Sequence record: PQ758395
DNA length: 64,000 nucleotides
From: Escherichia phage phita32
Strand: one strand, 5' to 3'
A program made the translations under genes and the position numbers. The notes under the pieces were generated by a model, which saw only the letters and a program-made list of their open reading frames with translations, was not told the origin of the DNA and made no database searches. Each line of letters begins with the position of its first letter. Positions within the stretch are counted from its first letter, which is position 1. Shown piece after piece: positions 1 to 64,000 of the stretch.

Positions 1-2528
1 GTCCTTATCAAGCTCAGCGTGTTTCTGCAATCTTCCTAAGACGTGCCAGAGCTGGCAGGATTATTGAAGTCACCTGCAATATGCGAGGTTTCAAATTTAA
101 ACCTGGTCGTTACGTTACAATGGACCTCCCAAGTATTGGTATAGTGGGCCAAGAAATGAGGGTTCTTGAATGGGAGTTCACCAAAAATGGCGGTGTCAAG
201 GTAAAACTTCGTCAAGATGCTAAAGAGTGGAATGATGCCACAGGGCAACTTCCGGATTCCGGCGATGTAGATATTCCGATATCCCCGTCCGGTGTAGCTC
301 AGCCGCAAAACTTCAGATACTCCGTTCTCCAAGCTGGGGAAGTAACTCACGGTGTTTTGGCTTGGGACAACGTTGGAACTTACGCTCAAAATATTGTGCA
401 GGTAAGAAAGAACGGAGAGATTGTTTGGACAGCACAGACAGTTGAGCAGTTTGTCAAAGTAGAAGGCTTGACCAAAGGGTCATACACAGCAACCGTGGTT
501 GCAACATCTTATAAAGGTGGTGTATCTCCGGAAGCATATTGTGAGTTCAACATTCAGGCACCTGAAGCTCCTGTTTCTGTGGAGGTTAAACAGGGATACT
601 TTGCTATTACCCTGATCCCGCACAGCAGAGACTTGGCTAGTGTAAGCACCCAGTACGACTTTTGGACATCTGGGATGACAAGATTGCCAGATACCAGTGA
701 TGCAACCGTTACTTCAAAAGCCACTCGTATGGGTGTTGGTTCAACTTGGACATCTGAAGGTCTGCAGAACGATAAGATTTATTACTGGTATATCAGGACA
801 ACAAATGCTTTTGGTTCATCTGCTTTTGTGGAGTGTGCAGCCCACTGTTACACATCCATAGAAGATCTTATGCCACAGATTGATGCTGAGTTCAAAAAGA
901 CAGAGACTTATAAAGAGCTTACCGCCAATCTTGATAATGCAGTCAAGGAAATGGATAAAAATGTTGGTGCAGTCAATGACCGTGTTACTAGCATTTTTGA
1001 AGAGCTTGGGGATACAATAGAGGGTGTTGTCAGAGAGACGACAGAAAAATTTACAGGGGTTAATGGAGAAATTTCTACCCTTAACAGTAAGCTGGTAGCA
1101 GCTCAGCAATCATTTGACGATAAACTTGCAGCAGAGTCTGGTAGGCTTGGGTCACTAATCGAGACAACAAATAGATCAACCGTTGATCTTGTTAATCGTA
1201 AAACTCAAGCATTGAGTGAGCAAATAACTGCAACTCAAGGTACTCTGCGGGAAGAGTTGAAGAACACTGAGAGCAAACTTAACTCCTCTATTCAAGAAAC
1301 CAACAAGGCAACAACAGATCTGCTAAATAAGACAACGGAAGCTATTAAGCAGGATCTGGTGGCAGCTACAGGGAAGATCACCAAGCTGGAAGATGATGTG
1401 CAGAAAGAGGTTGCCAATCTGCAAGCATCTATTCAAGAAACTAATAGTACAACAGTTGATCTTGTTAATAATACAGCCACAGCGATCCGTCAAGAACTTA
1501 CCTCTGCAAAACAAGAAATTGTTGACGAAATGGGTAATATTGATGAGCTCAGGGCTACAGTATCTAATACCTCTAAAGCTGTAACAACACTTGAGGGTAA
1601 AATAAATGCTCAGTGGGGAGCTAAGATTCAGGTAGACTCTGCAGGGAATAAGTATGTTGCAGGTATCCAGCTAGGCATGGAGGGGTCTGGAGGACAAGTT
1701 CAATCCTACTTCATGGTTAGTGCAAACAATTTTGCGGTATACAACCCTGGAAATGGAACAGCAACCCTTGCTTTCGCAATCAAGAACAACCAAGCGTTCT
1801 TGAAAGACGCTTTTATAGAGAATGGCACGATCTCCTCTGCCAAGATCGCACAAGAAATTTCGTCAAACAACTACGATGGCAACGGGTACCATAAATACGG
1901 TTGGTACATTAACAAGAACGGGCGCGCCCAATTTATGGATGTGTGGGTGAAAGGCAACATCAACGCCAGTTCTGGTAACTTCACAGGGGCAGTTAACGCC
2001 ACCAGTGGTACCTTCCGTGGAGATGTTTATGCCAATAATGGTAACTTTAGGGGTACCATAGATGCAACTGGAGGTACCTTCCGTGGGCGTGTAGAAGCTT
2101 CTGTTATCCGTGCTAACCAGTTCGAAGGTGCAATAGTTGCACACAGAACCTACGGTGACTGTCCTCCAGTATACAACTCGCAGCAGAGGGTTTGCCGTTG
2201 GAGGTGGAGATATGTGGACAACGTTTCAGGACAAGGTAAGAACGTAACATTCTTCTTTAAACTAAACGGAACATTGTCTGGCTCCCAGCTTAACGTTTGG
2301 ATAGCCGGACATCAAATCCTTGCAGGTAAGAAGTACGGAAACGACAACAACGGCATGTGTGCGGTAGGGATAACTGGTCTAGGTGAACAAACTATAGACA
2401 TTATTGTCGAGATTTACACACCGTGGTCAACGTCTAGCGTGACAGGTGTCACAATCTCCTGTCCCACTGTGATCGTTAGTCGTTCTAACTCAAGCTTCCA
2501 GGGACCTTGGAACGAGTCTCACGACTAA
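1..2528 (+). CDS. Tail central fibre / host-specificity protein, J-like (5'-partial; frame open to window start)
   Basis: Frame is open from nt 3 with no stop before the ATG at 81, so the N-terminus lies upstream of the window. Long coiled-coil heptad region, a segment KINAQWGAKIQVDSAGNKYVAGIQLGMEG..SYFMVSANNFAVYNP resembling the conserved domain of lambda-J-type tip proteins, and Gly-rich GNFTG/GTFRG repeats. Terminator follows. Confidence 0.55.
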   Translation, partial: PYQAQRVSAIFLRRARAGRIIEVTCNMRGFKFKPGRYVTMDLPSIGIVGQEMRVLEWEFTKNGGVKVKLRQDAKEWNDATGQLPDSGDVDIPISPSGVAQPQNFRYSVLQAGEVTHGVLAWDNVGTYAQNIVQVRKNGEIVWTAQTVEQFVKVEGLTKGSYTATVVATSYKGGVSPEAYCEFNIQAPEAPVSVEVKQGYFAITLIPHSRDLASVSTQYDFWTSGMTRLPDTSDATVTSKATRMGVGSTWTSEGLQNDKIYYWYIRTTNAFGSSAFVECAAHCYTSIEDLMPQIDAEFKKTETYKELTANLDNAVKEMDKNVGAVNDRVTSIFEELGDTIEGVVRETTEKFTGVNGEISTLNSKLVAAQQSFDDKLAAESGRLGSLIETTNRSTVDLVNRKTQALSEQITATQGTLREELKNTESKLNSSIQETNKATTDLLNKTTEAIKQDLVAATGKITKLEDDVQKEVANLQASIQETNSTTVDLVNNTATAIRQELTSAKQEIVDEMGNIDELRATVSNTSKAVTTLEGKINAQWGAKIQVDSAGNKYVAGIQLGMEGSGGQVQSYFMVSANNFAVYNPGNGTATLAFAIKNNQAFLKDAFIENGTISSAKIAQEISSNNYDGNGYHKYGWYINKNGRAQFMDVWVKGNINASSGNFTGAVNATSGTFRGDVYANNGNFRGTIDATGGTFRGRVEASVIRANQFEGAIVAHRTYGDCPPVYNSQQRVCRWRWRYVDNVSGQGKNVTFFFKLNGTLSGSQLNVWIAGHQILAGKKYGNDNNGMCAVGITGLGEQTIDIIVEIYTPWSTSSVTGVTISCPTVIVSRSNSSFQGPWNESHD

Positions 2529-2536
2529 CCTTTAAA

Positions 2537-2563
2537 GCCCCGCTTCGGCGGGGTTTATTTTTA
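2537..2563 (+). terminator. Intrinsic terminator (GCCCCGC-TTCG-GCGGGG + T-run)
   Basis: GC stem with TTCG tetraloop followed by TTTATTTTT immediately after the stop at 2528. Confidence 0.6.
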
Positions 2564-2633
2564 TGCTCAGATTGACTATTGTTACAAAATTTGGTAAAAT
2601 ACCTTGTAGAGATTTTCATACCGGAGGAGTGAC

Positions 2634-4124
2634 GTGGCTAAGTATGGATTGACAGAGGCTGGTTTCGTTATACCAACCCTAAATGACCTAATCGTTGAAA
2701 CTAAGCAAAGCCTGATCCGTGCTTTTGGCGAAAACTTCAACGTACAGAGTAACTCCGTTGCAGATAAGCTGACCACTATCTTCAACGAGCGAGAGTATCA
2801 ACTTATTCTTATGGCAGCATCTGTATACGCATCACAGACGCTGTATGGGGCAGAAGGTATCTACCTAGATGAGCTTCTTGGAAGACAGGGTATTTACCGA
2901 AGAGGCCGTTCTAAATCATCAGGTACCTGCCAGTTGACAATCAACACAACTGTGCCGTACAATATGATTTATGATTCCAAAACTTATACGCTGGACAGTG
3001 GCAACTTTGTTCTTAGCAACGATGTGCAAGTAGCAGGGAATCTTATTGCTCACAGAATAAATGCTCCAGACCTAAGGATTGGGAAATACAACTTCCAAAT
3101 TACCAACCAGACAGATGGAAGTATCAAAACAAAAAGCCTGGTTTTAACAGATAAATCTCTGGACTCTTCTGATTTGCCAAGCTTTTACGGAGAGATTAAG
3201 CAATTCATTGTCGATAATACAACCCTGTTGAACGACGATTTGATTCAGATCGATATGTTGACAGGAACGTTGTGGATAGGGTACAATTCGAATCTTGATC
3301 AAGTTGGACTTAACAGTAGGGTAGATTTCAGAGTATCCCCGATTGTAGGGGAAAGAACTATCACACTGGATGTTATCGCTAACGAGGCTGGTGAGCTGTC
3401 AAGAGAAGCAGAAACCGTGACAACAATGTCACCTACTCCTAGTGGATTTATCAAGCTTACCAACCGAGAAAGATTCAATGAGGGCAGGGATGTTGAGAAA
3501 GACTCAGAGTATCGCTTAAGAGCTTCCAGCACAAAACAGTTAACATCTAAGGCTACCCGTCCTGCAATCCTTAGCGCTGTAAGCGAGGTGAAAGGTGTTG
3601 AGAAAGTGAGAGTGTTCTCCAACAACACCGATAAAACTGATGCTAAAGGTATACCTCCTTACAAGTTCCAAGTGGTTGTGTTTGGTGGTGCAACGGAGGA
3701 CATTTGCCAAGCACTTTACCAAACTATAGCCTGTACGAACAGGACTTATGGTAATATTTTCTACGATGTCACTACATCTGACGGTCAAACTGAAAGAATT
3801 TATTACTCCAAGGCAAACACCTACCGCCTAGATGTAAGAATTACCTACTCCGGTGCTGCGCTTTCTACAACCGAAAAAGATGCCATTATAGAGGCTCTTT
3901 TGCAGGTTGTTAACGGACTGGATGTTGCAGATACGTTGTATAATATCCAATTGGTAGGTGCTGCATCTGCTGCTGTGTCAATAGGCAGATTTAATAGACT
4001 GGTAATTCAAGTTAAATCCGTAGGAGCTTCTGATGAAGCTTACACTACAAACGATATTGTTGCGAACATGACCGAGGTGTTTGACCTCGACGAAAGTAAT
4101 ATAACTTTCCAACAAACTATTTAA
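2634..4124 (+). CDS. Tail/baseplate structural protein (496 aa)
   Basis: GTG start with GGAGG RBS; position directly after the J-like gene; N-terminal region loosely reminiscent of baseplate-J-type proteins (not verified). Confidence 0.4.
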   Translation: MAKYGLTEAGFVIPTLNDLIVETKQSLIRAFGENFNVQSNSVADKLTTIFNEREYQLILMAASVYASQTLYGAEGIYLDELLGRQGIYRRGRSKSSGTCQLTINTTVPYNMIYDSKTYTLDSGNFVLSNDVQVAGNLIAHRINAPDLRIGKYNFQITNQTDGSIKTKSLVLTDKSLDSSDLPSFYGEIKQFIVDNTTLLNDDLIQIDMLTGTLWIGYNSNLDQVGLNSRVDFRVSPIVGERTITLDVIANEAGELSREAETVTTMSPTPSGFIKLTNRERFNEGRDVEKDSEYRLRASSTKQLTSKATRPAILSAVSEVKGVEKVRVFSNNTDKTDAKGIPPYKFQVVVFGGATEDICQALYQTIACTNRTYGNIFYDVTTSDGQTERIYYSKANTYRLDVRITYSGAALSTTEKDAIIEALLQVVNGLDVADTLYNIQLVGAASAAVSIGRFNRLVIQVKSVGASDEAYTTNDIVANMTEVFDLDESNITFQQTI

Positions 4125-4135
4125 GGCGGCGAGAT

Positions 4136-4822
4136 ATGGCAGAGATTAAGTCGGATGTTAACCACATCCACACTCTGCCAGATTTTGTTCAGGGAGGTCT
4201 TGACTACCTACCTGGAGATTTTCTGGCTGAGAAGGTTAATTTAGTCACATTCTTAACCGTATACCTTAAAAGGTTGGAGGATGTTGATAAGATGCTGGTA
4301 GGTTTGGCTGAAGGAAGATTGCTTAACAATGCCAGCGGAAGATACCTTGACGAAGTTGGTAATCAACTTGGTATTCTTAGGAATGGACTTTCAGATGCTG
4401 ATTTTCGTGCCACACTAATTATTCAGCAGGCCGCAGCATCAAGGGGCGGGACTCGCGAAGATGTCATCTCCACCTTGCGACAATTGTTCGGAAGAGACAA
4501 TTTCGATACGTGGAAAGGAGACAACTTCAGGTTTGACATAAATATTAGAAAAACTTGCTTTGACATATTGCAGTCTATCGATCAGATCTTAGATATGCTA
4601 CCATTACCTTGTCATTTGCGTCTTACAGAATCGCAAGGGCAAGCTTTTGGTTTTGAAGGGGACTCTACAGCTCTTGGCTTCGGATCAGTGTGGGAAGAAA
4701 ACCAATTCGGAGTTGGTGGGCTGGCTACTTTGCTATATGTTCCTGACGTAAGACCTGATTGGGACACCACAACCATTTATTGTGAAAGTATTACAGTAAA
4801 CGCAACTAGACAGGAGGGTTAA
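4136..4822 (+). CDS. Tail/baseplate structural protein (228 aa)
   Basis: ATG with GGCGG/GAG RBS-like upstream; co-oriented in the tail operon. Confidence 0.35.
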   Translation: MAEIKSDVNHIHTLPDFVQGGLDYLPGDFLAEKVNLVTFLTVYLKRLEDVDKMLVGLAEGRLLNNASGRYLDEVGNQLGILRNGLSDADFRATLIIQQAAASRGGTREDVISTLRQLFGRDNFDTWKGDNFRFDINIRKTCFDILQSIDQILDMLPLPCHLRLTESQGQAFGFEGDSTALGFGSVWEENQFGVGGLATLLYVPDVRPDWDTTTIYCESITVNATRQEG

Positions 4823-6894
4823 TGGCAACAGCTGTTTTTAAACCTTACCGTGATTACTCTACAATGGCTGCACAGTTTCATTACCGAACAGTTCAGGATA
4901 CTGCCGTTCCTGGTAGGGATTATAATCATGTTGAGGGCGATGTAACTATCCCAATTGGGGCAACCAGTATTGAGATCCCAGTGGAAATTGTTGACAAATT
5001 ACCCAACAGGTTGCCAAGAAGCTTCTTTATGGAGTTTTCATCAAAATCCCAAGGGGTAATGATTGGAACACAAAGGGCGAAATGTACAATAGTTTCAGAT
5101 GAGAATCTCGACAGGATATCTTGGGATACTGTTGAGGAGAGAATGTTCCACCCAAGATATTGGGTTACAACTACTCAGCAGACTGAAAGTACCTGTATTG
5201 TTGCAGATAACAACTGTTGTATTAACCGTTTAGTGTCAAGAACATATGGGGGTATGGCTGGGTGCATTTGGGAAACAGTTGACAAGTATGACCATTTCGG
5301 CATTGGGTTTGATGATCACTATGAGATGAGAAACACCAAGCTTTGGTTCAGAATGTCAATAACCAACGCCAGCAACTTCTCCACTCCTGAAAAGATGATT
5401 ATGACTGTAGACCTTGTTGATGGCACAATCATCTATGTTCCTTTAGCTCAATATGCTGTCAGCATCTCAGAGGATAAGAATGTTGCAGAAATTCATATTG
5501 ATTTCGAGGACTGCGTCGGGATGGACCAGAACAACAACATGATGGGCGTTGATCCCCGACAGGTGAGAAGGATTCTAATACCCCTTATGCCTAAAGATTG
5601 GGTAAGTAATAGCACAGACCCAAGAACGGAAAATGTAGAGTGCGAGTTGCGTCTAGATCTGCTTCAGCCAGACACAGGTTGGAAAATGATGCAACTTAAC
5701 AATATCCAGGTGAAAGAGCACGACGTTGGGATCTGCACAGCATATGACGATATGTGGAACGTATCTCCTTTAAGGGTGTTGAGCAATATCAAGCGTCTGG
5801 GATATACCGGAACCATAAACCATTATGTGGGTATGAGTCATTATTATGACTACACATGGTCAGGAACTCAATGGTCTATAAACAGAACAGGGGCGCTAAA
5901 CGCTGCAGCTTATAAATGGCATGATGATTTTATGTACAATGCCAAACGACATAACTTCGACGTTATGCAGTCTGTAAGTTTTGAGCTTTACAGCGATGCC
6001 TGCCCGTTGGAATGGACCCAAAGAGACTGGAACGATAACTATGCTAAAACAGGGTATACACCTTGTAGCTACCTCCTGTCTCCAACCATTGAAGAGGGTA
6101 TGAATTTCCTTACTGCAGTATTTAAGAATTTTGCATCATCTGCTATGAGAAACAACCTGCCAGTGATTATGCAGATTGGTGAACCGTGGTGGTGGTTCAA
6201 TACCGATACTCGTAAGCCTTGTATTTATGACTACCCTACAAAACAAGCGTTTTATGATGAGACTGGTGAATATGCACTAGACATTGGGACTATTGACGAT
6301 CCTAAAACTGGCGGTGTTTATGACAAGTATGTAGCATTTTGTCGTGGTAAGCTTGGCGCTCGTATTGCGGCTATTTCAAAGGCAATAAAGGCACACGCTG
6401 CATCAGCTCAGATGACAGCTTTGCTGTTTTTCCCAACCATTATGGAAACCGAGCTTACGCAAAAGCTGAACCTTGCTGACCAATACAAAAAGGAAGCAGG
6501 AGCTCTTGATTTCTTCTGCACTGAGTGCTACGATTGGGTGATGCAGGGAGGTATTGAAAAGGCAAAAGAGTCTGTAAACATACCTATCGTTAAGTTAGGT
6601 TGGCAACCGTCTGAAATACAATACCTTGCAGGGTTCGTTCCTAGTAAAGAGCTTGCTCCGGTATATGGCTACGACCCAACTAGGAATTACCAAGAATTTT
6701 TATGGAGATGTATTTGCGGAAACATGGCAACTATAGAGTATAGATACCCTGAGGTAAAACAGTATGTGTGGGCATATCCGCAAGTAATGTCTGACAGCAT
6801 CACTGTTACCGCCAGAGATTCTACCGTGCTTCATATGGGGCAGGTTGCTCTGAAAGGGTATGTAGAAGATGTTGTCCCGCCAGACTTCTCATAA
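4822..6894 (+). CDS. Tail fibre-associated protein (690 aa) with N-terminal Ig/Calx-beta-like segment
   Basis: TAATG stop-start overlap with the upstream gene; N-terminal VEGDVTIPIGATSIEIPVEIVDK beta-sandwich-like motif; large Trp/Tyr-rich C-terminal domain. Confidence 0.4.
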   Translation: MATAVFKPYRDYSTMAAQFHYRTVQDTAVPGRDYNHVEGDVTIPIGATSIEIPVEIVDKLPNRLPRSFFMEFSSKSQGVMIGTQRAKCTIVSDENLDRISWDTVEERMFHPRYWVTTTQQTESTCIVADNNCCINRLVSRTYGGMAGCIWETVDKYDHFGIGFDDHYEMRNTKLWFRMSITNASNFSTPEKMIMTVDLVDGTIIYVPLAQYAVSISEDKNVAEIHIDFEDCVGMDQNNNMMGVDPRQVRRILIPLMPKDWVSNSTDPRTENVECELRLDLLQPDTGWKMMQLNNIQVKEHDVGICTAYDDMWNVSPLRVLSNIKRLGYTGTINHYVGMSHYYDYTWSGTQWSINRTGALNAAAYKWHDDFMYNAKRHNFDVMQSVSFELYSDACPLEWTQRDWNDNYAKTGYTPCSYLLSPTIEEGMNFLTAVFKNFASSAMRNNLPVIMQIGEPWWWFNTDTRKPCIYDYPTKQAFYDETGEYALDIGTIDDPKTGGVYDKYVAFCRGKLGARIAAISKAIKAHAASAQMTALLFFPTIMETELTQKLNLADQYKKEAGALDFFCTECYDWVMQGGIEKAKESVNIPIVKLGWQPSEIQYLAGFVPSKELAPVYGYDPTRNYQEFLWRCICGNMATIEYRYPEVKQYVWAYPQVMSDSITVTARDSTVLHMGQVALKGYVEDVVPPDFS

Positions 6895-6906
6895 TCAGGA
6901 GATAAA

Positions 6907-7947
6907 ATGTCAAAACCTAGTTTTCCATTAGAGATTTGGGCAGAGGAGGATCAGGTTCTGCCTAACACCCACAGACAGAACAGGCTACGCCCGATTGATG
7001 ATTTGTGGAGAAAAGGTTGGGATCTCGGTCAAAAGCCCTCATGTGAAGAACTTAACTATATTTTCAATATGCTCGGAACTTGGGCAAAATACATTGCTGA
7101 CGAGCAGATCCCAGCTCAAGAAGGCCGTTATCTGGTACGTGATAATAACTTGAGTGATCTTTTGAACATCCCTGTTGCCCGTAGAAACCTTGGGATTATT
7201 ACTAAGGAAGAGGCAGACGCCAGGTATGTAAAAGTTACAGGTGATACAATGACAGGCCCATTGGGTTTGCAACGTATCAACTTTAAAGCTGCCGAGACAG
7301 ATAAGGCTTGGATAGAGACAACTATTGGCCCAGATAAGACAACTCTCGACTTTGGGTTAAGTGATAATACCGGGTCGTTTGATGATGGTGGTACATCTAC
7401 AGTGGATGCGTTCCGTTGGAGATTCCAGCCAACTCAGCCGGATATTAATCCAGAGTTCACTTTGATGTACCTTAACGCGATCACGGCTAACCGTGCGCTG
7501 TTGAAAGTGGTAGGCAATGTTGAAGTTGTCGATAACATGAGGTGCAATAACCTTACTATCAGCAATACAGCGACATTCACCAACTGTAATGTGGCTAGTC
7601 AGTTGACGGCTGGGTCAGTGTATGTTAATGGTGGTGCAAGTTGTGACAGTATGGTTGTAAGAAGCCAGCACTGTGTTGTCGGTAACAGAAATGTGGTTCG
7701 CTCTGTGAACGGAGTGACGGCTAACGGTAACGGTGATGTAACGATCACTATCCCGCAGACAGGTGTGCAAGACATCAGAATCGGTGCAAGACTTGTGGAC
7801 GGAGTTTCTGAATCTCCAATCCGCAACGGCTACGTTGTCACAGGCTGGCATTTCGGTGACAAAAAAGAGATGCGTGGTTCAACCTACTGGGCAGGACCTT
7901 TACAAAAACTTGTAAATGGTCAATGGATCACTGTTAATTATGCATAG
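6907..7947 (+). CDS. Tail fibre protein, paralog A (346 aa)
   Basis: Shares N-terminus (PLxIWAxxDxVL..GW..) and C-terminal 14 aa (LQKLVNGQWIT-V/I-xYA) with the ORF at 8959..10005; central region differs. Confidence 0.5.
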   Translation: MSKPSFPLEIWAEEDQVLPNTHRQNRLRPIDDLWRKGWDLGQKPSCEELNYIFNMLGTWAKYIADEQIPAQEGRYLVRDNNLSDLLNIPVARRNLGIITKEEADARYVKVTGDTMTGPLGLQRINFKAAETDKAWIETTIGPDKTTLDFGLSDNTGSFDDGGTSTVDAFRWRFQPTQPDINPEFTLMYLNAITANRALLKVVGNVEVVDNMRCNNLTISNTATFTNCNVASQLTAGSVYVNGGASCDSMVVRSQHCVVGNRNVVRSVNGVTANGNGDVTITIPQTGVQDIRIGARLVDGVSESPIRNGYVVTGWHFGDKKEMRGSTYWAGPLQKLVNGQWITVNYA

Positions 7948-7961
7948 ATCGGAGGACTAGC

Positions 7962-8546
7962 ATGAAAATACTTCAAGAGTTTAAACTTTACCAACCGGGA
8001 TCTGGCGAATACCGCACCAACAAGGAAACCAAGGAGCTGACCCCTCAAGAGGTTGAGGATTACACAGCATACACTGGGTATTTTTTACGTAATGATGATG
8101 GCGATTGGTATGTGCAGTCACGAACATTGCGACAAGAAAATCCGGGTTGTATCTTCCTACTTGTTGACGAGAAGGGAATTCTTAAGACATCTACAGAAGA
8201 ACCTGATGCCTTATGGCCTGCTCCAGGTCTTCGTGTGGTTATCGCCAAAAAAGAAGAGGTACCAGAAAACATTATGCTTCACCACGACGCTTTGCGTTTA
8301 GTTGGTGATGAATTTGTCACAGACAATGAATTCTTTGTTCAACAGGCAGAGGGTGTCATAGAGACAGAACTTGCTTGGGCTACTGCTAGAATTGGTGCCT
8401 ATCAAGACATGATTGACCTTGAATATGATCTTACTGATGACCAGAAACGTAACATCAGAGATTTGAAAATGTACAGGGTAAAACTTCTTGAAATAGATAC
8501 ATCTAAAGCCCCTGACATTTTCTTCCCGGAGCGACCTACCCTCTAA
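7962..8546 (+). CDS. Putative tail fibre assembly/chaperone protein (194 aa)
   Basis: Small gene immediately downstream of a tail fibre gene, as is typical for Tfa-type chaperones; GGAGG RBS. Confidence 0.3.
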   Translation: MKILQEFKLYQPGSGEYRTNKETKELTPQEVEDYTAYTGYFLRNDDGDWYVQSRTLRQENPGCIFLLVDEKGILKTSTEEPDALWPAPGLRVVIAKKEEVPENIMLHHDALRLVGDEFVTDNEFFVQQAEGVIETELAWATARIGAYQDMIDLEYDLTDDQKRNIRDLKMYRVKLLEIDTSKAPDIFFPERPTL

Positions 8547-8557
8547 GAGGAGGTGTT

Positions 8558-8872
8558 GTGGAGTTGGATTTGGCGGCATTGTACGGTATCTGCATGGGTA
8601 CCGTTGTCCCGATCTGTGTATGGGCTTTCAACCAGTGGCACACCAAATGGAAAGGCATTTCCAAGAGGTTGGATGAACTGGAGAAAGACCTCATCTTAGT
8701 GAAAAACAGTATGGTTACAAAAGATAAACTTGATTCCGTTATCGAGACCCGGTTAAGCAAGCTAGAGGCCGATATTAACGACCTTAAGCAGGATGTCAGG
8801 ACAGATGTTTCCGGTATCCGAGCTGATGTACAAAAGATTTTGCACATGCTCGTAGAGCATAGTAAAAGGTAA
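8558..8872 (+). CDS. Membrane-anchored coiled-coil protein (104 aa)
   Basis: GTG start after AAGAGGAGG RBS; N-terminal hydrophobic helix then heptad coiled coil; topology resembles i-spanin-like or fibre-associated proteins. Confidence 0.3.
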   Translation: MELDLAALYGICMGTVVPICVWAFNQWHTKWKGISKRLDELEKDLILVKNSMVTKDKLDSVIETRLSKLEADINDLKQDVRTDVSGIRADVQKILHMLVEHSKR

Positions 8873-8958
8873 ACAAAGGTCAGAACGGAAAGGACTCCGT
8901 TCTTGCATTTTGTTCTCTAAAGTGTTAAAATATTCCTAAGGAATTTTCTCAGGAGAAC

Positions 8959-10005
8959 GTGATGACTAAACCAGTTATCCCTCTTGATATTTGGGCCAAT
9001 CAGGATGTTGTGCTTGAAAATACGGGAGAATTGAATAAGTCTCAACCGAAAAAAGAAGATAGATTGAGAGGTTGGGATATGACACAAAGAGTGGCATGTG
9101 AAGTTGTTAACTTTGAACTTCACATGCTTTCTGCGTGGTTAAAGCATTTAACAGAAGATGTTGTCCCAGGATGGGATAATAGATTCTTAAGGGTCACTAA
9201 TAATCTAGCAGACGTTCCAGACAAAGCTGCTGCACGTCAAGTTCTCAATGTATACTCGCCTGAAGAAATGGACGATCTATATATTGACAAGTCCGGAGAC
9301 ATAATGACTCAGACTCAAACTTTAGGTCTTCAAAGAATCGAGTTTGCATCTGCGTCAACAGACAATGCGGCAATATATACCACCATAACTCCAGACAAGA
9401 CGACGATGGATTTCTGGATTATGGACAACATCGGTGGTGCTGACGGCACAGACCTTGATGATCCTTCTCACCAAATAGACGGGTTCCGTTGGAGATTTCA
9501 ACCTTCGGGTGGGCAGCCTGTGTTTTCGGCTATGAAGCTCAATGCTATAACTGCCAACCGTGCAAGACTGGCTATCCAAGGAAATCTTGAATGCAACGAT
9601 GCAAAAAGTTCCTCTGCAAATGCCAATGCAGTCACGATACCAAGAGCCACTGTTAATGGACAACAATCCTGCGGAAGCGCTCAAATAGGTGGAAGAGTTG
9701 ATTGTAACGATGAAACCGTCAGGGGCCAATATGCAACAGTTGGTGGAAGAAACGTGGTCCGCAGGGTAAATGGTAACGGCGCAGACAGTAGTGGTAACCT
9801 TACTATTCCTATGCCTAGCAGAGGGGTTGATGATGTAAGGATAGCAAACCGTTTCAAAACCACCTACAGAGAGTCAAGAGTCTACCCTGGACATGTGATG
9901 TGCTCTGGTAACTACGCTTATAAACACCCTTATCAAGGTGACTACTGGACAGGTGCTATCCAAAAACTTGTAAATGGTCAATGGATCACTATATCTTATG
10001 CTTAA
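8959..10005 (+). CDS. Tail fibre protein, paralog B (348 aa)
   Basis: Paralog of 6907..7947 (shared termini); AGGAGAA RBS. Confidence 0.5.
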   Translation: MMTKPVIPLDIWANQDVVLENTGELNKSQPKKEDRLRGWDMTQRVACEVVNFELHMLSAWLKHLTEDVVPGWDNRFLRVTNNLADVPDKAAARQVLNVYSPEEMDDLYIDKSGDIMTQTQTLGLQRIEFASASTDNAAIYTTITPDKTTMDFWIMDNIGGADGTDLDDPSHQIDGFRWRFQPSGGQPVFSAMKLNAITANRARLAIQGNLECNDAKSSSANANAVTIPRATVNGQQSCGSAQIGGRVDCNDETVRGQYATVGGRNVVRRVNGNGADSSGNLTIPMPSRGVDDVRIANRFKTTYRESRVYPGHVMCSGNYAYKHPYQGDYWTGAIQKLVNGQWITISYA

Positions 10006-10016
10006 AAAGAGGGTAA

Positions 10017-10283
10017 ATGAAACTAACTCAGTTTTTATGGGGACTGGTTGCGGCATCTGATGACCCTACGAAAGTGTCCCAATCTAAGCTATGGTCGAAC
10101 ATAGGCATGGCGGTGATGACTGGGGTGTTTATTCATATGGGGTATAATGATACGCTTCCTGAATGGTATGCGTGGATATACGCGCCTTCAGTAGCTTGCC
10201 CCCAGCTTATTAGCAAATTCATCTCGCTCCGGTGGGGTTGCCAGCACCCTGACCACGTTAAAAACGAAGAGCAAAAAGCTTAA
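10017..10283 (+). CDS. Hypothetical small protein (88 aa), one hydrophobic segment
   Basis: ORF with GAGGG RBS directly after the fibre gene. Confidence 0.3.
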   Translation: MKLTQFLWGLVAASDDPTKVSQSKLWSNIGMAVMTGVFIHMGYNDTLPEWYAWIYAPSVACPQLISKFISLRWGCQHPDHVKNEEQKA

Positions 10284-10292
10284 GGAGAAATC

Positions 10293-12038
10293 ATGGCGCA
10301 AGACATGACAAGCTTTGAGCAGGCGGTAGATCAAGTAATTGTTGATTCTGAACGTTTGCACCTGATTGTCAACGGTAACGCTGTGGATGAAGTTGTCGTA
10401 GAGGATGGGACCACCATCCCTACGGTACGAAAAGCCATGCTTGACACCCTTTATTTTAAAACGCCGCCGATCCCTTGGGCGTATGGTGCATCCACAACAG
10501 TTTTTAACCAGCTATATGAGTTTAAAGGGGACACAGGCCCTCAGTGGTGGTACGCTCCCGCAGCATCAAAATCTAACCCGGTTAGAATGCCAGCAGATCC
10601 TTCACAATCTCCAAACTGGAGATTATATACCGACTCTGCAGTAATGGCAAAATACTACGCAAAACTTAACAGCCCAAGGTTCGAAGGTGACCCGCGAGTA
10701 CCTACACCTCCAATGGACGATAAGTCAGAGTCCATAGCAAACACAGAGTTTGTTGTTGACTATGTTGATAGCATATTTAAAGCCATGGAGGGGATGAAAG
10801 TTACTGTAGGGTCTTTGGTGGTAAAAGGTCTTACAGAACTCGCTAACACCATAGTTGGAGGCACCCTTACCTTACATGGGCCTGTTAATGGAGCAGATTC
10901 TACTGCACGCTTCAGGAACCTAATCCTCACGGCAAATACTTCTACACTTACTTTTGCGTGGAGCGATCCTAAGCATGCAGACTGGAGAAGCACAGAGCTG
11001 CAACCTCATGAAGTGTCCACCCACAGGATTATAGCTGACACTATAACTTCTGGGAAACCAGTGGCTAATAATAACGATGTACATTTTGATGGTCTGGGTA
11101 ATAACTTTTTTGACTACGTGTACATTCGTGGTAATGCCATGAAGGCAGCAACCGAACCGACATTGCAGGTCGATGGGACCACCAGGGTTAAGAACCTAGA
11201 GGTGACAGGTACCGTTACAGGGATAACCTACTCTGTAGATGGCACCATGATCTACCCTAGCTATATTGAAAGCACTGGTGACGCATTGATAAATGGCGAT
11301 TTGGAGGTTGGCGGATCTGTAGTTATTCGAGGTACAGCCTCTATCCAAAACATAGCTCTGAATACCCTAAGAGTCAATGAGCGTGCAACTTTTGAAGGGG
11401 AAGGGCTTACAGCTAATAAAGGTACAATTACCGAGCTGACAACCACCACTTTAACTGCAACAACTGCAAACTCTGAAAACTGCAACGTTACCCGCAACTT
11501 GCGGGTAAATGGGGATGTTAGTTTAAACGCAGCAGGTACGGGTACCACCTCTGTTCACAACCTTGAAATATCTGGCACGGTGACTGGGTGGCTGCCAGAC
11601 TTCTCTAATGTCAACTTTGTCTGCAACGGCATTAACTCTAGTGGTAAGATAACCACCTCTCAAGAAATTGAGGCTGGTAAAACTATTACTGCCCCTACTT
11701 TCCACGCAGGGAAGGTAGATTTTGATCTAGAGGAGGTTGACGCGTCCAGTGGGACATGGACACCTAACGGGCAGGCCAGCATGTATGTTGTCCACGCGAA
11801 AGGGGATTTTACAATAGGACAGTGGCCTGGGACATCAGCGGAAGATAAACCTTATCCATTCACTGCAGTTATCTATGTCATTCAGGATGCTATAGGTCAC
11901 AACGTGACTTTGCACGATAAGTATGCTATCCTGTCGGCAACACCTGTTATTAACAACAAGGCTAACAGTGTTACCTTGCTGCAATTAACATATTGTGGTG
12001 TTGGTGATATCGTAGACGTAGTAATCGCACAACGTTAA
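10293..12038 (+). CDS. Tail fibre / structural protein (581 aa)
   Basis: AAGGAGA RBS; Thr/Gly/Asn-rich repetitive beta-type sequence typical of fibres; terminator follows. Confidence 0.4.
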   Translation: MAQDMTSFEQAVDQVIVDSERLHLIVNGNAVDEVVVEDGTTIPTVRKAMLDTLYFKTPPIPWAYGASTTVFNQLYEFKGDTGPQWWYAPAASKSNPVRMPADPSQSPNWRLYTDSAVMAKYYAKLNSPRFEGDPRVPTPPMDDKSESIANTEFVVDYVDSIFKAMEGMKVTVGSLVVKGLTELANTIVGGTLTLHGPVNGADSTARFRNLILTANTSTLTFAWSDPKHADWRSTELQPHEVSTHRIIADTITSGKPVANNNDVHFDGLGNNFFDYVYIRGNAMKAATEPTLQVDGTTRVKNLEVTGTVTGITYSVDGTMIYPSYIESTGDALINGDLEVGGSVVIRGTASIQNIALNTLRVNERATFEGEGLTANKGTITELTTTTLTATTANSENCNVTRNLRVNGDVSLNAAGTGTTSVHNLEISGTVTGWLPDFSNVNFVCNGINSSGKITTSQEIEAGKTITAPTFHAGKVDFDLEEVDASSGTWTPNGQASMYVVHAKGDFTIGQWPGTSAEDKPYPFTAVIYVIQDAIGHNVTLHDKYAILSATPVINNKANSVTLLQLTYCGVGDIVDVVIAQR

Positions 12039-12047
12039 TATATCTAA

Positions 12048-12073
12048 CCGCTCCTGACGGGGCGGTTTTCTTA
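12048..12073 (+). terminator. Intrinsic terminator
   Basis: CCGCTCC-TGAC-GGGGCGG hairpin followed by TTTTCTT. Confidence 0.5.
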
Positions 12074-12086
12074 TCTGGAGAACACA

Positions 12087-15000
12087 ATGCTTCCAATCCC
12101 TTTGCTAAAACTTGGTCGTCATTTCCTCGATAAGAGGGGTGGAATTAAGGAACTTGCTGTTCTGTCATACCCAATAGACAACAGTGATGGTACAAGCAAC
12201 ACAGTATCCTATGTAAATAGCTTAGCTATACTTTTTGATGATGGTCAGCTTAATATTACTGGCTATAATAAGTTCGGAGAGTGCCGCACCGGGGATCGTA
12301 GCCCTATAAACTACCCGAGCGAAACAGCCTGGAATGTTGATCATGTGTGGAGAGCAGACCGTGCGTTTGTGATCCGGACTTTTGATAATCAGTTTTTCTA
12401 CATCGGTTGCACTGCAGGTCTTATCGGATCCACTGCGGCAGGCGGTAATGATGTTTGCGTAAACGAGTGGACACCTCTTCCAGAACAGATTGTTAAAGGA
12501 TTGCACCTTGACACTCATCCAGAGCGCCTTATTGAGGTGATGGGCGGTATTAACAACACTATCTGGGTTATTGCAGAGGCAGAAGGCACTGGCATACTTA
12601 ACCTATATGGATCTGGTAACAACACCTACGGATCTTTGCATGTAGATAAAAATCAGCATGCAACCCCTGTAAAGATTGGTGAGACATCGGAAAATCCTGA
12701 AACAGGACCTTGGAAAAACCCAAGCATCAACTGCGAGGTGCATGACAACTCTGTTATTTTCGGTGGTCCTAGAGGTTTCTGGATTGCTGGATACGACTTT
12801 CTGAGAAATAACAGTAGAAACGACCTTGTTTGGCCTCCTGTGCAGATTACTCGTAACGATTTGAGGGGAATTCCTGCAGATGAGGAGTGGAAAGGGTTTA
12901 TGTGTGGTCCTAACGGGGCAATAATTGCCACACAGAGGATGCATAGACCCGATGACCAGCAGCTTGTTAACGTATTCTACGGGCAAGACGTCTGGGGAGA
13001 TGACACATGGCGTTCCTTAAATATCACCTACACCCATGAGGTGATAATGGCTCGTGGATACGGCACAAGTGGCATTTTCTTCAATAATGGCACTAAACAG
13101 TATCGTGGATTCTCTCGCAACTTGTGTAATGATATTGGTGCACAATCTGCAAACAATAACCCTAGGGCTAATTTTATCCACTATCAGGCTCTTGCTACAG
13201 CTAAATATGTTGAGCAACGCCTGCCAGTTAGCTGGACAGAGAGTGTTTATTTCCAAGGCATCCACAGGGAAGGTTTCTTAGGAACCTTTACTGTTGTTAA
13301 TGGCAAACTTTGGTGGTCAGGCATCCCAAGGGGAAGTTTTGCAGGCTCTAACAACCTGTTTGGCGGCAGACTTAATAGTCAGGGGTTCACAGAGGTTCCT
13401 GAGAATTGGTATAAAAATGTCCCGGTAGACAGTTGGGGTGTTGATGATATTTTCGACGTTAACGGTGTTAGCAGCGTTAGCAATATTTACATTGGTGACA
13501 CGGTCAAGATGAAATTGAAGCCTCAGCCAGAGGGGGCTACGTTCATTATTGACAAGATTGAACTGGTAAATGCTGCAGGCACGGTTGTTACAGATGCAAA
13601 TTACCAATTCTCCACCAACTGGAACCACGGTGGGGCCAACGAAGTTGTTGTTACTCAGTATAACAGGAATGTTAACAGACGTGGCCTGTACTCTGTAAAA
13701 ATAACCTATCATGACAAGCATGGCACAGGAAGAACTCACACGACAAGGACTTTGAACTGGAACACCATAGTTCCTGCGTATCCTTCTGACGGTAAGTGGC
13801 ATACCGTTGGTAGAAACAAGCAGTTCCATGTTAACGATACTGTGTACTTCGGGCTGAATGGGACTCAGCCTGCGGTAGAAGGGGATACATCGTATATGGT
13901 CCGACTCCACAGAATGGATGCTGGATCAGTCACCTATGATGTTACCCAAGAGATTTATGATCAGAGACGAAATACCTACAACAACTTGGTGCAGACACAG
14001 GCCGTATGGGAGTTCAACCCTAACGGCAGAGGTGGTAAAATGTTGCAGGTTAACGAGCAAAACGGAACGTCGTTGACTGTCCACGAACACCCAGACCCTT
14101 GGCCTGATCCTGGAAAACCTCACCCTGGTGCTCGTACACTGAAAATTGTCAGCCATGATGTAGGATATTTCGGAATACGCTGGGAAGCTACAGTAAGATA
14201 TGCCGACGGGACAACAAACAACATAGGGATTACTCTTGGTGGCACTAGTGAGGATAACTCACTGAAAATTGCCTGCACTCCTAGAGGCATCTCTATTGAC
14301 AATATGGATGTTGTTCGCAACGGTTACGGCGATGTGAATGTCAAAGTTACTCTTGGCGAACATCTTGGTGGGGAAAGGATAATCATGTATGCCTTTGATC
14401 ATGATCCACGCACCAATGGAACTTATGCAAATCAGGCATGGAGTTACCTGATAAATGCACCTGAGCAGAATACTAAAGAGTTCTACTATGGTATGAAGCG
14501 GGATGTGTGCAAGAAAACAGGAACACATGACCGGATTGCTATCTGCGTTAAAGATGAGCGCACAGCTTGGGATGAACCTGTTAACAGATGGTTCATAGGT
14601 ATTCCTACCAGAAGTGATAAGTATGTCGCAGAATATATTGTATGCATGGGCGGTACCAACCTGAACATGTGTTGGAACGAGGATGCAAACAAATACTCTG
14701 ATTATGACTATATGAGGGATTACTCTTGTAATCAGTGGTTTAACCAATCAACAGGATACCCTCCACGTCAGGCGAGAGTAAACCCTGCAATCTTCACAGA
14801 TACGCAGGTTTTCTTGACAAAACAGGCCAACGAGGTTCAGACCTTCAAGAATAAATACGATCCTAACAAGTGGTTCTACAACTGTTACGGCGCATTTTTC
14901 TGGGGACCTGGTGAGTTACCTGGTGGAGGATCTTGCTTGAATGAGGCAACTTACGCCAGTGACTACATCATGGGGCAGGTCAAGAAGTATAAGATAATCC

Positions 15001-16403
15001 CAGGTCCTGAGACTCTGGGCAATGCCGTTGACCCTTATATCATCATGACTGCACTGAGATCAAACATGGACGGGACATCCATGTCTATGCAAATTCCGGT
15101 AACAAACGGGTACAAACGTGTTGTGATGATCATTAAGTGCGACTTAATAGGTAAACAAGTTCTTGCAGAAAACGGGACATCCACGCATCCTTTTGAGATT
15201 GCTCTGCACTATCAGTTTGCTGACTCGCCTTTTGCAGGTGATAAGAGAATATCTGATACAGATGCACAGCGTTGTAAGAAAGTATTGTTGGGTGCAGGTT
15301 GGTGGTGGTATGAGTTTGATTTAACAGACAAATTCACCGACACATCTAAAGTTATAACAGGACTTCGTCTAGACCTTGGCGAGAACATGCACAAAGCTGT
15401 TTGTGATGGCACCTATGGTGACCCTACAATATACCTAAAATATATTTCTTTTGAGCATCCGGAAGATGTTGTCTACGGTCCAAAACTGAGATTGTTTGGC
15501 AGTTGGATTGCAAAAGATAGGGTAGGCATGGGTAAGAAGGTGAGAGGGTTCTTGGTTGATGCAGGAACAGAAGACATGCTGGTTAATGCAGTATGGCCTG
15601 AATTACCTGGGACTCAGTGGAACAACTCAGCCAAATCTATAAACTGGTTTAACATTCATAGGGCCATGTGGACCACTAACTGCTACTTGTGGAGAGAGCT
15701 TAACGATCAGGCCTTTGGCTTCAGTGATGGCAGGAGGATGGCGATCATTTGCTGGACAACGCTGCAAAGATGCTATGACCATGACTACGAGATTGGTGGT
15801 AGGGCATGGAAAAATATCAGGGACAGAATCATAACCAATTTTGCAGACGATAACGGTGGTGGAGCACATAACTTTGGCACAAGCCGACTTATCCATTTGA
15901 ATGGATCCTCAGCCTACAAGAAAGAAGGTTACTCCGGGTCCATGATCGAGTGGGGTCTGGTGAAAGATGCTCGCGTATTGATGGGCCAGCAACTTGCTGC
16001 CGCAATAGGCCCCAGCGCAGTGCAGTCGGTTAAACCAGCGTGGTTCGATATTCCATTGTGGTCACCCGGAACACCGGGAACTGCTGCAATCAACCCCACC
16101 ACTGGGGATCTAGAAATCTCCTGGGAGGACTTGAAGCAGGTCGGTGGTTGGGACAAAACAGGGTATCAGGTTCAGTGGTGGAGGGCTGATGGATCTTTAG
16201 CCGCTGATGAGTTTGTTAAGGACAATTTCTACACTATGTCCTCTGCAAAAGCACAGCAATTATTTGGTCAGGCCACTCCGTCAACGATCACCATGTCTAT
16301 GTGCTGTAAAGACAACAGGACTGGAGCTTTGGGGCCAAGGGTTGCTAAGGTTTTCTCAGGTATTAAATGGAATCTCCCTGTCCAAAGTATTTCATGGAAG
16401 TAA
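12087..16403 (+). CDS. Large tail fibre / host-interaction protein (1438 aa)
   Basis: Long ORF with GGAG RBS in the fibre cluster; ends with a single TAA that is in frame with the downstream ORF. Confidence 0.45.
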   Translation: MLPIPLLKLGRHFLDKRGGIKELAVLSYPIDNSDGTSNTVSYVNSLAILFDDGQLNITGYNKFGECRTGDRSPINYPSETAWNVDHVWRADRAFVIRTFDNQFFYIGCTAGLIGSTAAGGNDVCVNEWTPLPEQIVKGLHLDTHPERLIEVMGGINNTIWVIAEAEGTGILNLYGSGNNTYGSLHVDKNQHATPVKIGETSENPETGPWKNPSINCEVHDNSVIFGGPRGFWIAGYDFLRNNSRNDLVWPPVQITRNDLRGIPADEEWKGFMCGPNGAIIATQRMHRPDDQQLVNVFYGQDVWGDDTWRSLNITYTHEVIMARGYGTSGIFFNNGTKQYRGFSRNLCNDIGAQSANNNPRANFIHYQALATAKYVEQRLPVSWTESVYFQGIHREGFLGTFTVVNGKLWWSGIPRGSFAGSNNLFGGRLNSQGFTEVPENWYKNVPVDSWGVDDIFDVNGVSSVSNIYIGDTVKMKLKPQPEGATFIIDKIELVNAAGTVVTDANYQFSTNWNHGGANEVVVTQYNRNVNRRGLYSVKITYHDKHGTGRTHTTRTLNWNTIVPAYPSDGKWHTVGRNKQFHVNDTVYFGLNGTQPAVEGDTSYMVRLHRMDAGSVTYDVTQEIYDQRRNTYNNLVQTQAVWEFNPNGRGGKMLQVNEQNGTSLTVHEHPDPWPDPGKPHPGARTLKIVSHDVGYFGIRWEATVRYADGTTNNIGITLGGTSEDNSLKIACTPRGISIDNMDVVRNGYGDVNVKVTLGEHLGGERIIMYAFDHDPRTNGTYANQAWSYLINAPEQNTKEFYYGMKRDVCKKTGTHDRIAICVKDERTAWDEPVNRWFIGIPTRSDKYVAEYIVCMGGTNLNMCWNEDANKYSDYDYMRDYSCNQWFNQSTGYPPRQARVNPAIFTDTQVFLTKQANEVQTFKNKYDPNKWFYNCYGAFFWGPGELPGGGSCLNEATYASDYIMGQVKKYKIIPGPETLGNAVDPYIIMTALRSNMDGTSMSMQIPVTNGYKRVVMIIKCDLIGKQVLAENGTSTHPFEIALHYQFADSPFAGDKRISDTDAQRCKKVLLGAGWWWYEFDLTDKFTDTSKVITGLRLDLGENMHKAVCDGTYGDPTIYLKYISFEHPEDVVYGPKLRLFGSWIAKDRVGMGKKVRGFLVDAGTEDMLVNAVWPELPGTQWNNSAKSINWFNIHRAMWTTNCYLWRELNDQAFGFSDGRRMAIICWTTLQRCYDHDYEIGGRAWKNIRDRIITNFADDNGGGAHNFGTSRLIHLNGSSAYKKEGYSGSMIEWGLVKDARVLMGQQLAAAIGPSAVQSVKPAWFDIPLWSPGTPGTAAINPTTGDLEISWEDLKQVGGWDKTGYQVQWWRADGSLAADEFVKDNFYTMSSAKAQQLFGQATPSTITMSMCCKDNRTGALGPRVAKVFSGIKWNLPVQSISWK

Positions 16404-16508
16404 ATAGGTGATAACAAGCTGCTGGTTACCCCTGCCTGTCAGTTCAACGCAACTCTTAACGTTGATCCTGCTGTTGCGGCAAACTCAGCTAAAGCTTCTG
16501 ACTTCTCT

Positions 16509-17723
16509 GTGTCTAACACTGCTATGGCAGATGTGAGGAAGATTGACACACTGAACGCCAGAATTACCTGTAAAAACACTTATGGCACATTCCAGATCAT
16601 CAACAACTTCACAGATGCTGATTCTAAGGTAGTGAGGACAGCAAGCCAGACTCTAAGTTTAGGAACTCTGGCCTATGCGGCTCTGATCACTGAACAGTCG
16701 GCAACACTCCAAGGAGGCGGTGTAGGCAAGTCCATTACAACACCTGTGTGGAAGCCAAATGAGTGGGTTGTGTTTGATTTGACTGTGGACTTCTCCAGCG
16801 ATAATAACTGGACATGGGTAAGGAATTGCTTGTCACAACTGATGGGTGGTCCAAGCTCCGTTAGTGATAGCCACGACTCCACTGACCCGAGTGTGTTCCA
16901 GGTAGGTAAAACTCACCCAGAGACTGGAGAAACGTTGCCTGACAGGAAGTATGCTTTGGTTTGCATCTCTTACGGGAAGGCAGATGTCACCTTCTCAGGG
17001 ACACACACTTATAACGGAACCTACGACTTCTCAAGGAAGTATAGTCTCAAAGCAGGGAACATTATAGACGAGGTTGGTGTGTTGTATAATCCAGGTAACG
17101 GCATAGGGATTGTGGGTGGTAAACTGCAGATGCAGGAACCTTCTATTACCCCTTCCAATGTATCCGGGATTAGAAAGACTTGGGAAAGTAGTAATACCAA
17201 CATTGCAACAGTGGATGCTACCACAGGGCTGGTAACATTTAAAGCTACTGGGAATGTCACCATAAAGTTTGTAGTTACGGATGATGCAGGCCGCAAAACG
17301 TCTTCAACATCTTTCACTGTCAAACAGATGGCACCTCAGTGGAGAATGTGGGTAGGCAGGGCAACAGACGGGGCATATCCAAACCCGGCAGGGACTTCAG
17401 GTATGAAGACTTTCTCTGCAAGCAGACCAATGGAGTATGGCAGCGGTCCTAAAGTTGGGCAGATGGTATACTTTGGTGCGTATATCCCTGAAATTATAGG
17501 GCTTCCTAGAAATCAGATTCAATTACTGTTTGGATCTGGCGTTGACGAGCTTGCTACTTTCGGGTATAGCGACAACATAGATGCTGCAAGAAGTTCCGGA
17601 TGGGTGGGGTTCAGACTACAGCTGGCGGTAGAAGGTAGGGTCATGGGGTTCGGATCCATAGGTGCCATGCTTCCTGGTGATCAGCAGTATGATCTTGAAG
17701 CCTACGCAACTTTCTCTCGTTAA
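16509..17723 (+). CDS. Ig-like (Big_2-type) domain protein (404 aa); possibly a C-terminal extension of the upstream gene
   Basis: Segment IRKTWESSNTNIATVDATTGLVTFKATGNVTIKFVVTDDAGRKTSSTSFTV resembles bacterial Ig-like domains. Same frame as 12087..16403, with an open frame from 16404; no convincing RBS before the GTG at 16509 or the ATG at 16524. Confidence 0.4.
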   Translation: MSNTAMADVRKIDTLNARITCKNTYGTFQIINNFTDADSKVVRTASQTLSLGTLAYAALITEQSATLQGGGVGKSITTPVWKPNEWVVFDLTVDFSSDNNWTWVRNCLSQLMGGPSSVSDSHDSTDPSVFQVGKTHPETGETLPDRKYALVCISYGKADVTFSGTHTYNGTYDFSRKYSLKAGNIIDEVGVLYNPGNGIGIVGGKLQMQEPSITPSNVSGIRKTWESSNTNIATVDATTGLVTFKATGNVTIKFVVTDDAGRKTSSTSFTVKQMAPQWRMWVGRATDGAYPNPAGTSGMKTFSASRPMEYGSGPKVGQMVYFGAYIPEIIGLPRNQIQLLFGSGVDELATFGYSDNIDAARSSGWVGFRLQLAVEGRVMGFGSIGAMLPGDQQYDLEAYATFSR

Positions 17724-17737
17724 CGGAGGGGGTAAAT

Positions 17738-17768
17738 AAAAAAGGGGGCCAAATGGCCCCTTTTTATA
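17738..17768. terminator. Bidirectional intrinsic terminator between convergent operons
   Basis: AAAAAGGGGGCC-AAAT-GGCCCCTTTTT: GC hairpin flanked by A-run and T-run, between the + gene ending 17723 and the - gene ending 17770. Confidence 0.65.
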
Positions 17769-17769
17769 A

Positions 17770-17970
17770 TCAGTAATATTCCCAACACGACCCGTCTTCA
17801 GACGGCTGGACACGCTTACCTTTGTGGTCAACGTAGATATAACCGCAACCTTCGCAGATAACAGGTGCCGCGTAACCTTCCTTCCACTGTTTCTCCGTGA
17901 TCAGTCCTTTCAAATCTCCGCAGTCACGACCAAACAACTCTTCAGAACAGTCTTTACAAAAATCAGCCAT
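17770..17970 (-). CDS. Small zinc-ribbon-like protein (66 aa)
   Basis: Four CxxC-type Cys pairs (CKDC..C..C..CEGC..C). Confidence 0.35.
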   Translation of the reverse strand: MADFCKDCSEELFGRDCGDLKGLITEKQWKEGYAAPVICEGCGYIYVDHKGKRVQPSEDGSCWEYY

Positions 17971-17973
17971 TTC

Positions 17974-18381
17974 TCAGTTCTCGCATTTAACAAATTTCTC
18001 TACAGATCCGCCAAGCACAGCTTGTTGCTTGATGGCACTTTCTTCATCATAGTGGATAGATTTATGTTCCGTACCTCCAAACTTGCCTGTGTGGAAGGTG
18101 TGCACCCAAATCTCTTTAGGAAGGGATTTATTCTCTTCTTCCACCAATTCCCACATGCCCCACAAGTGATCTGTGATATCTCTGATGAAATATCCCTCAC
18201 CGAGGTTTGTATTAACACTATAAGCTGATTCGTGATTTCCGCAAATATAACGGAAGGCAGTGTACTCTTTCCCCGGTGTGAAGTGAGTGTCCATTAGTAT
18301 AGCTGTTAAAGAATAAGGGTCTCGAAAGCCTAAGAACTTTAGTTTAACAATTTCGACATTTACATCTGCAAGATTGTCCAT
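17974..18381 (-). CDS. Hypothetical protein (135 aa) with GNHE motif
   Basis: ORF with GGAG RBS; the ICGNHE motif hints at a metallophosphatase remnant, but the N-terminal motifs are absent. Confidence 0.3.
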   Translation of the reverse strand: MDNLADVNVEIVKLKFLGFRDPYSLTAILMDTHFTPGKEYTAFRYICGNHESAYSVNTNLGEGYFIRDITDHLWGMWELVEEENKSLPKEIWVHTFHTGKFGGTEHKSIHYDEESAIKQQAVLGGSVEKFVKCEN

Positions 18382-18544
18382 GACGATCTCCTCTGTTTGG
18401 TTGGTGAGATAATCCTATACAAATCTGTTGTTGGTGTCAAGCTTAATTTTAAGAGATCTGAGAGGGTATTTTATTCAGGAAGTCAATCGCACAGGGTGGG
18501 GCAATTTATGAAGGCACAGGCCTCGTTTGAGGCCTTAAATTCTA

Positions 18545-18925
18545 TTATGGCACTTTGACATAGCGCTCTGACAAAGCTGGGAAGCCAAAAGTAGTGCCTA
18601 TACTACCATAGGCTATCCACCATTGAAGTTCATCGTGACACCATTTTCCGATCAGGAAGGTGCTGGGATAGCGGGTCAGTATTTTGGCATAAGCTTTAGG
18701 ATCTGCATCTTCTGGGATAATGATGCTTGGAACATCTTTGTTATGACCACAGCAGCAGTTTAGAGTTTTCAATCCTGCTGCCCACAAACTCATGATAGGC
18801 TTAGCCATGCACTTATCAAGGCACACACGTTTTTTGCCGTCACGAAGATTTTTAGGCACATCAACGACAACATTTGGGCGCTTGGCACCTTTAACTTTCC
18901 AATTATAAGATTTACACTTGCACAT
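18545..18925 (-). CDS. Hypothetical Cys-rich protein (126 aa)
   Basis: ORF, co-oriented; CCCGH and CxxxC clusters. Confidence 0.3.
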   Translation of the reverse strand: MCKCKSYNWKVKGAKRPNVVVDVPKNLRDGKKRVCLDKCMAKPIMSLWAAGLKTLNCCCGHNKDVPSIIIPEDADPKAYAKILTRYPSTFLIGKWCHDELQWWIAYGSIGTTFGFPALSERYVKVP

Positions 18926-18975
18926 TTAATCAGTCTCCGTCTAGAAAGCCGCACTATACGTTTTTGAGGTATATT

Positions 18976-19146
18976 TTACTTAAAGTCTTTATCACCTGCC
19001 ACGATTGCATGAATCCACTCATTGTGATGCTCAATAGCGGTGAGATGTAACATGATGTAGTGATCGTCATTGCCAAACATGATATGATAGGCTTTGGCAG
19101 CATTTTGATATAACTTCCACATCAGGTAATGATATCTTCGCCTCAT
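18976..19146 (-). CDS. Hypothetical small protein (56 aa)
   Basis: ORF below the track cut-off, with GGAG RBS, immediately downstream of the HAD gene. Confidence 0.2.
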   Translation of the reverse strand: MRRRYHYLMWKLYQNAAKAYHIMFGNDDHYIMLHLTAIEHHNEWIHAIVAGDKDFK

Positions 19147-19151
19147 GGCTC

Positions 19152-19622
19152 TTACTCCGGTTCAGGATCTGGGTAATCTTCAATAATAAAGGGCCATCCG
19201 TTCCGCTTAGCCGCAGACTTATACTCGATCTCCTTCATTGCAAACTCTAACTGGTTCTTAGCCGGAATACATGCCGGAGAATCATCAATCCAGATATCTG
19301 GGTAGATATCAAACTGCGCCAAGTAGGCTGCCTTCTGCACACCGCCTGTGTAGAACACACCAACATCGAGCTCCTTGCGCCAATACTCAATGTCTACATT
19401 GTCTTGAGTAATGAATCTGAAAGTCACAAGGTAGACTGTCCACCCCTCCTTCTTCAGATCCCTGATCAGGCGGGAGAAGATGAAAGGGCTCGCATTAAAC
19501 GTTCCATCAAAGTCGATGGCAATGATGTGCGTGCCGTGGCGAGTCTCATATGGATTGCTAGTGGTAAGATTGCTGTAATTAAAAGGGACTTCTTCCCCGC
19601 AGTAGCTGTAGTCCATATTCAC
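19152..19622 (-). CDS. HAD-superfamily phosphatase (putative 5'-nucleotidase-like)
   Basis: IIAIDFDGT (HAD motif I, DxDGT) and a distal WIDD acidic motif. Confidence 0.5.
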   Translation of the reverse strand: MNMDYSYCGEEVPFNYSNLTTSNPYETRHGTHIIAIDFDGTFNASPFIFSRLIRDLKKEGWTVYLVTFRFITQDNVDIEYWRKELDVGVFYTGGVQKAAYLAQFDIYPDIWIDDSPACIPAKNQLEFAMKEIEYKSAAKRNGWPFIIEDYPDPEPE

Positions 19623-19894
19623 ACCTTCTCGTTGATAAATTTACGGGCGGTTTGGTGAGTTGTTTCTGCTGTCTTCAGAATGATATTAATTTTATCGTCA
19701 AGATCATTCATCTCGGCAGTTAATTCAGGAATCTCTCCGGCATGCATGGTGAAATCATACATAGACATGCCCAGGATCTCATTGATTCGGTGGTTGCATT
19801 CTGCAGCACGCTGGTTCATTTTCCAAGCTAACACCAGAGCCTCTTGCGTAGCCTCCAGTGCAAAATCTAATACGTCAGCTTCTTCTTTCGTCAT
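19619..19894 (-). CDS. Hypothetical protein (91 aa)
   Basis: ORF, co-oriented, 4-nt overlap with the neighbour. Confidence 0.35.
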   Translation of the reverse strand: MTKEEADVLDFALEATQEALVLAWKMNQRAAECNHRINEILGMSMYDFTMHAGEIPELTAEMNDLDDKINIILKTAETTHQTARKFINEKV

Positions 19895-19949
19895 CTCAGT
19901 CTCTCTTGTTGTATTGTTGGTAGGTGCATGAACACCTTATATCTCACTT

Positions 19950-20516
19950 TTATTCAAACTGCAATAGCAAGTCCACCACCGCACTAGGCCTGTCAACAAA
20001 TTCCCCAGGCCCACATGCCCATAGAGGGTATCCATCAACATACCGCCATATCCAACCTGCAGTGTGAAGCTCAAGCAGGGCAGTGCCGTCCTTACTGTCA
20101 ACCACCCTTTCCCACAGTGTTGGGCAGCGAAGCTTGAGAATCGGGTCCCCGCCCTTATACCCGTCCATGTAGATACCCATTGCAAAGTTCAGCATCATCT
20201 TTTTGTGCACTGATCTCTTACTGAGAGTGCTCATCACTTCCTCTTTGTGAATGTTTGTAAGCTTCTCTTTGGCTACCCGCAGATCGTTGCAACCATTGTT
20301 CAGCAGATCTTCCAGGCACTTGATCCGAAGGTCGTGAATGTCTTTGTCGTGTACCGTTGGCACAGGGTCGTAGCGGTATAGCACTGTTGATACAAGGTTG
20401 CTCGGGTGTGGGTCTGACAGCAACCCATAACCCCAATACTCTTCTGTATCTGAAAGGACAAGGCACCCAATGTCTCTGTCAAGCTTTCCTGTGTTGTAAG
20501 CCACATTGACCGCCAT
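19950..20516 (-). CDS. Hypothetical protein (188 aa)
   Basis: ORF in the minus-strand operon. Confidence 0.35.
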   Translation of the reverse strand: MAVNVAYNTGKLDRDIGCLVLSDTEEYWGYGLLSDPHPSNLVSTVLYRYDPVPTVHDKDIHDLRIKCLEDLLNNGCNDLRVAKEKLTNIHKEEVMSTLSKRSVHKKMMLNFAMGIYMDGYKGGDPILKLRCPTLWERVVDSKDGTALLELHTAGWIWRYVDGYPLWACGPGEFVDRPSAVVDLLLQFE

Positions 20517-20518
20517 GA

Positions 20519-20764
20519 CTATAGCTCCACTAGTAAAGTGCTTTCAAAGTGCCGTTCATGCAGACCATTGTAAGGGACAACTTCCACAACGCCATCACGG
20601 ACATATGGAGCCATCATAGTGGTATAATCTCCAAACGGGTTGGTATTGTCACTAACCACAACCACCTTCTGCCCTTCCTTGGCAGAGTGCCAAATAGATC
20701 TGCACTTCATCAGGTGTTCGAGAGCTCCAGGTAAAATTTTGTTACGTTCTTTACGGGTCTTCAT
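20519..20764 (-). CDS. Hypothetical protein (81 aa)
   Basis: ORF, co-oriented. Confidence 0.3.
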   Translation of the reverse strand: MKTRKERNKILPGALEHLMKCRSIWHSAKEGQKVVVVSDNTNPFGDYTTMMAPYVRDGVVEVVPYNGLHERHFESTLLVEL

Positions 20765-21210
20765 AACAGGTATAGCTCCTTATGAAAGTGGTCTTTTAAT
20801 TTCTCACTGAGGAACCTCTTGATACTTTCCTCTAAAGTGTTTTCGATGTAGTCCAGCTTAACTGCTTCGATGGACATATCATAGATCGCCAGCTCTAAGC
20901 TGTCAAGTCCCATCATAGCATGAACCATAAGATTTTCATCTTCAGATACATTCAGGGGACTTCCTATAACATCTGGAGGCAGAATAGTTTCCCAATTATT
21001 CTGGGTGGTAGTTCTCCCGCCATCCACTTTACGGCGCAGTTCGAATGTGTTCTTAGTGTAGAACACTTCATAAGAAACGATACGACTGTCGCTCTCGTAA
21101 TAAACGAAGTTCAGGTAGGAGCCTAGCCGCAGTCGGCAAACTTCTACCCCAAACCATTGTTTCTTATAAGAATTCAGGCTAATGCTGTCGCATTCACGTT
21201 TGCTCAACAC
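20761..21210 (-). CDS. Hypothetical protein (149 aa)
   Basis: ORF, 4-nt overlap with the neighbour. Confidence 0.35.
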   Translation of the reverse strand: MLSKRECDSISLNSYKKQWFGVEVCRLRLGSYLNFVYYESDSRIVSYEVFYTKNTFELRRKVDGGRTTTQNNWETILPPDVIGSPLNVSEDENLMVHAMMGLDSLELAIYDMSIEAVKLDYIENTLEESIKRFLSEKLKDHFHKELYLL

Positions 21211-21226
21211 GGCTCTCTCCTTTTTG

Positions 21227-21460
21227 TTAATCTTCGTAGATCAGGATCTCTGATCTTGGTTTACGCGCTTTCAGGTCTAATTCTATCCAATGCACCATCG
21301 CAGTCTCAAGAAAAACAGCCTGAATGCACCCGTCTTCAACATGTCCCACCAGCATAACAAGATCTTCACCTTCATCATCTGCATCACGAACATACAGAAT
21401 CTCTCCAGCCTCAAAATCTTTCACAACCTGTTTGTTGGATACTTTCCGAATCTTTGTCAT
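21227..21460 (-). CDS. Small paralog family member 1 (77 aa)
   Basis: Shares M-T..(K)..G.VV...D....V.IV..........FDL pattern with the next three ORFs. Confidence 0.4.
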   Translation of the reverse strand: MTKIRKVSNKQVVKDFEAGEILYVRDADDEGEDLVMLVGHVEDGCIQAVFLETAMVHWIELDLKARKPRSEILIYED

Positions 21461-21461
21461 G

Positions 21462-21728
21462 TTAGAATCCTTCCAGGAAGCTCTTGTAGAAAATAATTTC
21501 AGTGTCTACACCTGTCACGATTTTATCGTTTCGGATCTCATCTGTGAGATAGGTGTCGAAACGTAGCACCTGTGTAGTATTGTCACACATCCACTCAGCT
21601 GTGACAATGGCGAAGATTTTCTCATCTTCATTATCTGGTGTAAATGTTACTACTTCACCACATTTAAATTTTTCAATAGTCTGAGTGTTAGCTTTTGGTT
21701 CTGCGATGGTGATTTTTGTGGTCATCAC
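21462..21728 (-). CDS. Small paralog family member 2 (88 aa)
   Basis: Tandem paralog (see 21227..21460). Confidence 0.4.
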   Translation of the reverse strand: MMTTKITIAEPKANTQTIEKFKCGEVVTFTPDNEDEKIFAIVTAEWMCDNTTQVLRFDTYLTDEIRNDKIVTGVDTEIIFYKSFLEGF

Positions 21729-21985
21729 TCTCCTCCTTCTTTCGAATAAGTCTCTCCAAGGATAGTAATTTTGGTGTCAAGCTCTGTAACTTTCATGTTT
21801 GGTGTCAGGTCGTACAATTCATTATTTTCTAAATCAAATCCCCACACACAATGTTCTCCTGTTTTGACAATCATAACTATGTTTTGAATGCCGTCTCCGT
21901 CGCAACTTACCACGGTCCCACACGGAAAACTATCTGCACGCTTTTTGTTCTTAACCTTAGAATTGAATACAATGCTAGTAGCCAT
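21725..21985 (-). CDS. Small paralog family member 3 (86 aa)
   Basis: Tandem paralog; overlapping stop/start. Confidence 0.4.
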   Translation of the reverse strand: MATSIVFNSKVKNKKRADSFPCGTVVSCDGDGIQNIVMIVKTGEHCVWGFDLENNELYDLTPNMKVTELDTKITILGETYSKEGGE

Positions 21986-22248
21986 TATTGTTCCTCCACC
22001 ATAACTTCGCCAAGAATTTCTATGCAGGCATCCATTTCTGTAACAACCAAACTGTGAGGTAGTTCTACAAACACCTTTCTGAACAGGTCAAATGCCCCAA
22101 CATATATGTTTGCAGGATGTGATTTTACAACAAGTGCTGTATTCACATCCCCAAGCTCATCAACAAACATCACCACAGTGCCTGGGGCTACTGAAGACAG
22201 GTACTTCTTAGTTTTACGGTTTGATGCAAATTTTAACTCTGTTGCCAT
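21985..22248 (-). CDS. Small paralog family member 4 (87 aa)
   Basis: Tandem paralog; ends ILGEV like member 3 (ILGET). Confidence 0.4.
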   Translation of the reverse strand: MATELKFASNRKTKKYLSSVAPGTVVMFVDELGDVNTALVVKSHPANIYVGAFDLFRKVFVELPHSLVVTEMDACIEILGEVMVEEQ

Positions 22249-22263
22249 AAATAATCTCCTCCT

Positions 22264-23724
22264 TTATTTAGCGTACTCGATTAATTCCACAGTTTTCCCA
22301 AAGCTAGGGATATAATTTTTATTATACCCTTCGGTGAGAACCCATAGAGTATCGTACTTTTTCCACTTGTTGTCAACAGCCTTTTGTTCAAAGTTATGCT
22401 CAAAGTATAGATCGGTCAGGACGATGACATCTTTTGCATTTGGTATGTTGGCATCCAGATACTCGAACACGCAAGCAGCTGTTGTGCCCCATGTTGAGTG
22501 GACCTCGTAGTTGATCATCTCATCTATGTTGCCGCGAGTGTATACTTTAACCTCTCCAACCTCAGTTGACCAACAGAACATTGTAACCTTAAACTCTTTA
22601 TACAGATTGCACAATCCGGTGATTTCATTGAACATTTTCTTTAAAGTTCTTTGAGAGATCGAGCCAGAAACGTCTAAAGCTACCACAATATCTATGGTGT
22701 TTTCCGGATTACGACCAGGAACAATAACGTGCTGGTTCTTGTTTATAGCCCCAACTTTTCGCATTGTGCTGGTCAAAGACCCAGATCGGCGACCAGGTTT
22801 TCTGTAGGTCAGTTCAGCCTTTCGTTTAGACAACATGCGTTGCTTAATGATGTCTATATAGTTGATTACAGGCTTACCCCTGTTCTTGACAAACTCACGC
22901 ACCGCCTCAGGGCAACGACCTCCGGAAGCTTGCATTGCTGCCTCCAGCATGTCGCCAGAGTCTTGCATGGCCTGATCTTTATCAGATTGGCTGATTACAG
23001 GTTGTGGCTGATCATACCCCATAGCCTTTCCAAGATCATCACTGGTGCCACCGTTCCCACTCATGTGATCATCTGTTTGTCGCTTATCCCCTTGAGAGTT
23101 CTCACCTTTACCGCTCTTACTTTTACCGTTATTCTGATCTCTTTGCTTATCAAGAACTGCATAGACGTTCTCAGCAATCCATCCATGAAACTTCATGTCG
23201 CAGTAGCAGCTGGCTAAGAAGCCAAAAGGCTTACCTTTTACGAACGTAGTGCTTTTCCCCTTCGGGAAGAAAACACAAGGAGGCTTGCTAAAGTCAACCA
23301 CAAGACCTGTGTTGATAACGTGATCACAAGCAATGTTGAACAGTTCCGGCTCAAAGCTTTTACCACGGACCAGGTGATCACAGATAATATGCCCCACCTC
23401 ATGTGACAGAAGAAAGGCCACCTCTTTCACAGATTTTGGGGAATAGAAAACCTCAGCCATCTCAAACTGCTTGTCAGTCAGAGATGCTTTAAGAATGGTT
23501 TTACGCTCATCTGCCAACCCCATAATGAACTCAGGGCTGTAGTAGATGCGTTTATGGTCTGTTGCCATAGTGGAGCACCATGTGTGGTTTTCTACGAACT
23601 GCAACCCTGACAACAGTGTGCCATAAAACGGCAGCTTTTCAAGAAGATACATGCGTGCTGCCTGCAGCATTCGCAAGGCGTCATCTTTTTGTGCGGCAAT
23701 GATTTCTGAACTTCTGCTATCCAT
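22264..23724 (-). CDS. VWA-domain protein with N-terminal HExxH metallopeptidase-like domain
   Basis: HEVGHIICDH zinc motif; VALDVSGSIS (VWA MIDAS-type DxSGS). Probable start is the ATG at 23724 (GGAG RBS) rather than the TTG at 23745, which lies inside a hairpin. Confidence 0.55.
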   Translation of the reverse strand: MDSRSSEIIAAQKDDALRMLQAARMYLLEKLPFYGTLLSGLQFVENHTWCSTMATDHKRIYYSPEFIMGLADERKTILKASLTDKQFEMAEVFYSPKSVKEVAFLLSHEVGHIICDHLVRGKSFEPELFNIACDHVINTGLVVDFSKPPCVFFPKGKSTTFVKGKPFGFLASCYCDMKFHGWIAENVYAVLDKQRDQNNGKSKSGKGENSQGDKRQTDDHMSGNGGTSDDLGKAMGYDQPQPVISQSDKDQAMQDSGDMLEAAMQASGGRCPEAVREFVKNRGKPVINYIDIIKQRMLSKRKAELTYRKPGRRSGSLTSTMRKVGAINKNQHVIVPGRNPENTIDIVVALDVSGSISQRTLKKMFNEITGLCNLYKEFKVTMFCWSTEVGEVKVYTRGNIDEMINYEVHSTWGTTAACVFEYLDANIPNAKDVIVLTDLYFEHNFEQKAVDNKWKKYDTLWVLTEGYNKNYIPSFGKTVELIEYAK

Positions 23725-23735
23725 TAAAACTCCAG

Positions 23736-23752
23736 AAGGGGCCAATGGCCCC
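23736..23752 (-). terminator. Intergenic hairpin (AGGGGCCAATGGCCCCT), partial terminator
   Basis: Perfect GC stem between two co-oriented minus-strand genes, followed on the minus strand by a T-containing tract. Confidence 0.35.
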
Positions 23753-23757
23753 TGTCA

Positions 23758-24747
23758 TTATTTAACGTGCTTGAAAATACCAGCCAACTCGGTCATTGTC
23801 ATGCGAGTGGTCTTCATAAGGTCTGTCATAGCCTTCTCCATAATTGGAGATACTACCATAAAGTTACCCTTGGTGAAACCTTTATTCCAGTCGGTCACTA
23901 ATAGTGGTTTAAGTCCGGCCCCGAGACGCTCACCAGTCAAAGCACAACATTTTCGGATGTATGTGCTCTTAAACTGGCTGAATGACAAGTCAACTTTCAT
24001 ACCTGCATCGTAGAACGTCTGGCAATAGAAAGTGTAAGCTTTGGCAATCTCAACATCGTCAGGCAGTGCAGGAACCTCTTCTGTGAGCTCTTCTTCGCCC
24101 CCTTGAGGCTCTTTTTCCTCTTCGTGATCCTGTTGCATCATTTCTTCAATCTCTTCTGTTACAGGCTCATTTACGATGTCAGAAATGTGCTTGTTGGCTC
24201 CACGATTAGCCATGAAGTTTTTAAAATCCCGCATTGGTGACATATCTTCCTCCCATTCTTCGTCAAAGAGTGCTAGTTTATCCTCTTCCGTTCCATATTG
24301 CAAGATGAAATCTTCAAAAGTGTAATCACCTTTCAATTTCTCCATACGCTCTTCGCTCAGGTGGAGCATCATCTGCTGGACAATTTTTCGATCAGTTTTG
24401 TCTTTAATCAAGACTGCGGTCTTTTTATCTACCAGACAGTCCTTTAGAGAGTTGCATCTCAATCCTACCACACAACAGTTATCAACCGCGTAAGGACCTT
24501 CATCATCTATCCGCTCTAGAGATGGGTAGAAAGGATTTCCCAGTCCGTTTTCATCTGTGTGCATGTCGAAAGGTATAAGGGTATAGTCGCATACCCCTTC
24601 TCCTAAAAGTTTTTTACCAAATAGGAGGTATTCTTCCCACGACAGGTTGAACTCTATATCTCGTTTCCGTGCATTATTCTGTTTGCGTCTATATTTTTTG
24701 AGCAGGCGCTCTAACTCTTCTGGTGTATAATATTTTTCAAGATTCAT
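23758..24747 (-). CDS. HNH-motif protein
   Basis: SLERIDDEGPYAVDNCCVVGLRCNSLK fits the HNH signature (..RID..xxY..DN....C..CN..K). The track start (TTG at 24813) overlaps a promoter, so the ATG at 24747 is preferred. Confidence 0.4.
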   Translation of the reverse strand: MNLEKYYTPEELERLLKKYRRKQNNARKRDIEFNLSWEEYLLFGKKLLGEGVCDYTLIPFDMHTDENGLGNPFYPSLERIDDEGPYAVDNCCVVGLRCNSLKDCLVDKKTAVLIKDKTDRKIVQQMMLHLSEERMEKLKGDYTFEDFILQYGTEEDKLALFDEEWEEDMSPMRDFKNFMANRGANKHISDIVNEPVTEEIEEMMQQDHEEEKEPQGGEEELTEEVPALPDDVEIAKAYTFYCQTFYDAGMKVDLSFSQFKSTYIRKCCALTGERLGAGLKPLLVTDWNKGFTKGNFMVVSPIMEKAMTDLMKTTRMTMTELAGIFKHVK

Positions 24748-24778
24748 GAGTTGTCTCTCGTGCTCTGTAAGTGAAGAA

Positions 24779-24807
24779 ATCGTATCAATTGTCTCAACAG
24801 ATGTCAA
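24779..24807 (-). promoter_or_regulatory. Sigma70-like promoter for the minus-strand operon
   Basis: TTGACA (minus strand) with about 17-nt spacer and TACGAT -10; back-to-back with the + strand promoter. Confidence 0.35.
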
Positions 24808-24820
24808 TATCAAAAACGTG

Positions 24821-24849
24821 TTGACTTTACTCTAAATATCCGATATAGT
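24821..24849 (+). promoter_or_regulatory. Sigma70-like promoter (TTGACT-N17-TATAGT)
   Basis: Near-consensus -35/-10 with 17-nt spacer, about 40 nt upstream of the ATG at 24890. Confidence 0.6.
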
Positions 24850-24889
24850 GCACCCATTCGAAAGAAAACTAACATAGGAGCACTCACTC

Positions 24890-25789
24890 ATGGCAAATCT
24901 TAACAGTTTTAGTACTCGGTGGCAACAGGATATAACAACCAATCTCTCAGCTGGAGATATTCTTTCTGCAATTTACGAGGCTTTGGATGCTAAAGCTACT
25001 TCAAAAGCGGTTTGTACCAACCCGCTAATCCCTATAGTGATGAAGGTGATTGAGCGTAGATTGGTATCTGGGTCTGATAAGTGGACATATTTAGATAATG
25101 AAGGACACACCTATTCCAATGGGTATGTCGATATAAAAGTAGAATACGCGGTATCATACCGCCGGAGCGGTTCTGTGACTTTCAACTTTTCTGGAGGTTT
25201 CCGATCTCTGGCAACTTCACCTTTTGTTTCCTCAGAAGAGAAGTTTGAACTTCCGTTCCTTTGGATGATGGCTAACGCGACAGGAAAAACCCCCGTGAGC
25301 ATTCGCGTAAAATACAACTACAACGGATCTAGTAAGATCTATGCCGAGAGTATCTCAGCAAGTTTTTATTTTGTGATGGGGGATGGAATCCTCAAACATA
25401 TAAAGATGTGCGATATGCATGATGTTATAAATGAAGTGACTGATAAGAATGTTCTGGTGAAGGACCTAAACAATTTCTATACACCTGGGGACTATTACGT
25501 CAACCGCCCACTGTGCATCTTTAATGCTGCACATCCTTTGGGTGAATACCTGATCGTTAATAGTGACATTGCTAACAACATTTTTGAACTGGCAAGAGTA
25601 CAAAATGAGGTATTGACATCCTGCAAGAGTGGTGATAAATTCACTGATGAAGAGATGGGTGTTTTAGAAATGATGGGGTATAAATGCAGTCTTTGGGTAG
25701 ATGAGGTGTTTAATGACTACATCTACGGACAGGATATTTACCCGTTAAAGAAGTATACTGATACAAGTTTAATTTATGCGGGGATTTGA
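24890..25789 (+). CDS. Hypothetical protein (299 aa)
   Basis: First gene of the + strand operon; GGAG RBS. Confidence 0.4.
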   Translation: MANLNSFSTRWQQDITTNLSAGDILSAIYEALDAKATSKAVCTNPLIPIVMKVIERRLVSGSDKWTYLDNEGHTYSNGYVDIKVEYAVSYRRSGSVTFNFSGGFRSLATSPFVSSEEKFELPFLWMMANATGKTPVSIRVKYNYNGSSKIYAESISASFYFVMGDGILKHIKMCDMHDVINEVTDKNVLVKDLNNFYTPGDYYVNRPLCIFNAAHPLGEYLIVNSDIANNIFELARVQNEVLTSCKSGDKFTDEEMGVLEMMGYKCSLWVDEVFNDYIYGQDIYPLKKYTDTSLIYAGI

Positions 25790-26064
25790 CTATGATGAAG
25801 GCATGTGGTAATGTATATTACGTCGGTGAGCATGTTCAGGCAGACAGTGTGTGGAAATCTATTAAGTCCACCACTGACGATGCCTTTCTGAGTGGACTAT
25901 GTTTCCCCAATCCGGGAGACATCCTCCCTCACCCTGGGGATTTTGTTGTCAACAAGATGGACGGTTATACCGTGTGCCTGATGGTTGAAAAAATCTTTTT
26001 AGACACTAGGCACAATCACCGTCTTGTGTTAAAATTTCAAGAATGTAAAATGACAATTGCCTAA
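25786..26064 (+). CDS. Hypothetical protein (92 aa)
   Basis: ORF, 4-nt overlap with the upstream gene. Confidence 0.35.
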   Translation: MTMMKACGNVYYVGEHVQADSVWKSIKSTTDDAFLSGLCFPNPGDILPHPGDFVVNKMDGYTVCLMVEKIFLDTRHNHRLVLKFQECKMTIA

Positions 26065-26077
26065 GGAGGCCTTACCT

Positions 26078-26434
26078 ATGTCTAAAGTTACTTATCGTGC
26101 AGCTATTTACTGCAATGAACACCCAATCAATAATGATGGTCACTGCCTTTTTAAAGAAAATCAGTTGGGCTGTATTGTCCTACCTGATGAAGGGGAAGGT
26201 TATCTGATTGCATTGACAGGGTTTGAGCCTGAAGCTCTGGAAGCCAATCTGGACTACCTGGTAGAAGAGGGTGCTGCAGACCTGGTTGCCAATGGCCTCT
26301 CCGTAAGCCTTGACGAAGTGGAGCGCTTCATGGGTAATTACCGTGTAGTGCGTGAGTTTACTATCGAGGTTGAAACTCCAGAGTGGGGCAGTCCTGAAAC
26401 TGATATCGAAGAAAAAGAAGAGGGGGTAGAATAA
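26078..26434 (+). CDS. Hypothetical acidic protein (about 118 aa)
   Basis: ATG at 26078 with AAGGAGG RBS at 8-nt spacing, preferred over the TTG at 26057. Confidence 0.4.
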   Translation: MSKVTYRAAIYCNEHPINNDGHCLFKENQLGCIVLPDEGEGYLIALTGFEPEALEANLDYLVEEGAADLVANGLSVSLDEVERFMGNYRVVREFTIEVETPEWGSPETDIEEKEEGVE

Positions 26435-26691
26435 TGAAAGTGCAGATCTTGACTAATGCCGAGAAGATGTTTATTGAAGATACACCTTTTGAAGCTGGTG
26501 AGCTACAGTTTGTTTATTTTGTTGACTTAGATAAGGTGTTTCCTGCACTGAATCTGGGTCTGGATGAAGTTCCTCATAAGGTTTTGTGCCAGGTTGTTCG
26601 TGCCTTAGCGGCAGATGGGGAGTTCCACACCCTTCAAGATATCCAGACCTACGGGTATCTTGAACTACAACGAGAAGAAGAGGTGGACTAA
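26434..26691 (+). CDS. Hypothetical protein (85 aa)
   Basis: ORF with overlapping stop/start. Confidence 0.35.
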   Translation: MKVQILTNAEKMFIEDTPFEAGELQFVYFVDLDKVFPALNLGLDEVPHKVLCQVVRALAADGEFHTLQDIQTYGYLELQREEEVD

Positions 26692-26693
26692 TA

Positions 26694-27074
26694 ATGGCCC
26701 GGTGGAAGACAACAGTTGACCTTCATGATCAGTGGTTAGGACGCATCACTGAAGACGGGAAACTAGTGGAGTGGGACAATAAGCATGTTAGCGAGTTGGC
26801 AAGTATTGTGGCTGGCAAGTTACGCTCCAAGTTCCCTGAACAACTGGATCCTGATAATCCAAAGTTCGATCCTGAGTTGGAGGATGTTGTATACTACTTC
26901 GATACTGTGGATGACTACGATGCGTGGTTTGCAGCACGGGAGCTTTACCCACAAGGATCTGCTATGCGCCAGATGGAAGAAGATTATCCTCCGTGCGAGC
27001 AATTCAATAGCGCAATGACTTGCCTCTACGATTGGGCAGATAAGAACCTTGTCTGGATTCGGACCGTATTCTAG
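26694..27074 (+). CDS. Hypothetical protein (126 aa)
   Basis: ORF, co-oriented. Confidence 0.35.
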   Translation: MARWKTTVDLHDQWLGRITEDGKLVEWDNKHVSELASIVAGKLRSKFPEQLDPDNPKFDPELEDVVYYFDTVDDYDAWFAARELYPQGSAMRQMEEDYPPCEQFNSAMTCLYDWADKNLVWIRTVF

Positions 27075-27080
27075 CAGGCG

Positions 27081-27383
27081 GTGGCAAGGATGCCACTTAA
27101 AAGAGTAATAAACATGTTATACCAGAAACACGAACTTTGTGTAGAAAAAGAGTTAAATTTTGACAAAGTTATCCACCGATATTGTTATGGGAAAACCAGA
27201 AGACAACTAAGAAGGTGTGCTCCAACATTCTTTCACCCCAGTAGACGGCTAAGTCCTGAAGAGGCGACAGCAGAAAGGGTTGCATACAACTGGGAAGTTG
27301 TGTACGATATTGACAGATCCGATGTGACATCTGTTTTGGAAAACTTTGAAAACACTTACACACAAGTAGAGGACTTTTACTAA
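27081..27383 (+). CDS. Hypothetical protein (100 aa)
   Basis: ORF (GTG start in track). Confidence 0.3.
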   Translation: MARMPLKRVINMLYQKHELCVEKELNFDKVIHRYCYGKTRRQLRRCAPTFFHPSRRLSPEEATAERVAYNWEVVYDIDRSDVTSVLENFENTYTQVEDFY

Positions 27384-28567
27384 TGTCAAGAAACGTATTT
27401 GAAAGTGGTCAAATCACTGTCCGTGAGTTGCCAGCTATCATTCAGTTTGCCCAGCGTCATAACCGATCTGTCCTGATTTTAGGACCAATGGGTGTGGGAA
27501 AGAGTCAGGTGATGAAGCAGATCGCTGATAATATGTTCGGTGAGCGAGATGACAACCTGGTTGACGTGCGGCTGTCAGATAAAGATCCTGCCGACTTATC
27601 TGGGCTACCTATCCCTGTAGAAGCGGATGGAACTACACGTACAGTGTTTGCAATTCCAGAATTTTGGCCTGCAGATCCGGACTGGAGCGGAATTATCTTT
27701 CTGGATGAGCTTACTCATGCAGATAACTACCTGCAAAAGGTTGCAATGCAAATTATGCTCGACCATAAGTGCGGCACCTATGCATTCCCTAAAGGCTCTG
27801 TTTTTGTGGCTGCGGGTAACCGTTCTACAGATGGTGCGGTTCTTTCGGCGCTCGAAGCTCCTCTGGCTAACCGCTTTATCATTGTAGAAGTTACAAGCAA
27901 TGCAGAGGTGTTTATTGAGGACTACGCATTCCTTAATGGGGTTCACTCCTCTGTAATTGGGTATCTGAAAAGAGTTCCATCAGCTATTGATAATTATGAG
28001 GCTATGGCTGAGATTAATTGTCCATCTTTTGCCACACCACGATCTTGGGTTGCTGCATCTGACATCTTGCACGATTTTGACAGCGGTATTATTTCTGACG
28101 CTATGGCCCGTGTTCTTCTGCAAGGTGCTATTGGTCACACTGCAGCGGTAGAGATCTGGACATACCACACCAAGAAACGCAATTTACCGGAAATCGGTCG
28201 GATTATGGCAGGTGGTTGCAAAGAATACGTAGGTCCTAAGCAGCCAGACATCTTGTGGATTCTTGGATCTGAAGGTTGTATCGCTATTCGCAATATGATG
28301 GAAAATGCAAGTATCTCCGACGAAGATCTTGTTAGCTGTGTGGCAAACTTCCTCGATTTCCTTTGGGAAAATTTCAAGGACGAGAACCGAGATTTTGTAT
28401 TCTCAGTCTTTATGGCGATGATGAAACCTAACGCCTTAGGAAATGCCTTGCTTATCGGTAAAGGGCGTGACAAGATCGTTGCTCAACTGATCAAAGCATA
28501 CCCAAACCTGATGAAGATTGTAAAAGAGTTTGGTGAAGAGTTTAGCGCCATTTTAGCTAAAGCTTGA
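27383..28567 (+). CDS. AAA+ ATPase (MoxR/AAA_5-like)
   Basis: Walker A LILGPMGVGKSQV; Walker B IIFLDELTHA; sensor/arginine region VAAGNRS. Confidence 0.6.
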   Translation: MSRNVFESGQITVRELPAIIQFAQRHNRSVLILGPMGVGKSQVMKQIADNMFGERDDNLVDVRLSDKDPADLSGLPIPVEADGTTRTVFAIPEFWPADPDWSGIIFLDELTHADNYLQKVAMQIMLDHKCGTYAFPKGSVFVAAGNRSTDGAVLSALEAPLANRFIIVEVTSNAEVFIEDYAFLNGVHSSVIGYLKRVPSAIDNYEAMAEINCPSFATPRSWVAASDILHDFDSGIISDAMARVLLQGAIGHTAAVEIWTYHTKKRNLPEIGRIMAGGCKEYVGPKQPDILWILGSEGCIAIRNMMENASISDEDLVSCVANFLDFLWENFKDENRDFVFSVFMAMMKPNALGNALLIGKGRDKIVAQLIKAYPNLMKIVKEFGEEFSAILAKA

Positions 28568-28576
28568 GGAGGTTGT

Positions 28577-28957
28577 ATGGCTAAAGTAGGTAAGCGGGGA
28601 AACTACCTGGTGGTATTGACCGAGGAGCCGGAGAAGGAGTACGAATGCAGCTCCACTTGCGTGATCGATATCCGAGAAAAGGATGTGGATGAAATCTGGT
28701 TTGAAATATTAGACGCTTGCGACAGCAGTGATTATTTCTTCATCTATGTCAACGATAAGGCTGGATTCTTCCATGACGACGGAGAGTTGCCATATGAAAT
28801 CTATGAACTTGTAGAGGCTTGCCATCGTGGAGATGCGGAGTTGTTTGGCCTACGGCTGAAAAGCGGTAAATTCTTCTATCAAGATGAGTGCATGAATCTT
28901 CATAACTTTGTAGAAGGAACTTGCAACGATGGAGAGATTTTGGCACACTACGATTAA
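28577..28957 (+). CDS. Hypothetical protein (126 aa)
   Basis: GGAGG RBS; terminator follows. Confidence 0.35.
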   Translation: MAKVGKRGNYLVVLTEEPEKEYECSSTCVIDIREKDVDEIWFEILDACDSSDYFFIYVNDKAGFFHDDGELPYEIYELVEACHRGDAELFGLRLKSGKFFYQDECMNLHNFVEGTCNDGEILAHYD

Positions 28958-28968
28958 TTTCTAAGACA

Positions 28969-28995
28969 CCCCCGCTTCGGCGGGGATTTTCTATT
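28969..28995 (+). terminator. Intrinsic terminator (CCCCGC-TTCG-GCGGGG + T-run)
   Basis: Same stem-loop type as at 2537; followed by ATTTTCTATTT. Confidence 0.6.
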
Positions 28996-29005
28996 TGGAG
29001 TTATT

Positions 29006-29506
29006 GTGAAAATTAAGATCTTTGCTATTATTTTGAGCGCATTTTTATCGCTGCCTGTTGTTGCAGCACCAAAGCAAAAAGTATATCATACTTGCAAGCC
29101 ATCGGATACTAAGGAAAACATTCTGGCATGCAATATCTACAGAGAAGCTAGAGGTGATGGCACGATGAGTATGCTGGCATCTGGGTTTGCCACACTGAAC
29201 AGGAAATCCCACCCTAAATACCCAGACACTATAAGAAAGATTGTCTACCAACCTAACCAGTTTTCGTGGACAAACCACGGCAAAACTTTTAAGGTGACAG
29301 AAAAAGATTCATGGGATCACGCTAAAAGTCTTGCAAAGATGCTTCTAAAGGTCTATAATAACAACCATGTTGCATACATGGCTATGGACATAACAGGTGG
29401 AGCAACACACTACCATACAACCAAAGTACGACCGAAATGGGCAAAAAAGATGCAGAGGACAGCTCAATTCGGGAGTCATATCTACTACAAGGAGCGCAAT
29501 AAATGA
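29006..29506 (+). CDS. Secreted cell-wall hydrolase, SleB/CwlJ-like (signal peptide)
   Basis: GTG start with GGAG RBS; N-terminal signal peptide (KIFAIILSAFLSLPVVAAP); motifs NIYREARGD..VYQPNQFSW..ATHYH characteristic of the SleB/Hydrolase_2 family. Confidence 0.55.
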   Translation: MKIKIFAIILSAFLSLPVVAAPKQKVYHTCKPSDTKENILACNIYREARGDGTMSMLASGFATLNRKSHPKYPDTIRKIVYQPNQFSWTNHGKTFKVTEKDSWDHAKSLAKMLLKVYNNNHVAYMAMDITGGATHYHTTKVRPKWAKKMQRTAQFGSHIYYKERNK

Positions 29507-31485
29507 TTGTAAACAGTAATGAAACTAAAGCAGTACTAACCGGAAATATGGAGGTCACCAGGGGCTCAATTTCTCTGAACAAGGAGACTTTTGGGCTAAT
29601 CATTAAAGGGATTTACGAAGATAAGGTGCTGGCAAGCTGCCGTGAACCAATCTTCAATGCTGTGGACTCCCATGTTGAGTCTGGACGGGGTGATGTACCG
29701 ATCATCATTCACTCTCCTACAGACCTTGAACCATACTTCTTTGTGCAGGACGTTGGATTAGGTATGTCAGAAGAGATGGTCCGCAACACTTTCATGAACC
29801 TCGGGGAGTCAACCAAGCGCAACAGCAACGCTCTGGTAGGTAATAAAGGTGTTGGTTCGAAGGCTCCGTTCAGCATGGTGGACACTTTCGATGTGATCAG
29901 TGTGCACAATGGTGTTGAAAGCACATATCTATTGTTCTTGGATCAGGGTATCCCAAACGTTACCAAGATCCGCGAGCGGAAGACTGAAGAGCACAATGGG
30001 GTAAAAGTTCAGTTCCATGTTAAGAAAGAGCATGTTCTGAAATATCGCACTGCTATTGCATCATGCCTACGCTATGCAAAGTTTCCGTTTACCGTTACCG
30101 ATCCTATGACCAATAAGATGCTGGAAGGTGACAAGGTTGAGGCGCAGTATCGCTACGAGAAAGATGGTTGGAAAATGACCATCCTAAAGGGTTATACCAG
30201 CTCTGACGAGAGTCGCGTGGTAATGGGACACCAACCTTACCGCTCTAAGTTTCTGGAAACATTGACAGACTACCCTGCAATCTGTGTAGAGATCCCTATC
30301 GGGGATTGCAATATTAACCCTGGGCGCGAATGGACCATAGAGGGTCACGACGATGGTGGATTCCAAGAGCGTCTGGAGGCTTTTGTCAAAGAGGGTATCC
30401 GTCTTCGTGGGGCAGAAGTTGTTGCGGAATTGGAAACAGCAAAAACATCCTCAGAAGCACGCGAGATGATGAAGAACAGTGGAGTGTTCGGGCACATCTT
30501 CGGCAAAAACTTTATGTGGAACCGTTGGGAAGAAACAGGACTTGGCGACTTAGGCGATTGTGAAATTTTCGCTGGCGGCTTAAATAAAGGCCGCATAGGC
30601 TATGCTCGTTACGGAAAGTCGGAGTTCTTACGAGGTGTATACCTTGTATTTAACGACGGGGACGGCAAATATAACCGAAATAAGTGTAACTACCTAAGTG
30701 AGATCACCGGACGCAACGTTTTCTATTGCCGGAACACGGATCTGGTGAAAGAGTTTAAAGAGGCGGCACACCATCCGTTCTTTGCAGATACGGTCAAATT
30801 GTTATCAGAGCTCCCTCGCCGACCTGTGAAGAAAGGTGAAACAAAAACTCATTATGAGCCAGGGTATTGGGTTAAAAAACTTGAGAAGGATGGTTACTTC
30901 CGTCGTGAACGTATTACTAAGGCAGAGTTCAAAAAGATTAAGCACTGCATTCCTTATGAGGGTGATATCCAACGTGGAAGTTGTTGGCTGGGACAGCTGA
31001 GTAACATCTACCAGCAAAATTATGACCGTGTGCGTGCGGCACTCCAGATTCCTGAAGGGGAAGACCTGTACCTGGTATCAGAATCCCGTCTGCTTTGGAC
31101 TGATCCTGATTGCCAGTATGTTACAGAGAAGAGTGTGGAACATTTGTTGAAAGAGGATGCTTGGAAATTCTTACTAACTCGCGCAGCAAATGAAACTTCA
31201 TATGACAGCCTGTATAGACAATTAGGGAAAATTATCCCCATGCAAGATTTTGGAAATTATCGACCACATTTCCACAAGTGGGAAGGTAACACCGCGTGGA
31301 AGCATAGTGAGCTAAATCATCGTGCCAAAATCTTAATCGCCAACCGAGTCAAGTGCGGGAAGGCCTATATTGCAAGATTGGAAAAGAAATATCCGCTTTT
31401 GAAGCATGTAGGCTTGAAATATTGGGACACTCCTGCTATGATTGAATACCGTGAACTGATTGACACAAAGAATAACACCAACTAA
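29503..31485 (+). CDS. GHKL-family ATPase (660 aa)
   Basis: N-box EPIFNAVDS, G1 box VQDVGLGMS, G2 box GNKGVGSKAPF in the order of Bergerat-fold ATPases (Hsp90/MutL/MORC-like). Confidence 0.5.
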   Translation: MIVNSNETKAVLTGNMEVTRGSISLNKETFGLIIKGIYEDKVLASCREPIFNAVDSHVESGRGDVPIIIHSPTDLEPYFFVQDVGLGMSEEMVRNTFMNLGESTKRNSNALVGNKGVGSKAPFSMVDTFDVISVHNGVESTYLLFLDQGIPNVTKIRERKTEEHNGVKVQFHVKKEHVLKYRTAIASCLRYAKFPFTVTDPMTNKMLEGDKVEAQYRYEKDGWKMTILKGYTSSDESRVVMGHQPYRSKFLETLTDYPAICVEIPIGDCNINPGREWTIEGHDDGGFQERLEAFVKEGIRLRGAEVVAELETAKTSSEAREMMKNSGVFGHIFGKNFMWNRWEETGLGDLGDCEIFAGGLNKGRIGYARYGKSEFLRGVYLVFNDGDGKYNRNKCNYLSEITGRNVFYCRNTDLVKEFKEAAHHPFFADTVKLLSELPRRPVKKGETKTHYEPGYWVKKLEKDGYFRRERITKAEFKKIKHCIPYEGDIQRGSCWLGQLSNIYQQNYDRVRAALQIPEGEDLYLVSESRLLWTDPDCQYVTEKSVEHLLKEDAWKFLLTRAANETSYDSLYRQLGKIIPMQDFGNYRPHFHKWEGNTAWKHSELNHRAKILIANRVKCGKAYIARLEKKYPLLKHVGLKYWDTPAMIEYRELIDTKNNTN

Positions 31486-31495
31486 GGAGACCAAG

Positions 31496-32701
31496 ATGAT
31501 TTTCATCTACGAACATTTCAAAACTCGTAAAGAAGCACGTGACCGCCGTGCAGAACTTGAGAAGAAGGGTTTCACATGTGCCATTGAGAAAGGTGATACA
31601 ACCTGGACACTGGCAGTTGGTGCCCCAGAGTTGTTCGATCCTGACCGTGACAGCGTCTGCTACACCCGTGAGGATTTTGAAACCCGCGAAGAGGCCCGTT
31701 TATTTCGATATGGGCTGGAAGATAACGGTAAGTACGCCATGATCTTAGACTTAGGCGAAGGTTCCGTTAAACGTTGGGGTGTGGTATACCCACTGTGCGT
31801 TGTTCACGGTGTGGGGTTCACTGGGGTAGCAATCAAGTCAGAAGAACCTTCAGTAGAAGTCAAAGATCCGGTGCTGCAGGTAGTAAGCAGTGTGTCTCAA
31901 CAACAGACTCGAAGCATAGAGCCTTTAGTAGTTATTTGTGGAGAACTTCTCCAGATCACCTGCAACGAAGGCATTTTTGAAATTCGCCGCAGCGAAAGTG
32001 AGGAAGTTTACCAGAAAGTCTTCGACCATATCTCTGTTCAGGAATATGACGAGGCAATTGGTGAAATCCTTGTCTGGTTGGAACGCAAGAATGAGTTCAC
32101 TACACTTGCAGACAACCTGATTATGAAAGATGGTAAGCTCTATTACTACGGTGTAGAGATGCAATCTACCATTGCAAAGAAAATTGAGGAAGATTATGTA
32201 GATGGAACACTGGACGACCGATATGTTAAATTCCTTGTCCGTCTGCTACGCAACCCGTCTGCAAAATCTGTGAACATGCTCTACGATTTCATGCAGGCTA
32301 ATGACATCCAGGTTGCAGAAGATGGTCGAATCATTTGCTATAAGGGGGTTCAGTTTAACGGAAGCAAGTGGGTGGATTGGCACAGCGGTAAAGTTCCACA
32401 ATACCAGGGTGCTTTTGTATCCATGCCTCGTAACTTTGTAGAAGATGATCCGGAAGCTGCGTGTTCTTATGGCCTGCACTGCGCCAGCAAAGAGTATGCA
32501 GCGGGCTATGGCACCGTAATGATGGTTATGGTTGACCCTGCGGATGTGGTTAGTGTGCCATACCAACACAACAGTGCTAAGTGCCGTGCATGCCGCTACG
32601 AAATCGTAGCAGCACCGGAATCACGCAAAGATGGCGATCCGATTGAATACGTAGTTGATCGTGACGGTAACACTATCGACATTCTTTACGAGGAGGCGTA
32701 A
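31496..32701 (+). CDS. Hypothetical protein (about 401 aa)
   Basis: ATG at 31496 with AAGGAGA RBS right after the upstream stop; the track start at 31460 overlaps the upstream gene. Confidence 0.4.
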   Translation: MIFIYEHFKTRKEARDRRAELEKKGFTCAIEKGDTTWTLAVGAPELFDPDRDSVCYTREDFETREEARLFRYGLEDNGKYAMILDLGEGSVKRWGVVYPLCVVHGVGFTGVAIKSEEPSVEVKDPVLQVVSSVSQQQTRSIEPLVVICGELLQITCNEGIFEIRRSESEEVYQKVFDHISVQEYDEAIGEILVWLERKNEFTTLADNLIMKDGKLYYYGVEMQSTIAKKIEEDYVDGTLDDRYVKFLVRLLRNPSAKSVNMLYDFMQANDIQVAEDGRIICYKGVQFNGSKWVDWHSGKVPQYQGAFVSMPRNFVEDDPEAACSYGLHCASKEYAAGYGTVMMVMVDPADVVSVPYQHNSAKCRACRYEIVAAPESRKDGDPIEYVVDRDGNTIDILYEEA

Positions 32702-34071
32702 TGGAAAAGGGGCAGTATGATGTAGGCACAGATGCTGCCCTCGTTGCAATCATGAGCGGTGAGAATGTCTTCGTTTCAGGACCCGCAGGTTGTGGGAAGA
32801 CGTACCTCATCAACATGATCCAGTCAATGTATGGAGACTCTTGCATAACGGTTGCCCCGACAGGGGTAGCCGCTTTAAACGTTAATGGAGCAACAGCACA
32901 CCGAACCTTCGATCTTGCAGCAGGTGTGAGCATGGAGTCAGACTGGACCGCAATAAGGGCAAAAACAGCAAAGCCTTTGAAGAGCAAGGCATTTACCATC
33001 TTAATTATCGATGAAATCTCTATGATCCGTGCTGATAAGTTTATAGAGATGGATAGGAAACTCCGCTTCCTTCGAAAAAATGACAAACCTTTCGGAGGCA
33101 TACAGGTCATATTGTTTGGCGATTTTTACCAGGCACCTCCTGTTGTCTCTTCTATGGAGAAGGAAGCCTACTTCAACTTCTACCATACGGACTTGTGTTG
33201 CTATACCGAATCTTGGAAAGAGCTTGACCTCCACAACATAGCCCTAATAGATCAGTTCCGACAGGAGTCTATTCGATTTGCCACAATGCTTAACTGTGTT
33301 CGTGAGGGTCGTCGCATAAAAGAGGTTGTAGCAGAGCTTAATGCTCACTGTTACAAAGGTGGTGTACCAACAGACGCTCTCACAATTTGCGCCACCAACA
33401 AACAAGCAGAGGAAGTGAACAGAAGGTTCTATGATGCCATCAACGCCCCAGAGAAGGTATACACTGGTGAAATGAAGGGTAAGTTTCCCTCCACCCTGCC
33501 AGTTGAGCAGGAGATGAAGTTGAAAATTGGCATGAAAGTTATGATAACCGCCAATGATGTTGACCCGACGCACAAAGTACCTTATTATGTTAACGGAACA
33601 CGTGCCACAATTGTTAAATTTAAGAACAAGGCAGTGGTGGTAGAGCTTGAAGATGGAACACAGGTTGACATAGAGCAGAGGTTGTGGGAGAATAACGAGT
33701 ATAAGCCCTCTCAGAGATACAACATTGCAGAAAGGAAGATGGAGAAGTTTATAGAGAGGGTAGTGATTGGGTCATACAAGCAACTTCCTCTGAAATCTGG
33801 GTATGCCGTAACATCTCATAAAAGTCAAGGACTTACGCTAGATTGTTACAACCTAGACCTTGGAAAGAACGGAGCTTTCTCTCCTGGGATGACGTATGTT
33901 GCTTTGAGTCGAGTTAAGACAATACAAGGAATAAACTTGTTGCGTCCACTAAGAGAAGTTGACATTATTGTTGACCCGCGAGTCGTAGAGTTTTACAATA
34001 CAACATTCCCTGACTTAGACAAAATTGTCAGGAAAGATTTTGAAACCAGAGCAGAAGAGGGGGACGTATGA
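32701..34071 (+). CDS. Superfamily-1 DNA helicase (Pif1/RecD/Dda-like)
   Basis: Walker A SGPAGCGKT; Walker B ILIIDEISM; C-terminal YAVTSHKSQGLTLD (SF1 motif VI). Confidence 0.6.
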   Translation: MEKGQYDVGTDAALVAIMSGENVFVSGPAGCGKTYLINMIQSMYGDSCITVAPTGVAALNVNGATAHRTFDLAAGVSMESDWTAIRAKTAKPLKSKAFTILIIDEISMIRADKFIEMDRKLRFLRKNDKPFGGIQVILFGDFYQAPPVVSSMEKEAYFNFYHTDLCCYTESWKELDLHNIALIDQFRQESIRFATMLNCVREGRRIKEVVAELNAHCYKGGVPTDALTICATNKQAEEVNRRFYDAINAPEKVYTGEMKGKFPSTLPVEQEMKLKIGMKVMITANDVDPTHKVPYYVNGTRATIVKFKNKAVVVELEDGTQVDIEQRLWENNEYKPSQRYNIAERKMEKFIERVVIGSYKQLPLKSGYAVTSHKSQGLTLDCYNLDLGKNGAFSPGMTYVALSRVKTIQGINLLRPLREVDIIVDPRVVEFYNTTFPDLDKIVRKDFETRAEEGDV

Positions 34072-34409
34072 GTTTGTGGAGAAATATAGTTAACTACGTG
34101 TGCGGCAATCCAACTCCTGAAGAGAAGGATGTTGTGATTCACGATTTTACTAAAAGATCTCGTGAAAAAGATCTACTGCTAACAAAGGTGACTGATAAAG
34201 ATCCTGCAGTAGGGGACTGGGCAGGTTTTGCGTTCACATCGGACAAATACACCTTTAACAAAGGTGACTATCTTGTTGTGGATTTTAACGAAGACATCGA
34301 GGGTGCTGAACCTTACTATCAGACCCTTATCGTTGCAGGGTGTGTTAATCTCTCCGCAGGTATGCACAGTTTGATTCTTTTTGAGCTTGACTCTGAAGAC
34401 CTCCAGTAG
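34068..34409 (+). CDS. Hypothetical protein (113 aa)
   Basis: ORF, 4-nt overlap. Confidence 0.35.
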   Translation: MSLWRNIVNYVCGNPTPEEKDVVIHDFTKRSREKDLLLTKVTDKDPAVGDWAGFAFTSDKYTFNKGDYLVVDFNEDIEGAEPYYQTLIVAGCVNLSAGMHSLILFELDSEDLQ

Positions 34410-34466
34410 TAAGATGTGAGTCTAAAGGGGAGGCACCCTCCCCAAAAACTAAGGAAGCACTAAACG

Positions 34467-34769
34467 ATGAAACGTTATAAACCATACACTTTTGAAATCG
34501 ATTTCGAACTTGACGATATGTTTACTGTGGAAGCTCAGGCAGTTGTCCAGTTGCCAGACCCGGAGTGCCGTGATTCTGATGTTGACTATTATGGATTTAG
34601 GCAGATCACTGATGTGCATGTTTACCACAACGGCGAAGAGATTGACTTCCACCAACTGCCAAACGCTGTGCGCCACTCAATTTACAAACGTGCAGCCCGT
34701 GAACTAGAGTCCTATCTGGATGCAGCGACGACAGCAGCTGCATTTGCTGAAGAAGTGGGAGGTTTCTGA
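34467..34769 (+). CDS. Hypothetical protein (100 aa)
   Basis: ORF with RBS-like AGGAAG. Confidence 0.35.
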   Translation: MKRYKPYTFEIDFELDDMFTVEAQAVVQLPDPECRDSDVDYYGFRQITDVHVYHNGEEIDFHQLPNAVRHSIYKRAARELESYLDAATTAAAFAEEVGGF

Positions 34770-35164
34770 TGATTACAGGTGTGAAGATTATCCAATACCA
34801 CCTAACCAAATTGGAAGATGCTGAAAAAGAGCTTGCAGAAGTTCTGAATAGTGGATATACTTTGTTATCATGCGCCTGCTCAGACACCTACGTTGTGTGG
34901 ACACTTACTAAGAAGGAAGAGCCAGCATGGATCTTAGTGCCAAACCCTAAGATTATTAATGAGGTGGATGACTACTCTCATGACGGCCTGTCGGAAGACT
35001 GGGAAGTATGGGAAGGTGGTGAAAACCCTGCACCAGGTAAGTGGGTAAAATACAAACTACGTAGCGGTGCACAGCACGCTGGATACTCTGATAACATGGA
35101 CTGGAGTCATTCTTCACCGGAATCATTGGTAAGTGCATATGATATCATAGCTTTTAAGGAATAA
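34769..35164 (+). CDS. Hypothetical protein (131 aa)
   Basis: ORF with overlapping stop/start. Confidence 0.35.
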   Translation: MITGVKIIQYHLTKLEDAEKELAEVLNSGYTLLSCACSDTYVVWTLTKKEEPAWILVPNPKIINEVDDYSHDGLSEDWEVWEGGENPAPGKWVKYKLRSGAQHAGYSDNMDWSHSSPESLVSAYDIIAFKE

Positions 35165-35176
35165 GGAGAAGGCGGT

Positions 35177-35659
35177 ATGTCAGATTTTATGTGGAAAGTA
35201 GGTTATGCCTCTCCTGAAATGTGCGAGGCTTGCTTTGTAAAAATAGGCCGCGAGGATATTGACAAAGTAATCTTTAAGTTTCGTGATGTATCTGTGATCG
35301 GCAACCGAGTGCTTAAGCACTTAAAGAATCTGAAGCTCACCAAAAAGAAGTTCTTCGGACTTTTCGAAGAGAAAGTTGATGCTTGGACCCATTGCATTCA
35401 GGAAGCTAAATCTCACTACAGTGCTATCGTTACCCCAGAACGGGTAGCCAAGATGGAAGGATTAATCAACAGTACAGAGTTTGAGTGCCTAAAGGCTGCT
35501 CTTAATAGTTATCCAAAGTGCCTCAAACACCTTGACAAGTATGTAGAAAAGGATGGGGAAATGTATCTCACCCTGGACGCATATTATGAGATGCAAGAAA
35601 TTTTAAATTTAGATTTGACATTGGTATCCACCGAGTATACAATAGGTATCCGGGTTTAA
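35177..35659 (+). CDS. Hypothetical protein (160 aa)
   Basis: AAGGAGAAGG RBS; terminator follows. Confidence 0.4.
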   Translation: MSDFMWKVGYASPEMCEACFVKIGREDIDKVIFKFRDVSVIGNRVLKHLKNLKLTKKKFFGLFEEKVDAWTHCIQEAKSHYSAIVTPERVAKMEGLINSTEFECLKAALNSYPKCLKHLDKYVEKDGEMYLTLDAYYEMQEILNLDLTLVSTEYTIGIRV

Positions 35660-35665
35660 CACTAG

Positions 35666-35693
35666 GCCCTGCCCGAAAGGGTGGGGCTTTTTG
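35666..35693 (+). terminator. Intrinsic terminator with GNRA loop (GCCCTGCCC-GAAA-GGGTGGGGC + T5)
   Basis: 9-bp stem (2 G-U pairs), GAAA loop, TTTTT; identical hairpin recurs at 47391. Confidence 0.6.
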
Positions 35694-35710
35694 CATTAGG
35701 AGACAGCAAA

Positions 35711-36475
35711 TTGAAATTTATCTACAAAGAACACTACCACAAAGGTGTTGTGTGGAGCCTATTTGACGGGTCTGGTGGTGCAGTCATTGACTGGGCAAAA
35801 GCTGGGTACCTGTGCCTGTGCTTTAATGCAGAAGGTGCTGATCACGGCAGTTATGCAGAGGTGATAACCGATCATCACAACATTCACTATGTGGATTATT
35901 GGATTGATCCATGGTTCCCTCAGGAAACTTTTTGCATGTATCCAGCTCCAGACTTTATTCTTGCATTTCCTCCGTGCACGCATTTAGCGGTATCAGGTGC
36001 TGCACATTTTAAGAAAAAACTGGCTAAGGACCCCATGATCCAAATTAATGCTGTAAAGGATGCTCGGGTTGCGGAAGAGCTGGGAGAGATTTACGATTGC
36101 CCGTGGCATGTAGAGAATCCTGTGGGTGTTATGTCCACACTGTGGCGTAAACCTGATTACCGTTTTCATCCTTCTGACTATGGTGGGTATTTACCGGAGG
36201 ATGATGTAAACCCTTGGTTTCCTGAATTTATAGCTCCACGTGATGCCTATCCAAAAATAACTTGCGGCTGGATAGGTAATGGATTTATAATCCCGCCCAC
36301 AAAACCTGTCCCGCAAATAGTTGACGCGGTTAGCGGGTATTCCATGCAACACGCCAAGCTGGGTGGAAAGAGTGCAAGAACGAAGATGATTCGAAGTCTC
36401 ACACCACGTGGCTGGGCAAAAGCCGTATTCTTAGCAAACGAGCCTGTAGTAAGGAGCAGAATTAATGGGAAGTAA
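35711..36475 (+). CDS. DNA (cytosine-5)-methyltransferase-like protein (about 254 aa)
   Basis: TTG start after AGGAGA RBS (the track GTG at 35681 lies inside the terminator hairpin). Motif I VWSLFDGSGG, motif IV AFPPCTHLAVSG (Pro-Cys), motif VI HVENPVG (ENV). Confidence 0.45.
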   Translation: MKFIYKEHYHKGVVWSLFDGSGGAVIDWAKAGYLCLCFNAEGADHGSYAEVITDHHNIHYVDYWIDPWFPQETFCMYPAPDFILAFPPCTHLAVSGAAHFKKKLAKDPMIQINAVKDARVAEELGEIYDCPWHVENPVGVMSTLWRKPDYRFHPSDYGGYLPEDDVNPWFPEFIAPRDAYPKITCGWIGNGFIIPPTKPVPQIVDAVSGYSMQHAKLGGKSARTKMIRSLTPRGWAKAVFLANEPVVRSRINGK

Positions 36476-38543
36476 ATTTATGGCATCTGCATACAACCGT
36501 TTCGGTGAGCCAAACCCGAAAGCAACTAAGTATAAAAGTGGGGGAAGTGTGAAACGAGACTATCGTGATGAAAAAGAAGTTGAAACTGTAGAGACTGTTT
36601 TAGAAAATACTAAAATTGTCCCTGTCCCACAACAAAATATCGGTCTGATGGCTGCACAATATTTTGGTGTGCGATCAGCATTGTCCCAAGAAGACGGTGT
36701 GACAGTCACTGCAACATATTTCCCATATTACGACCGCTACGGAAATCTGTCTGGTTTCAAAAAGCGTGACTGGACTATTCCTAAAGAGCAAAGGGGCCAT
36801 TTCTCCGTTGTTGGCATCGTAAAGGCCAACTCCCAGATGTTTGGTCAAAAGCTGTGTGCATCTTCCAACAACCGTAAGCAGATTAACGTTTGTGAGGGAG
36901 AAGGTGATGTTATTGCAGCATGGCAGGCTGCATATCAGATACAAGTAAAAGGGATTCTCACCAACGCTAAAGCCCCGGCAAAGGTGAAGCAGTGGGCTAA
37001 AGAGGTCCAGGACGGGATCGACGCAGTTATCAACGGTGGTGATCTGGCAGGAAAACCATGCCTACCTTTTGTTGGAATTAACTGTGGATGTGCAAACGCA
37101 GTAGATACTTTTGCAAACAATGAGAAGTTTATCCGTAGCTATGGAACAGTTGTGCTGGCAATGGATAATGATGCAGCTAACGAGGTAGAGAAGCAAAAAC
37201 ACGTCATTAAAGGTGTTGAGGCCACGCATAATATCGCAGCATTTTTGATGGCTGATAACGTTTACCACGTAGAATACCCTGGTGAAGTAAATGACCCTGA
37301 CGGTGTAAAAGATATCCGAGACATGCTGAAGGCTAAAAAGCTGGAAGATATTGTCAACATGTTCCGGCACCCTGTTAAATATGTGCCTGATGCTGTGTCG
37401 GATTTAGAAGACTTCTCTATCGAGTCTTTGCGGAAAAAGACTTCCAACGGGGTAGATATCAGCGCAGAGTTCCCAAAACTGCAAAAAATGCTAAAAGGCT
37501 TGCACAAAGGGACACTCGTAATGCTTACAGGCCCGTCAGGTGGCGGTAAAACAACTGTAGCTAAAAAACTGGAACACTGTATTGCAAGATACCTAATGGA
37601 CCCGACATGTCCGAAGGCCGATGACTACGAAGAGGATGATCGTCTATGCATGATCCATCTTGAGGAGGACCCAGAGGAAGCAATTAACTCCTTGTATGCA
37701 AACCAGTTAGGGTTTGATGTTAAAGAGTTTGTTGAAGATCCTAGCCAGTTTTTAACTGATCAAGAACACGCAGAGATTCACCAATCATGGGCAAAAGCTG
37801 GAAAAATCAAAGTGTTCAAACATTTCGGATCTATTCCGGTGGACGAGTTGATTACTAAGCTTAAGCAAATGGTTTGCCTGTACCATTGTCGTTATATTGT
37901 ACTGGATCACCTGTCCATGGTAATTTCAGGGCTTAATGTTAAGGATGAGCGAAAAGAACTGGACATGGCTATGACCCAACTGGCTGCGTTTTGTAAGCAG
38001 TTTAACGTGTTTATCTTGGTGATCGCTCACCTCAAGCGTATAGAGATTGTGCCTCCTAAGGACAAGGATGGTAACCCGTTACCTTTCTGGTATCCTGTGC
38101 GAAAAGAGAATTTGCGAGGATCGGCTGGGCTTGAACAGTTGAGTTGGGTAGTCATAGGTGTCGAGGCCGAAGAAATGGTGGATCGTTCTCGTGGACGTGT
38201 CCGTCTGGTAGGTCTTAAAAACCGTCCAGCAAAAACTTTAGGTATTGCTGACACTTTAGTTATGGACCCTCACACAGGCAAGTTCCATGATGCCAGCAAT
38301 TGGTACTGGGACAAAGAAATGCAGATGTTTACAGACGGAGAAGGTGGGGAGGTTGTTTGGAGACCTCAGGCTATGTTTGAGGATCAGGAGCATACAGTTG
38401 TAGAAACACCTATGGGTAAGGTTGTGGCTGATAAGGTTGTAACTCCTACTGTTAAGCCTGTTGACACGCAGGAAGACCTCCAGTACGATGATCCATCCTC
38501 TGACCCTGTCCCTGGTTTTGAGGACGATGAAACGCCTTTTTAA
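36465..38543 (+). CDS. Primase-helicase (T7 gp4-like)
   Basis: TOPRIM-like acidic cluster (VCEGEGDV, MDNDAAN) in the N-terminal half; Walker A LTGPSGGGKTT and helicase motifs in the C-terminal half; AAGGAG RBS. Confidence 0.6.
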   Translation: MGSKFMASAYNRFGEPNPKATKYKSGGSVKRDYRDEKEVETVETVLENTKIVPVPQQNIGLMAAQYFGVRSALSQEDGVTVTATYFPYYDRYGNLSGFKKRDWTIPKEQRGHFSVVGIVKANSQMFGQKLCASSNNRKQINVCEGEGDVIAAWQAAYQIQVKGILTNAKAPAKVKQWAKEVQDGIDAVINGGDLAGKPCLPFVGINCGCANAVDTFANNEKFIRSYGTVVLAMDNDAANEVEKQKHVIKGVEATHNIAAFLMADNVYHVEYPGEVNDPDGVKDIRDMLKAKKLEDIVNMFRHPVKYVPDAVSDLEDFSIESLRKKTSNGVDISAEFPKLQKMLKGLHKGTLVMLTGPSGGGKTTVAKKLEHCIARYLMDPTCPKADDYEEDDRLCMIHLEEDPEEAINSLYANQLGFDVKEFVEDPSQFLTDQEHAEIHQSWAKAGKIKVFKHFGSIPVDELITKLKQMVCLYHCRYIVLDHLSMVISGLNVKDERKELDMAMTQLAAFCKQFNVFILVIAHLKRIEIVPPKDKDGNPLPFWYPVRKENLRGSAGLEQLSWVVIGVEAEEMVDRSRGRVRLVGLKNRPAKTLGIADTLVMDPHTGKFHDASNWYWDKEMQMFTDGEGGEVVWRPQAMFEDQEHTVVETPMGKVVADKVVTPTVKPVDTQEDLQYDDPSSDPVPGFEDDETPF

Positions 38544-38557
38544 TGTTTAACAAAGAG

Positions 38558-38590
38558 CGGGAGGGGTAGTACAACCGCCTCCCCTTTAAG
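38558..38590 (+). terminator. Hairpin/terminator-like element between primase-helicase and DNA polymerase
   Basis: GGGAGG..13 nt..CCTCCC stem followed by CTTT; weak T-run, may be an attenuator. Confidence 0.3.
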
Positions 38591-38601
38591 GAGAACTGTA
38601 T

Positions 38602-41031
38602 ATGAGTATGTGGTCTTTCGATCTGGAGGCCTCCGGGCTTTTGGAAGATCTAGATCTTTATTATCACTGCGGTCTGTTTAAAGAGCTGAATAAGAACCGT
38701 TTTATGCTGTTCCTTCCTCTAAATGACCGCACACACTACTCCAAGGAGGATATAGAGAAGGCCAAGAACTTTATTCTGGCAAAGAAAACTCTTTATAAAG
38801 ATTTTGAAGTCCGCATAGCAGATTTTTCGGAGTTGGAAGGTTGGCTTACAGGCAATTCCGACTGGTCACCAACAGCTTTGAACTGCCATAACTGCTACAG
38901 TTATGACTTTATGCTGATGGAGAGATTATCCGGTATTCATTTTGATATGTTCCGTGATCCTAAATGCATGGGGACTATCAACGACCACCAGGTTAATCTG
39001 TTTGATACGTTGGCGATGAGCCGAATCTTGTGGCCTGATCGCCCTTTACCAAAAGGTTGTCCGGACTCTGTATTCAACCCGGTTACTAAGAAAATGCAGC
39101 CTGTTGGTCCTCACGGCCTTATGGCATGGGGCTACGCCCTTGGTAACCAGAAAGTTCAAATTGATGACTGGCGCGATCTTCCGTTGTGGAAGTATGTGGA
39201 TCGTGTATTCGAGGACGTTATCATCCAGGAGCTGCTCTGGAAAGAGCTGGTAGCGGAATCAAAAGGTGTATTCTACGGCAAATCTGACATGCAGAACTTT
39301 ATGTATGATCCTGCCAAAGAGAAGCCGAAAGGGTTCAAGAAGATCACCTGGAAGAACGCATTACGTCGAGGCATGCTGCAGCACTTCCTGATGGAGCTGC
39401 AGGCCCGTCAGGGTGTATACTTCGACATAGATGGAGCTATTGCTTTACGTGACCGTTGCGATGCGTGGATGAAAGAAATCGCTGATCGTGTTGAACCACA
39501 ACTACCTTTAAAAGAGCTGTCAATGTCTCAGCGGCCCAAGTTCCCTGAAAAGCCGTTTAACCAAGACGGGACAATCTCTAATAATGGTTGGAAATGGTTA
39601 AAAGATAAGCTTGGCTATCCTGTAGACATGAGCGCTTTAGAGTTCAAAGCCCCGCCTAAGCGAGCATTTACCTCTACAGGGGATGTCAGCAAGATGGGGA
39701 TAAAATGGTGTGAAGAGATGGGCTGCAAAGACCCCGATAAGATGGCTGATTTCTTGAGAGGCTATATTAAGGGTACCTCCACACCACAACCTTTACCTAA
39801 AGAGCTAATGGATCAGGCAATAAGTGATCTGCAGCAGAAGCGAATGCCTGACTGCAAGATACCTATGAAAATCGGCAATCAGGACGACATCAAGCGATAC
39901 CTAATCAGTGCTGGTTGGCTCCCAACAATGTGGAGAACTAAAGATGTAACTAAAGACAGCAAGAAGAAAGCTTTACCTGATGCAGATGTTGATGCACGAG
40001 TATATGCATACATGGACGAGCTTTTAGAGTCAGAGTATTGTGACCTGATTATCAACTTCTGGAACAAAACTGATGCTAAGTTTCAGACAACCGTGCACAA
40101 GTTCCGAAGCTTTCCTAACTCCGAAAGGATTAAAAAGGAAGTGTTCGGGAAAATACGTAGAAAAGCCAGGGCACTTATTACTTCTCCGCAACTGAAAGAT
40201 ACGTTTGGACACCTATGCCCAAATCTTGAAAAATTGAACGGAGAGATGGCTAAAGATATCGTCTTGTGGTTATCATTGCGAAACCGCAGATCGGTCCTTG
40301 ATCCAATCAAGGAGGATAAGGTTGATACTGGTCTTCTTAATCACCCACGTTTGAAGATTGACCATAAGCTTCCTGCTAAAAGCTCTGGATTAACAAACAC
40401 TTCCAGACAGAAACACAGTATTTGTGCAAACATGCCTAAACCATCTCCTAAAGTGGTTATGGGTAAAGAGATGCGTAGTCTGTGGGGTGTTCCTCCAGGA
40501 TACTTTGAGATCGGTATTGACGGGTCCAACTTAGAGCAGCTTATCGGGGCTTGGGGTGCCTTTGAGTTCGACAACGGCTTGTATTATGATGTTGTAAGTA
40601 ACGGAGACGCACACCAAAACAATGCTGAGGCATATACAAAAGTAGCAGGCAGAGAGGTGTCCCGTAACGACGGTAAACCTATCACGTATGGGGTTATGTA
40701 CGGGGCACAAAAAGATAAAGTTGCAGATATGCTGGACATCTCTCCAGAGTTGGGACAAAGGGTAATCGATGCACTCTGGGATGCCAACCCAGGTCTTAAG
40801 GGGCGCAAAGAGGATCTGGAGAAATTCTGGGAAGCAACAGGTAAGAAGTTTATCTACTCTTTTGATGGTCATGCTATCTGGACCAGATCTAAACACTCTT
40901 TACTTAATGCATACCAACAAAATGGCGGTGCATCGTTGTGTGACTTAGTTGGAATACTCATGCACCACCAGATGGTGAAGCGTGGGTGGTACGATGAAGG
41001 TGTTCGTCGTATTATTTATTACCATAAATAA
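38602..41031 (+). CDS. DNA polymerase, family A (with 3'-5' exonuclease domain)
   Basis: N-terminal FDLEASGL (exo motif I); polymerase motif A region IGIDGSNLEQL; motif B region KPITYGVMYGAQ; AAGGAGA RBS. Confidence 0.65.
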   Translation: MSMWSFDLEASGLLEDLDLYYHCGLFKELNKNRFMLFLPLNDRTHYSKEDIEKAKNFILAKKTLYKDFEVRIADFSELEGWLTGNSDWSPTALNCHNCYSYDFMLMERLSGIHFDMFRDPKCMGTINDHQVNLFDTLAMSRILWPDRPLPKGCPDSVFNPVTKKMQPVGPHGLMAWGYALGNQKVQIDDWRDLPLWKYVDRVFEDVIIQELLWKELVAESKGVFYGKSDMQNFMYDPAKEKPKGFKKITWKNALRRGMLQHFLMELQARQGVYFDIDGAIALRDRCDAWMKEIADRVEPQLPLKELSMSQRPKFPEKPFNQDGTISNNGWKWLKDKLGYPVDMSALEFKAPPKRAFTSTGDVSKMGIKWCEEMGCKDPDKMADFLRGYIKGTSTPQPLPKELMDQAISDLQQKRMPDCKIPMKIGNQDDIKRYLISAGWLPTMWRTKDVTKDSKKKALPDADVDARVYAYMDELLESEYCDLIINFWNKTDAKFQTTVHKFRSFPNSERIKKEVFGKIRRKARALITSPQLKDTFGHLCPNLEKLNGEMAKDIVLWLSLRNRRSVLDPIKEDKVDTGLLNHPRLKIDHKLPAKSSGLTNTSRQKHSICANMPKPSPKVVMGKEMRSLWGVPPGYFEIGIDGSNLEQLIGAWGAFEFDNGLYYDVVSNGDAHQNNAEAYTKVAGREVSRNDGKPITYGVMYGAQKDKVADMLDISPELGQRVIDALWDANPGLKGRKEDLEKFWEATGKKFIYSFDGHAIWTRSKHSLLNAYQQNGGASLCDLVGILMHHQMVKRGWYDEGVRRIIYYHK

Positions 41032-41298
41032 CATTGTGGCTTCATAGAGTAATCTATGTCGAATAACCTCTTTAACTGCGGGAAGCCTAAACCTTATGGC
41101 AAGGTAATCCGCAACGAAGCGCTCAAAAGAGCGAACGCTCAGAGGCCATTCCGAAAGGAAGTAGACCAGCAAGTGCGGTCGAAATGGGAGGATTCCTGTG
41201 GTTGCTTATTATAGGAATATGAGATGGTCCGATCCTACGTGAAAACGTATGGCTATGCACGTAATGGTGCGGGGTAGCTTAACGACCTACCTGAACTA

Positions 41299-41655
41299 TT
41301 GGATGAGTACCAACTTCAAGTGCCTGACACACCGAAGTATAAGACTGTGTACACCTTCGACACAATTGAAGAACTGGAAGCATTTAAGGCAGAGCAGGAA
41401 GCCAAACTTCATGTGTTCGACGGTCATAAGTACAAAAAGGCACGCAAGGATGAGGACGGAAACGAAGTGGTTGACAGAGACGGAAACACGGTGTACGATC
41501 CTATCCTGAACGATGACGGAAAGCTTGAACTTATCTGGAGCCCTGTGGGTGAAATGGTGGTGCATTGCTTCTGGCAAGCTTCTAAAATGATGGGAGTCCC
41601 GTTCCAGATCACAGGTGAATACTTGTGTGGGGCTAATTGGGGTAGTTGCCATTGA
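41299..41655 (+). CDS. Hypothetical protein (118 aa)
   Basis: ORF (TTG start in track, no clear RBS); overlapped by alternative ORFs on both strands. Confidence 0.3.
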   Translation: MDEYQLQVPDTPKYKTVYTFDTIEELEAFKAEQEAKLHVFDGHKYKKARKDEDGNEVVDRDGNTVYDPILNDDGKLELIWSPVGEMVVHCFWQASKMMGVPFQITGEYLCGANWGSCH

Positions 41656-41666
41656 TCTGATAAGAG

Positions 41667-42323
41667 ATGTTTGCTATGGAAGAATGGAGAAAACTGGTTG
41701 GCAAGGAGGCCAACTATGAAGTTAGCAGCAAAGGAAGGATTAAAAGGCTGTCTTACCTGAGGAAGTACAGTAACCAAACAGGTAAAGTTACTTTCAAAGC
41801 TGTCCCTGACAGGATTTTAAAAGGTAGCGTAGACAGTAGCGGTTACATTCAAGTAAATGTGGATGGAAGATCGGAATTGCTTCACAGGTTAATTGCCGAG
41901 ACCTTTCTAGAGCCTCCTTCAAAAGAGCTTGTAGAGGAATGTAAGGCAGCAGGGCTGGACTATGTACCGATTAATCATAAAGACCATAACCGCCTAAACA
42001 ATGCTGCTGACAACCTTGAATGGGCCTCGCCTTCAAAAAATGCACAAGATGTGGACTACGATTACTGTAAAACAAGAGGTGAAAATTCATACTGTGCAAA
42101 ACTTAAAGAGCGAGATGTTGACGAAATATTAAAGCTTTCCAAAACAGGTATGTCGCAGCAAGCTATAGCAGATCTTTTCGGTGTTAATCAGATAACCATT
42201 TCCAATATCTTGACAGGAAGGAGTTGGGCATGGTACACTGGGATACCTAAAACCGCAAGGTGTAAAAACAAAAGGAAGAGATCCCCAAAAAGCATGTCCG
42301 AGCAAAATTTCTCGGTAAGCTGA
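41667..42323 (+). CDS. HNH homing endonuclease (NUMOD4 + HNH_3 + C-terminal HTH)
   Basis: EEWRKLVGKEANYEVSSKGRIKR (NUMOD4-like); INHKDHNRLNNAADNLEWASPSKN (HNH); C-terminal MSQQAIADLFGVNQITISNIL (HTH). Confidence 0.65.
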   Translation: MFAMEEWRKLVGKEANYEVSSKGRIKRLSYLRKYSNQTGKVTFKAVPDRILKGSVDSSGYIQVNVDGRSELLHRLIAETFLEPPSKELVEECKAAGLDYVPINHKDHNRLNNAADNLEWASPSKNAQDVDYDYCKTRGENSYCAKLKERDVDEILKLSKTGMSQQAIADLFGVNQITISNILTGRSWAWYTGIPKTARCKNKRKRSPKSMSEQNFSVS

Positions 42324-42349
42324 TTGTCACTAATGTAAACTATCAACAC

Positions 42350-42667
42350 ATGGAAGTGTTGTTGAGCAAAGAGGAGACTTTTATGGTAGTAGAACCAACA
42401 AAAACATTTACATCTATGACTATCCCTGTTATTATGCAGGTGGAGTGTGTTCAGGTATCTCAAGTGTGGCCTGGCACCAAAATCCCAACAGGGCCTGATT
42501 TCTTTCAGGTTGGGAAAGTGTACAATGTCTGGAAGGCACCAGATTGTTACCCTTTCATTAAAGATGACCGTGGAATGTTGTGGTATCTTGGAAATGATTT
42601 GACACTGCACCTTGGGAATGCTATTATTGCAGTATTCAGACTTAACAAGAAGGAGACCGATCAATGA
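42350..42667 (+). CDS. Hypothetical protein (105 aa), small paralog family B
   Basis: Shares G(K)xY.V.....IKDDxGxxWYL-type segment with the next two ORFs. Confidence 0.35.
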   Translation: MEVLLSKEETFMVVEPTKTFTSMTIPVIMQVECVQVSQVWPGTKIPTGPDFFQVGKVYNVWKAPDCYPFIKDDRGMLWYLGNDLTLHLGNAIIAVFRLNKKETDQ

Positions 42668-42891
42668 CAACTTTGGTTAAAGCTACTTTTGTAGAAGAAA
42701 AGATGACAGACCTGTCCTTCTTTAAAGAAGGAAAGACCTACGAGGTTTATTACGATAAAAATCGTGCAAACAAGATGATTAAAGACGAGGAAGGGATTGC
42801 CTGGTTTATCTCCCATCTGGCAAACGGTGAGTATCATATCTACGGAACCACCCTGCTTGCCAAGTTCGTAGCTGTTGAAGAGGACCTATGA
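42664..42891 (+). CDS. Hypothetical protein (75 aa), paralog family B
   Basis: KEGKTYEVYYDKNRANKMIKDEEGIAWFISHLANGEYHIYG; 4-nt overlaps with neighbours. Confidence 0.35.
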   Translation: MTTLVKATFVEEKMTDLSFFKEGKTYEVYYDKNRANKMIKDEEGIAWFISHLANGEYHIYGTTLLAKFVAVEEDL

Positions 42892-43082
42892 AAGTAAAGT
42901 ATCTGGCTGAGGGTATGAGTAGGTATTTCACCCTTGGTGAAGAATATTGGCCCTTTACAAGCAACGGCGATGTATACGTGAAAGATAATTTCGGCACGCC
43001 GTGGTTTCTGCACTCTAATGGGCTGGGATACTCCATTTACTGTGGTGCAGTGAACAACACAACCCTTGCAGAGTTCGTTTAA
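42888..43082 (+). CDS. Hypothetical protein (64 aa), paralog family B
   Basis: LGEEYWPFTSNGDVYVKDNFGTPWFLHSNGLGYSIY. Confidence 0.35.
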   Translation: MKVKYLAEGMSRYFTLGEEYWPFTSNGDVYVKDNFGTPWFLHSNGLGYSIYCGAVNNTTLAEFV

Positions 43083-43092
43083 AGGAGGTAGG

Positions 43093-43464
43093 ATGTTAGT
43101 AAAAGGTACCCACACAGTCAAACAACGTATTGAAGTTGAGATTGATGATTGTGAGCTGAAGCATATTTTACGGTCATGCTCCAACGTTTTGCTCCTTAGC
43201 ATTCTTCAGGAGCGGGCAGAGAACGAGTTCTTAAATGCACTGGCAGGCCGTCCTGGTGACTTCTGTGTGCGTAAGCGTGGTGACAACAAGTCATGGTTGT
43301 GGGAAATCGATGCCGACTGGGATTACCACAAAAATGAGGGTATAGATGAGCCTATTCGTGAATTGACAGACAAAGAGATTCAGATGTACAATGAAGTTTG
43401 TCATTGGGCAACACGCCAACAAATTTACCTCGACCCTGTGTGGCTGATTGAAAATAGCCATTGA
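43093..43464 (+). CDS. Hypothetical protein (about 123 aa)
   Basis: ATG after AAAGGAGG RBS (the track TTG at 43066 overlaps the upstream gene). Confidence 0.35.
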   Translation: MLVKGTHTVKQRIEVEIDDCELKHILRSCSNVLLLSILQERAENEFLNALAGRPGDFCVRKRGDNKSWLWEIDADWDYHKNEGIDEPIRELTDKEIQMYNEVCHWATRQQIYLDPVWLIENSH

Positions 43465-43540
43465 CAAGAAGTAAGATTAGATATAAGATGCTTCACACAA
43501 ACAGAGCGTTGATTTTTAAATAACTAAGGAGACTGCCAAG

Positions 43541-43792
43541 ATGAAAATTACTTTGAAGCCAGAATGCGTTGCAAATGACCGAGCTTTTAAAGATTGCACA
43601 GTCGGTGCAATTTATGAAGCAGAGTTTTGTGAGAGCCCTCTGGTAAAAGCCCTTCTGGAAGAAGGCTCTTTATCACAAGAAGAGATCGATGAGCTGGAAA
43701 ACTCAGCACAGTGCCTTACCTTTAAAGATGATGAAGGAGACTCTGTCTGGTGCACTGTTAACGAAGTCGTTTTTGTAAAACCTGAACATTAA
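43541..43792 (+). CDS. Hypothetical protein (83 aa), paralog family C
   Basis: KPExxANDRAFKDCTVG...GDSVWCTVNEV; paralogous to 43796..44116. Confidence 0.4.
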   Translation: MKITLKPECVANDRAFKDCTVGAIYEAEFCESPLVKALLEEGSLSQEEIDELENSAQCLTFKDDEGDSVWCTVNEVVFVKPEH

Positions 43793-43795
43793 TAC

Positions 43796-44116
43796 TTGAC
43801 AACAGTGATGGGGCCTAATATAATGGCCCTATCAAAACGAAAGGGGACCACAGCAATGACCAAACAATATCAACGAATTAAAGCCAAGGTTAAGCCAGAC
43901 TATCTGGAGAAAGACTCTGCTTTTCGGGACTGCACAGCCGACAAAGTTTACACAGGGGCTGTCCTATTGAACGATAAACTTGAAGTAGATGTGCTGGGTA
44001 AAGAGGCCGTTATCGAGGATGACAACGGTGACTGTGTTTTCTGCACCACACGGGAGCTAGAAGTCTTAGAATACTTCGGTGAAATCTTCAACTCCTTAGA
44101 CGACGAGGAAGCGTGA
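43796..44116 (+). CDS. Hypothetical protein (106 aa), paralog family C
   Basis: KPDYLEKDSAFRDCTADK...GDCVFCTTREL. Confidence 0.4.
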   Translation: MTTVMGPNIMALSKRKGTTAMTKQYQRIKAKVKPDYLEKDSAFRDCTADKVYTGAVLLNDKLEVDVLGKEAVIEDDNGDCVFCTTRELEVLEYFGEIFNSLDDEEA

Positions 44117-44505
44117 TGAAAAATATTTGGGATATTGATATCTTTGAAGCCTCTAAGCTTGACGGTGCTGATGGAGTGATTATGGTGTCTGATGGCAAGG
44201 CAACACTAACTTCCGGAGATATCATCTATGCCTTGGACGAGCTGGCGCTTCTGAAATCTATCGGTAACACTTTGGAGGAGCGTCTTCAAGGCTTCGCTTT
44301 CAAAGAAGGTACAAATACCGCCATGATGTGCACCACACGGACAGTCCAGGTAGGTAACGGTGTCTATATGATCATTGCTGTGTGTCCTAAATTCAGCAAC
44401 GTCAACAAAGATGATACTGACGCTGTCAACGATGTGGTTGTTCTCTTCGTGGGTGACGCTATGGCAGATCTGATGAATGCAGGAGAAGCAGCAAATGAAG
44501 ACTGA
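44113..44505 (+). CDS. Hypothetical protein (130 aa)
   Basis: ORF, 4-nt overlap with the upstream gene. Confidence 0.35.
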   Translation: MMKNIWDIDIFEASKLDGADGVIMVSDGKATLTSGDIIYALDELALLKSIGNTLEERLQGFAFKEGTNTAMMCTTRTVQVGNGVYMIIAVCPKFSNVNKDDTDAVNDVVVLFVGDAMADLMNAGEAANED

Positions 44506-44797
44506 AAACATCACCCCCGCAAGGTTCTTAAAAGTATACCGTGAACTGCTATATACTACAGAGGACAGTGTTCTAGAGTATCCAGAATATCTTTTGCTGT
44601 ATAAGTATCTGCAGGAGGCTGGTGAAAATCTGCCAGTTAGTGCAGAAGGTGGTCCGAACTGGATATACAGCGCATGGAGAAAGGTTGACATTCTCCCCGA
44701 CCCAGGTAAAGATATGGTAGTTTGGCAGCTTATCAACAACATCGGGATTCCAATCTTTGATGAAGCTGTTAAAATCTATTTTGAACTTGACGATTAA
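44495..44797 (+). CDS. Hypothetical protein (about 100 aa)
   Basis: ATG at 44495 preceded by AGGAGAAG RBS. Confidence 0.35.
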   Translation: MKTENITPARFLKVYRELLYTTEDSVLEYPEYLLLYKYLQEAGENLPVSAEGGPNWIYSAWRKVDILPDPGKDMVVWQLINNIGIPIFDEAVKIYFELDD

Positions 44798-44814
44798 TAT
44801 CAGGAGACCTTAAG

Positions 44815-45060
44815 ATGACTGAAGTAGTTGCTCGCGCAGGACAGAAAGTACGTTGTGTTGAAGTAGGTTTTGGTGGCAAAGGGTGTCAAAACTTGACTCA
44901 AGGTAAGGAATACGCTGTTATTTCTGGTGGTGGCGACGAAAGTATTGTGTTCGAGGGCCACATCCTGGATGCTGAAAACTTTGAAATCTTTGACGACGAT
45001 GGGGATCCGATCACCTGCCTGCTGGACGGGAATTGGGGAACTTTTGAAGTGATTGGCTAA
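44815..45060 (+). CDS. Hypothetical protein (81 aa)
   Basis: AGGAGA RBS. Confidence 0.4.
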   Translation: MTEVVARAGQKVRCVEVGFGGKGCQNLTQGKEYAVISGGGDESIVFEGHILDAENFEIFDDDGDPITCLLDGNWGTFEVIG

Positions 45061-45143
45061 CAAATATCTATTGTAATTTGCAGAAGGGGATGCTAAAATA
45101 GTGTCTCCTTCTATGTTGTTCAAATAAAATCGGAGATTCCATA

Positions 45144-45509
45144 ATGGAACAAATGAACGATCAAGCGTCGGTTGCGATGAACGAGCAAGAACAACCTCAA
45201 GAATTTTTCTTAGGGTTAAGTAAAGATCAAGTGTCTCTTTTGCTAGTGCTTTCTTCTTTCATGGGAAGACTTCAAGAGCTCACACAACAACCGGAGGCTG
45301 AACAATTATTTCAGGCTCTGCGTGAAGAAGAAAAATATCGTCGTTTGGACTATGCCTTAGGTTGGGTAGCTCAACAACGGGATATGCTGATGGCCCTCTC
45401 TGGGACCACAAGTTTTGCAATGGGCCTGTTGGCTCAAGTTCAGGACAAATTAATTCAAGCAGGGTTCGCACACACGGCAAGCACTAACGAAGAACAAGGA
45501 GACAAATAA
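45144..45509 (+). CDS. Hypothetical protein (121 aa)
   Basis: GGAG RBS; ATAATG stop-start overlap with the next gene. Confidence 0.4.
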   Translation: MEQMNDQASVAMNEQEQPQEFFLGLSKDQVSLLLVLSSFMGRLQELTQQPEAEQLFQALREEEKYRRLDYALGWVAQQRDMLMALSGTTSFAMGLLAQVQDKLIQAGFAHTASTNEEQGDK

Positions 45510-46780
45510 TGAGCGTTATTCAACAATTCGCTAACCCAATGAATCCGCGTGAAACTGTTTTACTGGCTCACGGCATGATTAAACGTGTTAGCATCAAGCC
45601 TATCAAAGGTGCTGATCCTACAACAGGTATTAAAACCACTGTGTGGCAAGGTAAGAAAATTGAATCCAGCCACACCATCTCTTTACTGATTTCTGAACTG
45701 GATTCCTCTGATAACCTGCTTCAAGGTGGTGAAGAAGTCTGGATCAGCATGGGTGATAAGCTGCTTAAACCAGGTCATCAAGACTCTGTCTCTGTTAAGA
45801 TTGATGACAAGTGGGAAACCGTAACGCCAGGATGGATCGTAAATATCCCTTTGAAGGCAAACGAGCATAACGGTAAGACCTATTACAAGGGCTCACTGGC
45901 TAAGATGGTTAAGCTGGGTGCAGGAGAGGCTCCAGCAGCGACTCAGCAGCAAAAACAGCAACAAGGTGCACAATCACAAGGCCAGAAGCAGAAACCTCAG
46001 CAGAATGCCAATCAGGACGTTTTACGCATCTATGGTGATGTGACTCAGATTGTTGGCAACGTGGTTACTGTTAATGACCACAAGATTGGCGAAGGTGCTA
46101 TGGTTGTCACTGATGAGCAGCTTAAAGATCTGGTGGTAGGTGGTCGTGTTGCAGCCATTGTTGACAAAGACACCGGAAACATTATCAGTGGTTTCAAAGC
46201 CTATCCTCCTAAGGCAGAGAACGGCACTCAAGGCTCCGGTGGCAAGCGTAAATCCTCTTACGACCCTATCGGTGTGGAAACGGGGCATAGCATCAATGCG
46301 TTGCAGATCATCCTGGATCGCGGGTTTAAGGTAGACGACCCACTGGGCGTGGCTAAAACACTGCACGTAGTCACCATTGAGCTTAAGAAAGAGTATGCTC
46401 AAGCCACCAACCGAACTGAAGATGAAGTAGGTGCCAGTGTCGGTAATGCGGTGTTGAACGCTTGTCGCCGTATTGACAAGAAAACGAAAGTTGATGATTT
46501 TGCAGCGGCAATTACTGCAGAAGCAAAAGATGTCTTGACTAATCTGGCTGAGCCGTTGTACGATTGGATCAAGAACGGTGCTGGGTCAACTGACCATCAA
46601 GAACCTCAGGCTGCCAAACAGGAAGCAGCTCCACAGCAAAACACTGTAGACGCTCCTCCTGTAAATGATGAGGAAGATGACCCAATGGATCAGAATCCGG
46701 CGCAGTATGACTTCTGTGATGACATACCTTTCGCTCCGGTAGGTTTGCAATATGGCAAAAGTAGAATCCACGCATTGTAA
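45509..46780 (+). CDS. Putative single-stranded DNA-binding protein (423 aa)
   Basis: AAGGAGA RBS; Gln-rich low-complexity linker ([20 protein letters not shown]); acidic C-terminal region ending ...YDFCDDIPF followed by a further 15 aa. Inference, not verified. Confidence 0.35.
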
Positions 46781-47375
46781 GAGGTGCATCAAGTGCGGGG
46801 AGGTGAAAGACCTCTCCGAGTTCTACAAACACCAAAAGATGTCTGACGGTCATCTTAATAAGTGCAAAGAGTGTTGCAAGAAGGCCAGTAGGGAGGCTGA
46901 CCAATTTTCCTACGACTCTTCAGAAAAAGGTGTAATACGCGTGCTGTACAAGGCTCAAAAGTGCAACAGCAAGCAAAGAGGTCACCCGCCTCCGACTTAC
47001 ACCAAAAAAGAGTTTAAGGAGTGGCTATACCTAAACGGTTACAAAGAGTTGTATGATCAATGGGTAGCCAGCGGATACGACAAAAGGAAAAAGCCTTCTT
47101 GTGACAGGATAGATGATTTCAAAGGGTACTCTTTTGATAATATCCGTTTAACGACTTGGGGAGAAAATAAAGACAAGCAGACAGAGGATATTCTGTTGCA
47201 TAGAAGCACCAGCGGTAGACGGTGTAAAAATGTAAGGAGGCTGGACATGAATGGCAACGTTCTTAAAGAATGGGTATCCCACAATTCTTGTAGAAGAGAA
47301 ACCGGAATATGTGTTGATTACTACATTCATGAAAAAATTCCAGCCCCGGATGGATACCTCTATGAATACTTTTAG
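46752..47375 (+). CDS. Zinc-finger His-Me/HNH-type endonuclease-like protein
   Basis: N-terminal C-x2-C...C-x2-CC cluster ([17 protein letters not shown]); overlaps the 3' end of the upstream gene by 29 nt. Confidence 0.4.
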
Positions 47376-47390
47376 CACCTAACTAACATA

Positions 47391-47420
47391 GCCCTGCCCG
47401 AAAGGGTGGGGCATTTTTGT
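47391..47420 (+). terminator. Intrinsic terminator, identical hairpin to 35666
   Basis: GCCCTGCCC-GAAA-GGGTGGGGC followed by ATTTTTGT. Confidence 0.6.
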
Positions 47421-47437
47421 ATAAGGAGATCTGAAAA

Positions 47438-47653
47438 ATGACATTAGAAGATATCATTGTTAAACCTGAGAACTATGACCAATACAACCTGTCAACTCAA
47501 TCTGTAGGCCTCGGATGCGCCACAGTCAGTGCATGGCTGGTTAACGGAAAAGAGCTTGACGAGTGCCTGGAAGCACACATGTCGGTGAATAAATTTCTTG
47601 ATGAAAATACCCACTGGCTGGAGGGTGCAGGAGTATATGCTTCATGGTTGTAG
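47438..47653 (+). CDS. Hypothetical protein (71 aa)
   Basis: AAGGAGA RBS. Confidence 0.4.
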   Translation: MTLEDIIVKPENYDQYNLSTQSVGLGCATVSAWLVNGKELDECLEAHMSVNKFLDENTHWLEGAGVYASWL

Positions 47654-47656
47654 AGT

Positions 47657-47854
47657 ATGGGATTCGACTACCAATCTGAAGAGGGGTGGTGGAGCTATTT
47701 AGCTATCTGCCCAGAGACGCTGCAATGCTTCATGAAATATTCTGAAGATTTGGAGTACCGGGCGGTGGTTGATAGTGCTATTGCCCGTTATAGCCGTAAA
47801 CCTTTTTCCCACGACATTAAAACTGTGGAAGAGTTTGTTGAAGTTTTCTGTTGA
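47657..47854 (+). CDS. Hypothetical protein (65 aa)
   Basis: ORF, co-oriented. Confidence 0.3.
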   Translation: MGFDYQSEEGWWSYLAICPETLQCFMKYSEDLEYRAVVDSAIARYSRKPFSHDIKTVEEFVEVFC

Positions 47855-47950
47855 CACAGGTTGAAAGGTGTGCAATTATAACTTCATAGAACGGGAGGAC
47901 GTGATGAACGAAGAAAACTGGGATGTATAACTAACAGGAGGCCACTGCCC

Positions 47951-48148
47951 ATGATTTATCGAATCCGTGTAAGAGAAGATGTACCAGGCTGTTACTTTGA
48001 CTGGCGTGGGTGGTGGTTTCTCCACCCGATGGATGGACTCACAGATAGAATGCTGGATGCTGCCCTTTATACAGATACCGACATAGAATATAATCTCTAC
48101 CTGAAGGACGGTATAGATAACGGTCTATTTGAAGCAATTCCTGTGTAA
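47951..48148 (+). CDS. Hypothetical protein (65 aa)
   Basis: AGGAGG RBS. Confidence 0.4.
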   Translation: MIYRIRVREDVPGCYFDWRGWWFLHPMDGLTDRMLDAALYTDTDIEYNLYLKDGIDNGLFEAIPV

Positions 48149-48216
48149 GAGACTGTGATAGCCATGTTTTATGATCTTCCTGTAGCACCACCACCTGTTG
48201 AACCCGGAGAACTAAG

Positions 48217-48642
48217 ATGATCTATGAAATGCCAAAACTGATTCGTGACGATGCCCAAAACGCTCACACCATTATTATGGGCAAACGCATGGATATTATT
48301 TGTCATAAAGATTTCTGGGAAGGAAGTTACTTCACAGAGTATTTTGGTAAACTGGACAATGGTCTGCTGATCCAGTTCTACACCGATGCGGAAAACAATA
48401 TCTGCTGGGAGTTCGAAACTGAAGATATCCATAAACTTTTCACCTTCCTCGGTATTAAGGTTGAGGCCAAGTTTGAAGAAGGTGAGTGCGACGATTGTGG
48501 ATTCTACGAGGTAACAGATTTCTACCTCCCGAGCGGTGAGAACCTTTACTATGAAAGCCACTTCGGTAACTCCAATATGCCACAGTGCTGGACTGAGTTT
48601 TTTGAAATTGCGGAAGAGGAGCTGGCATACCGTGATTATTGA
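48217..48642 (+). CDS. Hypothetical acidic protein (141 aa)
   Basis: ORF with GGAG RBS. Confidence 0.35.
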   Translation: MIYEMPKLIRDDAQNAHTIIMGKRMDIICHKDFWEGSYFTEYFGKLDNGLLIQFYTDAENNICWEFETEDIHKLFTFLGIKVEAKFEEGECDDCGFYEVTDFYLPSGENLYYESHFGNSNMPQCWTEFFEIAEEELAYRDY

Positions 48643-49090
48643 TACTGTAGGGGGAGATCTAATCTCTCTTTTCAAGAAAGGGTCGGGCCACATGATCCAC
48701 GGTTGTAACTGCTTTCACACAATGGGTGCAGGCATAGCGAAAGACATTGCCCGTGAGTTCCCTCAAGCACTGGCAGCCGACAAAGAGACTGCTTATGGTA
48801 ATCTAGACAAGCTGGGTATGTTTTCTTGTTGGGAGCATTTTGCCAAGAACAGGGTCGTATATGGAATCAACCTGTATACCCAGTTCTACCCAGGGCCCAA
48901 TGCTGAATACTTCTCAATCATGAAAGGTTTTGAGCGAGTCAACGAGGTATTCAAAGGTGTGTCATTGCCGTTCTACATTCCTAAAATCGGATGCGGTATT
49001 GGCGGTCTAAAGTGGGAACATGTAGAAGATGTAATTAATCTTGCAACCACAGATATTGATGTGGTTGTAGTAGAGTACAAAAAGTGTTGA
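48632..49090 (+). CDS. Macro-domain-like protein (about 152 aa)
   Basis: GTG at 48632 after GAGGAG RBS (the track ATG at 48536 overlaps the upstream gene); motifs MIHGCNCFHTMGAGIAKDIA and IGCGIGGLKW resemble ADP-ribose-binding macro domains. Confidence 0.45.
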   Translation: MIIDTVGGDLISLFKKGSGHMIHGCNCFHTMGAGIAKDIAREFPQALAADKETAYGNLDKLGMFSCWEHFAKNRVVYGINLYTQFYPGPNAEYFSIMKGFERVNEVFKGVSLPFYIPKIGCGIGGLKWEHVEDVINLATTDIDVVVVEYKKC

Positions 49091-49115
49091 CGACCATCTT
49101 CTGAGGTGATATAGT
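49087..49115 (+). promoter_or_regulatory. Sigma70-like promoter (TTGACG-N17-TATAGT)
   Basis: Near-consensus boxes at the end of the macro gene. Confidence 0.45.
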
Positions 49116-49144
49116 CTCCACAACAACTAAGAGAGGAGAGCACT

Positions 49145-49315
49145 GTGGAGACTAAAATCTTAATTCTTGCTGTGGTAGATACAACCGAAGGAGCTATATT
49201 CGAATCTGCAGGAGGGTATTTCTACCTACCATACGGAAAAAGAACTTCCGAGCCAAGTAAAGATTCAATCCTCAAAGTGTTCCCGTGTGCTTTCTGGCTG
49301 GAGATTTTGGTATAA
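49145..49315 (+). CDS. Hypothetical small protein (56 aa)
   Basis: GTG start after GAGGAG RBS downstream of the promoter; not in the ORF track (below cut-off). Confidence 0.25.
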   Translation: METKILILAVVDTTEGAIFESAGGYFYLPYGKRTSEPSKDSILKVFPCAFWLEILV

Positions 49316-49341
49316 GATTGCAGAGGATTTGGGAGAGAATT

Positions 49342-49536
49342 ATGAGAAACAAGAAAGAGCTTTACTCTGGTGAGTGGATCAACGATCAACAGGTGGGAGA
49401 GGTAACCTGCTTCCGATGTTTTACCAGGTACAATCTTAAAACTGCACCAAAAAGTGTTCCAAAGACTGATGGTTATTACATAAAAGAACCTCATTGCCCA
49501 AAATGTAAATGCCGATTATACTGGAGTAACCTGTAA
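49342..49536 (+). CDS. Small zinc-ribbon protein (about 64 aa)
   Basis: ATG at 49342 after GGGAGA RBS; CFRC...CPKCKC pairs. Confidence 0.4.
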   Translation: MRNKKELYSGEWINDQQVGEVTCFRCFTRYNLKTAPKSVPKTDGYYIKEPHCPKCKCRLYWSNL

Positions 49537-49540
49537 AAGA

Positions 49541-49568
49541 TTGACATCTGAAAACTGCAGTGTATAAT
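49541..49568 (+). promoter_or_regulatory. Consensus sigma70 promoter (TTGACA-N16-TATAAT)
   Basis: Perfect -35 and -10 hexamers. Confidence 0.6.
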
Positions 49569-49599
49569 ATATGCATAAACTAACAGAGAGTGATGTATT

Positions 49600-49791
49600 A
49601 TGGTAATTTTTAACCGGGATGGTATCATAGTTAGACAGCACCCGTTCCTTGAATACTATCAAATTGAGCAATGGTGCTACGGGGATTGCAGTCACTCCTA
49701 TGGGCAAAGTTGGGGATATCGTACAGTTTTTGAATCAACAGACCTTGACAAAGTAAGACAGAAAGTTTTAGAACTTATTAACAACAAGTGA
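49600..49791 (+). CDS. Hypothetical protein (63 aa)
   Basis: ORF downstream of the consensus promoter; GAGAG RBS. Confidence 0.4.
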   Translation: MVIFNRDGIIVRQHPFLEYYQIEQWCYGDCSHSYGQSWGYRTVFESTDLDKVRQKVLELINNK

Positions 49792-49798
49792 GTATGAT

Positions 49799-50131
49799 AT
49801 GGTAACATTAGAAAGACGTAAAGCTATCGCCGCCACACTGGCAGACATCTTTTGGGATTGTAATTTAAAATCTACCCGAAATTGTGGTGCATCTGTAGAT
49901 GTATTATTCCCACGGCCTACTATTGTTGCAATGGGCAACCTGCTCGATGTGGTATACGGAGCATGGGACAAGGAAGGTGGATTCTATATCTGGCAACCTG
50001 ACTACGGGACTTGGAAAGAGGTTAGTGGTTCTACGGACTTCACTCCTGCAGTGGCTAAAATGGATGGCTGGAAAATCTATGTCGGTAACGACATGGAACT
50101 GAAAGGCGAAATTGTTTACTGGTTACCTTAA
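49799..50131 (+). CDS. Hypothetical protein (110 aa)
   Basis: ORF, co-oriented. Confidence 0.35.
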   Translation: MVTLERRKAIAATLADIFWDCNLKSTRNCGASVDVLFPRPTIVAMGNLLDVVYGAWDKEGGFYIWQPDYGTWKEVSGSTDFTPAVAKMDGWKIYVGNDMELKGEIVYWLP

Positions 50132-50152
50132 AAAAGTCCAGGAGATAAAGTT

Positions 50153-50398
50153 ATGAACAAAGGGTGGACATTTGTAGACGGCGTTAAAAACATGCCTCTA
50201 GGAAAGTATATTGTAGCCATGGCAGATGAGAATGGCAAGGTGGATTTCGGAGTTTGCGAGGTTGTTCTTGCAGGATCTGGTGACTATGCTCACAAAACTG
50301 GGATAATTAACGATCATTTCTACTTTGATTACAACCCTGTTGTGGCGTATATGGCTATGCCAGAGTTAGAGCTCCCAAAGGAGGGTGCAGATGTTTAA
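50153..50398 (+). CDS. Hypothetical protein (81 aa)
   Basis: AGGAGA RBS. Confidence 0.4.
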   Translation: MNKGWTFVDGVKNMPLGKYIVAMADENGKVDFGVCEVVLAGSGDYAHKTGIINDHFYFDYNPVVAYMAMPELELPKEGADV

Positions 50399-50588
50399 GC
50401 TTAAATCTGCATGGAACATCGCTGTGGGGGACGAGATCCGCATCCCAGGTGGAAAGACCATTATGAAGATATCACGTATCGAGTATGAAGGTGATCGTGT
50501 ATTTCATATCTTTGCAGAAGATGGCCGAGAAATTTATATACAGGCAGGCTCTCACATCTATATCCGTAAGAAAGGGGACGACAAATGA
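50385..50588 (+). CDS. Hypothetical protein (67 aa)
   Basis: AGGAGGG RBS; overlaps the neighbour. Confidence 0.35.
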   Translation: MQMFKLKSAWNIAVGDEIRIPGGKTIMKISRIEYEGDRVFHIFAEDGREIYIQAGSHIYIRKKGDDK

Positions 50589-50917
50589 CAGAGATCATCG
50601 TTTCAACTGCAGGGTATGTATTCCTGACAATCATTGCGCTGGCTATTCTGGTGGCGGTGTATGGATTTGTTATCCTGCCTATTCTTGAGACATTTAGTTT
50701 GTGTCGGTGCTGGAGAAAAGCTTACGGACCACAACCGTGGAAAGACTGGTTCCATTTGGTGCGTATAGCGTTCTCTTATGCCTATGACCACTCTAGCAGT
50801 GCATGCGTAACCGGGTACCATGCCTACAACTGGAACTGGGAAGGGCTGGGGAGATGGACTGTTACAAAAACTATACCCTTACGGTTGTATAAAGGAAAGA
50901 ACACACTGGGAGCCTGA
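50585..50917 (+). CDS. Hypothetical membrane protein (110 aa)
   Basis: Two hydrophobic helices at the N-terminus; Cys/Trp-rich tail. Confidence 0.35.
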   Translation: MTEIIVSTAGYVFLTIIALAILVAVYGFVILPILETFSLCRCWRKAYGPQPWKDWFHLVRIAFSYAYDHSSSACVTGYHAYNWNWEGLGRWTVTKTIPLRLYKGKNTLGA

Positions 50918-50939
50918 TATTTTAAGTTATCAGGTTGCC

Positions 50940-51450
50940 AGAGATCAGGAGGATTTCTAAAATGGATTTCCTCCTTTTGATATTTTACCTACCAGGATAT
51001 TTTAAAATCCTTAGAAAATCAGAAAATGGATCGAAAACTAAAATGGATTTTTCAGAGCAGGCACGACGAGATGAACCACTCATCCTATCGTTTGCACCAT
51101 ATTCCAGACCACCATTACAGATTTCCCGCACATGCTCACATCCTTCTCCTAGAACTTCCCCCACTTACCCTTGACCTTTTATGGTAATGATATAACCACT
51201 ATCTTGAAGTTGCGGTGCAGCTTTCCAAGTACTCGATCTGTTTTTCGTTTCAAAGATTGAATTTTCTGAAAATTTTTCTCGATAAATTTCTCAGTACTCG
51301 ATCTGTTTTTCGTTTTCTGAATCGGATTTTCTGGAAATCGTTCCGGCTCTCGACCTGAAATTTTTGGGGACGAAATCGATTTTTCGTTTTCAGAAATGGA
51401 TTTTTAAAATTTCTATATGGGAATATTTTAGTGGATACTATTTTATAGGA
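50940..51450. repeat. Non-coding repeat region: AAATGGATTT motifs and about 3 degenerate ~60-bp direct repeats (AGTACTCGATCTGTTTTTCGTTT...)
   Basis: AGTACTCGATCTGTTTTTCGTTT occurs at about 51229 and 51292 with a degenerate third copy near 51350; (A)AAATGGATT(T) recurs at least four times between 50955 and 51400; no credible ORF. Confidence 0.6.
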
Positions 51451-51553
51451 AATTGTTACGGAGGGTAATTAGCGTGCTAATTAAATTTATTAAATGCGAG
51501 GAGTTCTAATTTAGAATTTTGAATGATAATCATTCTCGTTTGCAGAATAACGG

Positions 51554-51575
51554 GCAGGCCCGGTGATTGTCTCCC
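51554..51575 (+). repeat. Conserved element copy 1 (GCAGGCCCGGTGATTGTCTCCC)
   Basis: 22-nt core also present inverted at 61118..61139; 13-mer GTGATTGTCTCCC also at 51697. Confidence 0.6.
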
Positions 51576-51696
51576 GGCCCCTGTTGCCCCGGCTTGTTAT
51601 TATAGTATCACGCAGGACAAAGAAAGCAAGGATTTTTTGCATAAATTTTTAGACGATAATGATAACCGTTCTCATTCTATCTAGCGCCCATCCCCA

Positions 51697-51709
51697 GTGA
51701 TTGTCTCCC
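51697..51709 (+). repeat. Conserved element copy 2 (GTGATTGTCTCCC core in a paralogous ~100-nt unit)
   Basis: Units at about 51519-51620 and 51650-51760 share GATAAT(C/G)AT..GTTCTC..GTGATTGTCTCCC..TAT..CAC.AGG. Confidence 0.5.
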
Positions 51710-52058
51710 CCGTCACCAGGGCCTGCCGTCCTTTCGATAGGTATATTGTGCCACCTGGCGGGGCCGCTGTCAACACCTTTCAAAAAAAAAAAATTATAAC
51801 CAGGTGCGCCCACTGCCAGGACCTGGCGGGGCCAACCTGGCAGGTCCGCGCTATAAAGTGAACAGCTACAGAAGAGGTACAAAAATGAAAGGTAATGCTA
51901 CTCACCTGGAAAATAGTAATTGATGATACGGAAGCTATCGCCCTGGTCGAGAAGGCTAAAACTGAAGCACCGGAACATAAAGAAGAGTACGAAAAACGGT
52001 GGTGATCTGGCAGGGCGGCGGCAGGTGGATTCTATCATAAAAATAATTTAAAATAATT

Positions 52059-52087
52059 GTTGACAACCGGGGGAGTCCTGCTATTCT
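52059..52087 (+). promoter_or_regulatory. Sigma70-like promoter (TTGACA-N16/17-TATTCT)
   Basis: AT-rich upstream region, consensus -35; precedes the gene at 52139. Confidence 0.5.
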
Positions 52088-52138
52088 TATCCTACAAGGT
52101 GAACAACACCGCACTAACTAGTAAAGAGGATAAAAATC

Positions 52139-52351
52139 ATGAACGCATACGGAATCAAAGTACGTCGCAACACTCGCCAGGTGGTAACCGATCAAGTGGT
52201 TTGCCTGGTGGATGTAACCATCAACAACGGGCAAGGCCTTTATAAATTTCGTCGCGGTCATAGTTATACCCTGCAACAGCTTAACCGTTGCGCCCTGACA
52301 AAAGGTCAGATCAACCACTGGTTTAATAAAAAAATAAATATTGACATGTAG
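52139..52351 (+). CDS. Early small protein (70 aa)
   Basis: AAAGAGGA RBS plus own promoter. Confidence 0.45.
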   Translation: MNAYGIKVRRNTRQVVTDQVVCLVDVTINNGQGLYKFRRGHSYTLQQLNRCALTKGQINHWFNKKINIDM

Positions 52352-52369
52352 TCTGAAACAAAATATACT
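52341..52369 (+). promoter_or_regulatory. Sigma70 promoter (TTGACA-N17-TATACT)
   Basis: Near-consensus; overlaps the end of the upstream ORF. Confidence 0.6.
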
Positions 52370-52401
52370 AAAAGCACAAAAGACACTAAGAGGATAAAAT
52401 C

Positions 52402-52800
52402 ATGAAAACCACAACCTTTAATTTTGATAATGCTAACTTCTCTTTTTCTGATGTTAAGAACTGCCGCCGTGATCGCGGATTCTACAAGGCCTATAATCTG
52501 GTTGGCCTTGACGATGATAATAATTTGCACGAAGTGGCGGAGATCCGGTACTATGCCGCCGCCAGTGGTAACACTAACTACTGCGTTTTTTGGATACACG
52601 ACAACAAGAACAATAAGTACGGTTATACTGGCGGCAAGGCGAGCGGTCACGGTTATGATAAAGCCAACGCTGCACTTGAAAGCGCATTAAATGCCATGGG
52701 AATCACTGCTAACGGCTGGATCTATGAAGAAGAATTTTTGGCGGCACTTGCTGCCCACCTGGGCTATAAAAAGCACATTGTAACATGCGCCCACGAATAA
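52402..52800 (+). CDS. Early protein (132 aa)
   Basis: AAGAGGA RBS plus own promoter. Confidence 0.45.
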   Translation: MKTTTFNFDNANFSFSDVKNCRRDRGFYKAYNLVGLDDDNNLHEVAEIRYYAAASGNTNYCVFWIHDNKNNKYGYTGGKASGHGYDKANAALESALNAMGITANGWIYEEEFLAALAAHLGYKKHIVTCAHE

Positions 52801-52811
52801 AAAAAAAATAT

Positions 52812-52839
52812 TTGACACGCCACAAAATTTAAGTAGACT
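52812..52839 (+). promoter_or_regulatory. Sigma70-like promoter (TTGACA-N16-TAGACT) with downstream 5' hairpin GGCGGGAAACATCCCGCC
   Basis: A-rich UP region, consensus -35, then conserved leader hairpin and GAGGAAAA RBS. Confidence 0.5.
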
Positions 52840-52883
52840 ATATACAAAGGCGGGAAACATCCCGCCAACACAGAGGAAAAGCT

Positions 52884-53279
52884 ATGAATAAGAACGTACG
52901 CCGCATCATGAACGAACTGGCAAACGATGAAAAAATTATTGACATGCATTTGGTCAACATTTGCCGCCGTTGTGTAACATACAACAACCGCGCCGCAAAA
53001 GCGCGTGAGATGAACGCAAAAGGCACCTTAAAGCCCTTTCAGGTGGTTGTAAAATCTATAACTAATGCAGCAGGCCAGGCGCATGATCACAACAACGAGA
53101 GCACTAATATTGATCCGTCTTACGTAATGAAACGGATCCGGACTTGCAAGAATAAAGAGCAGGTGTATAACGTCATAGATTGGCTTGATTCCATGGGCGA
53201 CGTGGTTTACAATAGATTTTCTGCAGCTATTGAAATTCAGTTAGACAGGTTGGACGGGAAAGTACTAAAAACTTACTGA
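52884..53279 (+). CDS. Early protein (131 aa)
   Basis: Promoter, leader hairpin and RBS all present. Confidence 0.45.
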   Translation: MNKNVRRIMNELANDEKIIDMHLVNICRRCVTYNNRAAKAREMNAKGTLKPFQVVVKSITNAAGQAHDHNNESTNIDPSYVMKRIRTCKNKEQVYNVIDWLDSMGDVVYNRFSAAIEIQLDRLDGKVLKTY

Positions 53280-53280
53280 G

Positions 53281-53326
53281 TTTATTTTTAGATGGCCTTG
53301 ACTCCAGGGCCATCAATAAAGTAAAC
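53281..53326 (+). repeat. 46-nt intergenic palindromic element, copy 1 (TTTATTTTTAGATGGCCTTGACTCCAGGGCCATCAATAAAGTAAAC)
   Basis: 7-bp stem GATGGCC/GGCCATC with TTGACT in the loop; near-identical copies at 53902 and 57619, variant at 54247. Confidence 0.65.
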
Positions 53327-53359
53327 TAATCCCAGTTAAGCGAAAAAGGAGGCTTGAAG

Positions 53360-53479
53360 ATGAGCACTACACGCCAGCACACAAAGGTAACTATTATCGT
53401 TTGCATCATTGGTTATATCCTGGCGCAAATGTTGATGGGTAGCGCCAACGGTGTCGCAAAATTTTTCTTAAACTTTTAA
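53360..53479 (+). CDS. Small hydrophobic peptide (39 aa)
   Basis: AAGGAGG RBS at 7-nt spacing; predicted single transmembrane helix; below the track cut-off. Confidence 0.3.
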   Translation: MSTTRQHTKVTIIVCIIGYILAQMLMGSANGVAKFFLNF

Positions 53480-53506
53480 TTGACAAGCTAACTTAGATCA
53501 GTATAC
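53479..53506 (+). promoter_or_regulatory. Sigma70 promoter (TTGACA-N16-TATACT) with leader hairpin
   Basis: Followed by CGGGAAAACTTCCC hairpin and AAGGAGA RBS. Confidence 0.55.
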
Positions 53507-53558
53507 TAAACACATAAACGGGAAAACTTCCCAGAACACACAAAAGGAGAAAAACACC

Positions 53559-53900
53559 ATGACTACTATGACCGCCGCAGAAAAAGCTATTCAGGTTGCA
53601 GCACTGAAAAAACAGATCGCAGACCTTGAGAACAAGATCGATAACTTTGAAATCGACGAGGACAAGTACGACGAAAACTATGATGAATGGTTAGACGAGA
53701 TCTACGGCGAAATTATGATCGGAAACATTTCTTTTCTTCCGTCGCGTATCCTCAAGGAGCTAGATCCTATCGCTTACCGCTGCGGATTTAGCGACTACAT
53801 CGACAGCCTGGATATTGAGGACGATGAAGAATACCAGGAATTACAGACAGAGTTGGAAGAAGCAAAAGAAGAGCTTGCAGAACTGGAAGAAAACGAGTAA
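53559..53900 (+). CDS. Early acidic coiled-coil protein (113 aa)
   Basis: Own promoter and RBS; strongly acidic (DE-rich) C-terminal half. Confidence 0.45.
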   Translation: MTTMTAAEKAIQVAALKKQIADLENKIDNFEIDEDKYDENYDEWLDEIYGEIMIGNISFLPSRILKELDPIAYRCGFSDYIDSLDIEDDEEYQELQTELEEAKEELAELEENE

Positions 53901-53901
53901 A

Positions 53902-53947
53902 TTTATTTTTAGATGGCCTTGACGCCAGGGCCATCGATAAAGTAAAC
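53902..53947 (+). repeat. 46-nt intergenic palindromic element, copy 2
   Basis: Two substitutions relative to copy 1 (TTGACG loop; CGATAAAG). Confidence 0.65.
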
Positions 53948-53989
53948 TTTATACTGTTAACACTGAACTAATACAGAGGAGTTAAAACC

Positions 53990-54235
53990 ATGGCAGCACT
54001 AATCACCAAATACTATGCACCGACCAACACCAAAAGCGCACGCATCTTGGTAAAAGGATTCGGACGTAAAAAGGTTTACACCTGGGATTATGCCTTAGAC
54101 ATGGAAGACAACTACACCAACGCGATGACAGATTTTATTAATGAACTAAATAAACAGATCTTAACCAATTATAAGGTGACCGACATCGCCTATGTTGGGG
54201 AAGGTGGGATCTGTTTTGTCGGTATTGTCAAATAA
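53990..54235 (+). CDS. Early small protein (81 aa)
   Basis: GAGGAG RBS. Confidence 0.45.
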   Translation: MAALITKYYAPTNTKSARILVKGFGRKKVYTWDYALDMEDNYTNAMTDFINELNKQILTNYKVTDIAYVGEGGICFVGIVK

Positions 54236-54246
54236 GCTGTTTTTCG

Positions 54247-54278
54247 GTGGCCCTGGTGGCAGGGCCATCTATAAAGAT
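54247..54278 (+). repeat. Variant of the palindromic intergenic element (TGGCCCTGGTGGCAGGGCCA + TATAAAG)
   Basis: Same GGCC..GGCC stem type and downstream ATAAAG, but no TTGAC in the loop. Confidence 0.45.
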
Positions 54279-54309
54279 AGTTTATTAACACCATGAAAGG
54301 AGAAAGTAC

Positions 54310-54663
54310 ATGATCAGTGGGGCTAGTTTTATTATTGGCGCTATTGCTACGGCTTTAATTGTAAACAAGATCCAGGATAAAAAGGAAAGAGGAAGTACCG
54401 ACCTTGCAGAATATCCATTTTGGACATTCAATGATAACGAAGATTATATTGTAAAGTATAAAAATAAAGAAGGTGACCAAGTAACACCGCGACCGATCCC
54501 GGCTTACAAGATGCAGGAAACACTATACCGCTTGGAGGCGGGAGGCGCAAAAATTGTGGACTTTTGGGGATACGATCACACAGATCAGGAAGTTATAAAG
54601 CGCCGTATCCGGGCTATTCAGGCCAATATTGAAGTTAGCAAGGGGGGAATATATGAAGATTAA
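54310..54663 (+). CDS. Early membrane-anchored protein (117 aa)
   Basis: AAGGAGA RBS; N-terminal hydrophobic helix. Confidence 0.45.
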   Translation: MISGASFIIGAIATALIVNKIQDKKERGSTDLAEYPFWTFNDNEDYIVKYKNKEGDQVTPRPIPAYKMQETLYRLEAGGAKIVDFWGYDHTDQEVIKRRIRAIQANIEVSKGGIYED

Positions 54664-54850
54664 TTTTGAGAAGATTGTAAAGCGATCTCATGATTCCGAA
54701 GAGCTGCCGGAACGCCGCCAGCGTAACAATAAACTGAATAAGCCAAAAAGATTTGGGAAGATCTGGCGGAATCATTATGATCGTAAATTGCCGGGCCTCC
54801 TTTTGGAACGTGAACGACAGGCGGAACGATACCGCCACAAAGGCAAATAA
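54653..54850 (+). CDS. Early small basic protein (about 65 aa)
   Basis: ATG at 54653 after GGGGGGA RBS; highly basic (R/K-rich); terminator follows. Confidence 0.35.
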   Translation: MKINFEKIVKRSHDSEELPERRQRNNKLNKPKRFGKIWRNHYDRKLPGLLLERERQAERYRHKGK

Positions 54851-54858
54851 CAACCAAC

Positions 54859-54884
54859 GCCCCGCTATTGTGCGGGGCTTTTTA
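54859..54884 (+). terminator. Intrinsic terminator (GCCCCGC-TATTGT-GCGGGGC + T-run)
   Basis: Perfect 7-bp GC stem then TTTTTATTT. Confidence 0.65.
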
Positions 54885-55009
54885 TTTCTATCCCGCCGAT
54901 AGCGCCCCTGGTTGGCCCCACAACGCCCTAAAGGCCCCCTACCTATGCAATCTCCTTTCTTAACCTGAAAACATCGTCAAAGGCCGTTTTAAAGCGTTAA
55001 AAATATTGT

Positions 55010-55037
55010 TGACATCTAAAATATTCTAGATATACTA
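55010..55037 (+). promoter_or_regulatory. Sigma70 promoter (TTGACA-N16-TATACT)
   Basis: Near-consensus boxes. Confidence 0.55.
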
Positions 55038-55071
55038 ATCACATCAAAGCGAGAAGTAAGGAGTAAACGCC

Positions 55072-55341
55072 ATGCGTAAATTGAAAAATTTTGATAAAGT
55101 CGATGTTGTCCTAAATAATTTTTACTACTGCAATAATAAAGCCGTTTGGTGGCGCGATAATTCCACCGATAAGGTTAAGGCGCGCTTTCTCCAAGGGTAC
55201 TGGCAAGGCCGTCCAGTGATTAAAATCCTGGGGCAATTGGTAGCGTTTAAAAATTGCCGCCGTGTTGACGACGTTGAAGAGATTTTAAACATTTTGCGCC
55301 ACAATAATTTAAAAATAGTGTTGACAAGTAAATATCGATAA
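55072..55341 (+). CDS. Early small protein (89 aa)
   Basis: AAGGAG RBS plus own promoter. Confidence 0.45.
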   Translation: MRKLKNFDKVDVVLNNFYYCNNKAVWWRDNSTDKVKARFLQGYWQGRPVIKILGQLVAFKNCRRVDDVEEILNILRHNNLKIVLTSKYR

Positions 55342-55348
55342 GTATACT
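55321..55348 (+). promoter_or_regulatory. Sigma70 promoter (TTGACA-N16-TATACT) with leader hairpin GGCGGGAAAACTTCCCGCC
   Basis: Promoter overlaps the end of the upstream ORF; conserved leader hairpin at about 55359-55377. Confidence 0.6.
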
Positions 55349-55405
55349 TAAACACACAGGCGGGAAAACTTCCCGCCACTAACAAAGAAAATAGGAGAAA
55401 ATATC

Positions 55406-56029
55406 ATGACCACCGTTAACATTACTACAGGTTACAATTTATCTTTCGACGTGCTGACCGACGAACAAAAAGAAAAAGCCGTTGAAATGGTCCGCGAAAG
55501 AGAAGAACACAGCGGGGATAACTTTTTTGCAGAAAGTGTAATTGAATACTATAAAGAGTATGTTTTTCCAGAGTACGGGCTTGAAGATACAGAGGTACAT
55601 TGGTCCGGCTTTTGGTGCCAGGGTGACGGCGCGTCAATCAGTGCTGAAAACGTGGACTTAGAAAAATTCTTGCGTAAAGTCAAGTCTCTGACTAAATTCC
55701 GCTCAATTCGCCACTTGTTCGGCACAATGCATGACGGGGAATTATCAGCCAGTGTTGAACGTGACACATACAGCCGCTATAGTCACGAAAACACTGTAAA
55801 CGGATACATCGATACTACTTGGCTAGACCTAACCGCCAAACAAGAAAACAAAGTGGAAGATTTGGAAGAGCTGATCACCGAGACGGTACGGGAGTTATCC
55901 CGCAAGGTTTACGTAGACTTGGAAGCGGCCTATTTGGAGCAATTCACATCTGAAAACTTGATCGGCCTTATCGAGGCCAATGATTGGCGGTTTGATGTCG
56001 ATGAATATGGTGAGATGACTTTTTCATAA
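55406..56029 (+). CDS. Early protein (207 aa)
   Basis: AGGAGAAAA RBS; acidic protein. Confidence 0.45.
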   Translation: MTTVNITTGYNLSFDVLTDEQKEKAVEMVREREEHSGDNFFAESVIEYYKEYVFPEYGLEDTEVHWSGFWCQGDGASISAENVDLEKFLRKVKSLTKFRSIRHLFGTMHDGELSASVERDTYSRYSHENTVNGYIDTTWLDLTAKQENKVEDLEELITETVRELSRKVYVDLEAAYLEQFTSENLIGLIEANDWRFDVDEYGEMTFS

Positions 56030-56037
56030 ATAAAGTG

Positions 56038-56065
56038 TTGCAATAACCTAAAAACCTGTTATATT
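56038..56065 (+). promoter_or_regulatory. Sigma70-like promoter (TTGCAA-N16-TATATT) with leader hairpin GGGGCAAGACGTTTGCCCC
   Basis: Promoter, leader hairpin and AAGAGGAAAA RBS. Confidence 0.5.
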
Positions 56066-56118
56066 AAAACTCAAGGGGGCAAGACGTTTGCCCCACACAA
56101 AACAAAGAGGAAAACATC

Positions 56119-56499
56119 ATGAAAAACACTACTAAAGCTATTGACACCGTTATGTTTAACCTGGTTACCTTTCGCGAGGATATGAAAGATCTTCCACGTG
56201 AAACAGTGTGCGACCATATCGAAAACTATCGCAAACTAATCAAAGAGTTGCCTTTAAAACGTGACCAGTATGCGGCTAACGCTATGCTTAACGCTATGAT
56301 CAAAAAGATGATCCAGTGTGATTTAACTCTGGCCTATGATTATGCAGGTGGTCGTTTTGCAGTATACAATCGGCCCGTGCCTGGTATGAGCACCACCGAA
56401 GAATTGCACGCGCTCAATCTAAAACAAGACGTGTGGGATAGTATGCCCCGCGTGGTGGTGTGGGCAGAAAGCGGAAAGATTTACGGCGATAATTTTTAA
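56119..56499 (+). CDS. Early protein (126 aa)
   Basis: Own promoter and RBS; terminator follows. Confidence 0.45.
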   Translation: MKNTTKAIDTVMFNLVTFREDMKDLPRETVCDHIENYRKLIKELPLKRDQYAANAMLNAMIKKMIQCDLTLAYDYAGGRFAVYNRPVPGMSTTEELHALNLKQDVWDSMPRVVVWAESGKIYGDNF

Positions 56500-56508
56500 T
56501 CAGGTAAC

Positions 56509-56536
56509 AGGCGGCGGCATATTTGCCGCCTTATTG
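56509..56536 (+). terminator. Intrinsic terminator (GGCGGC-ATATTT-GCCGCC + T-rich)
   Basis: GC stem followed by TTATTGTT. Confidence 0.5.
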
Positions 56537-56566
56537 TTAAACAGAACTGTAAAAGAGGTACATAGA

Positions 56567-56926
56567 ATGGAATTTATTATTCTGACTGTATTAGTTGCCT
56601 TGTTCAACGCCTGGATCGCTGGCAAGGTAGGCAGATCCGCTTTCTTATGGTTTATTATATCTATTTTCCTGGGAGTGGTTGCAACTATCATATTGGTTAT
56701 CCTTGCAATTGTTGACAAAGGTAATAATAGAAAGGGTAAAGTATTTTCCGACCTGTATGACGCACAAACGTTCGTCAACGCCTATTATGGTGATCTCCCG
56801 GTATCCCTACGCTGCAGCCTGGCACAACAGGTTTTTGATGAAGCTAAAACCAGAGATCAAGCCCATGAGATATGTTTAACTGAGGCGGATCGCCTATTTG
56901 AGAGGAATAGAAAATATGTGGGCTAA
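56567..56926 (+). CDS. Early membrane protein (about 119 aa)
   Basis: ATG after AAAGAGG RBS; two predicted transmembrane helices. Confidence 0.4.
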   Translation: MEFIILTVLVALFNAWIAGKVGRSAFLWFIISIFLGVVATIILVILAIVDKGNNRKGKVFSDLYDAQTFVNAYYGDLPVSLRCSLAQQVFDEAKTRDQAHEICLTEADRLFERNRKYVG

Positions 56927-57161
56927 CCGTTTAAATAACTCCGCGCTAATTAATCCCTTTAGTGAAGATTTGAAGCCAGCCGCCTGGCGTGATGGATTCA
57001 ATACCGAAGGATTTATTTTCAGGCCTGATCTTGAGGAATTTTATAACAATGGATCGAACAACGACAGAGATAATTTTTCTTGTGATGTGCGTAGCGATGG
57101 TACTCCTGGGGGCCATTGCAAACCACATCACTACTACCAGGGGGAAAGGGGGAGACGATGA
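56916..57161 (+). CDS. Early small protein (about 81 aa)
   Basis: ATG at 56916 after GAGAGGAA RBS; 11-nt overlap with the upstream gene. Confidence 0.35.
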   Translation: MWANRLNNSALINPFSEDLKPAAWRDGFNTEGFIFRPDLEEFYNNGSNNDRDNFSCDVRSDGTPGGHCKPHHYYQGERGRR

Positions 57162-57277
57162 CAACCAAGGATAAGCCCCGCACCGATAAGGCGCGCCGGG
57201 TTATGGTATGGCTTGAGATCATCGCCCTTGAAATATTGCTAGGCGTAGGGATGTACTTTATCGCTGTAAGTAACTAA
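57158..57277 (+). CDS. Small membrane peptide (39 aa)
   Basis: ATGA start/stop overlap with the upstream gene; GGGGGAGA RBS; hydrophobic C-terminal half; terminator follows. Confidence 0.3.
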   Translation: MTTKDKPRTDKARRVMVWLEIIALEILLGVGMYFIAVSN

Positions 57278-57282
57278 GAACG

Positions 57283-57310
57283 GCCCCCGATCATGGGGGC
57301 TTATCTTTTT
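57283..57310 (+). terminator. Intrinsic terminator (GCCCCCGATCATGGGGGC + T-run)
   Basis: Stem-loop followed by TTATCTTTTT. Confidence 0.6.
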
Positions 57311-57332
57311 AAAAAATTTCCCTTCCAGGGTG

Positions 57333-57360
57333 TTGCAATCCGGTCCGCAATATGGATAAT
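57333..57360 (+). promoter_or_regulatory. Sigma70-like promoter (TTGCAA-N16-GATAAT) with leader hairpin GGGGAGCTAATCCCC
   Basis: Shares CAATATGGATAATA with the promoter at 58149. Confidence 0.5.
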
Positions 57361-57416
57361 AACAATCAACGGGGAGCTAATCCCCACCAACACAAAAACC
57401 AGAAAGGAGAAACAAA

Positions 57417-57617
57417 ATGAGCAACAATATCCGCGTTATTAACTTCAAAAAAGAAGAAAAAATTGCCGTGCTGATTGACGGTCAAGAAATCTTCAAGGGC
57501 TATTATGAAGATCATCAAACGGCGATTAGTATCACTCGCGTGATCGGTTACCATAATTTCTACCCCCAAGGCGCTGAGGCAGCGGTTAAACGAATCAAAG
57601 AGATTGTAGGCCTGTAA
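57417..57617 (+). CDS. Early small protein (66 aa)
   Basis: AAAGGAGAAA RBS. Confidence 0.45.
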   Translation: MSNNIRVINFKKEEKIAVLIDGQEIFKGYYEDHQTAISITRVIGYHNFYPQGAEAAVKRIKEIVGL

Positions 57618-57618
57618 A

Positions 57619-57664
57619 TTTATTTTTAGATGGCCTTGACTCCAGGGCCATCAATAAAGTAAAT
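57619..57664 (+). repeat. 46-nt intergenic palindromic element, copy 3
   Basis: Hairpin and TTGACT loop identical to copy 1. Confidence 0.65.
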
Positions 57665-57707
57665 TTTAATCGTGATAAAATAATCAGTGCAAAAAGGAGT
57701 AATGATC

Positions 57708-58007
57708 ATGTTCATACCCGCCAATAATCTTTATTTCTTTGATGGTCAAATCGTAGACGGTGTGGAGGTGGAGATCACCGGGTGCCCTGGTGGTCAGGTT
57801 ATGACTTTCCGGAATAATGCCTTTGATGATTCTCATATCGTTATGAGAATGGAAGTTAGTAAGCTAGATGATAAGAAAACATTGATTGACTATTCCGTCA
57901 AAGATCATCCAGACTACCACATGATCTATGGTGATTTGTGCATTGTTGACCGTGACAAGGTGGGCGGCATTGTGATCGCTATTGTGAACGATGTTTTCTC
58001 TGTATAG
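57708..58007 (+). CDS. Early protein (about 99 aa)
   Basis: ATG at 57708 after AAGGAG RBS (the track GTG at 57687 contains the RBS). Confidence 0.4.
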   Translation: MFIPANNLYFFDGQIVDGVEVEITGCPGGQVMTFRNNAFDDSHIVMRMEVSKLDDKKTLIDYSVKDHPDYHMIYGDLCIVDRDKVGGIVIAIVNDVFSV

Positions 58008-58065
58008 TTCCGGTAAATGATGCAAAATAAGGCCCCTAGCAGGGCCTGCAGCGATATAATCACAT

Positions 58066-58099
58066 AAAGGCCATGCAACCGCATGGCCTTTATTATTTT
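58066..58099 (+). terminator. Intrinsic terminator (AAAGGCCATGC-AACC-GCATGGCCTTT + T-run)
   Basis: 11-bp stem followed by ATTATTTT; preceded by a second hairpin AGGCCCCTAGCAGGGCCT at about 58030. Confidence 0.6.
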
Positions 58100-58148
58100 G
58101 GCGTTACAGCGGCCCCCAAGGTGCTTAAAAAATTTTTTAAAGAAGTAC

Positions 58149-58176
58149 TTGCATCAAGCCCTACAATATGGATAAT
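58149..58176 (+). promoter_or_regulatory. Sigma70-like promoter (TTGCAT-N16-GATAAT) with leader hairpin GGGGG-GCGG-CCCCC
   Basis: Paralogous to the promoter at 57333. Confidence 0.5.
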
Positions 58177-58232
58177 AGGACGTGTCGGGGGGCGGCCCCC
58201 AATCATTAACCGGATAGATAGGAGTTAAAATC

Positions 58233-58517
58233 ATGGCTATTGTTACCGTTGGCGATGTAGTAGAAATGGAAGCAAAATACTTAAAAGCGGGTATGCATAT
58301 CCTACGGAATGATCAAGAGTTACTATTAACGATGGTCGACTATAATCCCGGCCAGGATTATCCAAGCATCGACTACTTTTTTGAGTATGTTGATGAAGAG
58401 TTGAAAGAGGATGAGGCCTATTGCGGTGAGTTCTGCAACTTCTTTTGTCCTGATGAGGTTGTAAAGGTTATTTATCAACCTGGCGTAGCTTTCCCGCTGC
58501 ACGCTATCAATAAATAA
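58233..58517 (+). CDS. Early protein (94 aa)
   Basis: AGGAG RBS; followed by a GGGGCC-GAAAA-GGCCCC hairpin. Confidence 0.45.
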   Translation: MAIVTVGDVVEMEAKYLKAGMHILRNDQELLLTMVDYNPGQDYPSIDYFFEYVDEELKEDEAYCGEFCNFFCPDEVVKVIYQPGVAFPLHAINK

Positions 58518-58582
58518 ACCTGGCGGGGCCGAAAAGGCCCCTACAGCATAAAATCATAAAAAATAAAGAGAGGCAAATCATC

Positions 58583-58816
58583 ATGATGGAACAAATTAAA
58601 CGCGCCGAGGCTATTAATGGCAATGTGATCTATTTTGTTAGCAATAACGAAAAAGGCGTACCATATGCAGCGGTAATAGTGCAGCCTGACGGCGATTATT
58701 GGTTTACTGTATACGGATCTTATTCTTTCGGGCGTCCGGTGCATGATAGAATTTTAAAAGTAGCTAATCCAACCGGGAAGAATATCACAGCAGAAAAATT
58801 TTTTGAAAATAGTTGA
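58583..58816 (+). CDS. Early small protein (77 aa)
   Basis: AAAGAGAGG RBS. Confidence 0.45.
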   Translation: MMEQIKRAEAINGNVIYFVSNNEKGVPYAAVIVQPDGDYWFTVYGSYSFGRPVHDRILKVANPTGKNITAEKFFENS

Positions 58817-58843
58817 CATGACCGTATAAGACTGTAGTATATA
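58813..58843 (+). promoter_or_regulatory. Sigma70-like promoter (TTGACA ... TATATA) with leader hairpin GGGGGCAAGCCCC
   Basis: -35 overlaps the upstream stop codon; followed by leader hairpin and AAAGAGGA RBS. Confidence 0.5.
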
Positions 58844-58889
58844 AATCAAAGGGGGCAAGCCCCACCAACCACAAAGAGGATAAAAAATC

Positions 58890-59069
58890 ATGGCTATTAT
58901 TGCAAAGACCGAGATTTTAGGTTTAGATTCTATTCTCCTGGCATACGAGGAAGCTATAGAAATGTATGTGGTTTCCTATGGTGAGTATATCCGTGAATAT
59001 GAATCTATTGATCTAGCTTTTGAATGTTATATTCACCAGGTAAATAAGGCATATGATGATTATCGTTAA
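58890..59069 (+). CDS. Early small protein (59 aa)
   Basis: Just below the track cut-off; has promoter, leader hairpin and RBS. Confidence 0.4.
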   Translation: MAIIAKTEILGLDSILLAYEEAIEMYVVSYGEYIREYESIDLAFECYIHQVNKAYDDYR

Positions 59070-59075
59070 AATAGT

Positions 59076-59103
59076 TTGACAACAGTCAACAATCTGGTAA
59101 AGT
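59076..59103 (+). promoter_or_regulatory. Sigma70-like promoter (TTGACA-N16-TAAAGT) with leader hairpin GCGGGAATACTTCCCGC
   Basis: Promoter followed by leader hairpin. Confidence 0.45.
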
Positions 59104-59151
59104 GTACTACATAGCGCGGGAATACTTCCCGCCATTAATGAGGGTAATTTA

Positions 59152-59298
59152 ATGAAAACTTTCAACGCAACGGCCTCGACAATTGGTTATATTATTACAG
59201 TACAAGCCGTGGATCTGGTAGCAGCAGCAAACAAGATTAAAAAGATGATTCCGCCAGGCAGTGAATTTTCCGTTTGGGAAGTAAAAAATAAATCTTGA
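59152..59298 (+). CDS. Early small protein (48 aa)
   Basis: GAGGG RBS; below the track cut-off. Confidence 0.35.
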   Translation: MKTFNATASTIGYIITVQAVDLVAAANKIKKMIPPGSEFSVWEVKNKS

Positions 59299-59322
59299 CG
59301 ATAATTTGTTATCTGATAGAAT
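59295..59322 (+). promoter_or_regulatory. Sigma70-like promoter (TTGACG-N16-TAGAAT)
   Basis: Overlaps the upstream stop; followed by a GC-rich leader hairpin and GAGGAAAA RBS. Confidence 0.5.
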
Positions 59323-59382
59323 GTATTTCGTAGGGCGGGGAAATAAGGCAACGCCCCACATCAACCGGAAGAGGAAAACAAG

Positions 59383-59619
59383 ATGAGTATTGCGACAATA
59401 TTAACCGCTGTTAAAACCGCTGAACGTTCCGGCCTGCAAGTTGAGATTATAGATCAACCAGGTGGCGATCTCCTTGTCCAAGTTTACCCGCCGAAAGTAG
59501 GGGATGATTATTATTGGTGTTATTCTGATACGTTCGAACAAGTAGACACGAAAGCAATAACCGCCTTTATTTTAAAAGCCGTTGAAGAAAATAACTTGCA
59601 CAATAACGTCAATCAATAA
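59383..59619 (+). CDS. Early small protein (78 aa)
   Basis: GAGGAAAA RBS. Confidence 0.45.
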   Translation: MSIATILTAVKTAERSGLQVEIIDQPGGDLLVQVYPPKVGDDYYWCYSDTFEQVDTKAITAFILKAVEENNLHNNVNQ

Positions 59620-59673
59620 ACCATAAGCGAAGTGGTAACGCCCCATTAAACGCAATAGAAAGAGGATAACTAC

Positions 59674-59778
59674 ATGAAACAGAAATTAATTGATGCGGTG
59701 ATCCTGGTTATTGCCCTAGGTATTGGCCTGATTGCAACCATGGCTAATATGATCTTGTCTTCCAACGGTATCGGATAA
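59674..59778 (+). CDS. Small hydrophobic peptide (34 aa)
   Basis: AAAGAGGATAA RBS; predicted single transmembrane helix; leader paralogous to that of the gene at 60095. Confidence 0.35.
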   Translation: MKQKLIDAVILVIALGIGLIATMANMILSSNGIG

Positions 59779-59787
59779 GGTGGGCAA

Positions 59788-60003
59788 ATGATCACCAACA
59801 AAACAGGCAAAACAGAATTTTTACGCAACTTGCAGATCGGCAAGCCTGAGATCTGGTATTGCACTAAAACACCACGTGACGAAATGAAAGACTTCACCGC
59901 CACGCTGCAACGGGTGAAGATATCTATCACACAGAAAAAGGCCTTACTAGTGGTGGAAGGTGAGATCCCCCAAACCGTTGTTATAGTTGAGCGTACAGCA
60001 TAG
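59788..60003 (+). CDS. Early small protein (71 aa)
   Basis: AAGGTGGG RBS. Confidence 0.4.
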   Translation: MITNKTGKTEFLRNLQIGKPEIWYCTKTPRDEMKDFTATLQRVKISITQKKALLVVEGEIPQTVVIVERTA

Positions 60004-60094
60004 TTTAATTTATACAGATACCTGAAAATTAACCAACAAAGCATAAACAGGCGGTTACCGCCGCCTTAAACGTAGCAGAAAGAGGATAGACACA

Positions 60095-60379
60095 ATGAAA
60101 AAGATGATCGCAGTGGTTTCCCTGGTTGTTGGACTTAATGCGCCTGTAATGGCTAAAGAGCTGGCAAAAGAGGTTGATCTAACGGATATCCATGCCGTCA
60201 ATCAAATCGGGGTTACTTATCGCTTATGCCTTGCCGCTAAAACTTTTAATGACGGCACAACAGAGTACTACGGATTCGAGGGTATCCGGTGCGGTGAGCT
60301 TGCTCGCGACCTTAAGGAAGATCCAGACCTGGAAGATCTGCCCATCACCGTAAACGGTAAAGCTTACGTAGACCGTTAA
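60095..60379 (+). CDS. Small secreted/periplasmic protein (94 aa, signal peptide)
   Basis: N-terminal MKKMIAVVSLVVGLNAPVMA signal-peptide-like sequence; AAAGAGGATAG RBS. Confidence 0.45.
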   Translation: MKKMIAVVSLVVGLNAPVMAKELAKEVDLTDIHAVNQIGVTYRLCLAAKTFNDGTTEYYGFEGIRCGELARDLKEDPDLEDLPITVNGKAYVDR

Positions 60380-60381
60380 CC

Positions 60382-60522
60382 ATGAGAAAGATAATCATCA
60401 CCTTGGGGATTGTGGTAGCAATATTGGCGCTCTTTCCCCTTATGGTTAGATATGTGCTGATACGTGCTGTTCTAGTGGTCAGCGATCTGGTGTTATATAT
60501 ATATATTAACTTACTGTTTTAG
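60382..60522 (+). CDS. Small hydrophobic peptide (46 aa)
   Basis: ATG 2 nt after the upstream stop; very hydrophobic; no clear RBS. Confidence 0.2.
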   Translation: MRKIIITLGIVVAILALFPLMVRYVLIRAVLVVSDLVLYIYINLLF

Positions 60523-60718
60523 GTGCGATAATGACCACTGATGAAGCTGTAAAAGTGTTGGCGGTATTGAGATAACATAATCAGACAAAAGTTATAAACG
60601 ATCCTGATTATGTTGACTCAAAGCGTGAAGATGAGACATTGACCGCAATAGGGATTATTCAAGAATTGCTAAAGCGCATGACAGAGAAAAACCGACCTGA
60701 CTACATAGGGGGTAAAAT

Positions 60719-61030
60719 ATGATCGCTATTACGCCAACCGTTTTAGATTGGTATCGGCAACGCATAGCGCTTCCGCTGGCTATCTTCAAAGATGCGGAAG
60801 CAAAACAACGCCGGATCTCAATACATGAGATCATCAACCTTAACGCTGGAGGCACACCATACCGTCCAGGACCTGGCCGTGAGATGGACAATACGTTAGC
60901 GATCCTGAAGATACGCCGTAAACGGTCCTCCCTTACGCTGGACTCATTACACACAATGCAGTCTCCGTTCCAGGTGACCGGGAAACGGATCGCCAGGTCC
61001 TGGACAAAGGCCAATGATCGGACCGTATAA
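60719..61030 (+). CDS. Hypothetical basic protein (103 aa)
   Basis: GGGGG RBS; preferred over the overlapping antisense 179-aa ORF because it is co-oriented with the array. Confidence 0.3.
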   Translation: MIAITPTVLDWYRQRIALPLAIFKDAEAKQRRISIHEIINLNAGGTPYRPGPGREMDNTLAILKIRRKRSSLTLDSLHTMQSPFQVTGKRIARSWTKANDRTV

Positions 61031-61060
61031 ATAAAAAGTGTTTTGGTACTGATTTTGGGG

Positions 61061-61089
61061 TTGACTTGTTCGGCCCCTTTTGCTATTCT
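61061..61089 (+). promoter_or_regulatory. Sigma70-like promoter (TTGACT-N17-TATTCT), -35 within a GGGG...CCCC hairpin
   Basis: Reads through the inverted copy of the 22-nt element. Confidence 0.4.
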
Positions 61090-61117
61090 TATTAAACGGG
61101 CGGCACTTGGGAACAGG

Positions 61118-61139
61118 GGGAGACAATCACCGGGCCTGC
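61118..61139 (-). repeat. Conserved element copy 3, inverted (GGGAGACAATCACCGGGCCTGC on the + strand)
   Basis: Exact reverse complement of 51554..51575. Confidence 0.6.
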
Positions 61140-61165
61140 CTGTCATATAAGAACTATAAAAACCT

Positions 61166-61194
61166 TTGACATCTGCCATGGGGTGAGGTAACAT
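61166..61194 (+). promoter_or_regulatory. Sigma70 promoter (TTGACA-N17-TAACAT)
   Basis: Followed by a leader hairpin and GGAGAGAGGAAAA RBS. Confidence 0.5.
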
Positions 61195-61249
61195 TTATCT
61201 TGAAGGGGGCAAAAGTGCCCACACAACAACCAGGAGAGAGGAAAACACT

Positions 61250-61522
61250 ATGTCAAGCTGGATTAATCAAGAAGTCGAATCACGTTTTAATGCTATTTGG
61301 GATCTCATCGAAAAAGAGGACGGAACATCAAGCCCCTACCTCAACAATTTGGAATTCCATTTTGTGGAAGCGATGAACGCAGAACATGATCACGAAGGTG
61401 GCGCGGATGAGTTCGCTAAAGGTTATGGCTTTAACAATGCCAACGAAATGATCGAGGCGGTAGTACTCCAGGCTGAGGAAGATTATCAATTAAAAACTCT
61501 TGAATTCTGCCGCCGCAAGTAA
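61250..61522 (+). CDS. Early acidic protein (90 aa)
   Basis: Promoter and RBS present. Confidence 0.45.
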   Translation: MSSWINQEVESRFNAIWDLIEKEDGTSSPYLNNLEFHFVEAMNAEHDHEGGADEFAKGYGFNNANEMIEAVVLQAEEDYQLKTLEFCRRK

Positions 61523-61582
61523 TAAGATAATGACACGGGCCGAAAGGCCCACTAATCAAGATCACATAGAGAGGAAAACATC

Positions 61583-61846
61583 ATGAAACGCATCGATCAG
61601 CTTAAAGTAGTTCAACATATGGCTTACCGTATCCTTGAAGTTCAAAAAGGCAGCAAAAAAGAAGTTTGTGAAAAAGCCTATAAAATTTTCACCCGCAAAA
61701 AGGACGACTGGATGTTACGCCAGACTAAAAAGGACGATATCTTGGGATACTTGGAAGAAGAGATCCGCCTTGCCGAGCAAGAAGAGATCCGCCGTGATGA
61801 AGCAGAATATCAGGCAAGTTGGGAATACTGGATGAATAACAAGTAA
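61583..61846 (+). CDS. Early protein (87 aa)
   Basis: GAGAGGAAAA RBS; followed by a GGGC-GAAA-GCCC hairpin. Confidence 0.45.
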   Translation: MKRIDQLKVVQHMAYRILEVQKGSKKEVCEKAYKIFTRKKDDWMLRQTKKDDILGYLEEEIRLAEQEEIRRDEAEYQASWEYWMNNK

Positions 61847-61907
61847 TACAGCAAGCCATGCAACCAGGGCGAAAGCCCCTTGATTCTGAAAAATAATGCT
61901 ATCCTTA

Positions 61908-61936
61908 TTGACAAGGATCGGCAGTTTTGCTATATT
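61908..61936 (+). promoter_or_regulatory. Sigma70 promoter (TTGACA-N17-TATATT)
   Basis: Consensus -35, good -10. Confidence 0.55.
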
Positions 61937-61983
61937 CTTTTTCAGAAGGAAGTTGTAAGAAAATTATCTAAGAGGTAAACACC

Positions 61984-62403
61984 ATGAATATTAAATCTAA
62001 CAATCCCGCATACAGCTTTGATAACGCTTTTTGTCACGGCCCAGCCGCAAAAGGTTTTGAAATTGATGGTAAACTGGTTATTGTGAATGTTGACGGGGAA
62101 GAGGTTGCAGTATATCCGGTGGCAGACGTTAAAAGCCGTTTACAATGCCGCATTGATGTTACCGCATATCAGCTTGATCCGGTCCGCGTAGTTGCCCTGG
62201 TCCTGGAGGAAGAAATCAAAGCGATGCACCATAGTAACAGGTTTATTGGTGACGCGCAGGATAATATGAAGGTGTGCCGTTATAAAGTTAATGAAGTGCT
62301 TAAAGAATATGGATTTAAGGATCTGATGATCAAACGTGATGAAAAATTTCGTTATCGTAACGACCTGGCAAATCGAATCTATGAAATATACGAATCATTA
62401 TAA
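61984..62403 (+). CDS. Early protein (139 aa)
   Basis: AAGAGG RBS; terminator follows. Confidence 0.45.
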   Translation: MNIKSNNPAYSFDNAFCHGPAAKGFEIDGKLVIVNVDGEEVAVYPVADVKSRLQCRIDVTAYQLDPVRVVALVLEEEIKAMHHSNRFIGDAQDNMKVCRYKVNEVLKEYGFKDLMIKRDEKFRYRNDLANRIYEIYESL

Positions 62404-62421
62404 TTTTTTAACTGAATTATC

Positions 62422-62448
62422 AAGGGGCTTAAAGCCCCTTTCTTTTTG
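62422..62448 (+). terminator. Intrinsic terminator (AAGGGGCTT-AAA-GCCCCTT + T-run)
   Basis: Ends the + strand early-gene array. Confidence 0.65.
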
Positions 62449-62449
62449 T

Positions 62450-64000
62450 CTCCTCTTTTCCTACCACAAACGGCCAAGCCTGGCAAGTGGAATAATTGAC
62501 TAGCCAGCAATTACCAACACTGTACAAACATACATGTAAAATAGCTATTGCATAATATTTCATTGTGTGGTAGCAGGGCCATTTTTACCCGCTTTTCCTT
62601 CCAAAACTGCATGTAATTCCACTATTGCACAAAATTTAACCTGATGCACAATATCTCTTTCTTGTCAACAACTAAAAATCTTTATAAGTCATACACTTAC
62701 ATAACCACAAAAGCGTGTTCTACGTGAAAAATCGGGTATAACTATAGCCACTAAATTCCAGAATTCACGTAGCGTCACCATTCTATAGCCCGCTAAGTAT
62801 TTATTCCGACCATAGAATAACGGAATAGTCAATACCTGCATAAAATAATTATTCGTGTAAACTGCATAACATAAATCAGCTAGGGTGTCAACATTTTTCG
62901 TAAACAGCTTGAAATTATCACGGTGAGTTATCATAAGCAGATAAATCTTTAGTCGTCTAATGTTTACTGTACGTTACTATACTAACTGAAATCATTAGAT
63001 GACTAAGAGAAAGATAAGAAATCATTAACAATGCAATTGTTTTATTCGTAACAATAAGGCAACTATGCAAACGAATGGCATGGCGCGACGGAGTCGCGAC
63101 ATAATATAAAAGCAGTAACCATCACCCCCGTGATAGTTTGTCTGCAAACTATTAATCAGATCATAGTTGCCTTGTATTTAGTTAATCATGACATAAACTC
63201 AGGCATAGCCTTCGTCTCGAGGATGTTAACAAGCAAGGCAACTATAGATCTGCTAATAGTTGCCCTGCTTTTATATTATGTCATAGAAACACCCGAAGGG
63301 GTGACCAAAGGTCACCTGGCATAGCCAGTGAAAGATTATTAACTTGCTAATTGTCAACTTGTTGGCTGTTAGCTTGTCAATTGTAAACTAGTTAATTGTT
63401 ATCATGCAAACGAATGGCATGGCTTATCATCTATGCGTGAACTATCCAGGCGTAAACAGTCTATGTGGGAACAATCTATACGTGAACAGTGAAACATGAA
63501 ATAATAACAGTCGTTATTGTGGCGTATTGTGCTGCAGTATGTCATATTGTGTCAGACAAGTTTTTCTCCTCTTTGTCAAGTGCTGCATGAAAAATTTACA
63601 ATCTTGTATGGTAGCATTTTGCGGCCCTGTTTACATTCAGGAATGTATGTATAATCCTTGTTGTGTGGGCGTTTAGACGTCTGGACGGTCAGAAGTCTGC
63701 AGGTTAATATCTAATCTATTGGCTGCTAACTATATCCCCCACAAATAATAAGAAATATAATTGTTATATGTGTAAACCGTAACTCATGTTATCAATCCCT
63801 GTATGTATCGCCAGTGGTGCGCATAATGGGTATTATGTTAAATTGCCCGTAATGATAACTATTCTCACAATGATAGGTATTCTCATTCACCCCACAAGAT
63901 AGGTTGCAAATGTTGTGCCACTGTGTGAACGGCCTCACCTATTAATTTGCCTCACTGCCTCGATATTTGAGAATTATTATAAGAATGAAAAGTATTCCCA
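62450..64000. repeat. AT-rich non-coding region with dispersed repeats and palindromes
   Basis: GCAAACGAATGGCATGGC twice (about 63066 and 63407); GGCAACTAT / ATAGTTGCC inverted pairs (63058-63270); TTGTCAA-containing direct repeats (63351-63400); palindromes CGCGAC-GGA-GTCGCG (about 63085) and GGTGACC-AAA-GGTCACC (about 63300); no convincing ORF with an RBS. Confidence 0.5.

Follow-up and report, generated by a model that had tools for sequence, protein, structure and literature searches.

Putative PeSL-type regulatory cassettes in the small-gene array of an rV5-like Escherichia coli phage

The window, by which we mean the whole 64-kb stretch of DNA analysed, belongs to an rV5-like (Vequintavirus) E. 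coli myovirus and carries an array of small genes at 52,060-62,440. We consider it probable that this array is a hyperplastic accessory-gene region made of PeSL-type regulatory cassettes, in which the hairpin would be a generic 5' structure and the repeats would be recombination linkers. The PeSL (promoter-early stem-loop) was defined and tested experimentally by Arbiol et al. 2010 (PMC2839356). It is carried by the T4-type phages RB49/phi1, PST/T4 and nt-1/KVP40, and the predicted module of the window closely resembles this previously described class (PMC2839356; Comeau et al. 2014, PMC4122927).

Gene content of the array

The array extends from the promoter of g1 (52060) to a terminator starting at 62422 and holds 29 intact ORFs of 34-207 aa on the + strand along with one pseudogene, in agreement with the sequence-only reading, which had placed about 30 small ORFs of this size at 52.0-62.4 kb. 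All 29 start with ATG and have an SD upstream (consensus AAAGAGGAAAACATCATG). They all match PHROG families, every one of unknown function, the sole Pfam match is that of g8 to the T7 gp1.1 family, and no PDB relatives were found for six of the larger ORFs, the four largest included; the sequence-only reading had likewise recognised no motif in the products.

It had also been suggested that nearly every ORF has its own promoter. Many independent sigma70-type promoters are indeed present, but at just 15 of the 29 genes. Six genes are overlapping or coupled (g8, g13, g14, g23, g25 and g26), four are preceded by a second type of hairpin, class B, and four by a promoter-less hairpin or a terminator. 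Within 50-64 kb, promoter-like sites (54 vs 34.6 +/- 5.3) and terminator-like sites (34 vs 12.7 +/- 4.3) are both enriched. Our literature search found no published Vequintavirus transcriptome.

Early small-gene arrays with individual strong promoters include the SPO1 host-takeover module, the T4 hyperplastic regions and the lambdoid 'morons'. The window array resembles these in that small genes of unknown function are packed densely into a variable genome region, with a host-type promoter of its own for (nearly) each gene and a strong SD, whereas no common linker with a hairpin characterises the other arrays. Host takeover by the SPO1 genes was established genetically; for the window genes the host-takeover or anti-defence role suggested in the sequence-only reading would be a possibility. 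The morons are discussed in PMC2839356.

Promoter, stem-loop and leader modules

About half of the small genes have a self-contained expression unit, here called the class A module. It begins with an AT-rich tract, followed by a sigma70 promoter close to consensus whose spacer is mostly 16 nt. Next come a stem-loop of a G-tract and a C-tract, an unstructured leader rich in A and C, a strong SD and the ATG. Modules and hairpin-free promoters are listed with their promoter hexamers and spacer, the spacing between -10 and hairpin where given (nt), and fold values.

52060-52138, + strand: g1 module; TTGACA-16-TATTCT; weak 4-bp hairpin 52098-52110 (z -1.3); SD; g1 = 52139-52351, 70 aa
52341-52401, + strand: g2 promoter, hairpin-free; TTGACA-17-TATACT; g2 = 52402-52800, 132 aa
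52812-52883, + strand: g3 class A module; TTGACA-16-TAGACT; 9 nt; hairpin GGCGGGAAACATCCCGCC 52849-52866 (dG -14.3, z -4.8); leader, SD; g3 = 52884-53279
53480-53558, + strand: g5 class A module; TTGACA-16-TATACT; hairpin 53519-53534, core GGGAA/TTCCC (z -1.8); g5 = 53559-53900
55009-55071, + strand: g9 promoter, hairpin-free; TTGACA-16-TATACT
55321-55405, + strand: g10 class A module; TTGACA-16-TATACT; 10 nt; hairpin GGCGGGAAAACTTCCCGCC 55359-55377 (dG -14.6, z -5.6); g10 = 55406-56029, 207 aa
56038-56118, + strand: g11 class A module; TTGCAA-16-TATATT; 10 nt; hairpin 56076-56094 (z -3.0); g11 = 56119-56499
57333-57416, + strand: g15 class A module; TTGCAA-16-GATAAT; 10 nt; hairpin GGGGAGCTAATCCCC 57371-57385 (z -3.1); g15 = 57417-57617
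58149-58232, + strand: g17 class A module; TTGCAT-16-GATAAT; 10 nt; hairpin GGGGGGCGGCCCCC 58187-58200; g17 = 58233-58517
58813-58889, + strand: g19 class A module; TTGACA-16-TAGTAT; 10 nt; hairpin 58851-58863; g19 = 58890-59069
59076-59151, + strand: g20 class A module, ESCO13-type 'gtaYYacata'; TTGACA-16-TAAAGT; hairpin 59114-59133; g20 = 59152-59298
59295-59382, + strand: g21 class A module; TTGACG-16-TAGAAT; 10 nt; hairpin 59333-59357 (z -2.4); g21 = 59383-59619
61166-61249, + strand: g27 class A module; TTGACA-17-TAACAT; 10 nt; hairpin 61205-61220; g27 = 61250-61522
61500-61582, + strand: g28 module; TTGAAT-17-TAAGAT; 8 nt; hairpin GGGCCGAAAGGCCC 61537-61550 (z -3.6); leader 61551-61577
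61908-61983, + strand: g29 promoter, hairpin-free; TTGACA-17-TATATT; g29 = 61984-62403, 139 aa

Repeat families were detected for the AT-rich upstream tract with TTGACA, for the hairpins and for the leader/SD. The hairpin follows the -10 by 9-10 nt in most window modules and by 10-11 nt in about 20 modules of the Phapecoctavirus ESCO13, despite different intervening sequence; this constant spacing could come from a common ancestral module. When we required a perfect stem of 5 bp or more, including 4 or more G:C pairs, whose first base lies 8-13 nt past the -10 (the stringent rule), hairpins were found at 8 of the 15 gene-proximal promoters, against 0.14 expected from dinucleotide shuffles of each promoter's own 50 nt downstream (Poisson-binomial P ~3e-15), and relaxed rules gave 11-12 of 15. 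This substantiates the earlier claim of a GC stem-loop shortly after the -10, which would put it at about +3/+4 of the predicted transcripts; it is absent at three good promoters (g2, g9 and g29). Distinct modules of this kind number seven in the array and one elsewhere in the window (34387), with none on the minus strand.

As several individual z-scores are weak (-0.3 to -1.8), the evidence for the hairpins lies in their number and fixed position. Such weak scores, and the commonness of promoter-like hexamers in AT-rich DNA, could point to chance or a compositional artefact. This explanation is refuted by the position statistics, by the confinement of the modules to one strand and one region and by the recurrence of the design in other phage genera, and we give it practically no credence.

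The leader between hairpin and SD is composed of 57% A, 22% C, 11% G and 11% T. A shared leader architecture had been recognised correctly, but the leader itself is A/C-rich, and purine-rich describes the SD only. In all 42 hairpins examined the 5' arm is purine-rich and the 3' arm pyrimidine-rich, with 189 G:C against 48 C:G and 51 A:T against 0 T:A pairs. We read this polarity as a strand-specific design, in agreement with the G(N)-loop-C(N) form of PeSL stem-loops (PMC4122927).

The sequence-only reading also considered a processing site or an operator for a common translational regulator. In such a model one dedicated phage factor, either a translational repressor or an endoribonuclease, would act at the hairpins and co-regulate the array. 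Phages do encode global early-mRNA regulators, T4 RegA and RegB being such proteins, the architecture is common to many genes, and a short A-rich flank (ATCAA) often lies 5' of the stem. Against this, stems and loops vary between copies (39 distinct sequences among the 42), the loops are the variable part of orthologous hairpins (compared at ~90% identity, too close for many compensatory changes to appear), and searches with the 29 ORFs turned up neither an RNA-binding nor a nuclease domain, hence we regard a common regulator as very improbable. The paralogous stems could not be aligned by MAFFT.

Class B hairpins, promoter-less hairpins and terminators

Class B is a 55-nt hairpin element present in four copies, each preceding a gene. 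These copies are listed along with the other hairpins, the terminators and the pseudogene.

53280-53326, + strand: class B copy 1, abutting the g3 stop and 5' of g4 (53360-53479); TTGAC in loop; dG -23.6, z -6.8
53901-53947, + strand: class B copy 2, 3' of the g5 stop and 5' of g6 (53990-54235)
54236-54281, + strand: class B copy 3, 3' of the g6 stop and 5' of g7 and g8 (54310-54850); 65% identical, stem retained via changed pairs, TTGAC gone; dG -26.4
54859-54888, + strand: canonical intrinsic terminator 3' of g8, an annotated terminator in Murica
56509-56540, + strand: canonical terminator 3' of g11
57282-57310, + strand: canonical terminator 3' of g14
57618-57664, + strand: class B copy 4, 3' of the g15 stop and 5' of g16 (57708-58007)
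58064-58100, + strand: canonical terminator 3' of g16
58525-58541, + strand: promoter-less hairpin GGGGCCGAAAAGGCCCC in the g17/g18 gap (z -3.2); g18 = 58583-58816
59620-59673, + strand: decayed hairpin with leader/SD, 5' of g22 (59674-59778)
60049-60066, + strand: promoter-less hairpin 5' of g24 (60095-60379)
60531-60722, + strand: pseudogene with in-frame stop at codon 15; the 63-codon gene is intact in Murica
61057-61145, + strand: terminator-like hairpin containing a -35 (TTGACT-17-TATTCT), then a conserved GC-rich element with core GGGAGACAATCACCGG (61118-61133)
62422-62450, + strand: canonical terminator at the array end

Following the g11 terminator, g12-g14 (56567-57277) have no recognisable promoter. 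Hairpins without a promoter lie directly 3' of stop codons at g18 and g24 in the window and at 12006, 13362 and 13630 in ESCO13, so the hairpin is not exclusively a 5'-terminal element. They also fit the function originally proposed for PeSL stem-loops, that of attenuators or terminators insulating the cassettes from read-through, for which a place close behind the promoter would have no significance. In a reporter assay the RB49 PeSL211/210 stem-loop lowered expression about as a strong terminator does (PMC2839356), and many hairpins of RB49 and of the Pectobacterium Certrevirus phage DU_PP_IV lie 5' of the -10, where they are able to act on upstream transcripts only. However, the class A hairpins are followed by A/C-rich sequence with no U-tract, and six separate canonical terminators with T-runs occur in the array. 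A terminator at +3 to +25 would moreover abort the transcripts of its own promoter, and the fixed 10-nt distance from the -10 is unnecessary for such a role. We therefore find attenuation unlikely as the general explanation.

Cassette exchange and comparable systems

The array is 91-93% identical to relatives, compared to 95-97% for the adjoining replication region; just 55 among 256 related records match it over 80% or more of its length, and 11 of the 29 genes vary in presence across 9 close relatives. A variable slot at 59113-59660, bounded by the g20 module on the left and by a junction near 59660, before g22, on the right, occurs in three states: with g20 and g21, empty, or with another 81-aa gene. 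The g20 protein is 100% identical to its ESCO13 homologue, yet it is missing in eight of nine vequintaviruses. The hairpin of g21 is a chimera of two ESCO13 hairpins, its promoter and 5' arm coming from one unit and its 3' arm, leader and ORF from another, promoter-less one. Eight cassettes are shared between ESCO13 and the window in differing order, with matches that end at hairpins. In rV5 the extra gene ORF166 has a direct repeat of the g28 leader (61551-61577) on both sides, and in phage MiataMamis a 566-bp insertion of three ORFs at the g9 promoter has its junction in the -35. The junctions of indels, replacements and order changes between relatives lie in the -35, the hairpin or the leader/SD, and it is at the modules that cassettes were gained, lost, replaced or reordered among these phages. 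Intergenic junctions are also expected from purifying selection against gene-breaking indels.

Exchange junctions inside hairpins, one RB49 mini-circle crossover mapped to the loop (PMC2839356) and the differing hairpin position between phage groups would suit hairpins that act at the DNA level only, with no RNA role. They might be recombination hot spots (cruciforms or single-strand hairpins, at which, once extruded, phage recombination or replication enzymes cut or pause), or selfish repeats spreading with the cassettes. The arm polarity, with the purine arm first throughout, is nevertheless unexpected for a symmetric cruciform, and the + strand folds better owing to G.U pairs (class B, -23.6 kcal/mol, z -6.8, vs -14.9 kcal/mol on the minus strand; class A, 21 fold better on + and 13 on -). 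As junctions also fall equally often in the -35 or the leader/SD, a purely DNA-level role seems improbable to us.

The same design was found in two further myovirus lineages, represented by ESCO13 and by DU_PP_IV, the latter with both hairpin layouts, and in the PeSL sequences that we inspected of the T4-like RB49. Window modules and PeSLs have the same parts, from the AT-rich tract and near-consensus sigma70 promoter through the G(N)-loop-C(N) stem-loop and A/C-rich leader to the SD and the ATG. Both are repeated intergenic motifs of 70-100 nt beside small ORFans in a variable region, and both bound indels and replacements between close relatives, crossover inside the hairpin included. RB49 and the window share the layout, even the TGTTGACA context, and g27 is a distant homologue (36% identity) of RB49p266, which has a PeSL-type promoter in RB49. 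On the other hand, the window phage is a Vequintavirus and not T4-like, and its hairpin lies mainly ~10 nt downstream of the -10, hence belonging to the unit's own predicted transcript. The RB49 hairpin is mostly in the spacer or over the -10, although at least one is located after it; as it is thus usually outside its own transcript, 5' protection cannot be the single function of all PeSLs. Promoter activity, terminator activity and mini-circles are known from experiments on RB49, and the window phage only from its sequence.

Integron gene cassettes carry attC sites. There, as in the window, small ORFs lie between imperfect, strand-polar hairpin-forming repeats where cassettes exchange, but no integrase or dedicated recombinase was seen in the window and its cassettes bring their own promoters. 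Cassette exchange in the window is most simply explained by homologous recombination.

For an array of PeSL-type cassettes, we propose that host RNA polymerase would fire the promoters right after infection, which would make the genes early. Transcription would start ~7 nt after the predicted -10, leaving the stem-loop 2-4 nt from the 5' end, where it may hinder attack by RppH and 5'-end-dependent RNase E as a generic, sequence-independent structure. The stem-loop would also stop its pyrimidine-rich 3' arm from pairing with the SD, and the G/U-poor leader would leave the ribosome site open. As the repeated stretches of promoter, hairpin and leader/SD measure 20-60 nt, they could offer the recombination machinery of the phage patches of homology, by which whole promoter-ORF or hairpin-ORF cassettes may be inserted, deleted, replaced or re-promotered with neighbouring genes unbroken.

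Transcripts of T7 gene 10 (phi10) begin with a stem-loop. The ompA and papA leaders are 5'-terminal stabilising stem-loops of E. coli mRNAs (PMC3997798). With all three the window modules share a short GC stem only a few nucleotides from the predicted 5' end, an unstructured leader and a strong SD; they differ in that the window starts are predicted and that the hairpins also occur in promoter-less polycistronic spacers. Since RppH and RNase E require single-stranded 5' ends, and 5' hairpins stabilise mRNAs (PMC3997798), the window hairpin is probably a generic 5' structure. If it is 5'-terminal as in the ompA and papA leaders, protection of these phage transcripts from RppH and 5'-end-dependent RNase E would be expected.

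Genes of the array and their surroundings

The array (52,060-62,440, + strand) holds 29 intact genes, here called g1 to g29 in order, which lie on the + strand between 52139 and 62403 and encode proteins of 34-207 aa. All start with ATG behind a Shine-Dalgarno (SD) sequence with the consensus AAAGAGGAAAACATCATG. Together with one pseudogene this confirms the roughly 30 small ORFs that a sequence-only reading had placed at about 52.0-62.4 kb. PHROG matches were obtained for all 29 products (E-values 1e-22 to 1e-95), hence we consider them real and recurrent phage genes. That reading had recognised no motif in any product, which agrees with the PHROG families, all 29 of unknown function; a Pfam family was detected for g8 alone. 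A phmmer sequence search for PDB relatives of six larger ORFs, including the four largest, returned none.

54653-54850, + strand: g8, the only gene with a Pfam family (Phage_1_1, T7 early protein gp1.1; E-value 1e-10), overlapping the end of g7 by 11 nt
60531-60722, + strand: pseudogene of a 63-codon gene with an in-frame TAA at codon 15, intact in phage Murica

A megablast search with 52,000-62,450 matched 256 GenBank phage records, nearly all of rV5-like E. coli myoviruses (Vequintavirus). The best relatives show 91-93% identity, most records carry the array on the reverse strand, and in the relatives all genes of the matched region are labelled hypothetical. Coverage of the array reaches 80% or more in only 55 of the 256 records, whereas the replication module in the 22 kb upstream (DNA polymerase, primase/helicase, rIIA/B) is 95-97% identical to the relatives, which makes the array the more variable part of the genome.

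The array is flanked by a non-coding repeat region of about 1 kb (51.0-52.0 kb) and by a non-coding stretch past 62.45 kb. The former (51000-52000) contains no convincing gene, three repeats of 47-57 nt (51219-51404, 'GATCTGTTTTTCGTTTTC') and short AT-rich motifs, and as the repeats look iteron-like it may be an origin or a regulatory region. Beyond it, small genes at 48.7-51.2 kb have promoters without hairpins, for example a perfect TTGACA-16-TATAAT at 49541. The stretch at 62450-64000 is AT-rich (38% GC), holds no convincing gene and has 15- and 30-nt tandem repeats at 63335-63490. It is probably the 'non-coding' box on the genome map of the rV5 paper, and since the GenBank records of several relatives start within 1-2 kb of it, a genome terminus may be nearby. 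No tRNAs were found in the 64-kb window, and an Rfam 15 scan of 49-64 kb at a permissive threshold gave no family at gathering score, only two sub-threshold chance hits.

Promoters and hairpins in the intergenic gaps

Reading and folding every intergenic gap of the array resulted in four kinds of gap, along with genes that have no gap of their own.

Gene junctions of the array, all on the + strand
Class A, promoter plus hairpin, 12 gaps: g1 (weak), g3, g5, g10, g11, g15, g17, g19, g20, g21, g27 and g28
Class A', good promoter and no hairpin, 3 gaps: g2, g9 and g29
Class B, 55-nt repeat forming a long two-part hairpin directly after the upstream stop, 4 gaps: before g4, g6, g7 and g16
Class C, promoter-less hairpin or canonical terminator, 4 gaps: g12, g18, g22 and g24
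Overlapping or abutting genes, 6: g8, g13, g14, g23, g25 and g26

The class A gaps follow a constant order: a sigma70-type promoter (mostly TTGACA, a 16-nt spacer and TAnnnT), a GC stem-loop, an A/C-rich leader, the SD and the ATG. The hairpin mostly starts 9-10 nt after the -10 (8 for g28, 11-12 for g5). In all, 15 promoters were predicted near genes, ten of them with TTGACA or TTGACG, and they come with repeat families such as AATAATTTAAAAATAGTGTTGACAA. The 11-12 hairpins adjacent to promoters have folding energies of -4 to -15 kcal/mol. A promoter for nearly every ORF, as first proposed, is thus an overstatement: a recognisable one precedes 15 of the 29 genes. The leader, postulated to be purine-rich, is A/C-rich instead (A 57%, C 22%, G 11% and T 11%, against a regional background of 33/20/23/25).

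Six canonical terminators, each a hairpin with a T-run, split the array (54859, 56509, 57282, 58064, 61057 and 62422). These six sites fit the definition of a rho-independent terminator, with a U-tract right after a GC hairpin, whereas A/C-rich sequence comes after the hairpins of classes A, B and C. Where terminators were called on the minus strand of class A hairpins, we rejected the calls, there being no minus-strand genes at these places; their T-rich tract is the A-rich sequence in front of each + strand hairpin, read from the opposite strand.

For a stringent count we accepted only perfectly paired stems of 5 bp or more, four or more of the pairs being G:C, that begin 8-13 nt past the -10. 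This rule was satisfied by 8 of the 15 promoters, where 0.14 were expected from dinucleotide shuffles of each promoter's own downstream 50 nt (P ~3e-15), far more than chance would give. Applied to the entire window, the rule gave seven distinct modules within the array, no minus-strand ones and a single one elsewhere, in the replication-gene region:

34387-34450, + strand: TTGACT-17-TAAGAT, then 11 nt, then GGGGAGGCACCCTCCCC

Repeat detection independently found the AT-rich tract with TTGACA, the hairpins, the leader/SD and the class B element. The folding z-scores of single hairpins range from -0.3 to -5.6, several of them being weak; what makes the signal strong is how many hairpins there are and how constant their position is. 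The stem-loop reported a few nt after the -10 is accordingly substantiated, and the sequence-only description as a whole was largely right, if overstated.

Possible roles of the hairpins

In some 30 modules from two phage subfamilies the stem starts about 10 nt past the -10, while the 10 nt in between vary (atatacaaa, taaacacaca, aaaactcaag, gtatcacata). A transcription start about 7 nt after the -10 would place the stem 2-4 nt from the predicted 5' end. Among 42 hairpins there are 39 distinct sequences, with inner pairs that switch among G:C, C:G and A:T; only the structure is kept, not the sequence. In 13 modules compared with eight relatives the changes between orthologues fall mainly in the loops, in alignments that are too similar for a covariation test. 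In MAFFT alignments of 31 and of 13 class A hairpins the 3' arms came out misaligned, stems and loops being of unequal length, and we therefore counted pairs in a loop-anchored table of the 42 hairpins. All 42 have the purine-rich arm first, with 189 G:C against 48 C:G pairs, 51 A:T against no T:A pairs, and G.U wobbles on the + strand. With such strict polarity a strand-specific role, be it in RNA or in single-stranded DNA, is more likely than a symmetric cruciform.

The hairpin had been suggested as a possible operator for a common regulator. One sequence-specific regulator that recognises all hairpins seems unlikely, as both stems and loops are too diverse. Transcripts of T7 gene 10 begin with a stem-loop, and this is a familiar parallel to the class A hairpins. 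A 5' stem-loop can protect the triphosphate end against attack by RppH and 5'-end-dependent RNase E (PMC3997798). The class A hairpin could act as a generic stem-loop of this kind, and the stem would at the same time sequester its pyrimidine arm, so that the ribosome site stays open. Judged from position, conservation of structure only, and polarity along with a G/U-poor leader and a strong SD, this generic protective role fits best. It may not be the whole story, as similar hairpins occur without promoters directly after stop codons, and the RB49 hairpin usually lies upstream of the start site. For these two reasons we keep an attenuator role in play. Such a role has been shown for one RB49 stem-loop (PMC2839356) and the class A hairpins may act likewise, although they lack U-tracts and the array has separate canonical terminators.

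The class B element is a different structure, and was not part of the sequence-only description. Its four copies lie directly after stop codons:

53276-53330, + strand: class B copy after the stop of g3
53897-53951, + strand: class B copy after the stop of g5
54231-54285, + strand: divergent class B copy after the stop of g6
57614-57668, + strand: class B copy after the stop of g15

The copies fold into a 9 bp plus 10 bp duplex with an internal loop and a tetraloop (-21 to -26 kcal/mol, z-scores -5.4 to -6.8); on the minus strand folding is far less favourable (-14.9 kcal/mol) owing to the G.U pairs. The divergent third copy (54231) keeps both stems through changed pairs and has lost the TTGAC found in the loop of the others, hence the conserved feature is the hairpin and not the promoter-like hexamers. 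Among 20 distinct orthologous copies the variable positions are in the tetraloop and the internal loop. The early region of T7 has intercistronic RNase III sites, irregular duplexes of about 20 bp with an internal loop. The class B element resembles these in both shape and position; it may be an RNase III-type intercistronic site or a 3' stabiliser.

A 16-nt core, GGGAGACAATCACCGG, is nearly invariant and occurs in inverted orientation near both ends of the array:

61118-61133, + strand: core copy
51694-51709, - strand: core copy
51560-51575, - strand: core copy

A GC-rich stretch of some 45 nt surrounds each copy, and a sigma70-like promoter lies a short way upstream. Each of the nine vequintavirus genomes examined has three copies, and there is one each in the examined parts of ESCO13 (Phapecoctavirus) and of the Pectobacterium phage DU_PP_IV (Certrevirus). 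The idea of a small RNA found no support, as RNAalifold detected no common RNA structure at this element.

Relation to promoter-early stem-loops and cassette exchange

Promoter-early stem-loops (PeSLs) of the T4-like phage RB49 combine a strong sigma70-like promoter, preceded by an AT-rich tract, with a neighbouring G(N)-loop-C(N) stem-loop and with the SD and ATG of an ORFan (PMC2839356; PMC4122927). Their stem-loops lie in 'various positions'; the motifs cluster in hyperplastic regions, and a part in modular shuffling has been proposed for them (PMC2839356; PMC4122927). Promoter activity, terminator or attenuator activity and the formation of mini-circles have been demonstrated for RB49 PeSLs by experiment (PMC2839356). 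In the array the 15 promoters near genes are sigma70-like with an AT-rich tract upstream of the -35, the G tract-loop-C tract stem-loop is adjacent with its purine arm first in all 42 hairpins examined, and the SD and start codon of the downstream gene end the motif. The modules are nearly confined to this one region of small ORFans (one elsewhere in the window), and insertions, deletions and replacements among relatives are bounded by them. Two features differ. In the commonest RB49 layout the stem-loop is between the -35 and -10 or over the -10, whereas the class A hairpins start 8-12 nt past the -10; a -35 inside a hairpin is seen only at 61057-61077 and in the class B elements, and in RB49, too, at least one hairpin follows a -10 at a distance of 9 nt. 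Further, all described carriers are T4-like, while the present one is a Vequintavirus, with further cases in Stephanstirmvirinae and Certrevirus. As the defining features are largely present, we suggest from sequence comparison that the array consists of PeSL-type cassettes outside T4-like phages, with the hairpin in the transcript of its own predicted promoter.

The module is more regular in ESCO13, which belongs to another subfamily and has only patches of the array region in common with the window. There it occupies at least 20 of 34 intergenic gaps in the form TTGACA-N16-TAAnaT-GTATYACRTA-GGGCGGsAA-loop-TTsCCGCyC-leader-SD, the hairpin starting 10-11 nt past the -10. The RB49 motifs, read directly, have the spacer-type hairpin layout (e.g. 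AAAGTTGTTGACAGGGGATCACCGATCCCCTATAAT-ACACACATACCGAAACGAA-AGGAGAATCAAAATG), which is the second of two layouts in DU_PP_IV, and a distant homologue of g27 (36% identity over 73 aa) follows a PeSL-type promoter in RB49. A scan of IMG/VR with the ESCO13-type junction TGTATCACATAGGGCGG gave only seven contigs, the two longest (142 and 150 kb) having the size of the large myoviruses studied here. We found no literature on such promoter-hairpin motifs outside T4-like phages, nor on transcriptomes of rV5, Vequintavirus or Phapecoctavirus; the paper on the rV5 genome gives 33 promoters and 20 terminators and leaves the hairpins unremarked.

We compared the array with eight vequintaviruses for indels and replacements. 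A tblastn matrix of nine close relatives showed variable presence for 11 of the 29 genes, and one slot exists in three states:

59113/59119-59660, + strand: slot with g20 and g21 in the window and in MiataMamis; empty (27-59 bp) in rV5, V18 and HeinrichReichert; an unrelated 81-aa gene in Murica, 10C2 and naam
59152-59298, + strand: g20, protein 100% identical to its ESCO13 homologue, absent from eight of nine vequintaviruses
59383-59619, + strand: g21, protein 87% identical to its ESCO13 homologue, absent from eight of nine vequintaviruses

The left edge of the slot falls in the promoter/hairpin and the right one in the leader/SD of g22. Elsewhere, ORF166, an extra gene of rV5 and ECP32, has a leader repeat of about 25 nt on both sides (CTAATCARAAC...CACAnAAAGAG); MiataMamis carries a 566-bp insertion of three ORFs at the g9 promoter, with two TTGACA boxes as junctions; ECP32 lacks g18-g22, the junction being in the SD/ATG repeat; and g26, whose presence varies, has one edge at the -35-containing hairpin (61057-61077). 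Intergenic junctions would also be expected from selection against gene-breaking indels, and the short repeated homologies at the junctions are more specific evidence of exchange than intergenic position is.

Eight cassettes are common to the window and ESCO13, in different order.

Shared cassettes and their positions in ESCO13 (kb)
g11, 6.7; g18, 14.4; g19, 7.1; g20, 12.0; g21, 13.4; g22-23, 12.3; g24-25, 13.6; g29, 15.2

The matches end at the hairpins, 27-36 nt before the start codons. The clearest case is that of g21. Its promoter and 5' arm (TTGACGATAATTTGTTATCTGATAGAATGTATTTCGTAGGGCGGGG) match an ESCO13 unit that drives another gene, while from the 3' arm (GCAACGCCCCACATCA...) through leader and ORF it matches a second ESCO13 unit, which has a hairpin without a promoter. 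The crossover thus falls inside the hairpin, and through it g21 gained a promoter. The identity of g20, against 59-92% for the other proteins shared with ESCO13, and its absence from eight of nine vequintaviruses indicate a recent transfer of the g20/g21 cassettes between phage subfamilies.

Further, we speculate that the hairpin-leader units might form a cassette-exchange system common to unrelated large enterobacterial myoviruses (Vequintavirinae, Stephanstirmvirinae and T4-like Straboviridae), though we regard this as improbable. Crossovers would be preferred at the strand-polar G(N)-loop-C(N) hairpins, possibly through excised mini-circles, and co-infecting phages of different families would trade ready-to-express early genes and swap promoters onto them, very much as an integron would, only without integrase.

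The prior description of PeSLs and the modules as recombination junctions are the main points that the sequence-only reading lacked. To PeSL specialists the array will be unsurprising, yet it is useful, and promoter capture by crossover within a hairpin is a neat case. In annotating such genomes the module is of practical use, marking true start codons and transcription units, and the fixed hairpin position at the predicted 5' end offers a simple design rule by which early expression would be stable and insulated. The small early genes of large lytic coliphages are proving to be a source of many host-takeover and anti-defence functions. That these genes lie in portable promoter-hairpin-SD cassettes would explain why the region differs strongly between otherwise near-identical therapeutic and typing phages (rV5, Murica and the BASEL Bas48-59 group). 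The PeSL concept would reach beyond T4-like phages, and the chimeric g21 hairpin and the identical g20 point to recent exchange of such cassettes between subfamilies.

Follow-up and report, generated by a model that had tools for sequence, protein, structure and literature searches.

Three near-identical copies of a 46-nt element, together with one variant, are found between the genes of early operons in Escherichia phage phita32, and most likely these four copies act as mRNA processing or boundary signals. We favour, with moderate confidence, an intercistronic hairpin of the RNase III type, possibly with a promoter, which is also a recombination linker like the PeSLs (promoter-early stem-loops) of T4-type phages (Arbiol et al. 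2010, PMC2839356; Comeau et al. 2014, PMC4122927). The DNA we have analyzed is a window of 64,000 nt from this phage (PQ758395), whose genome is that of a Vequintavirus (rV5-like).

Position and sequence of the copies

The original prediction had placed three near-identical 46-nt copies at 53281, 53902 and 57619, and both a reading of the sequence and pattern searches find them there. It had also described a diverged fourth copy with a GGCC stem and ATAAAG, lacking TTGAC, which is seen at core 54246-54269. The four copies and their surroundings are as follows:

52884-53279, + strand: 131-aa early gene, ends at copy 1
53279-53327, + strand: copy 1 (C1), core 53281-53326; two-tier hairpin, -25.1 kcal/mol, z -6.6
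53327-53901, + strand: cassette A (C1 to C2), with the next four features
53361-53479, + strand: 39-aa ORF
53480-53507, + strand: strong promoter
53519-53533, + strand: 5'UTR hairpin
53559-53900, + strand: 113-aa gene, with C2 after its stop
53897-53952, + strand: copy 2 (C2), core 53902-53947; -22.6 kcal/mol, fold also in longer context
53948-54230, + strand: cassette B (C2 to V), houses the 81-aa gene
53990-54235, + strand: 81-aa gene, with V after its stop
54231-54286, + strand: hairpin of the variant copy (V), core 54246-54269; -26 to -31 kcal/mol
57616-57666, + strand: copy 3 (C3), core 57619-57664; -23.1 kcal/mol, fold also in longer context
57709-58007, + strand: gene downstream of C3, followed by a canonical terminator at 58064-58093

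The core of the main copies, GATGGCCTTGAC(T/G)CCAGGGCCATC, is matched at 53291, 53912 and 57629, in each case with a T-rich flank on its 5' side and an (A/G)ATAAAGTAAA flank on its 3' side. The pattern of the 46-nt element gives 0.00 matches in shuffled sequence, and a repeat search finds this element to be the largest direct-repeat family between 47 and 64 kb. A covariance model derived from the copies matches all four sites in the 64-kb window, and no others. Each genome has three main copies and one variant, all of them within 4.4 kb.

Every copy lies 3' of a stop codon and 5' of the ribosome-binding site of the following gene. The copies begin 1-5 nt past the stop codon, on the coding strand, and the ribosome-binding site is found 30-45 nt beyond them. 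The C1 hairpin begins 0-2 nt past the TGA (53277-53279) of the 131-aa gene, C2 and C3 are placed 3' of the TAA codons of the 113-aa gene (53898-53900) and of a 66-aa gene (57615-57617), and the stop next to V is the TAA of the 81-aa gene (54233-54235). All copies lie between a strong promoter upstream and a canonical terminator downstream of the same operon. A separate, more abundant family, formed by a promoter and a 5'UTR hairpin, is also present.

The copies resemble intrinsic terminators in having a GC-rich stem-loop right behind a stop codon, but their T-run lies upstream and an A-rich tract downstream, and these two are paired with each other. The upstream position of the T-run had been pointed out before; none is found 3' of the stem on either strand. 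An intrinsic terminator needs a U-rich tract 0-2 nt past the GC-rich stem, and this candidate was rejected since the element has none. The terminator scan of both strands finds no U-tract 3' of the stem, (A/G/U)AUAAAG being there instead, and it does not list the element on either strand: A canonical terminator is excluded, as originally proposed. Three annotation pipelines, applied to EdH4, Alma and rV5, do not call a terminator at the element. The true terminators of the same genome, located at 54859, 56509, 57282 and 58064, do have U-tracts.

RNA folding and selection

The sense RNA of the main copies folds in two tiers: 10 bp of AU-rich lower stem lead through a 2x3 internal loop to a GC-rich upper stem, also of 10 bp, which is closed by a tetraloop. 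On the + strand, minimum free energies are -22.6 to -26.4 kcal/mol and z-scores lie between -5.2 and -6.6; the - strand reaches only -15 to -17 kcal/mol. The fold persists within a 346-nt context, where C1 has pair probabilities of 0.7-1.0. V has a similar architecture (9-14-bp lower stem, 1-2x3 internal loop, 10-bp upper stem and tetraloop), so that the comparison of folds proposed with the original prediction gives a common two-tier hairpin, V included. V retains GG(C/T)C...GGCCATC and ATAAAG, but differs from the main copies in its lower-stem sequence and in the lack of TTGAC.

Among 22 distinct copies, 98% of the cells are paired, while slid controls show just 35-57% pairing. The upper helix is 100% paired, and its one-sided changes are all wobble-compatible (A-U/G·U, C-G/U·G, G-C/G·U). 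In the lower helix, four pairs are changed on both sides. V evolves faster (84-99% identity) with double changes that maintain pairing, and shows C-G/U-A covariation among genomes. Stems are either invariant or have substitutions which preserve pairing, while the loops show free variation. The genomes compared are close relatives, and this covariation corresponds to few independent events. Both the G·U pairs and the compensatory changes indicate selection for the fold of a sense-strand RNA hairpin; among the functions that had been suggested for the element, an RNA signal is the one that best fits them.

The same data bear on a DNA-level site, that is, a palindrome acting as operator or as binding site of some phage or host protein, which would regulate the overlapping promoter or direct recombination. 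TTGAC is indeed flanked by 10-bp inverted arms, the 46 nt hardly vary among about 120 genomes, and the authors who described PeSLs speculated on a recombination protein which binds the stem-loop (PMC2839356). Nevertheless, the arms are asymmetric in every main copy (T vs C at arm position 8), stem substitutions give G·U pairs only in the sense RNA and A·C mismatches on the other strand, V alters the half-site sequence but keeps its pairing, and the loop, which would be the center of the palindrome, is variable. We consider such a site quite unlikely: The imperfections of the arms are tolerable only in RNA, and the protein-binding palindrome of the original prediction is not supported.

Little probability is also left for a non-functional relic, in which the copies would be scars of cassette insertions or duplications, kept only by the close kinship of the genomes. 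Conservation of the element between genomes is about the same as that of the neighbouring coding sequence, the copy number is just 3+1 per genome, and in phage Gotham a 5-nt deletion destroys the upper stem of copy 1, so at least that copy is dispensable. On the other hand, changes in the stems preserve pairing while the loops are free to vary, even the fast V stays paired, and the distance to the stop codon is the same in all four copies. In Rfam 15 the element has no match; the search gives just one sub-threshold chance match, to SurC, with 28.7 bits against a gathering score of 80.

Comparison with RNase III sites

An asymmetric internal loop between stems limits RNase III cleavage to one strand, and such a loop is present in the element, 2x3 in the main copies and 1-2x3 in V. 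When refolded with the same tool, the T7 sites R0.3, R0.5, R1 and R1.1 show a GC-rich upper stem of 9-10 bp capped by a loop of 4-5 nt, and below it an internal loop, again 2x3, and a lower stem of about 9 bp, with energies of -20 to -23 kcal/mol. Their cleavage coordinates coincide with the last nucleotide of the 3-nt 3' loop. By analogy with these four sites, the following cleavage positions are predicted:

53315-53318, + strand: predicted RNase III scissile region, 3' side of the internal loop in C1
53317/53318, + strand: predicted cut after AAU in C1; equivalents at 53938/53939 (C2), 54272/54273 (V) and 57655/57656 (C3)

RNase III substrates are hairpins with a helix of about two turns, roughly 20-22 bp (PMC1540722, PMC6212723); the transcribed strand of the element has 10 + 10 bp plus the internal loop. 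Base-pair determinants and antideterminants have been described for the distal and proximal boxes (Pertzev & Nicholson 2006). Counting from the loop as in µR1.1, the second position of the distal box is U·G in the main copies and that of the proximal box is A-U, so no GC antideterminant is present there. They differ from the µR1.1 optimum in distal-box position 1 (C-G) and in proximal-box positions 1 and 3 (U-A and G-C), while in V the U·G preferred at distal-box position 2 is replaced by C-G. Natural T7 sites also depart from the optimum of these boxes.

The T7 early sites (R0.3, R0.5, R1, R1.1, R1.3) are likewise a family of sense-strand intercistronic hairpins in an early polycistronic mRNA. 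Fold energies are comparable, both families have an asymmetric internal loop of 2 and 3 nt, and in each of them stems are conserved and loops variable. Both the element and R1.1 have U-A as the second pair below the loop, U·G as the third, and A-U at position 2 of the proximal box. There are also differences: The element has no sequence homology to the T7 sites, its match to the box determinants is only partial, it overlaps a promoter-like motif, and it is found in a large myovirus which uses the host RNA polymerase throughout. For the element, cleavage is a prediction.

If the RNase III reading is correct, the host enzyme would recognise the two-turn helix and cut the 3' strand of the internal loop, as in the T7 early sites. 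The upstream message would then keep a protective hairpin at its 3' end, and the downstream cistron would be separated from it. In three of the copies, a putative weak sigma-70 promoter in the same DNA could restart transcription for the next gene.

Promoter-like sequences and comparison with PeSLs

The promoter-like motifs in the main copies are:

53298-53327, + strand: TTGACT-18-TAAACT in C1, 9/12 matches
53919-53948, + strand: TTGACG-18-TAAACT in C2, same motif
57636-57665, + strand: TTGACT-18-TAAATT in C3, same motif

In C1 the -35 box spans the loop and the uppermost part of the upper stem, and the -10 box belongs to the 3' strand of the lower stem. The consensus TTGACN-18-TAAAYT matches 9 of 12 positions, A2 and T6 included. 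The original prediction considered the -10 spacing poor, but with a spacer of 18 bp it is not so poor as that. In this AT-rich region, matches of this quality nevertheless occur at background frequency (24 found vs 14.6 expected), and V has no -35 box. Other phages give indirect support. In Gotham, PhagePromoter predictions are found at the orthologous sites. In KKE7M, a phi92-like phage, the TAAATT of the element lies 10-11 nt ahead of a 5'UTR hairpin, a register shared with about 20 strong promoters of that phage, and relatives have TTGCAA-16-TAAACT at the corresponding place. PD114 and Antha have a resident promoter with a -10 region homologous to the motif of the element. The three main copies may thus be read as weak sigma-70-like promoters as well, although the support is indirect. 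The promoter suggested originally gains indirect support from the comparison with KKE7M and PD114, while the weak match and the lack of a -35 box in V speak against it.

In the published layout of PeSLs (PMC2839356), the stop codon is followed by a stretch rich in AT, then by a stem-loop which contains G·T pairs and overlaps a promoter, and finally by a ribosome-binding site and an ATG. T4-type PeSLs, too, are placed after the stop of one small ORF, early or accessory, and ahead of the ribosome-binding site of its successor, and they share with the element the AT-rich stretch, a sigma-70-like promoter sequence and the overlapping stem-loop with G·T pairs. In both cases, recombination between copies removes or replaces ORFs between close relatives and ferries cassettes between phages. 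On the other hand, the element is found in Vequintavirus in 3+1 copies rather than dozens, and it lacks the many copies across hyperplastic regions which define PeSLs in T4-type phages. It also differs in its promoter, which is weak (9/12, 18-bp spacer) and missing from one copy, and in its long two-tier helix, without G-run/C-run or terminator features.

A PeSL-type composite without RNase III is possible, although less probable than the RNase III-type hairpin: The hairpin would attenuate or pause transcription, or passively shield upstream transcripts from 3' exonucleases, and the promoter would restart transcription. The published layout, the promoter-like hexamers, which are in register in KKE7M, and the indels and replacements at the copies agree with this explanation. 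However, the stem has no U-tract behind it, the conserved, covarying lower stem which completes the two-turn helix would be superfluous for a terminator or an exonuclease block, the promoter match is weak, and V has the whole hairpin with no -35 box.

Recombination between copies

Related genomes have lost single cassettes at the element. In magaca, ECP32 and the IMG/VR contig L126, cassette A is absent (621 bp missing) and one hybrid element is kept, with the left part of C1 and the right part of C2. In 241Ecol014PP, cassette B is absent (334 bp missing) and the single element is C2-type on the left and V-type on the right. Junctions between C1 and C3 or between C2 and C3 are not found in 120 records. 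One cassette ending in the element has also passed into a phage of another subfamily, the phi92-like KKE7M:

53479-53952, + strand: segment shared with KKE7M at 93.5% identity, from the strong promoter through the 113-aa gene to C2

The right crossover of this swap is located inside the AATAAAGTAAA of the element, and crossovers on either side, in promoter sequence that the phages share, account for the transfer. As judged from these junctions, near-identical direct copies are shown to be crossover points for homologous recombination, where single-gene cassettes are deleted, inserted and swapped. The recombinogenic element of the original prediction is thus borne out by two kinds of natural deletion and one swap between subfamilies. 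Recombination at 46-bp repeats may also be a passive by-product, not a function.

Distribution of the element

The same copies are found at the same places in about 120 related genomes, with V present once in each of 118 records, so the search of the genome and of related phages that had been proposed gives four sites in the window and their orthologs elsewhere. None of 5,426 E. coli genomes has a copy, nor do GTDB genomes. The element is not matched in metagenome contigs other than those of Vequintavirus, and in phages outside the group only the KKE7M copy is found.

REP/BIME sequences of enterobacteria are also repeated imperfect palindromes, intercistronic or in 3' untranslated regions, which can stabilise the upstream mRNA. 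The element differs from them in sequence, in its very low copy number and in the absence of copies in E. coli or other bacteria and of a RAYT transposase. A self-mobile miniature element with its own spreading mechanism, either of the MITE or REP type or associated with a homing enzyme, is very improbable. Near-identical copies with unrelated flanks, one of them in a different phage subfamily, would be expected from it, but the copy number is fixed, the sites are orthologous, and no target-site duplication, empty site or associated enzyme has been found; the copy in KKE7M is explained by the crossovers described above. This suggestion of the original prediction is therefore not retained.

The RNase III-type hairpin might be extended to a triple-use cassette boundary, which we consider improbable: an RNase III-type site, a promoter with its -35 box at the hairpin apex, and a recognised recombination site which would drive the exchange of single-gene cassettes. 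The RNA would have a processing site insulating the upstream cistron, and recombination could take place through recognition of a cruciform or hairpin by a phage recombination protein, or through formation of mini-circles. If this were true, the element would actively drive cassette exchange, even between Vequintavirinae and Stephanstirmvirinae.

Distribution of the repeated element

The region 52800-58200 of the window matches 123 phage records with 80-95% identity, nearly all of them Vequintavirus (rV5-like E. coli myoviruses). Its genes are small, mostly hypothetical and on the + strand throughout. They form short operons with strong sigma-70-type promoters and canonical terminators. Phages of the rV5 type are widely used as candidates for biocontrol or therapy. 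To our knowledge, their early-gene regulation is essentially uncharacterised, and our literature search found no published transcriptome of these phages. We should also note that 17 records named as 'Campylobacter phage' (MG0656xx) have 92% identity to E. coli Vequintavirus genomes. All the 'Campylobacter phage' matches have the classification Vequintavirus, and the single one that we have examined is flagged UNVERIFIED; the host name of these records is doubtful.

The original prediction described a palindromic intergenic repeat in three copies plus a variant. Pattern searches recover the three copies: the 24-nt core GATGGCCTTGAC(T/G)CCAGGGCCATC is found at 53291, 53912 and 57629, with 0.00 matches in shuffled sequence. 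The variant retains the stem and ATAAAG and lacks TTGAC, as had been described.

Copies of the element in the window (C1 to C3 are 46-nt units with their flanks)
53281-53326, + strand, main copy C1
53902-53947, + strand, main copy C2
57619-57664, + strand, main copy C3
54231-54286, + strand, variant copy V

The element is a real feature. Each copy follows a + strand gene, starts 1-5 nt past its stop codon and stops 30-45 nt upstream of the next ribosome-binding site. A search of the window with a covariance model made from 23 copies gives these four sites only, apart from weaker matches on the opposite strand that echo the palindrome. The sequence at 62568 was rejected as a possible fifth copy, since it has no complementary arm and is a chance similarity. 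A sliding fold across the whole window detects no other intergenic hairpin of this kind, and no Rfam family matches the element at its gathering score or at E<=1.

Two other features of the window may be mentioned. The stretch 41016-41251 (+) is a full-length match to the Rfam group I intron model RF00028 (63.1 bits, gathering score 50), and this intron presumably interrupts a phage gene. At 51219-51404 and 51541-51856 there are three tandem-like repeats, about 47-57 nt each and 65-74 nt apart. They adjoin GC-rich hairpins that are very stable (to -29.6 kcal/mol), and long ORFs are absent from this stretch. The region may be the 'non-coding' box on the rV5 map, and is a candidate origin or regulatory region.

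In related phages, a 50-mer of the element is found in 120 records, mostly three times per genome. All of them are Vequintavirus, with the sole exception of the Justusliebigvirus KKE7M. In the IMG/VR and JGI/ENA metagenomes the element appears only on Vequintavirus-like contigs, and outside this genus there are no close homologues of the early proteins that flank it. A host-derived REP-like repeat was rejected, since there is no match among 5,426 complete E. coli genomes or in GTDB, searched with one genome per species. Among the 33 promoters and 20 terminators given in the rV5 genome paper, there is none at the sites of the element.

Fold and selection

As + strand RNA, the element folds into a hairpin with two tiers. 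Its lower stem, about 10 bp long and with a single U·G pair, is made by the U-run upstream and the A-rich tract downstream. An internal loop follows, with 2 nt on the 5' side and 3 nt on the 3' side, and then an upper stem of 10 bp, including one U·G pair, capped by a tetraloop. The minimum free energy is -22.6 to -26.4 kcal/mol (z-scores -5.2 to -6.6). Since A·C mismatches replace the G·U pairs on the reverse strand, the value there is only -15 to -17 kcal/mol. The hairpin survives when 150 nt of flank are added per side, with pair probabilities of about 1.0 in the upper stem and 0.6-1.0 in the lower stem.

A comparison of the folds of the copies, also proposed originally, was made with 22 distinct copies; their sources are the window, seven phages in GenBank and two contigs in IMG/VR. 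Standard pairs are found in 98% of the cells, in genomes that are close kin and represent few independent events. The upper helix is 100% paired, and its changes are one-sided and wobble-compatible only (A-U/G·U, C-G/U·G, U·G/C-G, G-C/G·U). In the lower helix four pairs have changed on both sides, for example C-G to U-A and G-C to A-U. When the 3' partners are slid by 1-3 columns as a control, pairing falls to 35-57% and 0-1 compensatory pairs remain. Free variation is seen in the last two loop positions and the first 3' nucleotide of the internal loop. V evolves faster (84-99% identity over 118 genomes) and still keeps the two-tier fold. This substitution pattern favours selection of the element as a sense-strand RNA hairpin, rather than as the protein-binding DNA palindrome that had been among the options.

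In the phage Gotham, positions 986-1027, orthologous to 53281-53326 of the window, contain a C1 without GGGCC of the 3' arm. This 5-nt deletion destroys the upper stem and cuts the -35/-10 spacing to 13. It amounts to a natural knockout, and C1 is therefore dispensable.

Comparison with RNase III sites

The fold resembles the early RNase III sites of phage T7. With the same folding program, T7 R0.5 gives (9 bp)..(9-12 bp, 5-nt loop)...(9 bp), a dot-bracket string essentially like that of the element, and R1 gives (5+4 bp)..(9 bp, tetraloop).... R0.3 and R1.1 have an upper stem of 9-10 bp and the same 2x3 internal loop as the element. The fold energies of these T7 sites are -18 to -23 kcal/mol. 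RNase III sites are missing from the annotation of the T7 records. The T7 cleavage coordinates, which we take to be 890, 1468, 3138 and 5887 (Dunn & Studier, 1983) and have checked only against the hairpins there, coincide in all the predicted T7 structures with the final nucleotide of the 3-nt loop on the 3' side. By analogy, RNase III would cut the element after 53317, 53938, 54272 and 57655.

Two helical turns are typical of what RNase III from E. coli cleaves, and internal loops confine the cut to a single strand, so that a 3' hairpin remains which protects against exonucleases (PMC1540722, PMC6212723). The published µR1.1 rules give a stringent preference for U·G at distal-box position 2 and describe G-C at proximal-box position 2 as a strong antideterminant. 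We have numbered the box positions of the element as in µR1.1, with pairs counted from the loop. Its second and third pairs are U-A and U·G, as in R1.1, with U·G at distal-box position 2, and proximal-box position 2 is A-U, which is favourable under these rules. Unfavourable are the pairs at distal-box position 1 and at proximal-box positions 1 and 3, which deviate from the optimum; natural T7 sites deviate too.

The reading we prefer, to which we give about an even chance, is an intercistronic processing and stabilising signal of the RNase III type. It would also mark the boundary of cassettes and may include a weak promoter, and its repeated sequence is demonstrably a place of crossover.

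Terminator and promoter signals

The original view that the element is not a canonical terminator on the + strand holds: there is no T-run past the stem on either strand. A canonical terminator was rejected on this ground, and the sites are also absent from a consensus scan, which detects the true terminators of the operons at 54859, 56509, 57282 and 58064. The sites are missing as well from the terminators annotated in EdH4, Alma and rV5.

As a promoter, TTGACN-18-TAAAYT in the element agrees at 9 of 12 positions, among them A2 and T6, and V lacks the -35. Scores of 9/12 are at background frequency in this region (24 sites, 14.6±4 in shuffles). PhagePromoter predictions in Gotham overlap two copies of the element. 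KKE7M gives indirect support: a GC-rich 5'UTR hairpin lies 10-11 nt past the TAAATT of its element, and the same distance, 9-13 nt, separates some 20 strong TTGACA promoters of these phages from their 5'UTR hairpins. PD114 and Antha, close relatives of KKE7M without the cassette, have TTGCAA-16-TAAACT at the place of the KKE7M element; it has AATAAAGTAAAC in common with the element, and its register relative to that hairpin is the same. The -10 region of the rV5 predicted promoter P194 is AAGTAAACT. Because of this register and these likenesses, it is plausible that the element has a real -10 region in its 3' part.

There is also a second repeat family, which is more abundant; it contains a strong TTGACA-16/17-TAnnnT promoter, a GC-rich hairpin 9-13 nt further on (for example GGCGGGAAAACTTCCCGCC) and then a ribosome-binding site.

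Units of the second repeat family in the window (also found throughout KKE7M and the record L130)
52812-52866, promoter and hairpin unit
53480-53533, promoter and hairpin unit
55321-55377, promoter and hairpin unit
56038-56094, promoter and hairpin unit
57333-57391, promoter and hairpin unit
59076-59135, promoter and hairpin unit

The hairpin sequence is nearly the same in Vequintavirus and Justusliebigvirus. On the - strand, the consensus scan miscalls the units as terminators. The units look like modules of a promoter plus a 5'UTR stabiliser, PeSL-like (PeSL, promoter-early stem-loop of T4-type phages) themselves.

Recombination at the element

Crossovers demonstrably take place in the repeated sequence, and a recombinogenic element was one of the options raised originally. 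Three records (magaca, ECP32 and the IMG/VR contig L126) lack 53328-53901 of the window, and each has a single element, flanked as C1 is on the left and as C2 is on the right. This deletion, with a period of 621 bp, takes out cassette A, which contains a 39-aa ORF, a strong promoter and a 113-aa gene. In 241Ecol014PP, a hybrid joins the left part of C2, including TTGAC, to the right flank of V; an 81-aa gene is deleted (334 bp), and the crossover lies in or adjoins the shared CAGGGCCATCNATAAAG. KKE7M (Stephanstirmvirinae) contains 53479-53952 of the window at 93.5% identity, replacing a different gene of its relatives. The swapped segment comprises promoter, 113-aa gene and C2, with crossovers in the shared promoter sequence TTGACAAG.TAACT on the left and in AATAAAGTAAA on the right. 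No C1xC3 or C2xC3 junctions are found among the 120 records.

KKE7M has other short patches with 86-92% identity: 58884-59071 of the window corresponds to its positions 4277-4464, and 59723-60001 to 10114-10393. The first is exactly one 59-aa ORF, with promoter regions on both sides. This suggests further exchange of single-gene cassettes between the subfamily of Vequintavirus and that of the phi92-like KKE7M.

The laboratory-evolved rV5_ev146 lacks 52873-53371 (including C1) and 54799-61124 (including C3). Recombination at the element was rejected here, since the junctions are microhomologies of about 10 bp elsewhere, at 5470-5479 and 6885-6897 of its record. About 6.8 kb of the early region are therefore dispensable in culture.

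PeSLs have a stop codon in an AT-rich tract and a sigma-70-like promoter overlapped by a stem-loop with G·T pairs, followed by a ribosome-binding site and ATG; their copies recombine, giving ORF indels, replacements and mini-circles (PMC2839356, PMC4122927). The layout and behaviour of the element match this description. The main rival to RNase III processing is an attenuator plus promoter of the PeSL type, with RNase III uninvolved, which we consider rather improbable. There are several differences: PeSLs belong to T4-type phages and the element to the Vequintavirus lineage, its family numbers only 3+1 copies, its promoter is weak and missing in one copy, and its hairpin is a long two-tier helix, not a G-run/C-run terminator. 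A literature search found no papers linking PeSLs with rV5, Vequintavirinae or phi92.

Significance

These findings do not amount to a new principle. Their main value lies in exact coordinates that can be tested, together with evidence for linker-mediated cassette shuffling outside T4-type phages. If the hairpins are RNase III sites, mRNA processing in the style of T7 would also occur in a large myovirus dependent on host RNA polymerase, and there would be exact coordinates to test. The recombination evidence takes the PeSL idea, in which conserved regulatory sequences between accessory genes are linkers for modular gene shuffling, past the T4-type phages, including transfer across subfamilies. 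Small early 'ORFan' genes flanked by these elements should be expected to be gained and lost among therapeutic phages that are otherwise near-identical.

Follow-up and report, generated by a model that had tools for sequence, protein, structure and literature searches.

Several small membrane proteins of phages have the host envelope as their target, among them T4 Imm and Sp, which mediate superinfection exclusion, and HK97 gp15; the known examples are mostly ∼50–100 aa long and often have two transmembrane (TM) segments. To our knowledge, no exclusion phenotype has been assigned to any Vequintavirus gene. AcrZ, MgrB, SgrT, MgtS, KdpF and CydX are single-pass peptides of 29–49 aa that bind a larger membrane protein through sequence-specific helix-helix contacts. 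T4 Ac is thought to act on AcrAB-TolC (PMC13250531). In the coliphage rV5, gp193, gp181, gp173 and gp170 all carry the entry "membrane protein, 1 TMD" (Table S3 of Kropinski et al. 2013, Virol J 10:76; PMC3606486), the single TMD being given by TMHMM/Phobius.

We analysed a 64,000-nt stretch of Escherichia phage phita32 (record PQ758395; hereafter the window), which belongs to a Vequintavirus, i.e., an rV5-like coliphage. The region is matched by 250 phage records at 88–94% identity. Four hydrophobic ORFs, which are orthologues of the four rV5 genes, were found on the + strand at the positions and with the lengths given in a preliminary description:

53360–53479, + strand: ORF1, 39 aa, orthologue of rV5 gp193 (phrog_16391, E = 2e-31, full length)
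57158–57277, + strand: ORF2, 39 aa, orthologue of rV5 gp181 (phrog_13629, E = 4e-32)
59674–59778, + strand: ORF3, 34 aa, orthologue of rV5 gp173 (phrog_14631, E = 5e-23, 34-position profile)
60382–60522, + strand: ORF4, 46 aa, orthologue of rV5 gp170, 44 aa (phrog_16005, E = 4e-22)

The four peptides occupy the same array positions as their rV5 counterparts, to which they are ∼85–97% identical, with lengths of 39, 39, 34/46 and 44/46 aa: ORF3 is read here from the ATG adjacent to the Shine-Dalgarno site (34 aa), whereas rV5 uses an upstream start (46 aa), and ORF4 carries an additional 2-codon TATATA expansion (6 nt). Each ORF matches a PHROG family over its full length, all four families being of unknown function. 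The finding is ordinary and already known: these tiny 1-TMD genes have been on record since the 2013 rV5 genome paper. It had also been proposed that the ORFs fall short of the thresholds used by routine gene callers. This does not hold for ORF1 (annotated in 11/13 annotated relatives), ORF2 (13/13) or ORF3 (10 of 12 carriers) and holds only in part for ORF4 (3/11); it is further contradicted by rV5, in which all four were called and labelled as membrane proteins (record DQ832317), and by the PHROG families. ORF4 alone is usually missed by annotation.

The best 19-residue window of each ORF has a mean Kyte-Doolittle hydropathy of 2.08–2.94, and each peptide is essentially one hydrophobic helix, as in the single TMD of the rV5 orthologues. 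Hydrophobicity alone is not beyond chance: among the six-frame ATG-ORFs of 30–60 aa in the whole window, 15% reach a hydropathy of at least 1.6 and 7% of at least 2.0. What places the four ORFs above chance is that (i) they represent four of the six + strand ORFs with a hydropathy of at least 2.0, (ii) they occupy intergenic gaps of the coding strand, (iii) they are intact in all relatives having the segment and (iv) they show a synonymous excess in their own frame only, with no stop states (omega of 0.27 for ORF1, 0.23–0.24 for ORF2, 0.37 for ORF3 and ∼0.45–0.48 for ORF4). Permutations keeping the mutation spectrum gave P values of 0.012, 0.0008, 0.003 and 0.04–0.09, respectively. ORF1, ORF2 and ORF3 are thus very probably real membrane-peptide genes; ORF4, the weakest case of the four, is likely to be one as well. 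No Rfam family overlaps the four ORFs, and our literature search turned up neither a transcriptome nor a Ribo-seq study for any Vequintavirus.

A tblastn search gave full-length ORF1 in 112 phage records, each of them Vequintavirus-like. The peptide has a basic N-terminal stretch, a TM segment at ∼10–26 and a tail of 13 residues, and the gene is flanked by the following elements:

53281–53327, + strand: extended, repeated, intergenic hairpin, directly upstream of ORF1
53346–53352, + strand: Shine-Dalgarno site of ORF1, AAGGAGG, 7 nt before the ATG and kept in relatives
53480–53507, + strand: sigma-70-type promoter, TTGACA-16-TATACT, beginning right after the ORF1 stop (annotated as P192 in rV5)

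The hairpin folds at −25.1 kcal/mol as RNA (z = −6.5) and also stands ahead of three further cistrons in the array, as seen in a four-copy alignment; its core occurs in three near-exact copies, with 0 expected by chance.

ORF2, present in 118 records, is the last gene of a unit bracketed by terminators, in which the genes overlap:

56534–56926, + strand: gp183 homologue, membrane protein with 1–2 TM segments, first gene of the unit
56919–57161, + strand: gp182 homologue, whose stop overlaps the ORF2 start (ATGA) in the window
57049–57174, + strand: 41-aa ORF, MDRTTTEIIFLVMCVAMVLLGAIANHITTTRGKGGDDDNQG, in the +1 frame relative to gp182, a candidate for a fifth small TM peptide, with a 17-nt overlap with the ORF2 start
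57282–57311, + strand: rho-independent terminator, GGCCCCCGATCATGGGGGCT followed by a T-run, closing the gp183-gp182-ORF2 unit (an annotated terminator in EdH4)

The Shine-Dalgarno site of ORF2 is GGGGGAG (57148–57154). Its product has a highly charged N-terminus (net charge of about +4) and a TM helix that reaches nearly to the C-terminus and contains two buried glutamates, E20 and E25. Codons 17–35, which cover the TM core including both glutamates, show 0 nonsynonymous versus 9 synonymous changes among 25 genomes; the N-terminal tail is variable. In the gp182 homologue, purifying selection is restricted to the first ∼43 codons. The signal in the region of overlap is carried instead by the candidate 41-aa TM ORF: its ATG and open frame are kept in 25/25 genomes, its omega is 0.41 (permutation P = 0.0096) versus 0.89 (P = 0.86) for the annotated gp182 frame, and it is full length in 118/118 records, compared with 74/118 for the annotated gp182 tail. 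This ORF is essentially unannotated, with just two protein calls among 5.8 billion clusters.

ORF3 and ORF4 lie next to the following elements:

59661–59666, + strand: Shine-Dalgarno site of ORF3, AGAGGA, 7 nt before the ATG
59788–60003, + strand: gp172 homologue, 71 aa, with its ATG 9 nt after the ORF3 stop
60095–60379, + strand: gp171 homologue, 94 aa, with a signal peptide and two conserved Cys

Shine-Dalgarno sites can hence be read upstream of ORF1, ORF2 and ORF3, as previously noted. ORF3 has a TM segment at ∼8–28 followed by a conserved C-terminal ATMANMILSSNGIG. It exists as two alleles, the N-terminal halves of which have diverged at most codons, yet length, frame and hydrophobicity are kept. 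ORF3 and the gp172 homologue are co-deleted in phiWec193. No Shine-Dalgarno site was read upstream of ORF4, the start codon of which is ATA in phiWec193 and GTG in EdH4; its ATG lies 2 nt after the gp171 stop in the window, and the two genes overlap by ATGA in Phapecoctavirus (Stephanstirmvirinae), where their adjacency and order are kept. From this arrangement, ORF4 appears to be translationally coupled to the gp171 homologue. The latter is presumably periplasmic, given its signal peptide and conserved cysteines, and its AlphaFold2 model (pLDDT 79) had no match in the PDB. ORF4 itself was found in 163 records, Phapecoctavirus included, and in forty database clusters, of which all those bearing a source name are phage proteins. 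It is very hydrophobic, and across two phage subfamilies S34 and D35 are invariant and P19 and L36 near-invariant; AlphaFold2 predicts one unbroken helix (residues 2–45, pLDDT 92.7).

The array is served by sigma-70-type promoters (TTGACA-16/17-TATACT) on the + strand at 52341, 53480, 55009, 55321 and 61908, and holds a T7 gp1.1-like gene. Strong promoters of this type and such a gene fit the early expression first proposed for the small ORFs; the transcription-unit proposal for rV5 likewise agrees with early-type transcription.

What might these peptides do? Database searches with the four of them yielded no similarity to known exclusion, toxin, holin or defence families, to lipoproteins or to T4 Imm. 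With Imm, Sp, HK97 gp15 and Ac they would share a class, that of small, membrane-inserted, non-essential products of lytic phages directed against the membrane machinery of the host or against DNA entry, but no sequence similarity and no Pfam match of any kind. The T4 Imm family is included in Pfam. As our searches showed no homology to any characterised protein, the mechanism proposed here is drawn from conservation patterns and gene neighbourhood. Judging by the charge distribution, in which the N-terminal side carries the basic residues in every case, each peptide would sit in the inner membrane of the host in an N-in orientation. We tentatively propose, with a probability of roughly 35–40%, that each binds within the membrane, in a sequence-specific way, to a larger membrane protein encoded by the host or by the phage, and is not a generic membrane-damaging toxin. 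Specific binding is favoured over generic damage by the invariance of the ORF2 TM core and by the conserved motifs of ORF3 and ORF4; in the ORF3 alleles the first half keeps only its hydrophobicity, whereas ATMANMILSSNGIG is conserved. Against this, a strictly conserved TM helix is just as compatible with self-oligomerisation into a pore. The strictly conserved TM positions of ORF2 and ORF4 match the pattern of AcrZ, MgrB, SgrT, MgtS, KdpF and CydX, although there is no homology and the peptides of the window are phage-encoded. The partner of ORF2 would most likely be the co-transcribed membrane protein gp183, as the three genes overlap between terminators; that of ORF4, the secreted protein gp171, their adjacency being conserved in Stephanstirmvirinae. 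ORF3 would most likely work with gp172, since both are deleted together in phiWec193, or via its conserved periplasmic tail.

The same linkage of gp183/gp182 with ORF2, gp172 with ORF3 and gp171 with ORF4 would also be expected if the peptides were small subunits of the phage's own membrane assemblies, acting in replication or morphogenesis (e.g., as a factory membrane anchor) with no host-protein target. The array holds further TM proteins, namely gp183, gp200 and gp190 with its N-terminal TM segment. This explanation, the best of the alternatives, is nevertheless improbable: viable isolates naturally lack ORF3 or ORF4, so that these two are not core machinery, and none of the four was among the rV5 virion proteins identified by mass spectrometry (PMC3606486).

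It is less likely again that the peptides are membrane-active toxins, which would form oligomers in the inner membrane, collapse the proton-motive force and so arrest host metabolism early in infection. In length (34–46 aa), single hydrophobic helix and flanking basic residues they resemble type I toxins (Hok/Gef, TisB, Ibs, Ldr, ShoB), their array is rich in promoters and of early type, and a pore could be lined by the two buried glutamates of ORF2. However, no NCBIfam or Pfam toxin model was matched at E ≤ 1, and the ORFs have strong Shine-Dalgarno sites and belong to polycistronic sense units, in contrast to the antisense-RNA-repressed units of the toxins. Early depolarisation would work against a phage that has ∼137 kb to replicate and depends on an energised cell, four different toxins within 7 kb would be redundant, and the position-specific invariance and conserved extramembrane tails (ORF1, ORF3) exceed what pore formers usually need.

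A role in lysis timing, in which ORF2 and perhaps the 41-aa ORF form a holin/antiholin or holin-accessory set with gp183 and the other peptides act as lysis inhibitors or in a spanin-like way, is more doubtful still. The overlapping, terminator-closed unit would suit such a set, the gp183 homologue is called a "putative holin" in BASEL phage records, and the identity of the rV5 holin is not firm, gp129 having been only a guess. However, our searches gave no family match in support of the label, and the unit lies among early-type sigma-70 promoters, tens of kilobases from the rV5 lysin gp89. Known holins are longer than 34–46 aa. Although small phage membrane proteins as well, the peptides have no holin-type charged C-terminal domain (ORF2 ends in AVSN) and no lipobox, as an o-spanin would need.

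That some ORFs, ORF4 above all, are non-functional, their conservation stemming from regulatory DNA or RNA (promoters, hairpins, terminators) and short distance, is very improbable: relatives diverged by only 6–15% have partly inherited their open frames, hydrophobicity does arise by chance, ORF1 is flanked by the repeated hairpin and a promoter, and ORF4 combines a variable, Shine-Dalgarno-less start with a marginal P value, but regulatory DNA cannot yield a frame-specific synonymous excess, Rfam offers no family over the ORFs, the ORF3 alleles keep their frame despite their divergence, and ORF4 is intact in 18/18 carriers from two subfamilies, its frame staying open over 104 substitution events that create 11 stops in its +1 frame.

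In the reading we prefer, specific binding to a membrane partner, all four peptides would also be accessory: LL12 and MiataMamis lack ORF4, phiWec193 lacks ORF3, and one IMG/VR contig has a replacement for ORF1. The roles suggested initially, namely superinfection exclusion or the inhibition of membrane machinery of the host, are plausible: the peptides would serve takeover or competition, for example by blocking a host transporter or DNA entry, or by disarming a membrane-bound defence.

Four short open reading frames of the small-gene array, designated ORF1 to ORF4, are orthologues of gp193, gp181, gp173 and gp170 of rV5, a coliphage of the genus Vequintavirus (DQ832317):

53360-53479, + strand, ORF1 (gp193 orthologue), MSTTRQHTKVTIIVCIIGYILAQMLMGSANGVAKFFLNF
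57158-57277, + strand, ORF2 (gp181 orthologue), MTTKDKPRTDKARRVMVWLEIIALEILLGVGMYFIAVSN
59674-59778, + strand, ORF3 (gp173 orthologue), MKQKLIDAVILVIALGIGLIATMANMILSSNGIG
60382-60522, + strand, ORF4 (gp170 orthologue), MRKIIITLGIVVAILALFPLMVRYVLIRAVLVVSDLVLYIYINLLF

All four were found where the preliminary description had placed them and with the lengths it had given (39, 39, 34 and 46 aa), and the single transmembrane (TM) helix that it had predicted for each was borne out: the mean hydropathy of the best 19-residue window ranges from 2.08 to 2.94, and the rV5 orthologues have 1 TMD by TMHMM/Phobius (PMC3606486). Such hydrophobicity is by itself not remarkable, as 15% of the six-frame ATG-initiated ORFs of 30-60 aa in the window reach a hydropathy of 1.6 and 7% reach 2.0. 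The ribosome-binding sites proposed for the first three are present: AAGGAGG (7-nt spacer) for ORF1, GGGGGAG for ORF2 and AGAGGA (7-nt spacer) for ORF3. ORF4 has no Shine-Dalgarno site, and its ATG lies two bases past the stop codon of the preceding gene. No Rfam family overlaps ORF1-4; a SurC match elsewhere (28.7 bits; threshold 80) was discarded as a sub-threshold chance match.

The four ORFs were aligned using 13 annotated relatives, IMG/VR and metagenome contigs. IMG/VR added no new sequence to the alignment set, and an 18-mer scan of the metagenome contigs yielded 120 loci, of which only L073 and L101 are true new relatives, the rest being one duplicate of a known locus and chance matches. 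Each ORF is intact and of the same length in every relative that has the segment. When omega was calculated from a minimal-change count for each reading frame, the own-frame values were 0.27 (ORF1), 0.23 (ORF2), 0.37 (ORF3) and 0.48 (ORF4), with no stop states, and the two other forward frames gave values of 0.5-1.9 and accumulated stops. Accepted neighbouring genes have omega values of 0.06-0.20; the peptides are therefore constrained, less tightly than their neighbours. A permutation test, in which the observed substitutions were moved to random sites of the same base and which thus controls for transition bias, revealed an own-frame synonymous excess for ORF1 (P = 0.012), ORF2 (P = 0.0008) and ORF3 (P = 0.003); for ORF4, P was 0.09, and 0.04 once the Phapecoctavirus sequences were included. 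In no other frame of ORF1-4 did this test give a significant result. The intact frames, these substitution patterns and the two ORF3 alleles described below agree in showing that ORF1-4 are indeed genes.

The suggestion that such peptides fall below the cut-offs of routine gene callers is fair for ORF4 only, which is annotated in 3 of 11 relatives. ORF1, ORF2 and ORF3 are annotated in 11/13, 13/13 and 10/12 relatives, respectively, and the claim is wrong for them because the PHROG families, the rV5 annotation and its Table S3 include them. PHROG 16391, 13629, 14631 and 16005 match ORF1 to ORF4 with E-values of 1.8e-31, 3.8e-32, 4.7e-23 and 4.3e-22 over profile positions 1-39/39, 1-39/39, 1-34/34 and 1-40/44, all four families being labelled 'unknown function'. 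The gene order is that of DQ832317 ORFs 193, 181, 173 and 170, and Table S3 of Kropinski et al. 2013 lists gp193 (39 aa), gp181 (39 aa), gp173 (46 aa) and gp170 (44 aa) as 'membrane protein, 1 TMD' (PMC3606486). Further tiny 1-TMD proteins, gp131, gp145 and gp156, are encoded elsewhere in rV5 (PMC3606486). By tblastn, ORF1 was found in 112 records, ORF2 in 118 and ORF3 in 71 (the window's allele only), all Vequintavirus-like, and ORF4 in 163 records, which include ~150-kb Phapecoctavirus phages. As small membrane-protein genes, ORF1-4 are already known, annotated and conserved among rV5-like phages. The observation, though correct, is ordinary and, as stated, brings nothing new: the rV5 genome publication included the genes and their single TM helices, and more than 100 phage records in GenBank contain them.

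In the segment 53000-61000 the window is 88-94% identical to 250 matching phage records, nearly all of them Escherichia phages of the genus Vequintavirus, and the + strand of the window corresponds to the minus strand of rV5, from ORF 196 down to ORF 166. This part of the rV5 genome is described as comprising 88 ORFs, mainly small, and is assigned to one transcription unit with the replication genes, host-type promoters being reported throughout (PMC3606486). The homologue of gp189 (54653-54850, + strand, 65 aa), a member of the T7 gp1.1 family, is PF08200 in the rV5 table (PMC3606486), and the I29 and A51.2 records label it 'phage T7, gp1.1 domain protein'; it is a further hint of an early-type array. 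About 20 GenBank records (MG0656xx, 'Campylobacter phage ...') are ~92% identical to E. coli rV5-like phages in this region and are probably mislabelled as to host; at least two of them are flagged UNVERIFIED and lack annotation.

Within the array ORF1 is a normal cistron, with a TTGACA-16-TATACT promoter directly 3'. It is preceded by a repeat element of ~47 nt, copies of which also lie directly 3' of the stop codons of three other genes:

~53281-53327, ~47-nt element, directly after a stop codon
~53902-53948, ~47-nt element, directly after a stop codon
~57619-57665, ~47-nt element, directly after a stop codon
~54236-54282, diverged copy, directly after a stop codon

The element consists of a T-run followed by a GATGGCCTTGAC(T/G)CCAGGGCCATC hairpin and then by AATAAAGTAAACT. 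Its fold, at -25 kcal/mol (z -6.5), is a long interrupted stem, which the diverged copy retains through compensatory changes. As a U-tail is absent, the element is not a classical terminator; by analogy with the sites between the T7 early genes, it may serve for RNase III-type processing or for mRNA stabilisation. A TTGACT...TAAACT promoter-like pair also occurs in it.

ORF2 closes an overlapping unit, gp183-gp182-ORF2, that has a terminator on either side, at 56509 and 57282. In the window the gp182 stop codon overlaps the ORF2 start (ATGA); in ~40% of relatives it lies 20 nt earlier, and ORF2 must therefore also manage on its own Shine-Dalgarno site. The N-terminal tail of ORF2 is variable, and codons 17-35 (VWLEIIALEILLGVGMYFI, with two glutamates) carry 9 synonymous and 0 nonsynonymous changes among 25 genomes. 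The gp183 homologue (56534-56926, + strand, 1-2 TM) is called 'putative holin' in BASEL phage records and 'membrane protein' in rV5; no family match backs either label, and PADLOC gave only a weak PycTM-like match (E 0.005).

The annotated gp182 as a whole has an omega of 0.56 together with stop states, and because this looked odd it was split into parts (25 genomes). In the gp182 frame, 18/38 events in codons 1-43 (56919-57047) are synonymous, where the null mean is 11.0 (P 0.007), and over the 20 codons before the switch (56988-57047) omega is 0.22 in this frame versus 2.4 in the +1 frame. From 57048 on, the annotated frame looks neutral (omega 0.89, 10/45 synonymous events, P 0.86) and contains premature stops in ~10 of the 25 genomes. 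Over the same stretch the +1 frame has an omega of 0.41 and no stops; 20/45 of its events are synonymous, where the null gives 12.4 (P 0.0096), and its ATG is kept in 25/25 genomes. This frame holds a hidden ORF, the candidate for a fifth peptide:

57049-57174, + strand, hidden ORF of 41 codons in the +1 frame of gp182, encoding MDRTTTEIIFLVMCVAMVLLGAIANHITTTRGKGGDDDNQG with a single TM helix

By tblastn it is full length in 118/118 records, compared with 74/118 for the annotated gp182 tail, and it has been called as a protein just twice among 5.8 billion protein clusters. Its Shine-Dalgarno sequence, GAGGA, lies 11-12 nt upstream, a long spacing. The hidden 41-aa TM ORF has a little under an even chance of being real; an alternative origin would be a +1 slip at GAA_TTT_T, which would fuse the gp182 N-domain to the TM helix as a membrane anchor. 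A 61-aa version, with GTG 56989 or ATG 56992 as its start, was discarded on the omega of its first 20 codons (2.4, versus 0.22 in the gp182 frame). If the hidden ORF is real, it would represent either an overprinted gene or a +1-shift fusion product; the unit gp183-gp182-X-gp181, where X is this ORF, would encode three membrane proteins, with all three frames used around 57158-57161. It would offer a modest, testable example of dual coding, or else of a mis-annotation spread through at least 118 genomes.

ORF3 occurs as two alleles, MKQKLIDAVILVIALGIGLI... and MLEKIFTVVVVGLALSVGVV..., in which most first-half codons differ and length, frame and hydrophobicity are kept; the C-terminal ATMANMILSS(N/H)GIG is common to both. 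The boundary between these deeply diverged alleles falls inside the gene, at about codon 20 (window 59674-59735), and the slot upstream (59383-59619) is variable, being occupied by a 78-aa, 82-aa, 75-aa or 46-aa gene depending on the phage. The intragenic boundary and the variable slot suggest a recombination junction within the TM-coding segment of ORF3. The next gene, gp172, starts 9 nt after ORF3, and both are absent from phiWec193.

Directly upstream of ORF4 lies gp171 (60095-60379, + strand, 94 aa), which has two conserved cysteines and a cleavable-looking signal peptide. The gp171-ORF4 pairing is conserved in Vequintavirinae and Stephanstirmvirinae: in Phapecoctavirus, of the latter subfamily, the two genes are separated by a 2-nt gap or overlap by ATGA, and the pair persists even without the downstream gene. 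Residues S34, D35 and F46 of ORF4 are invariant in both subfamilies, and P19 and L36 nearly so. AlphaFold2 predicts one continuous long helix for ORF4, which argues against a two-helix hairpin, this being a single-peptide model that does not settle the topology. The mature domain of gp171 was modelled well (pLDDT ~90, mainly beta-strands), and a Foldseek comparison of this model with the PDB returned nothing at E < 0.06, with TM-scores below 0.5. ORF4 is missing from LL12 and MiataMamis, as ORF3 is from phiWec193; this gene content indicates that ORF3 and ORF4 are dispensable accessory genes. The gp169 homologue (60531-60722, + strand, 63 aa in rV5, phrog_9599) has an in-frame TAA at 60573-60575, where all 13 relatives alignable there read TAT; it is therefore truncated after 14 codons in phita32, as either a pseudogene or a sequencing error.

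The four peptides were scanned against Pfam, NCBIfam and PADLOC, and nine neighbours against Pfam and PHROG (two of them also against NCBIfam and PADLOC). No functional family was found for either set, the PHROG matches all being of 'unknown function', and no PADLOC-DB defence or exclusion model matched the four peptides at E <= 1. The lipobox [LVI][ASTVI][GAS]C that ends the signal peptide of lipoprotein exclusion factors of the T5 Llp/Cor type is absent: ORF2, ORF3 and ORF4 have no Cys, and in ORF1 the sole Cys belongs to IIVC, midway along the TM helix, where position -1 is V. An LPAM_1 match to ORF4 was sub-threshold (13 bits versus a cut-off of 20). Pfam includes an Imm family, and a Pfam-A scan of the four peptides and eight ORF4 homologues gave no match of the T4 Imm type (superinfection immunity). 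The DUF3096 label that UniRef attaches to the ORF4 homologue P0018 was rejected, as 0/8 ORF4-family members match Pfam DUF3096 even at E <= 10. A literature search found no transcriptome, Ribo-seq, infected-cell proteome, toxicity screen or phenotype for Vequintavirus small genes; a PNAS 2026 paper that describes toxic early phage products deals with T5-like phages and has no bearing here.

We propose, with a probability of about 0.35-0.4, that each peptide enters the inner membrane in N-in orientation and there binds a specific membrane partner. The first candidate partners would be the phage neighbours gp183, gp171 and gp172, and the likely ultimate targets would be host transporters, DNA-entry routes or membrane-bound defences. 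This proposal is based on the conservation of individual positions in and beside the helices, on the conserved pairings of genes and on the accessory distribution. Superinfection exclusion or inhibition of host membrane machinery, as suggested in the preliminary description, may be among the roles of the peptides. The peptides might instead be generic depolarising toxins, each having a single hydrophobic helix; no NCBIfam or Pfam match to type I toxin families (Hok/Gef, Ldr, Ibs, TisB and others) was obtained at E <= 1 for ORF1-3, and the type I toxin HMMs gave only sub-threshold noise with ORF4. A role in lysis timing rests on the BASEL 'putative holin' label of gp183. A holin has at least one TM and a C-terminal tail that is highly charged, is expressed late and is usually encoded near the endolysin; ORF1-4 end in ...FFLNF, ...AVSN, ...SNGIG and ...NLLF, none of them charged, and lie among sigma-70-type promoters, with the rV5 lysin gp89 ~36-43 kb away (rV5 coordinates). 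The peptides could also be subunits of phage membrane assemblies, a reading that would share the gene pairings and would have to accommodate the loss of ORF3 or ORF4 from some relatives. The weakest reading, non-functional ORFs, is at odds with the own-frame constraint on all four.

Both rV5-like phages and those of Phapecoctavirus are in wide use, in phage-therapy cocktails and in the BASEL collection. The conservation patterns provide concrete and cheap mutational targets for finding membrane partners: in ORF2, the glutamate-containing invariant TM core; in ORF4, the invariant Ser-Asp pair of the conserved SDL motif, in a peptide coupled to a secreted protein in two subfamilies; and in ORF3, the conserved, putatively periplasmic tail. 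If the array indeed hides a further tiny membrane protein, rV5-like phages would, more widely, possess a battery of at least eight peptides of 33-46 aa acting as sequence-specific intramembrane ligands of host proteins.
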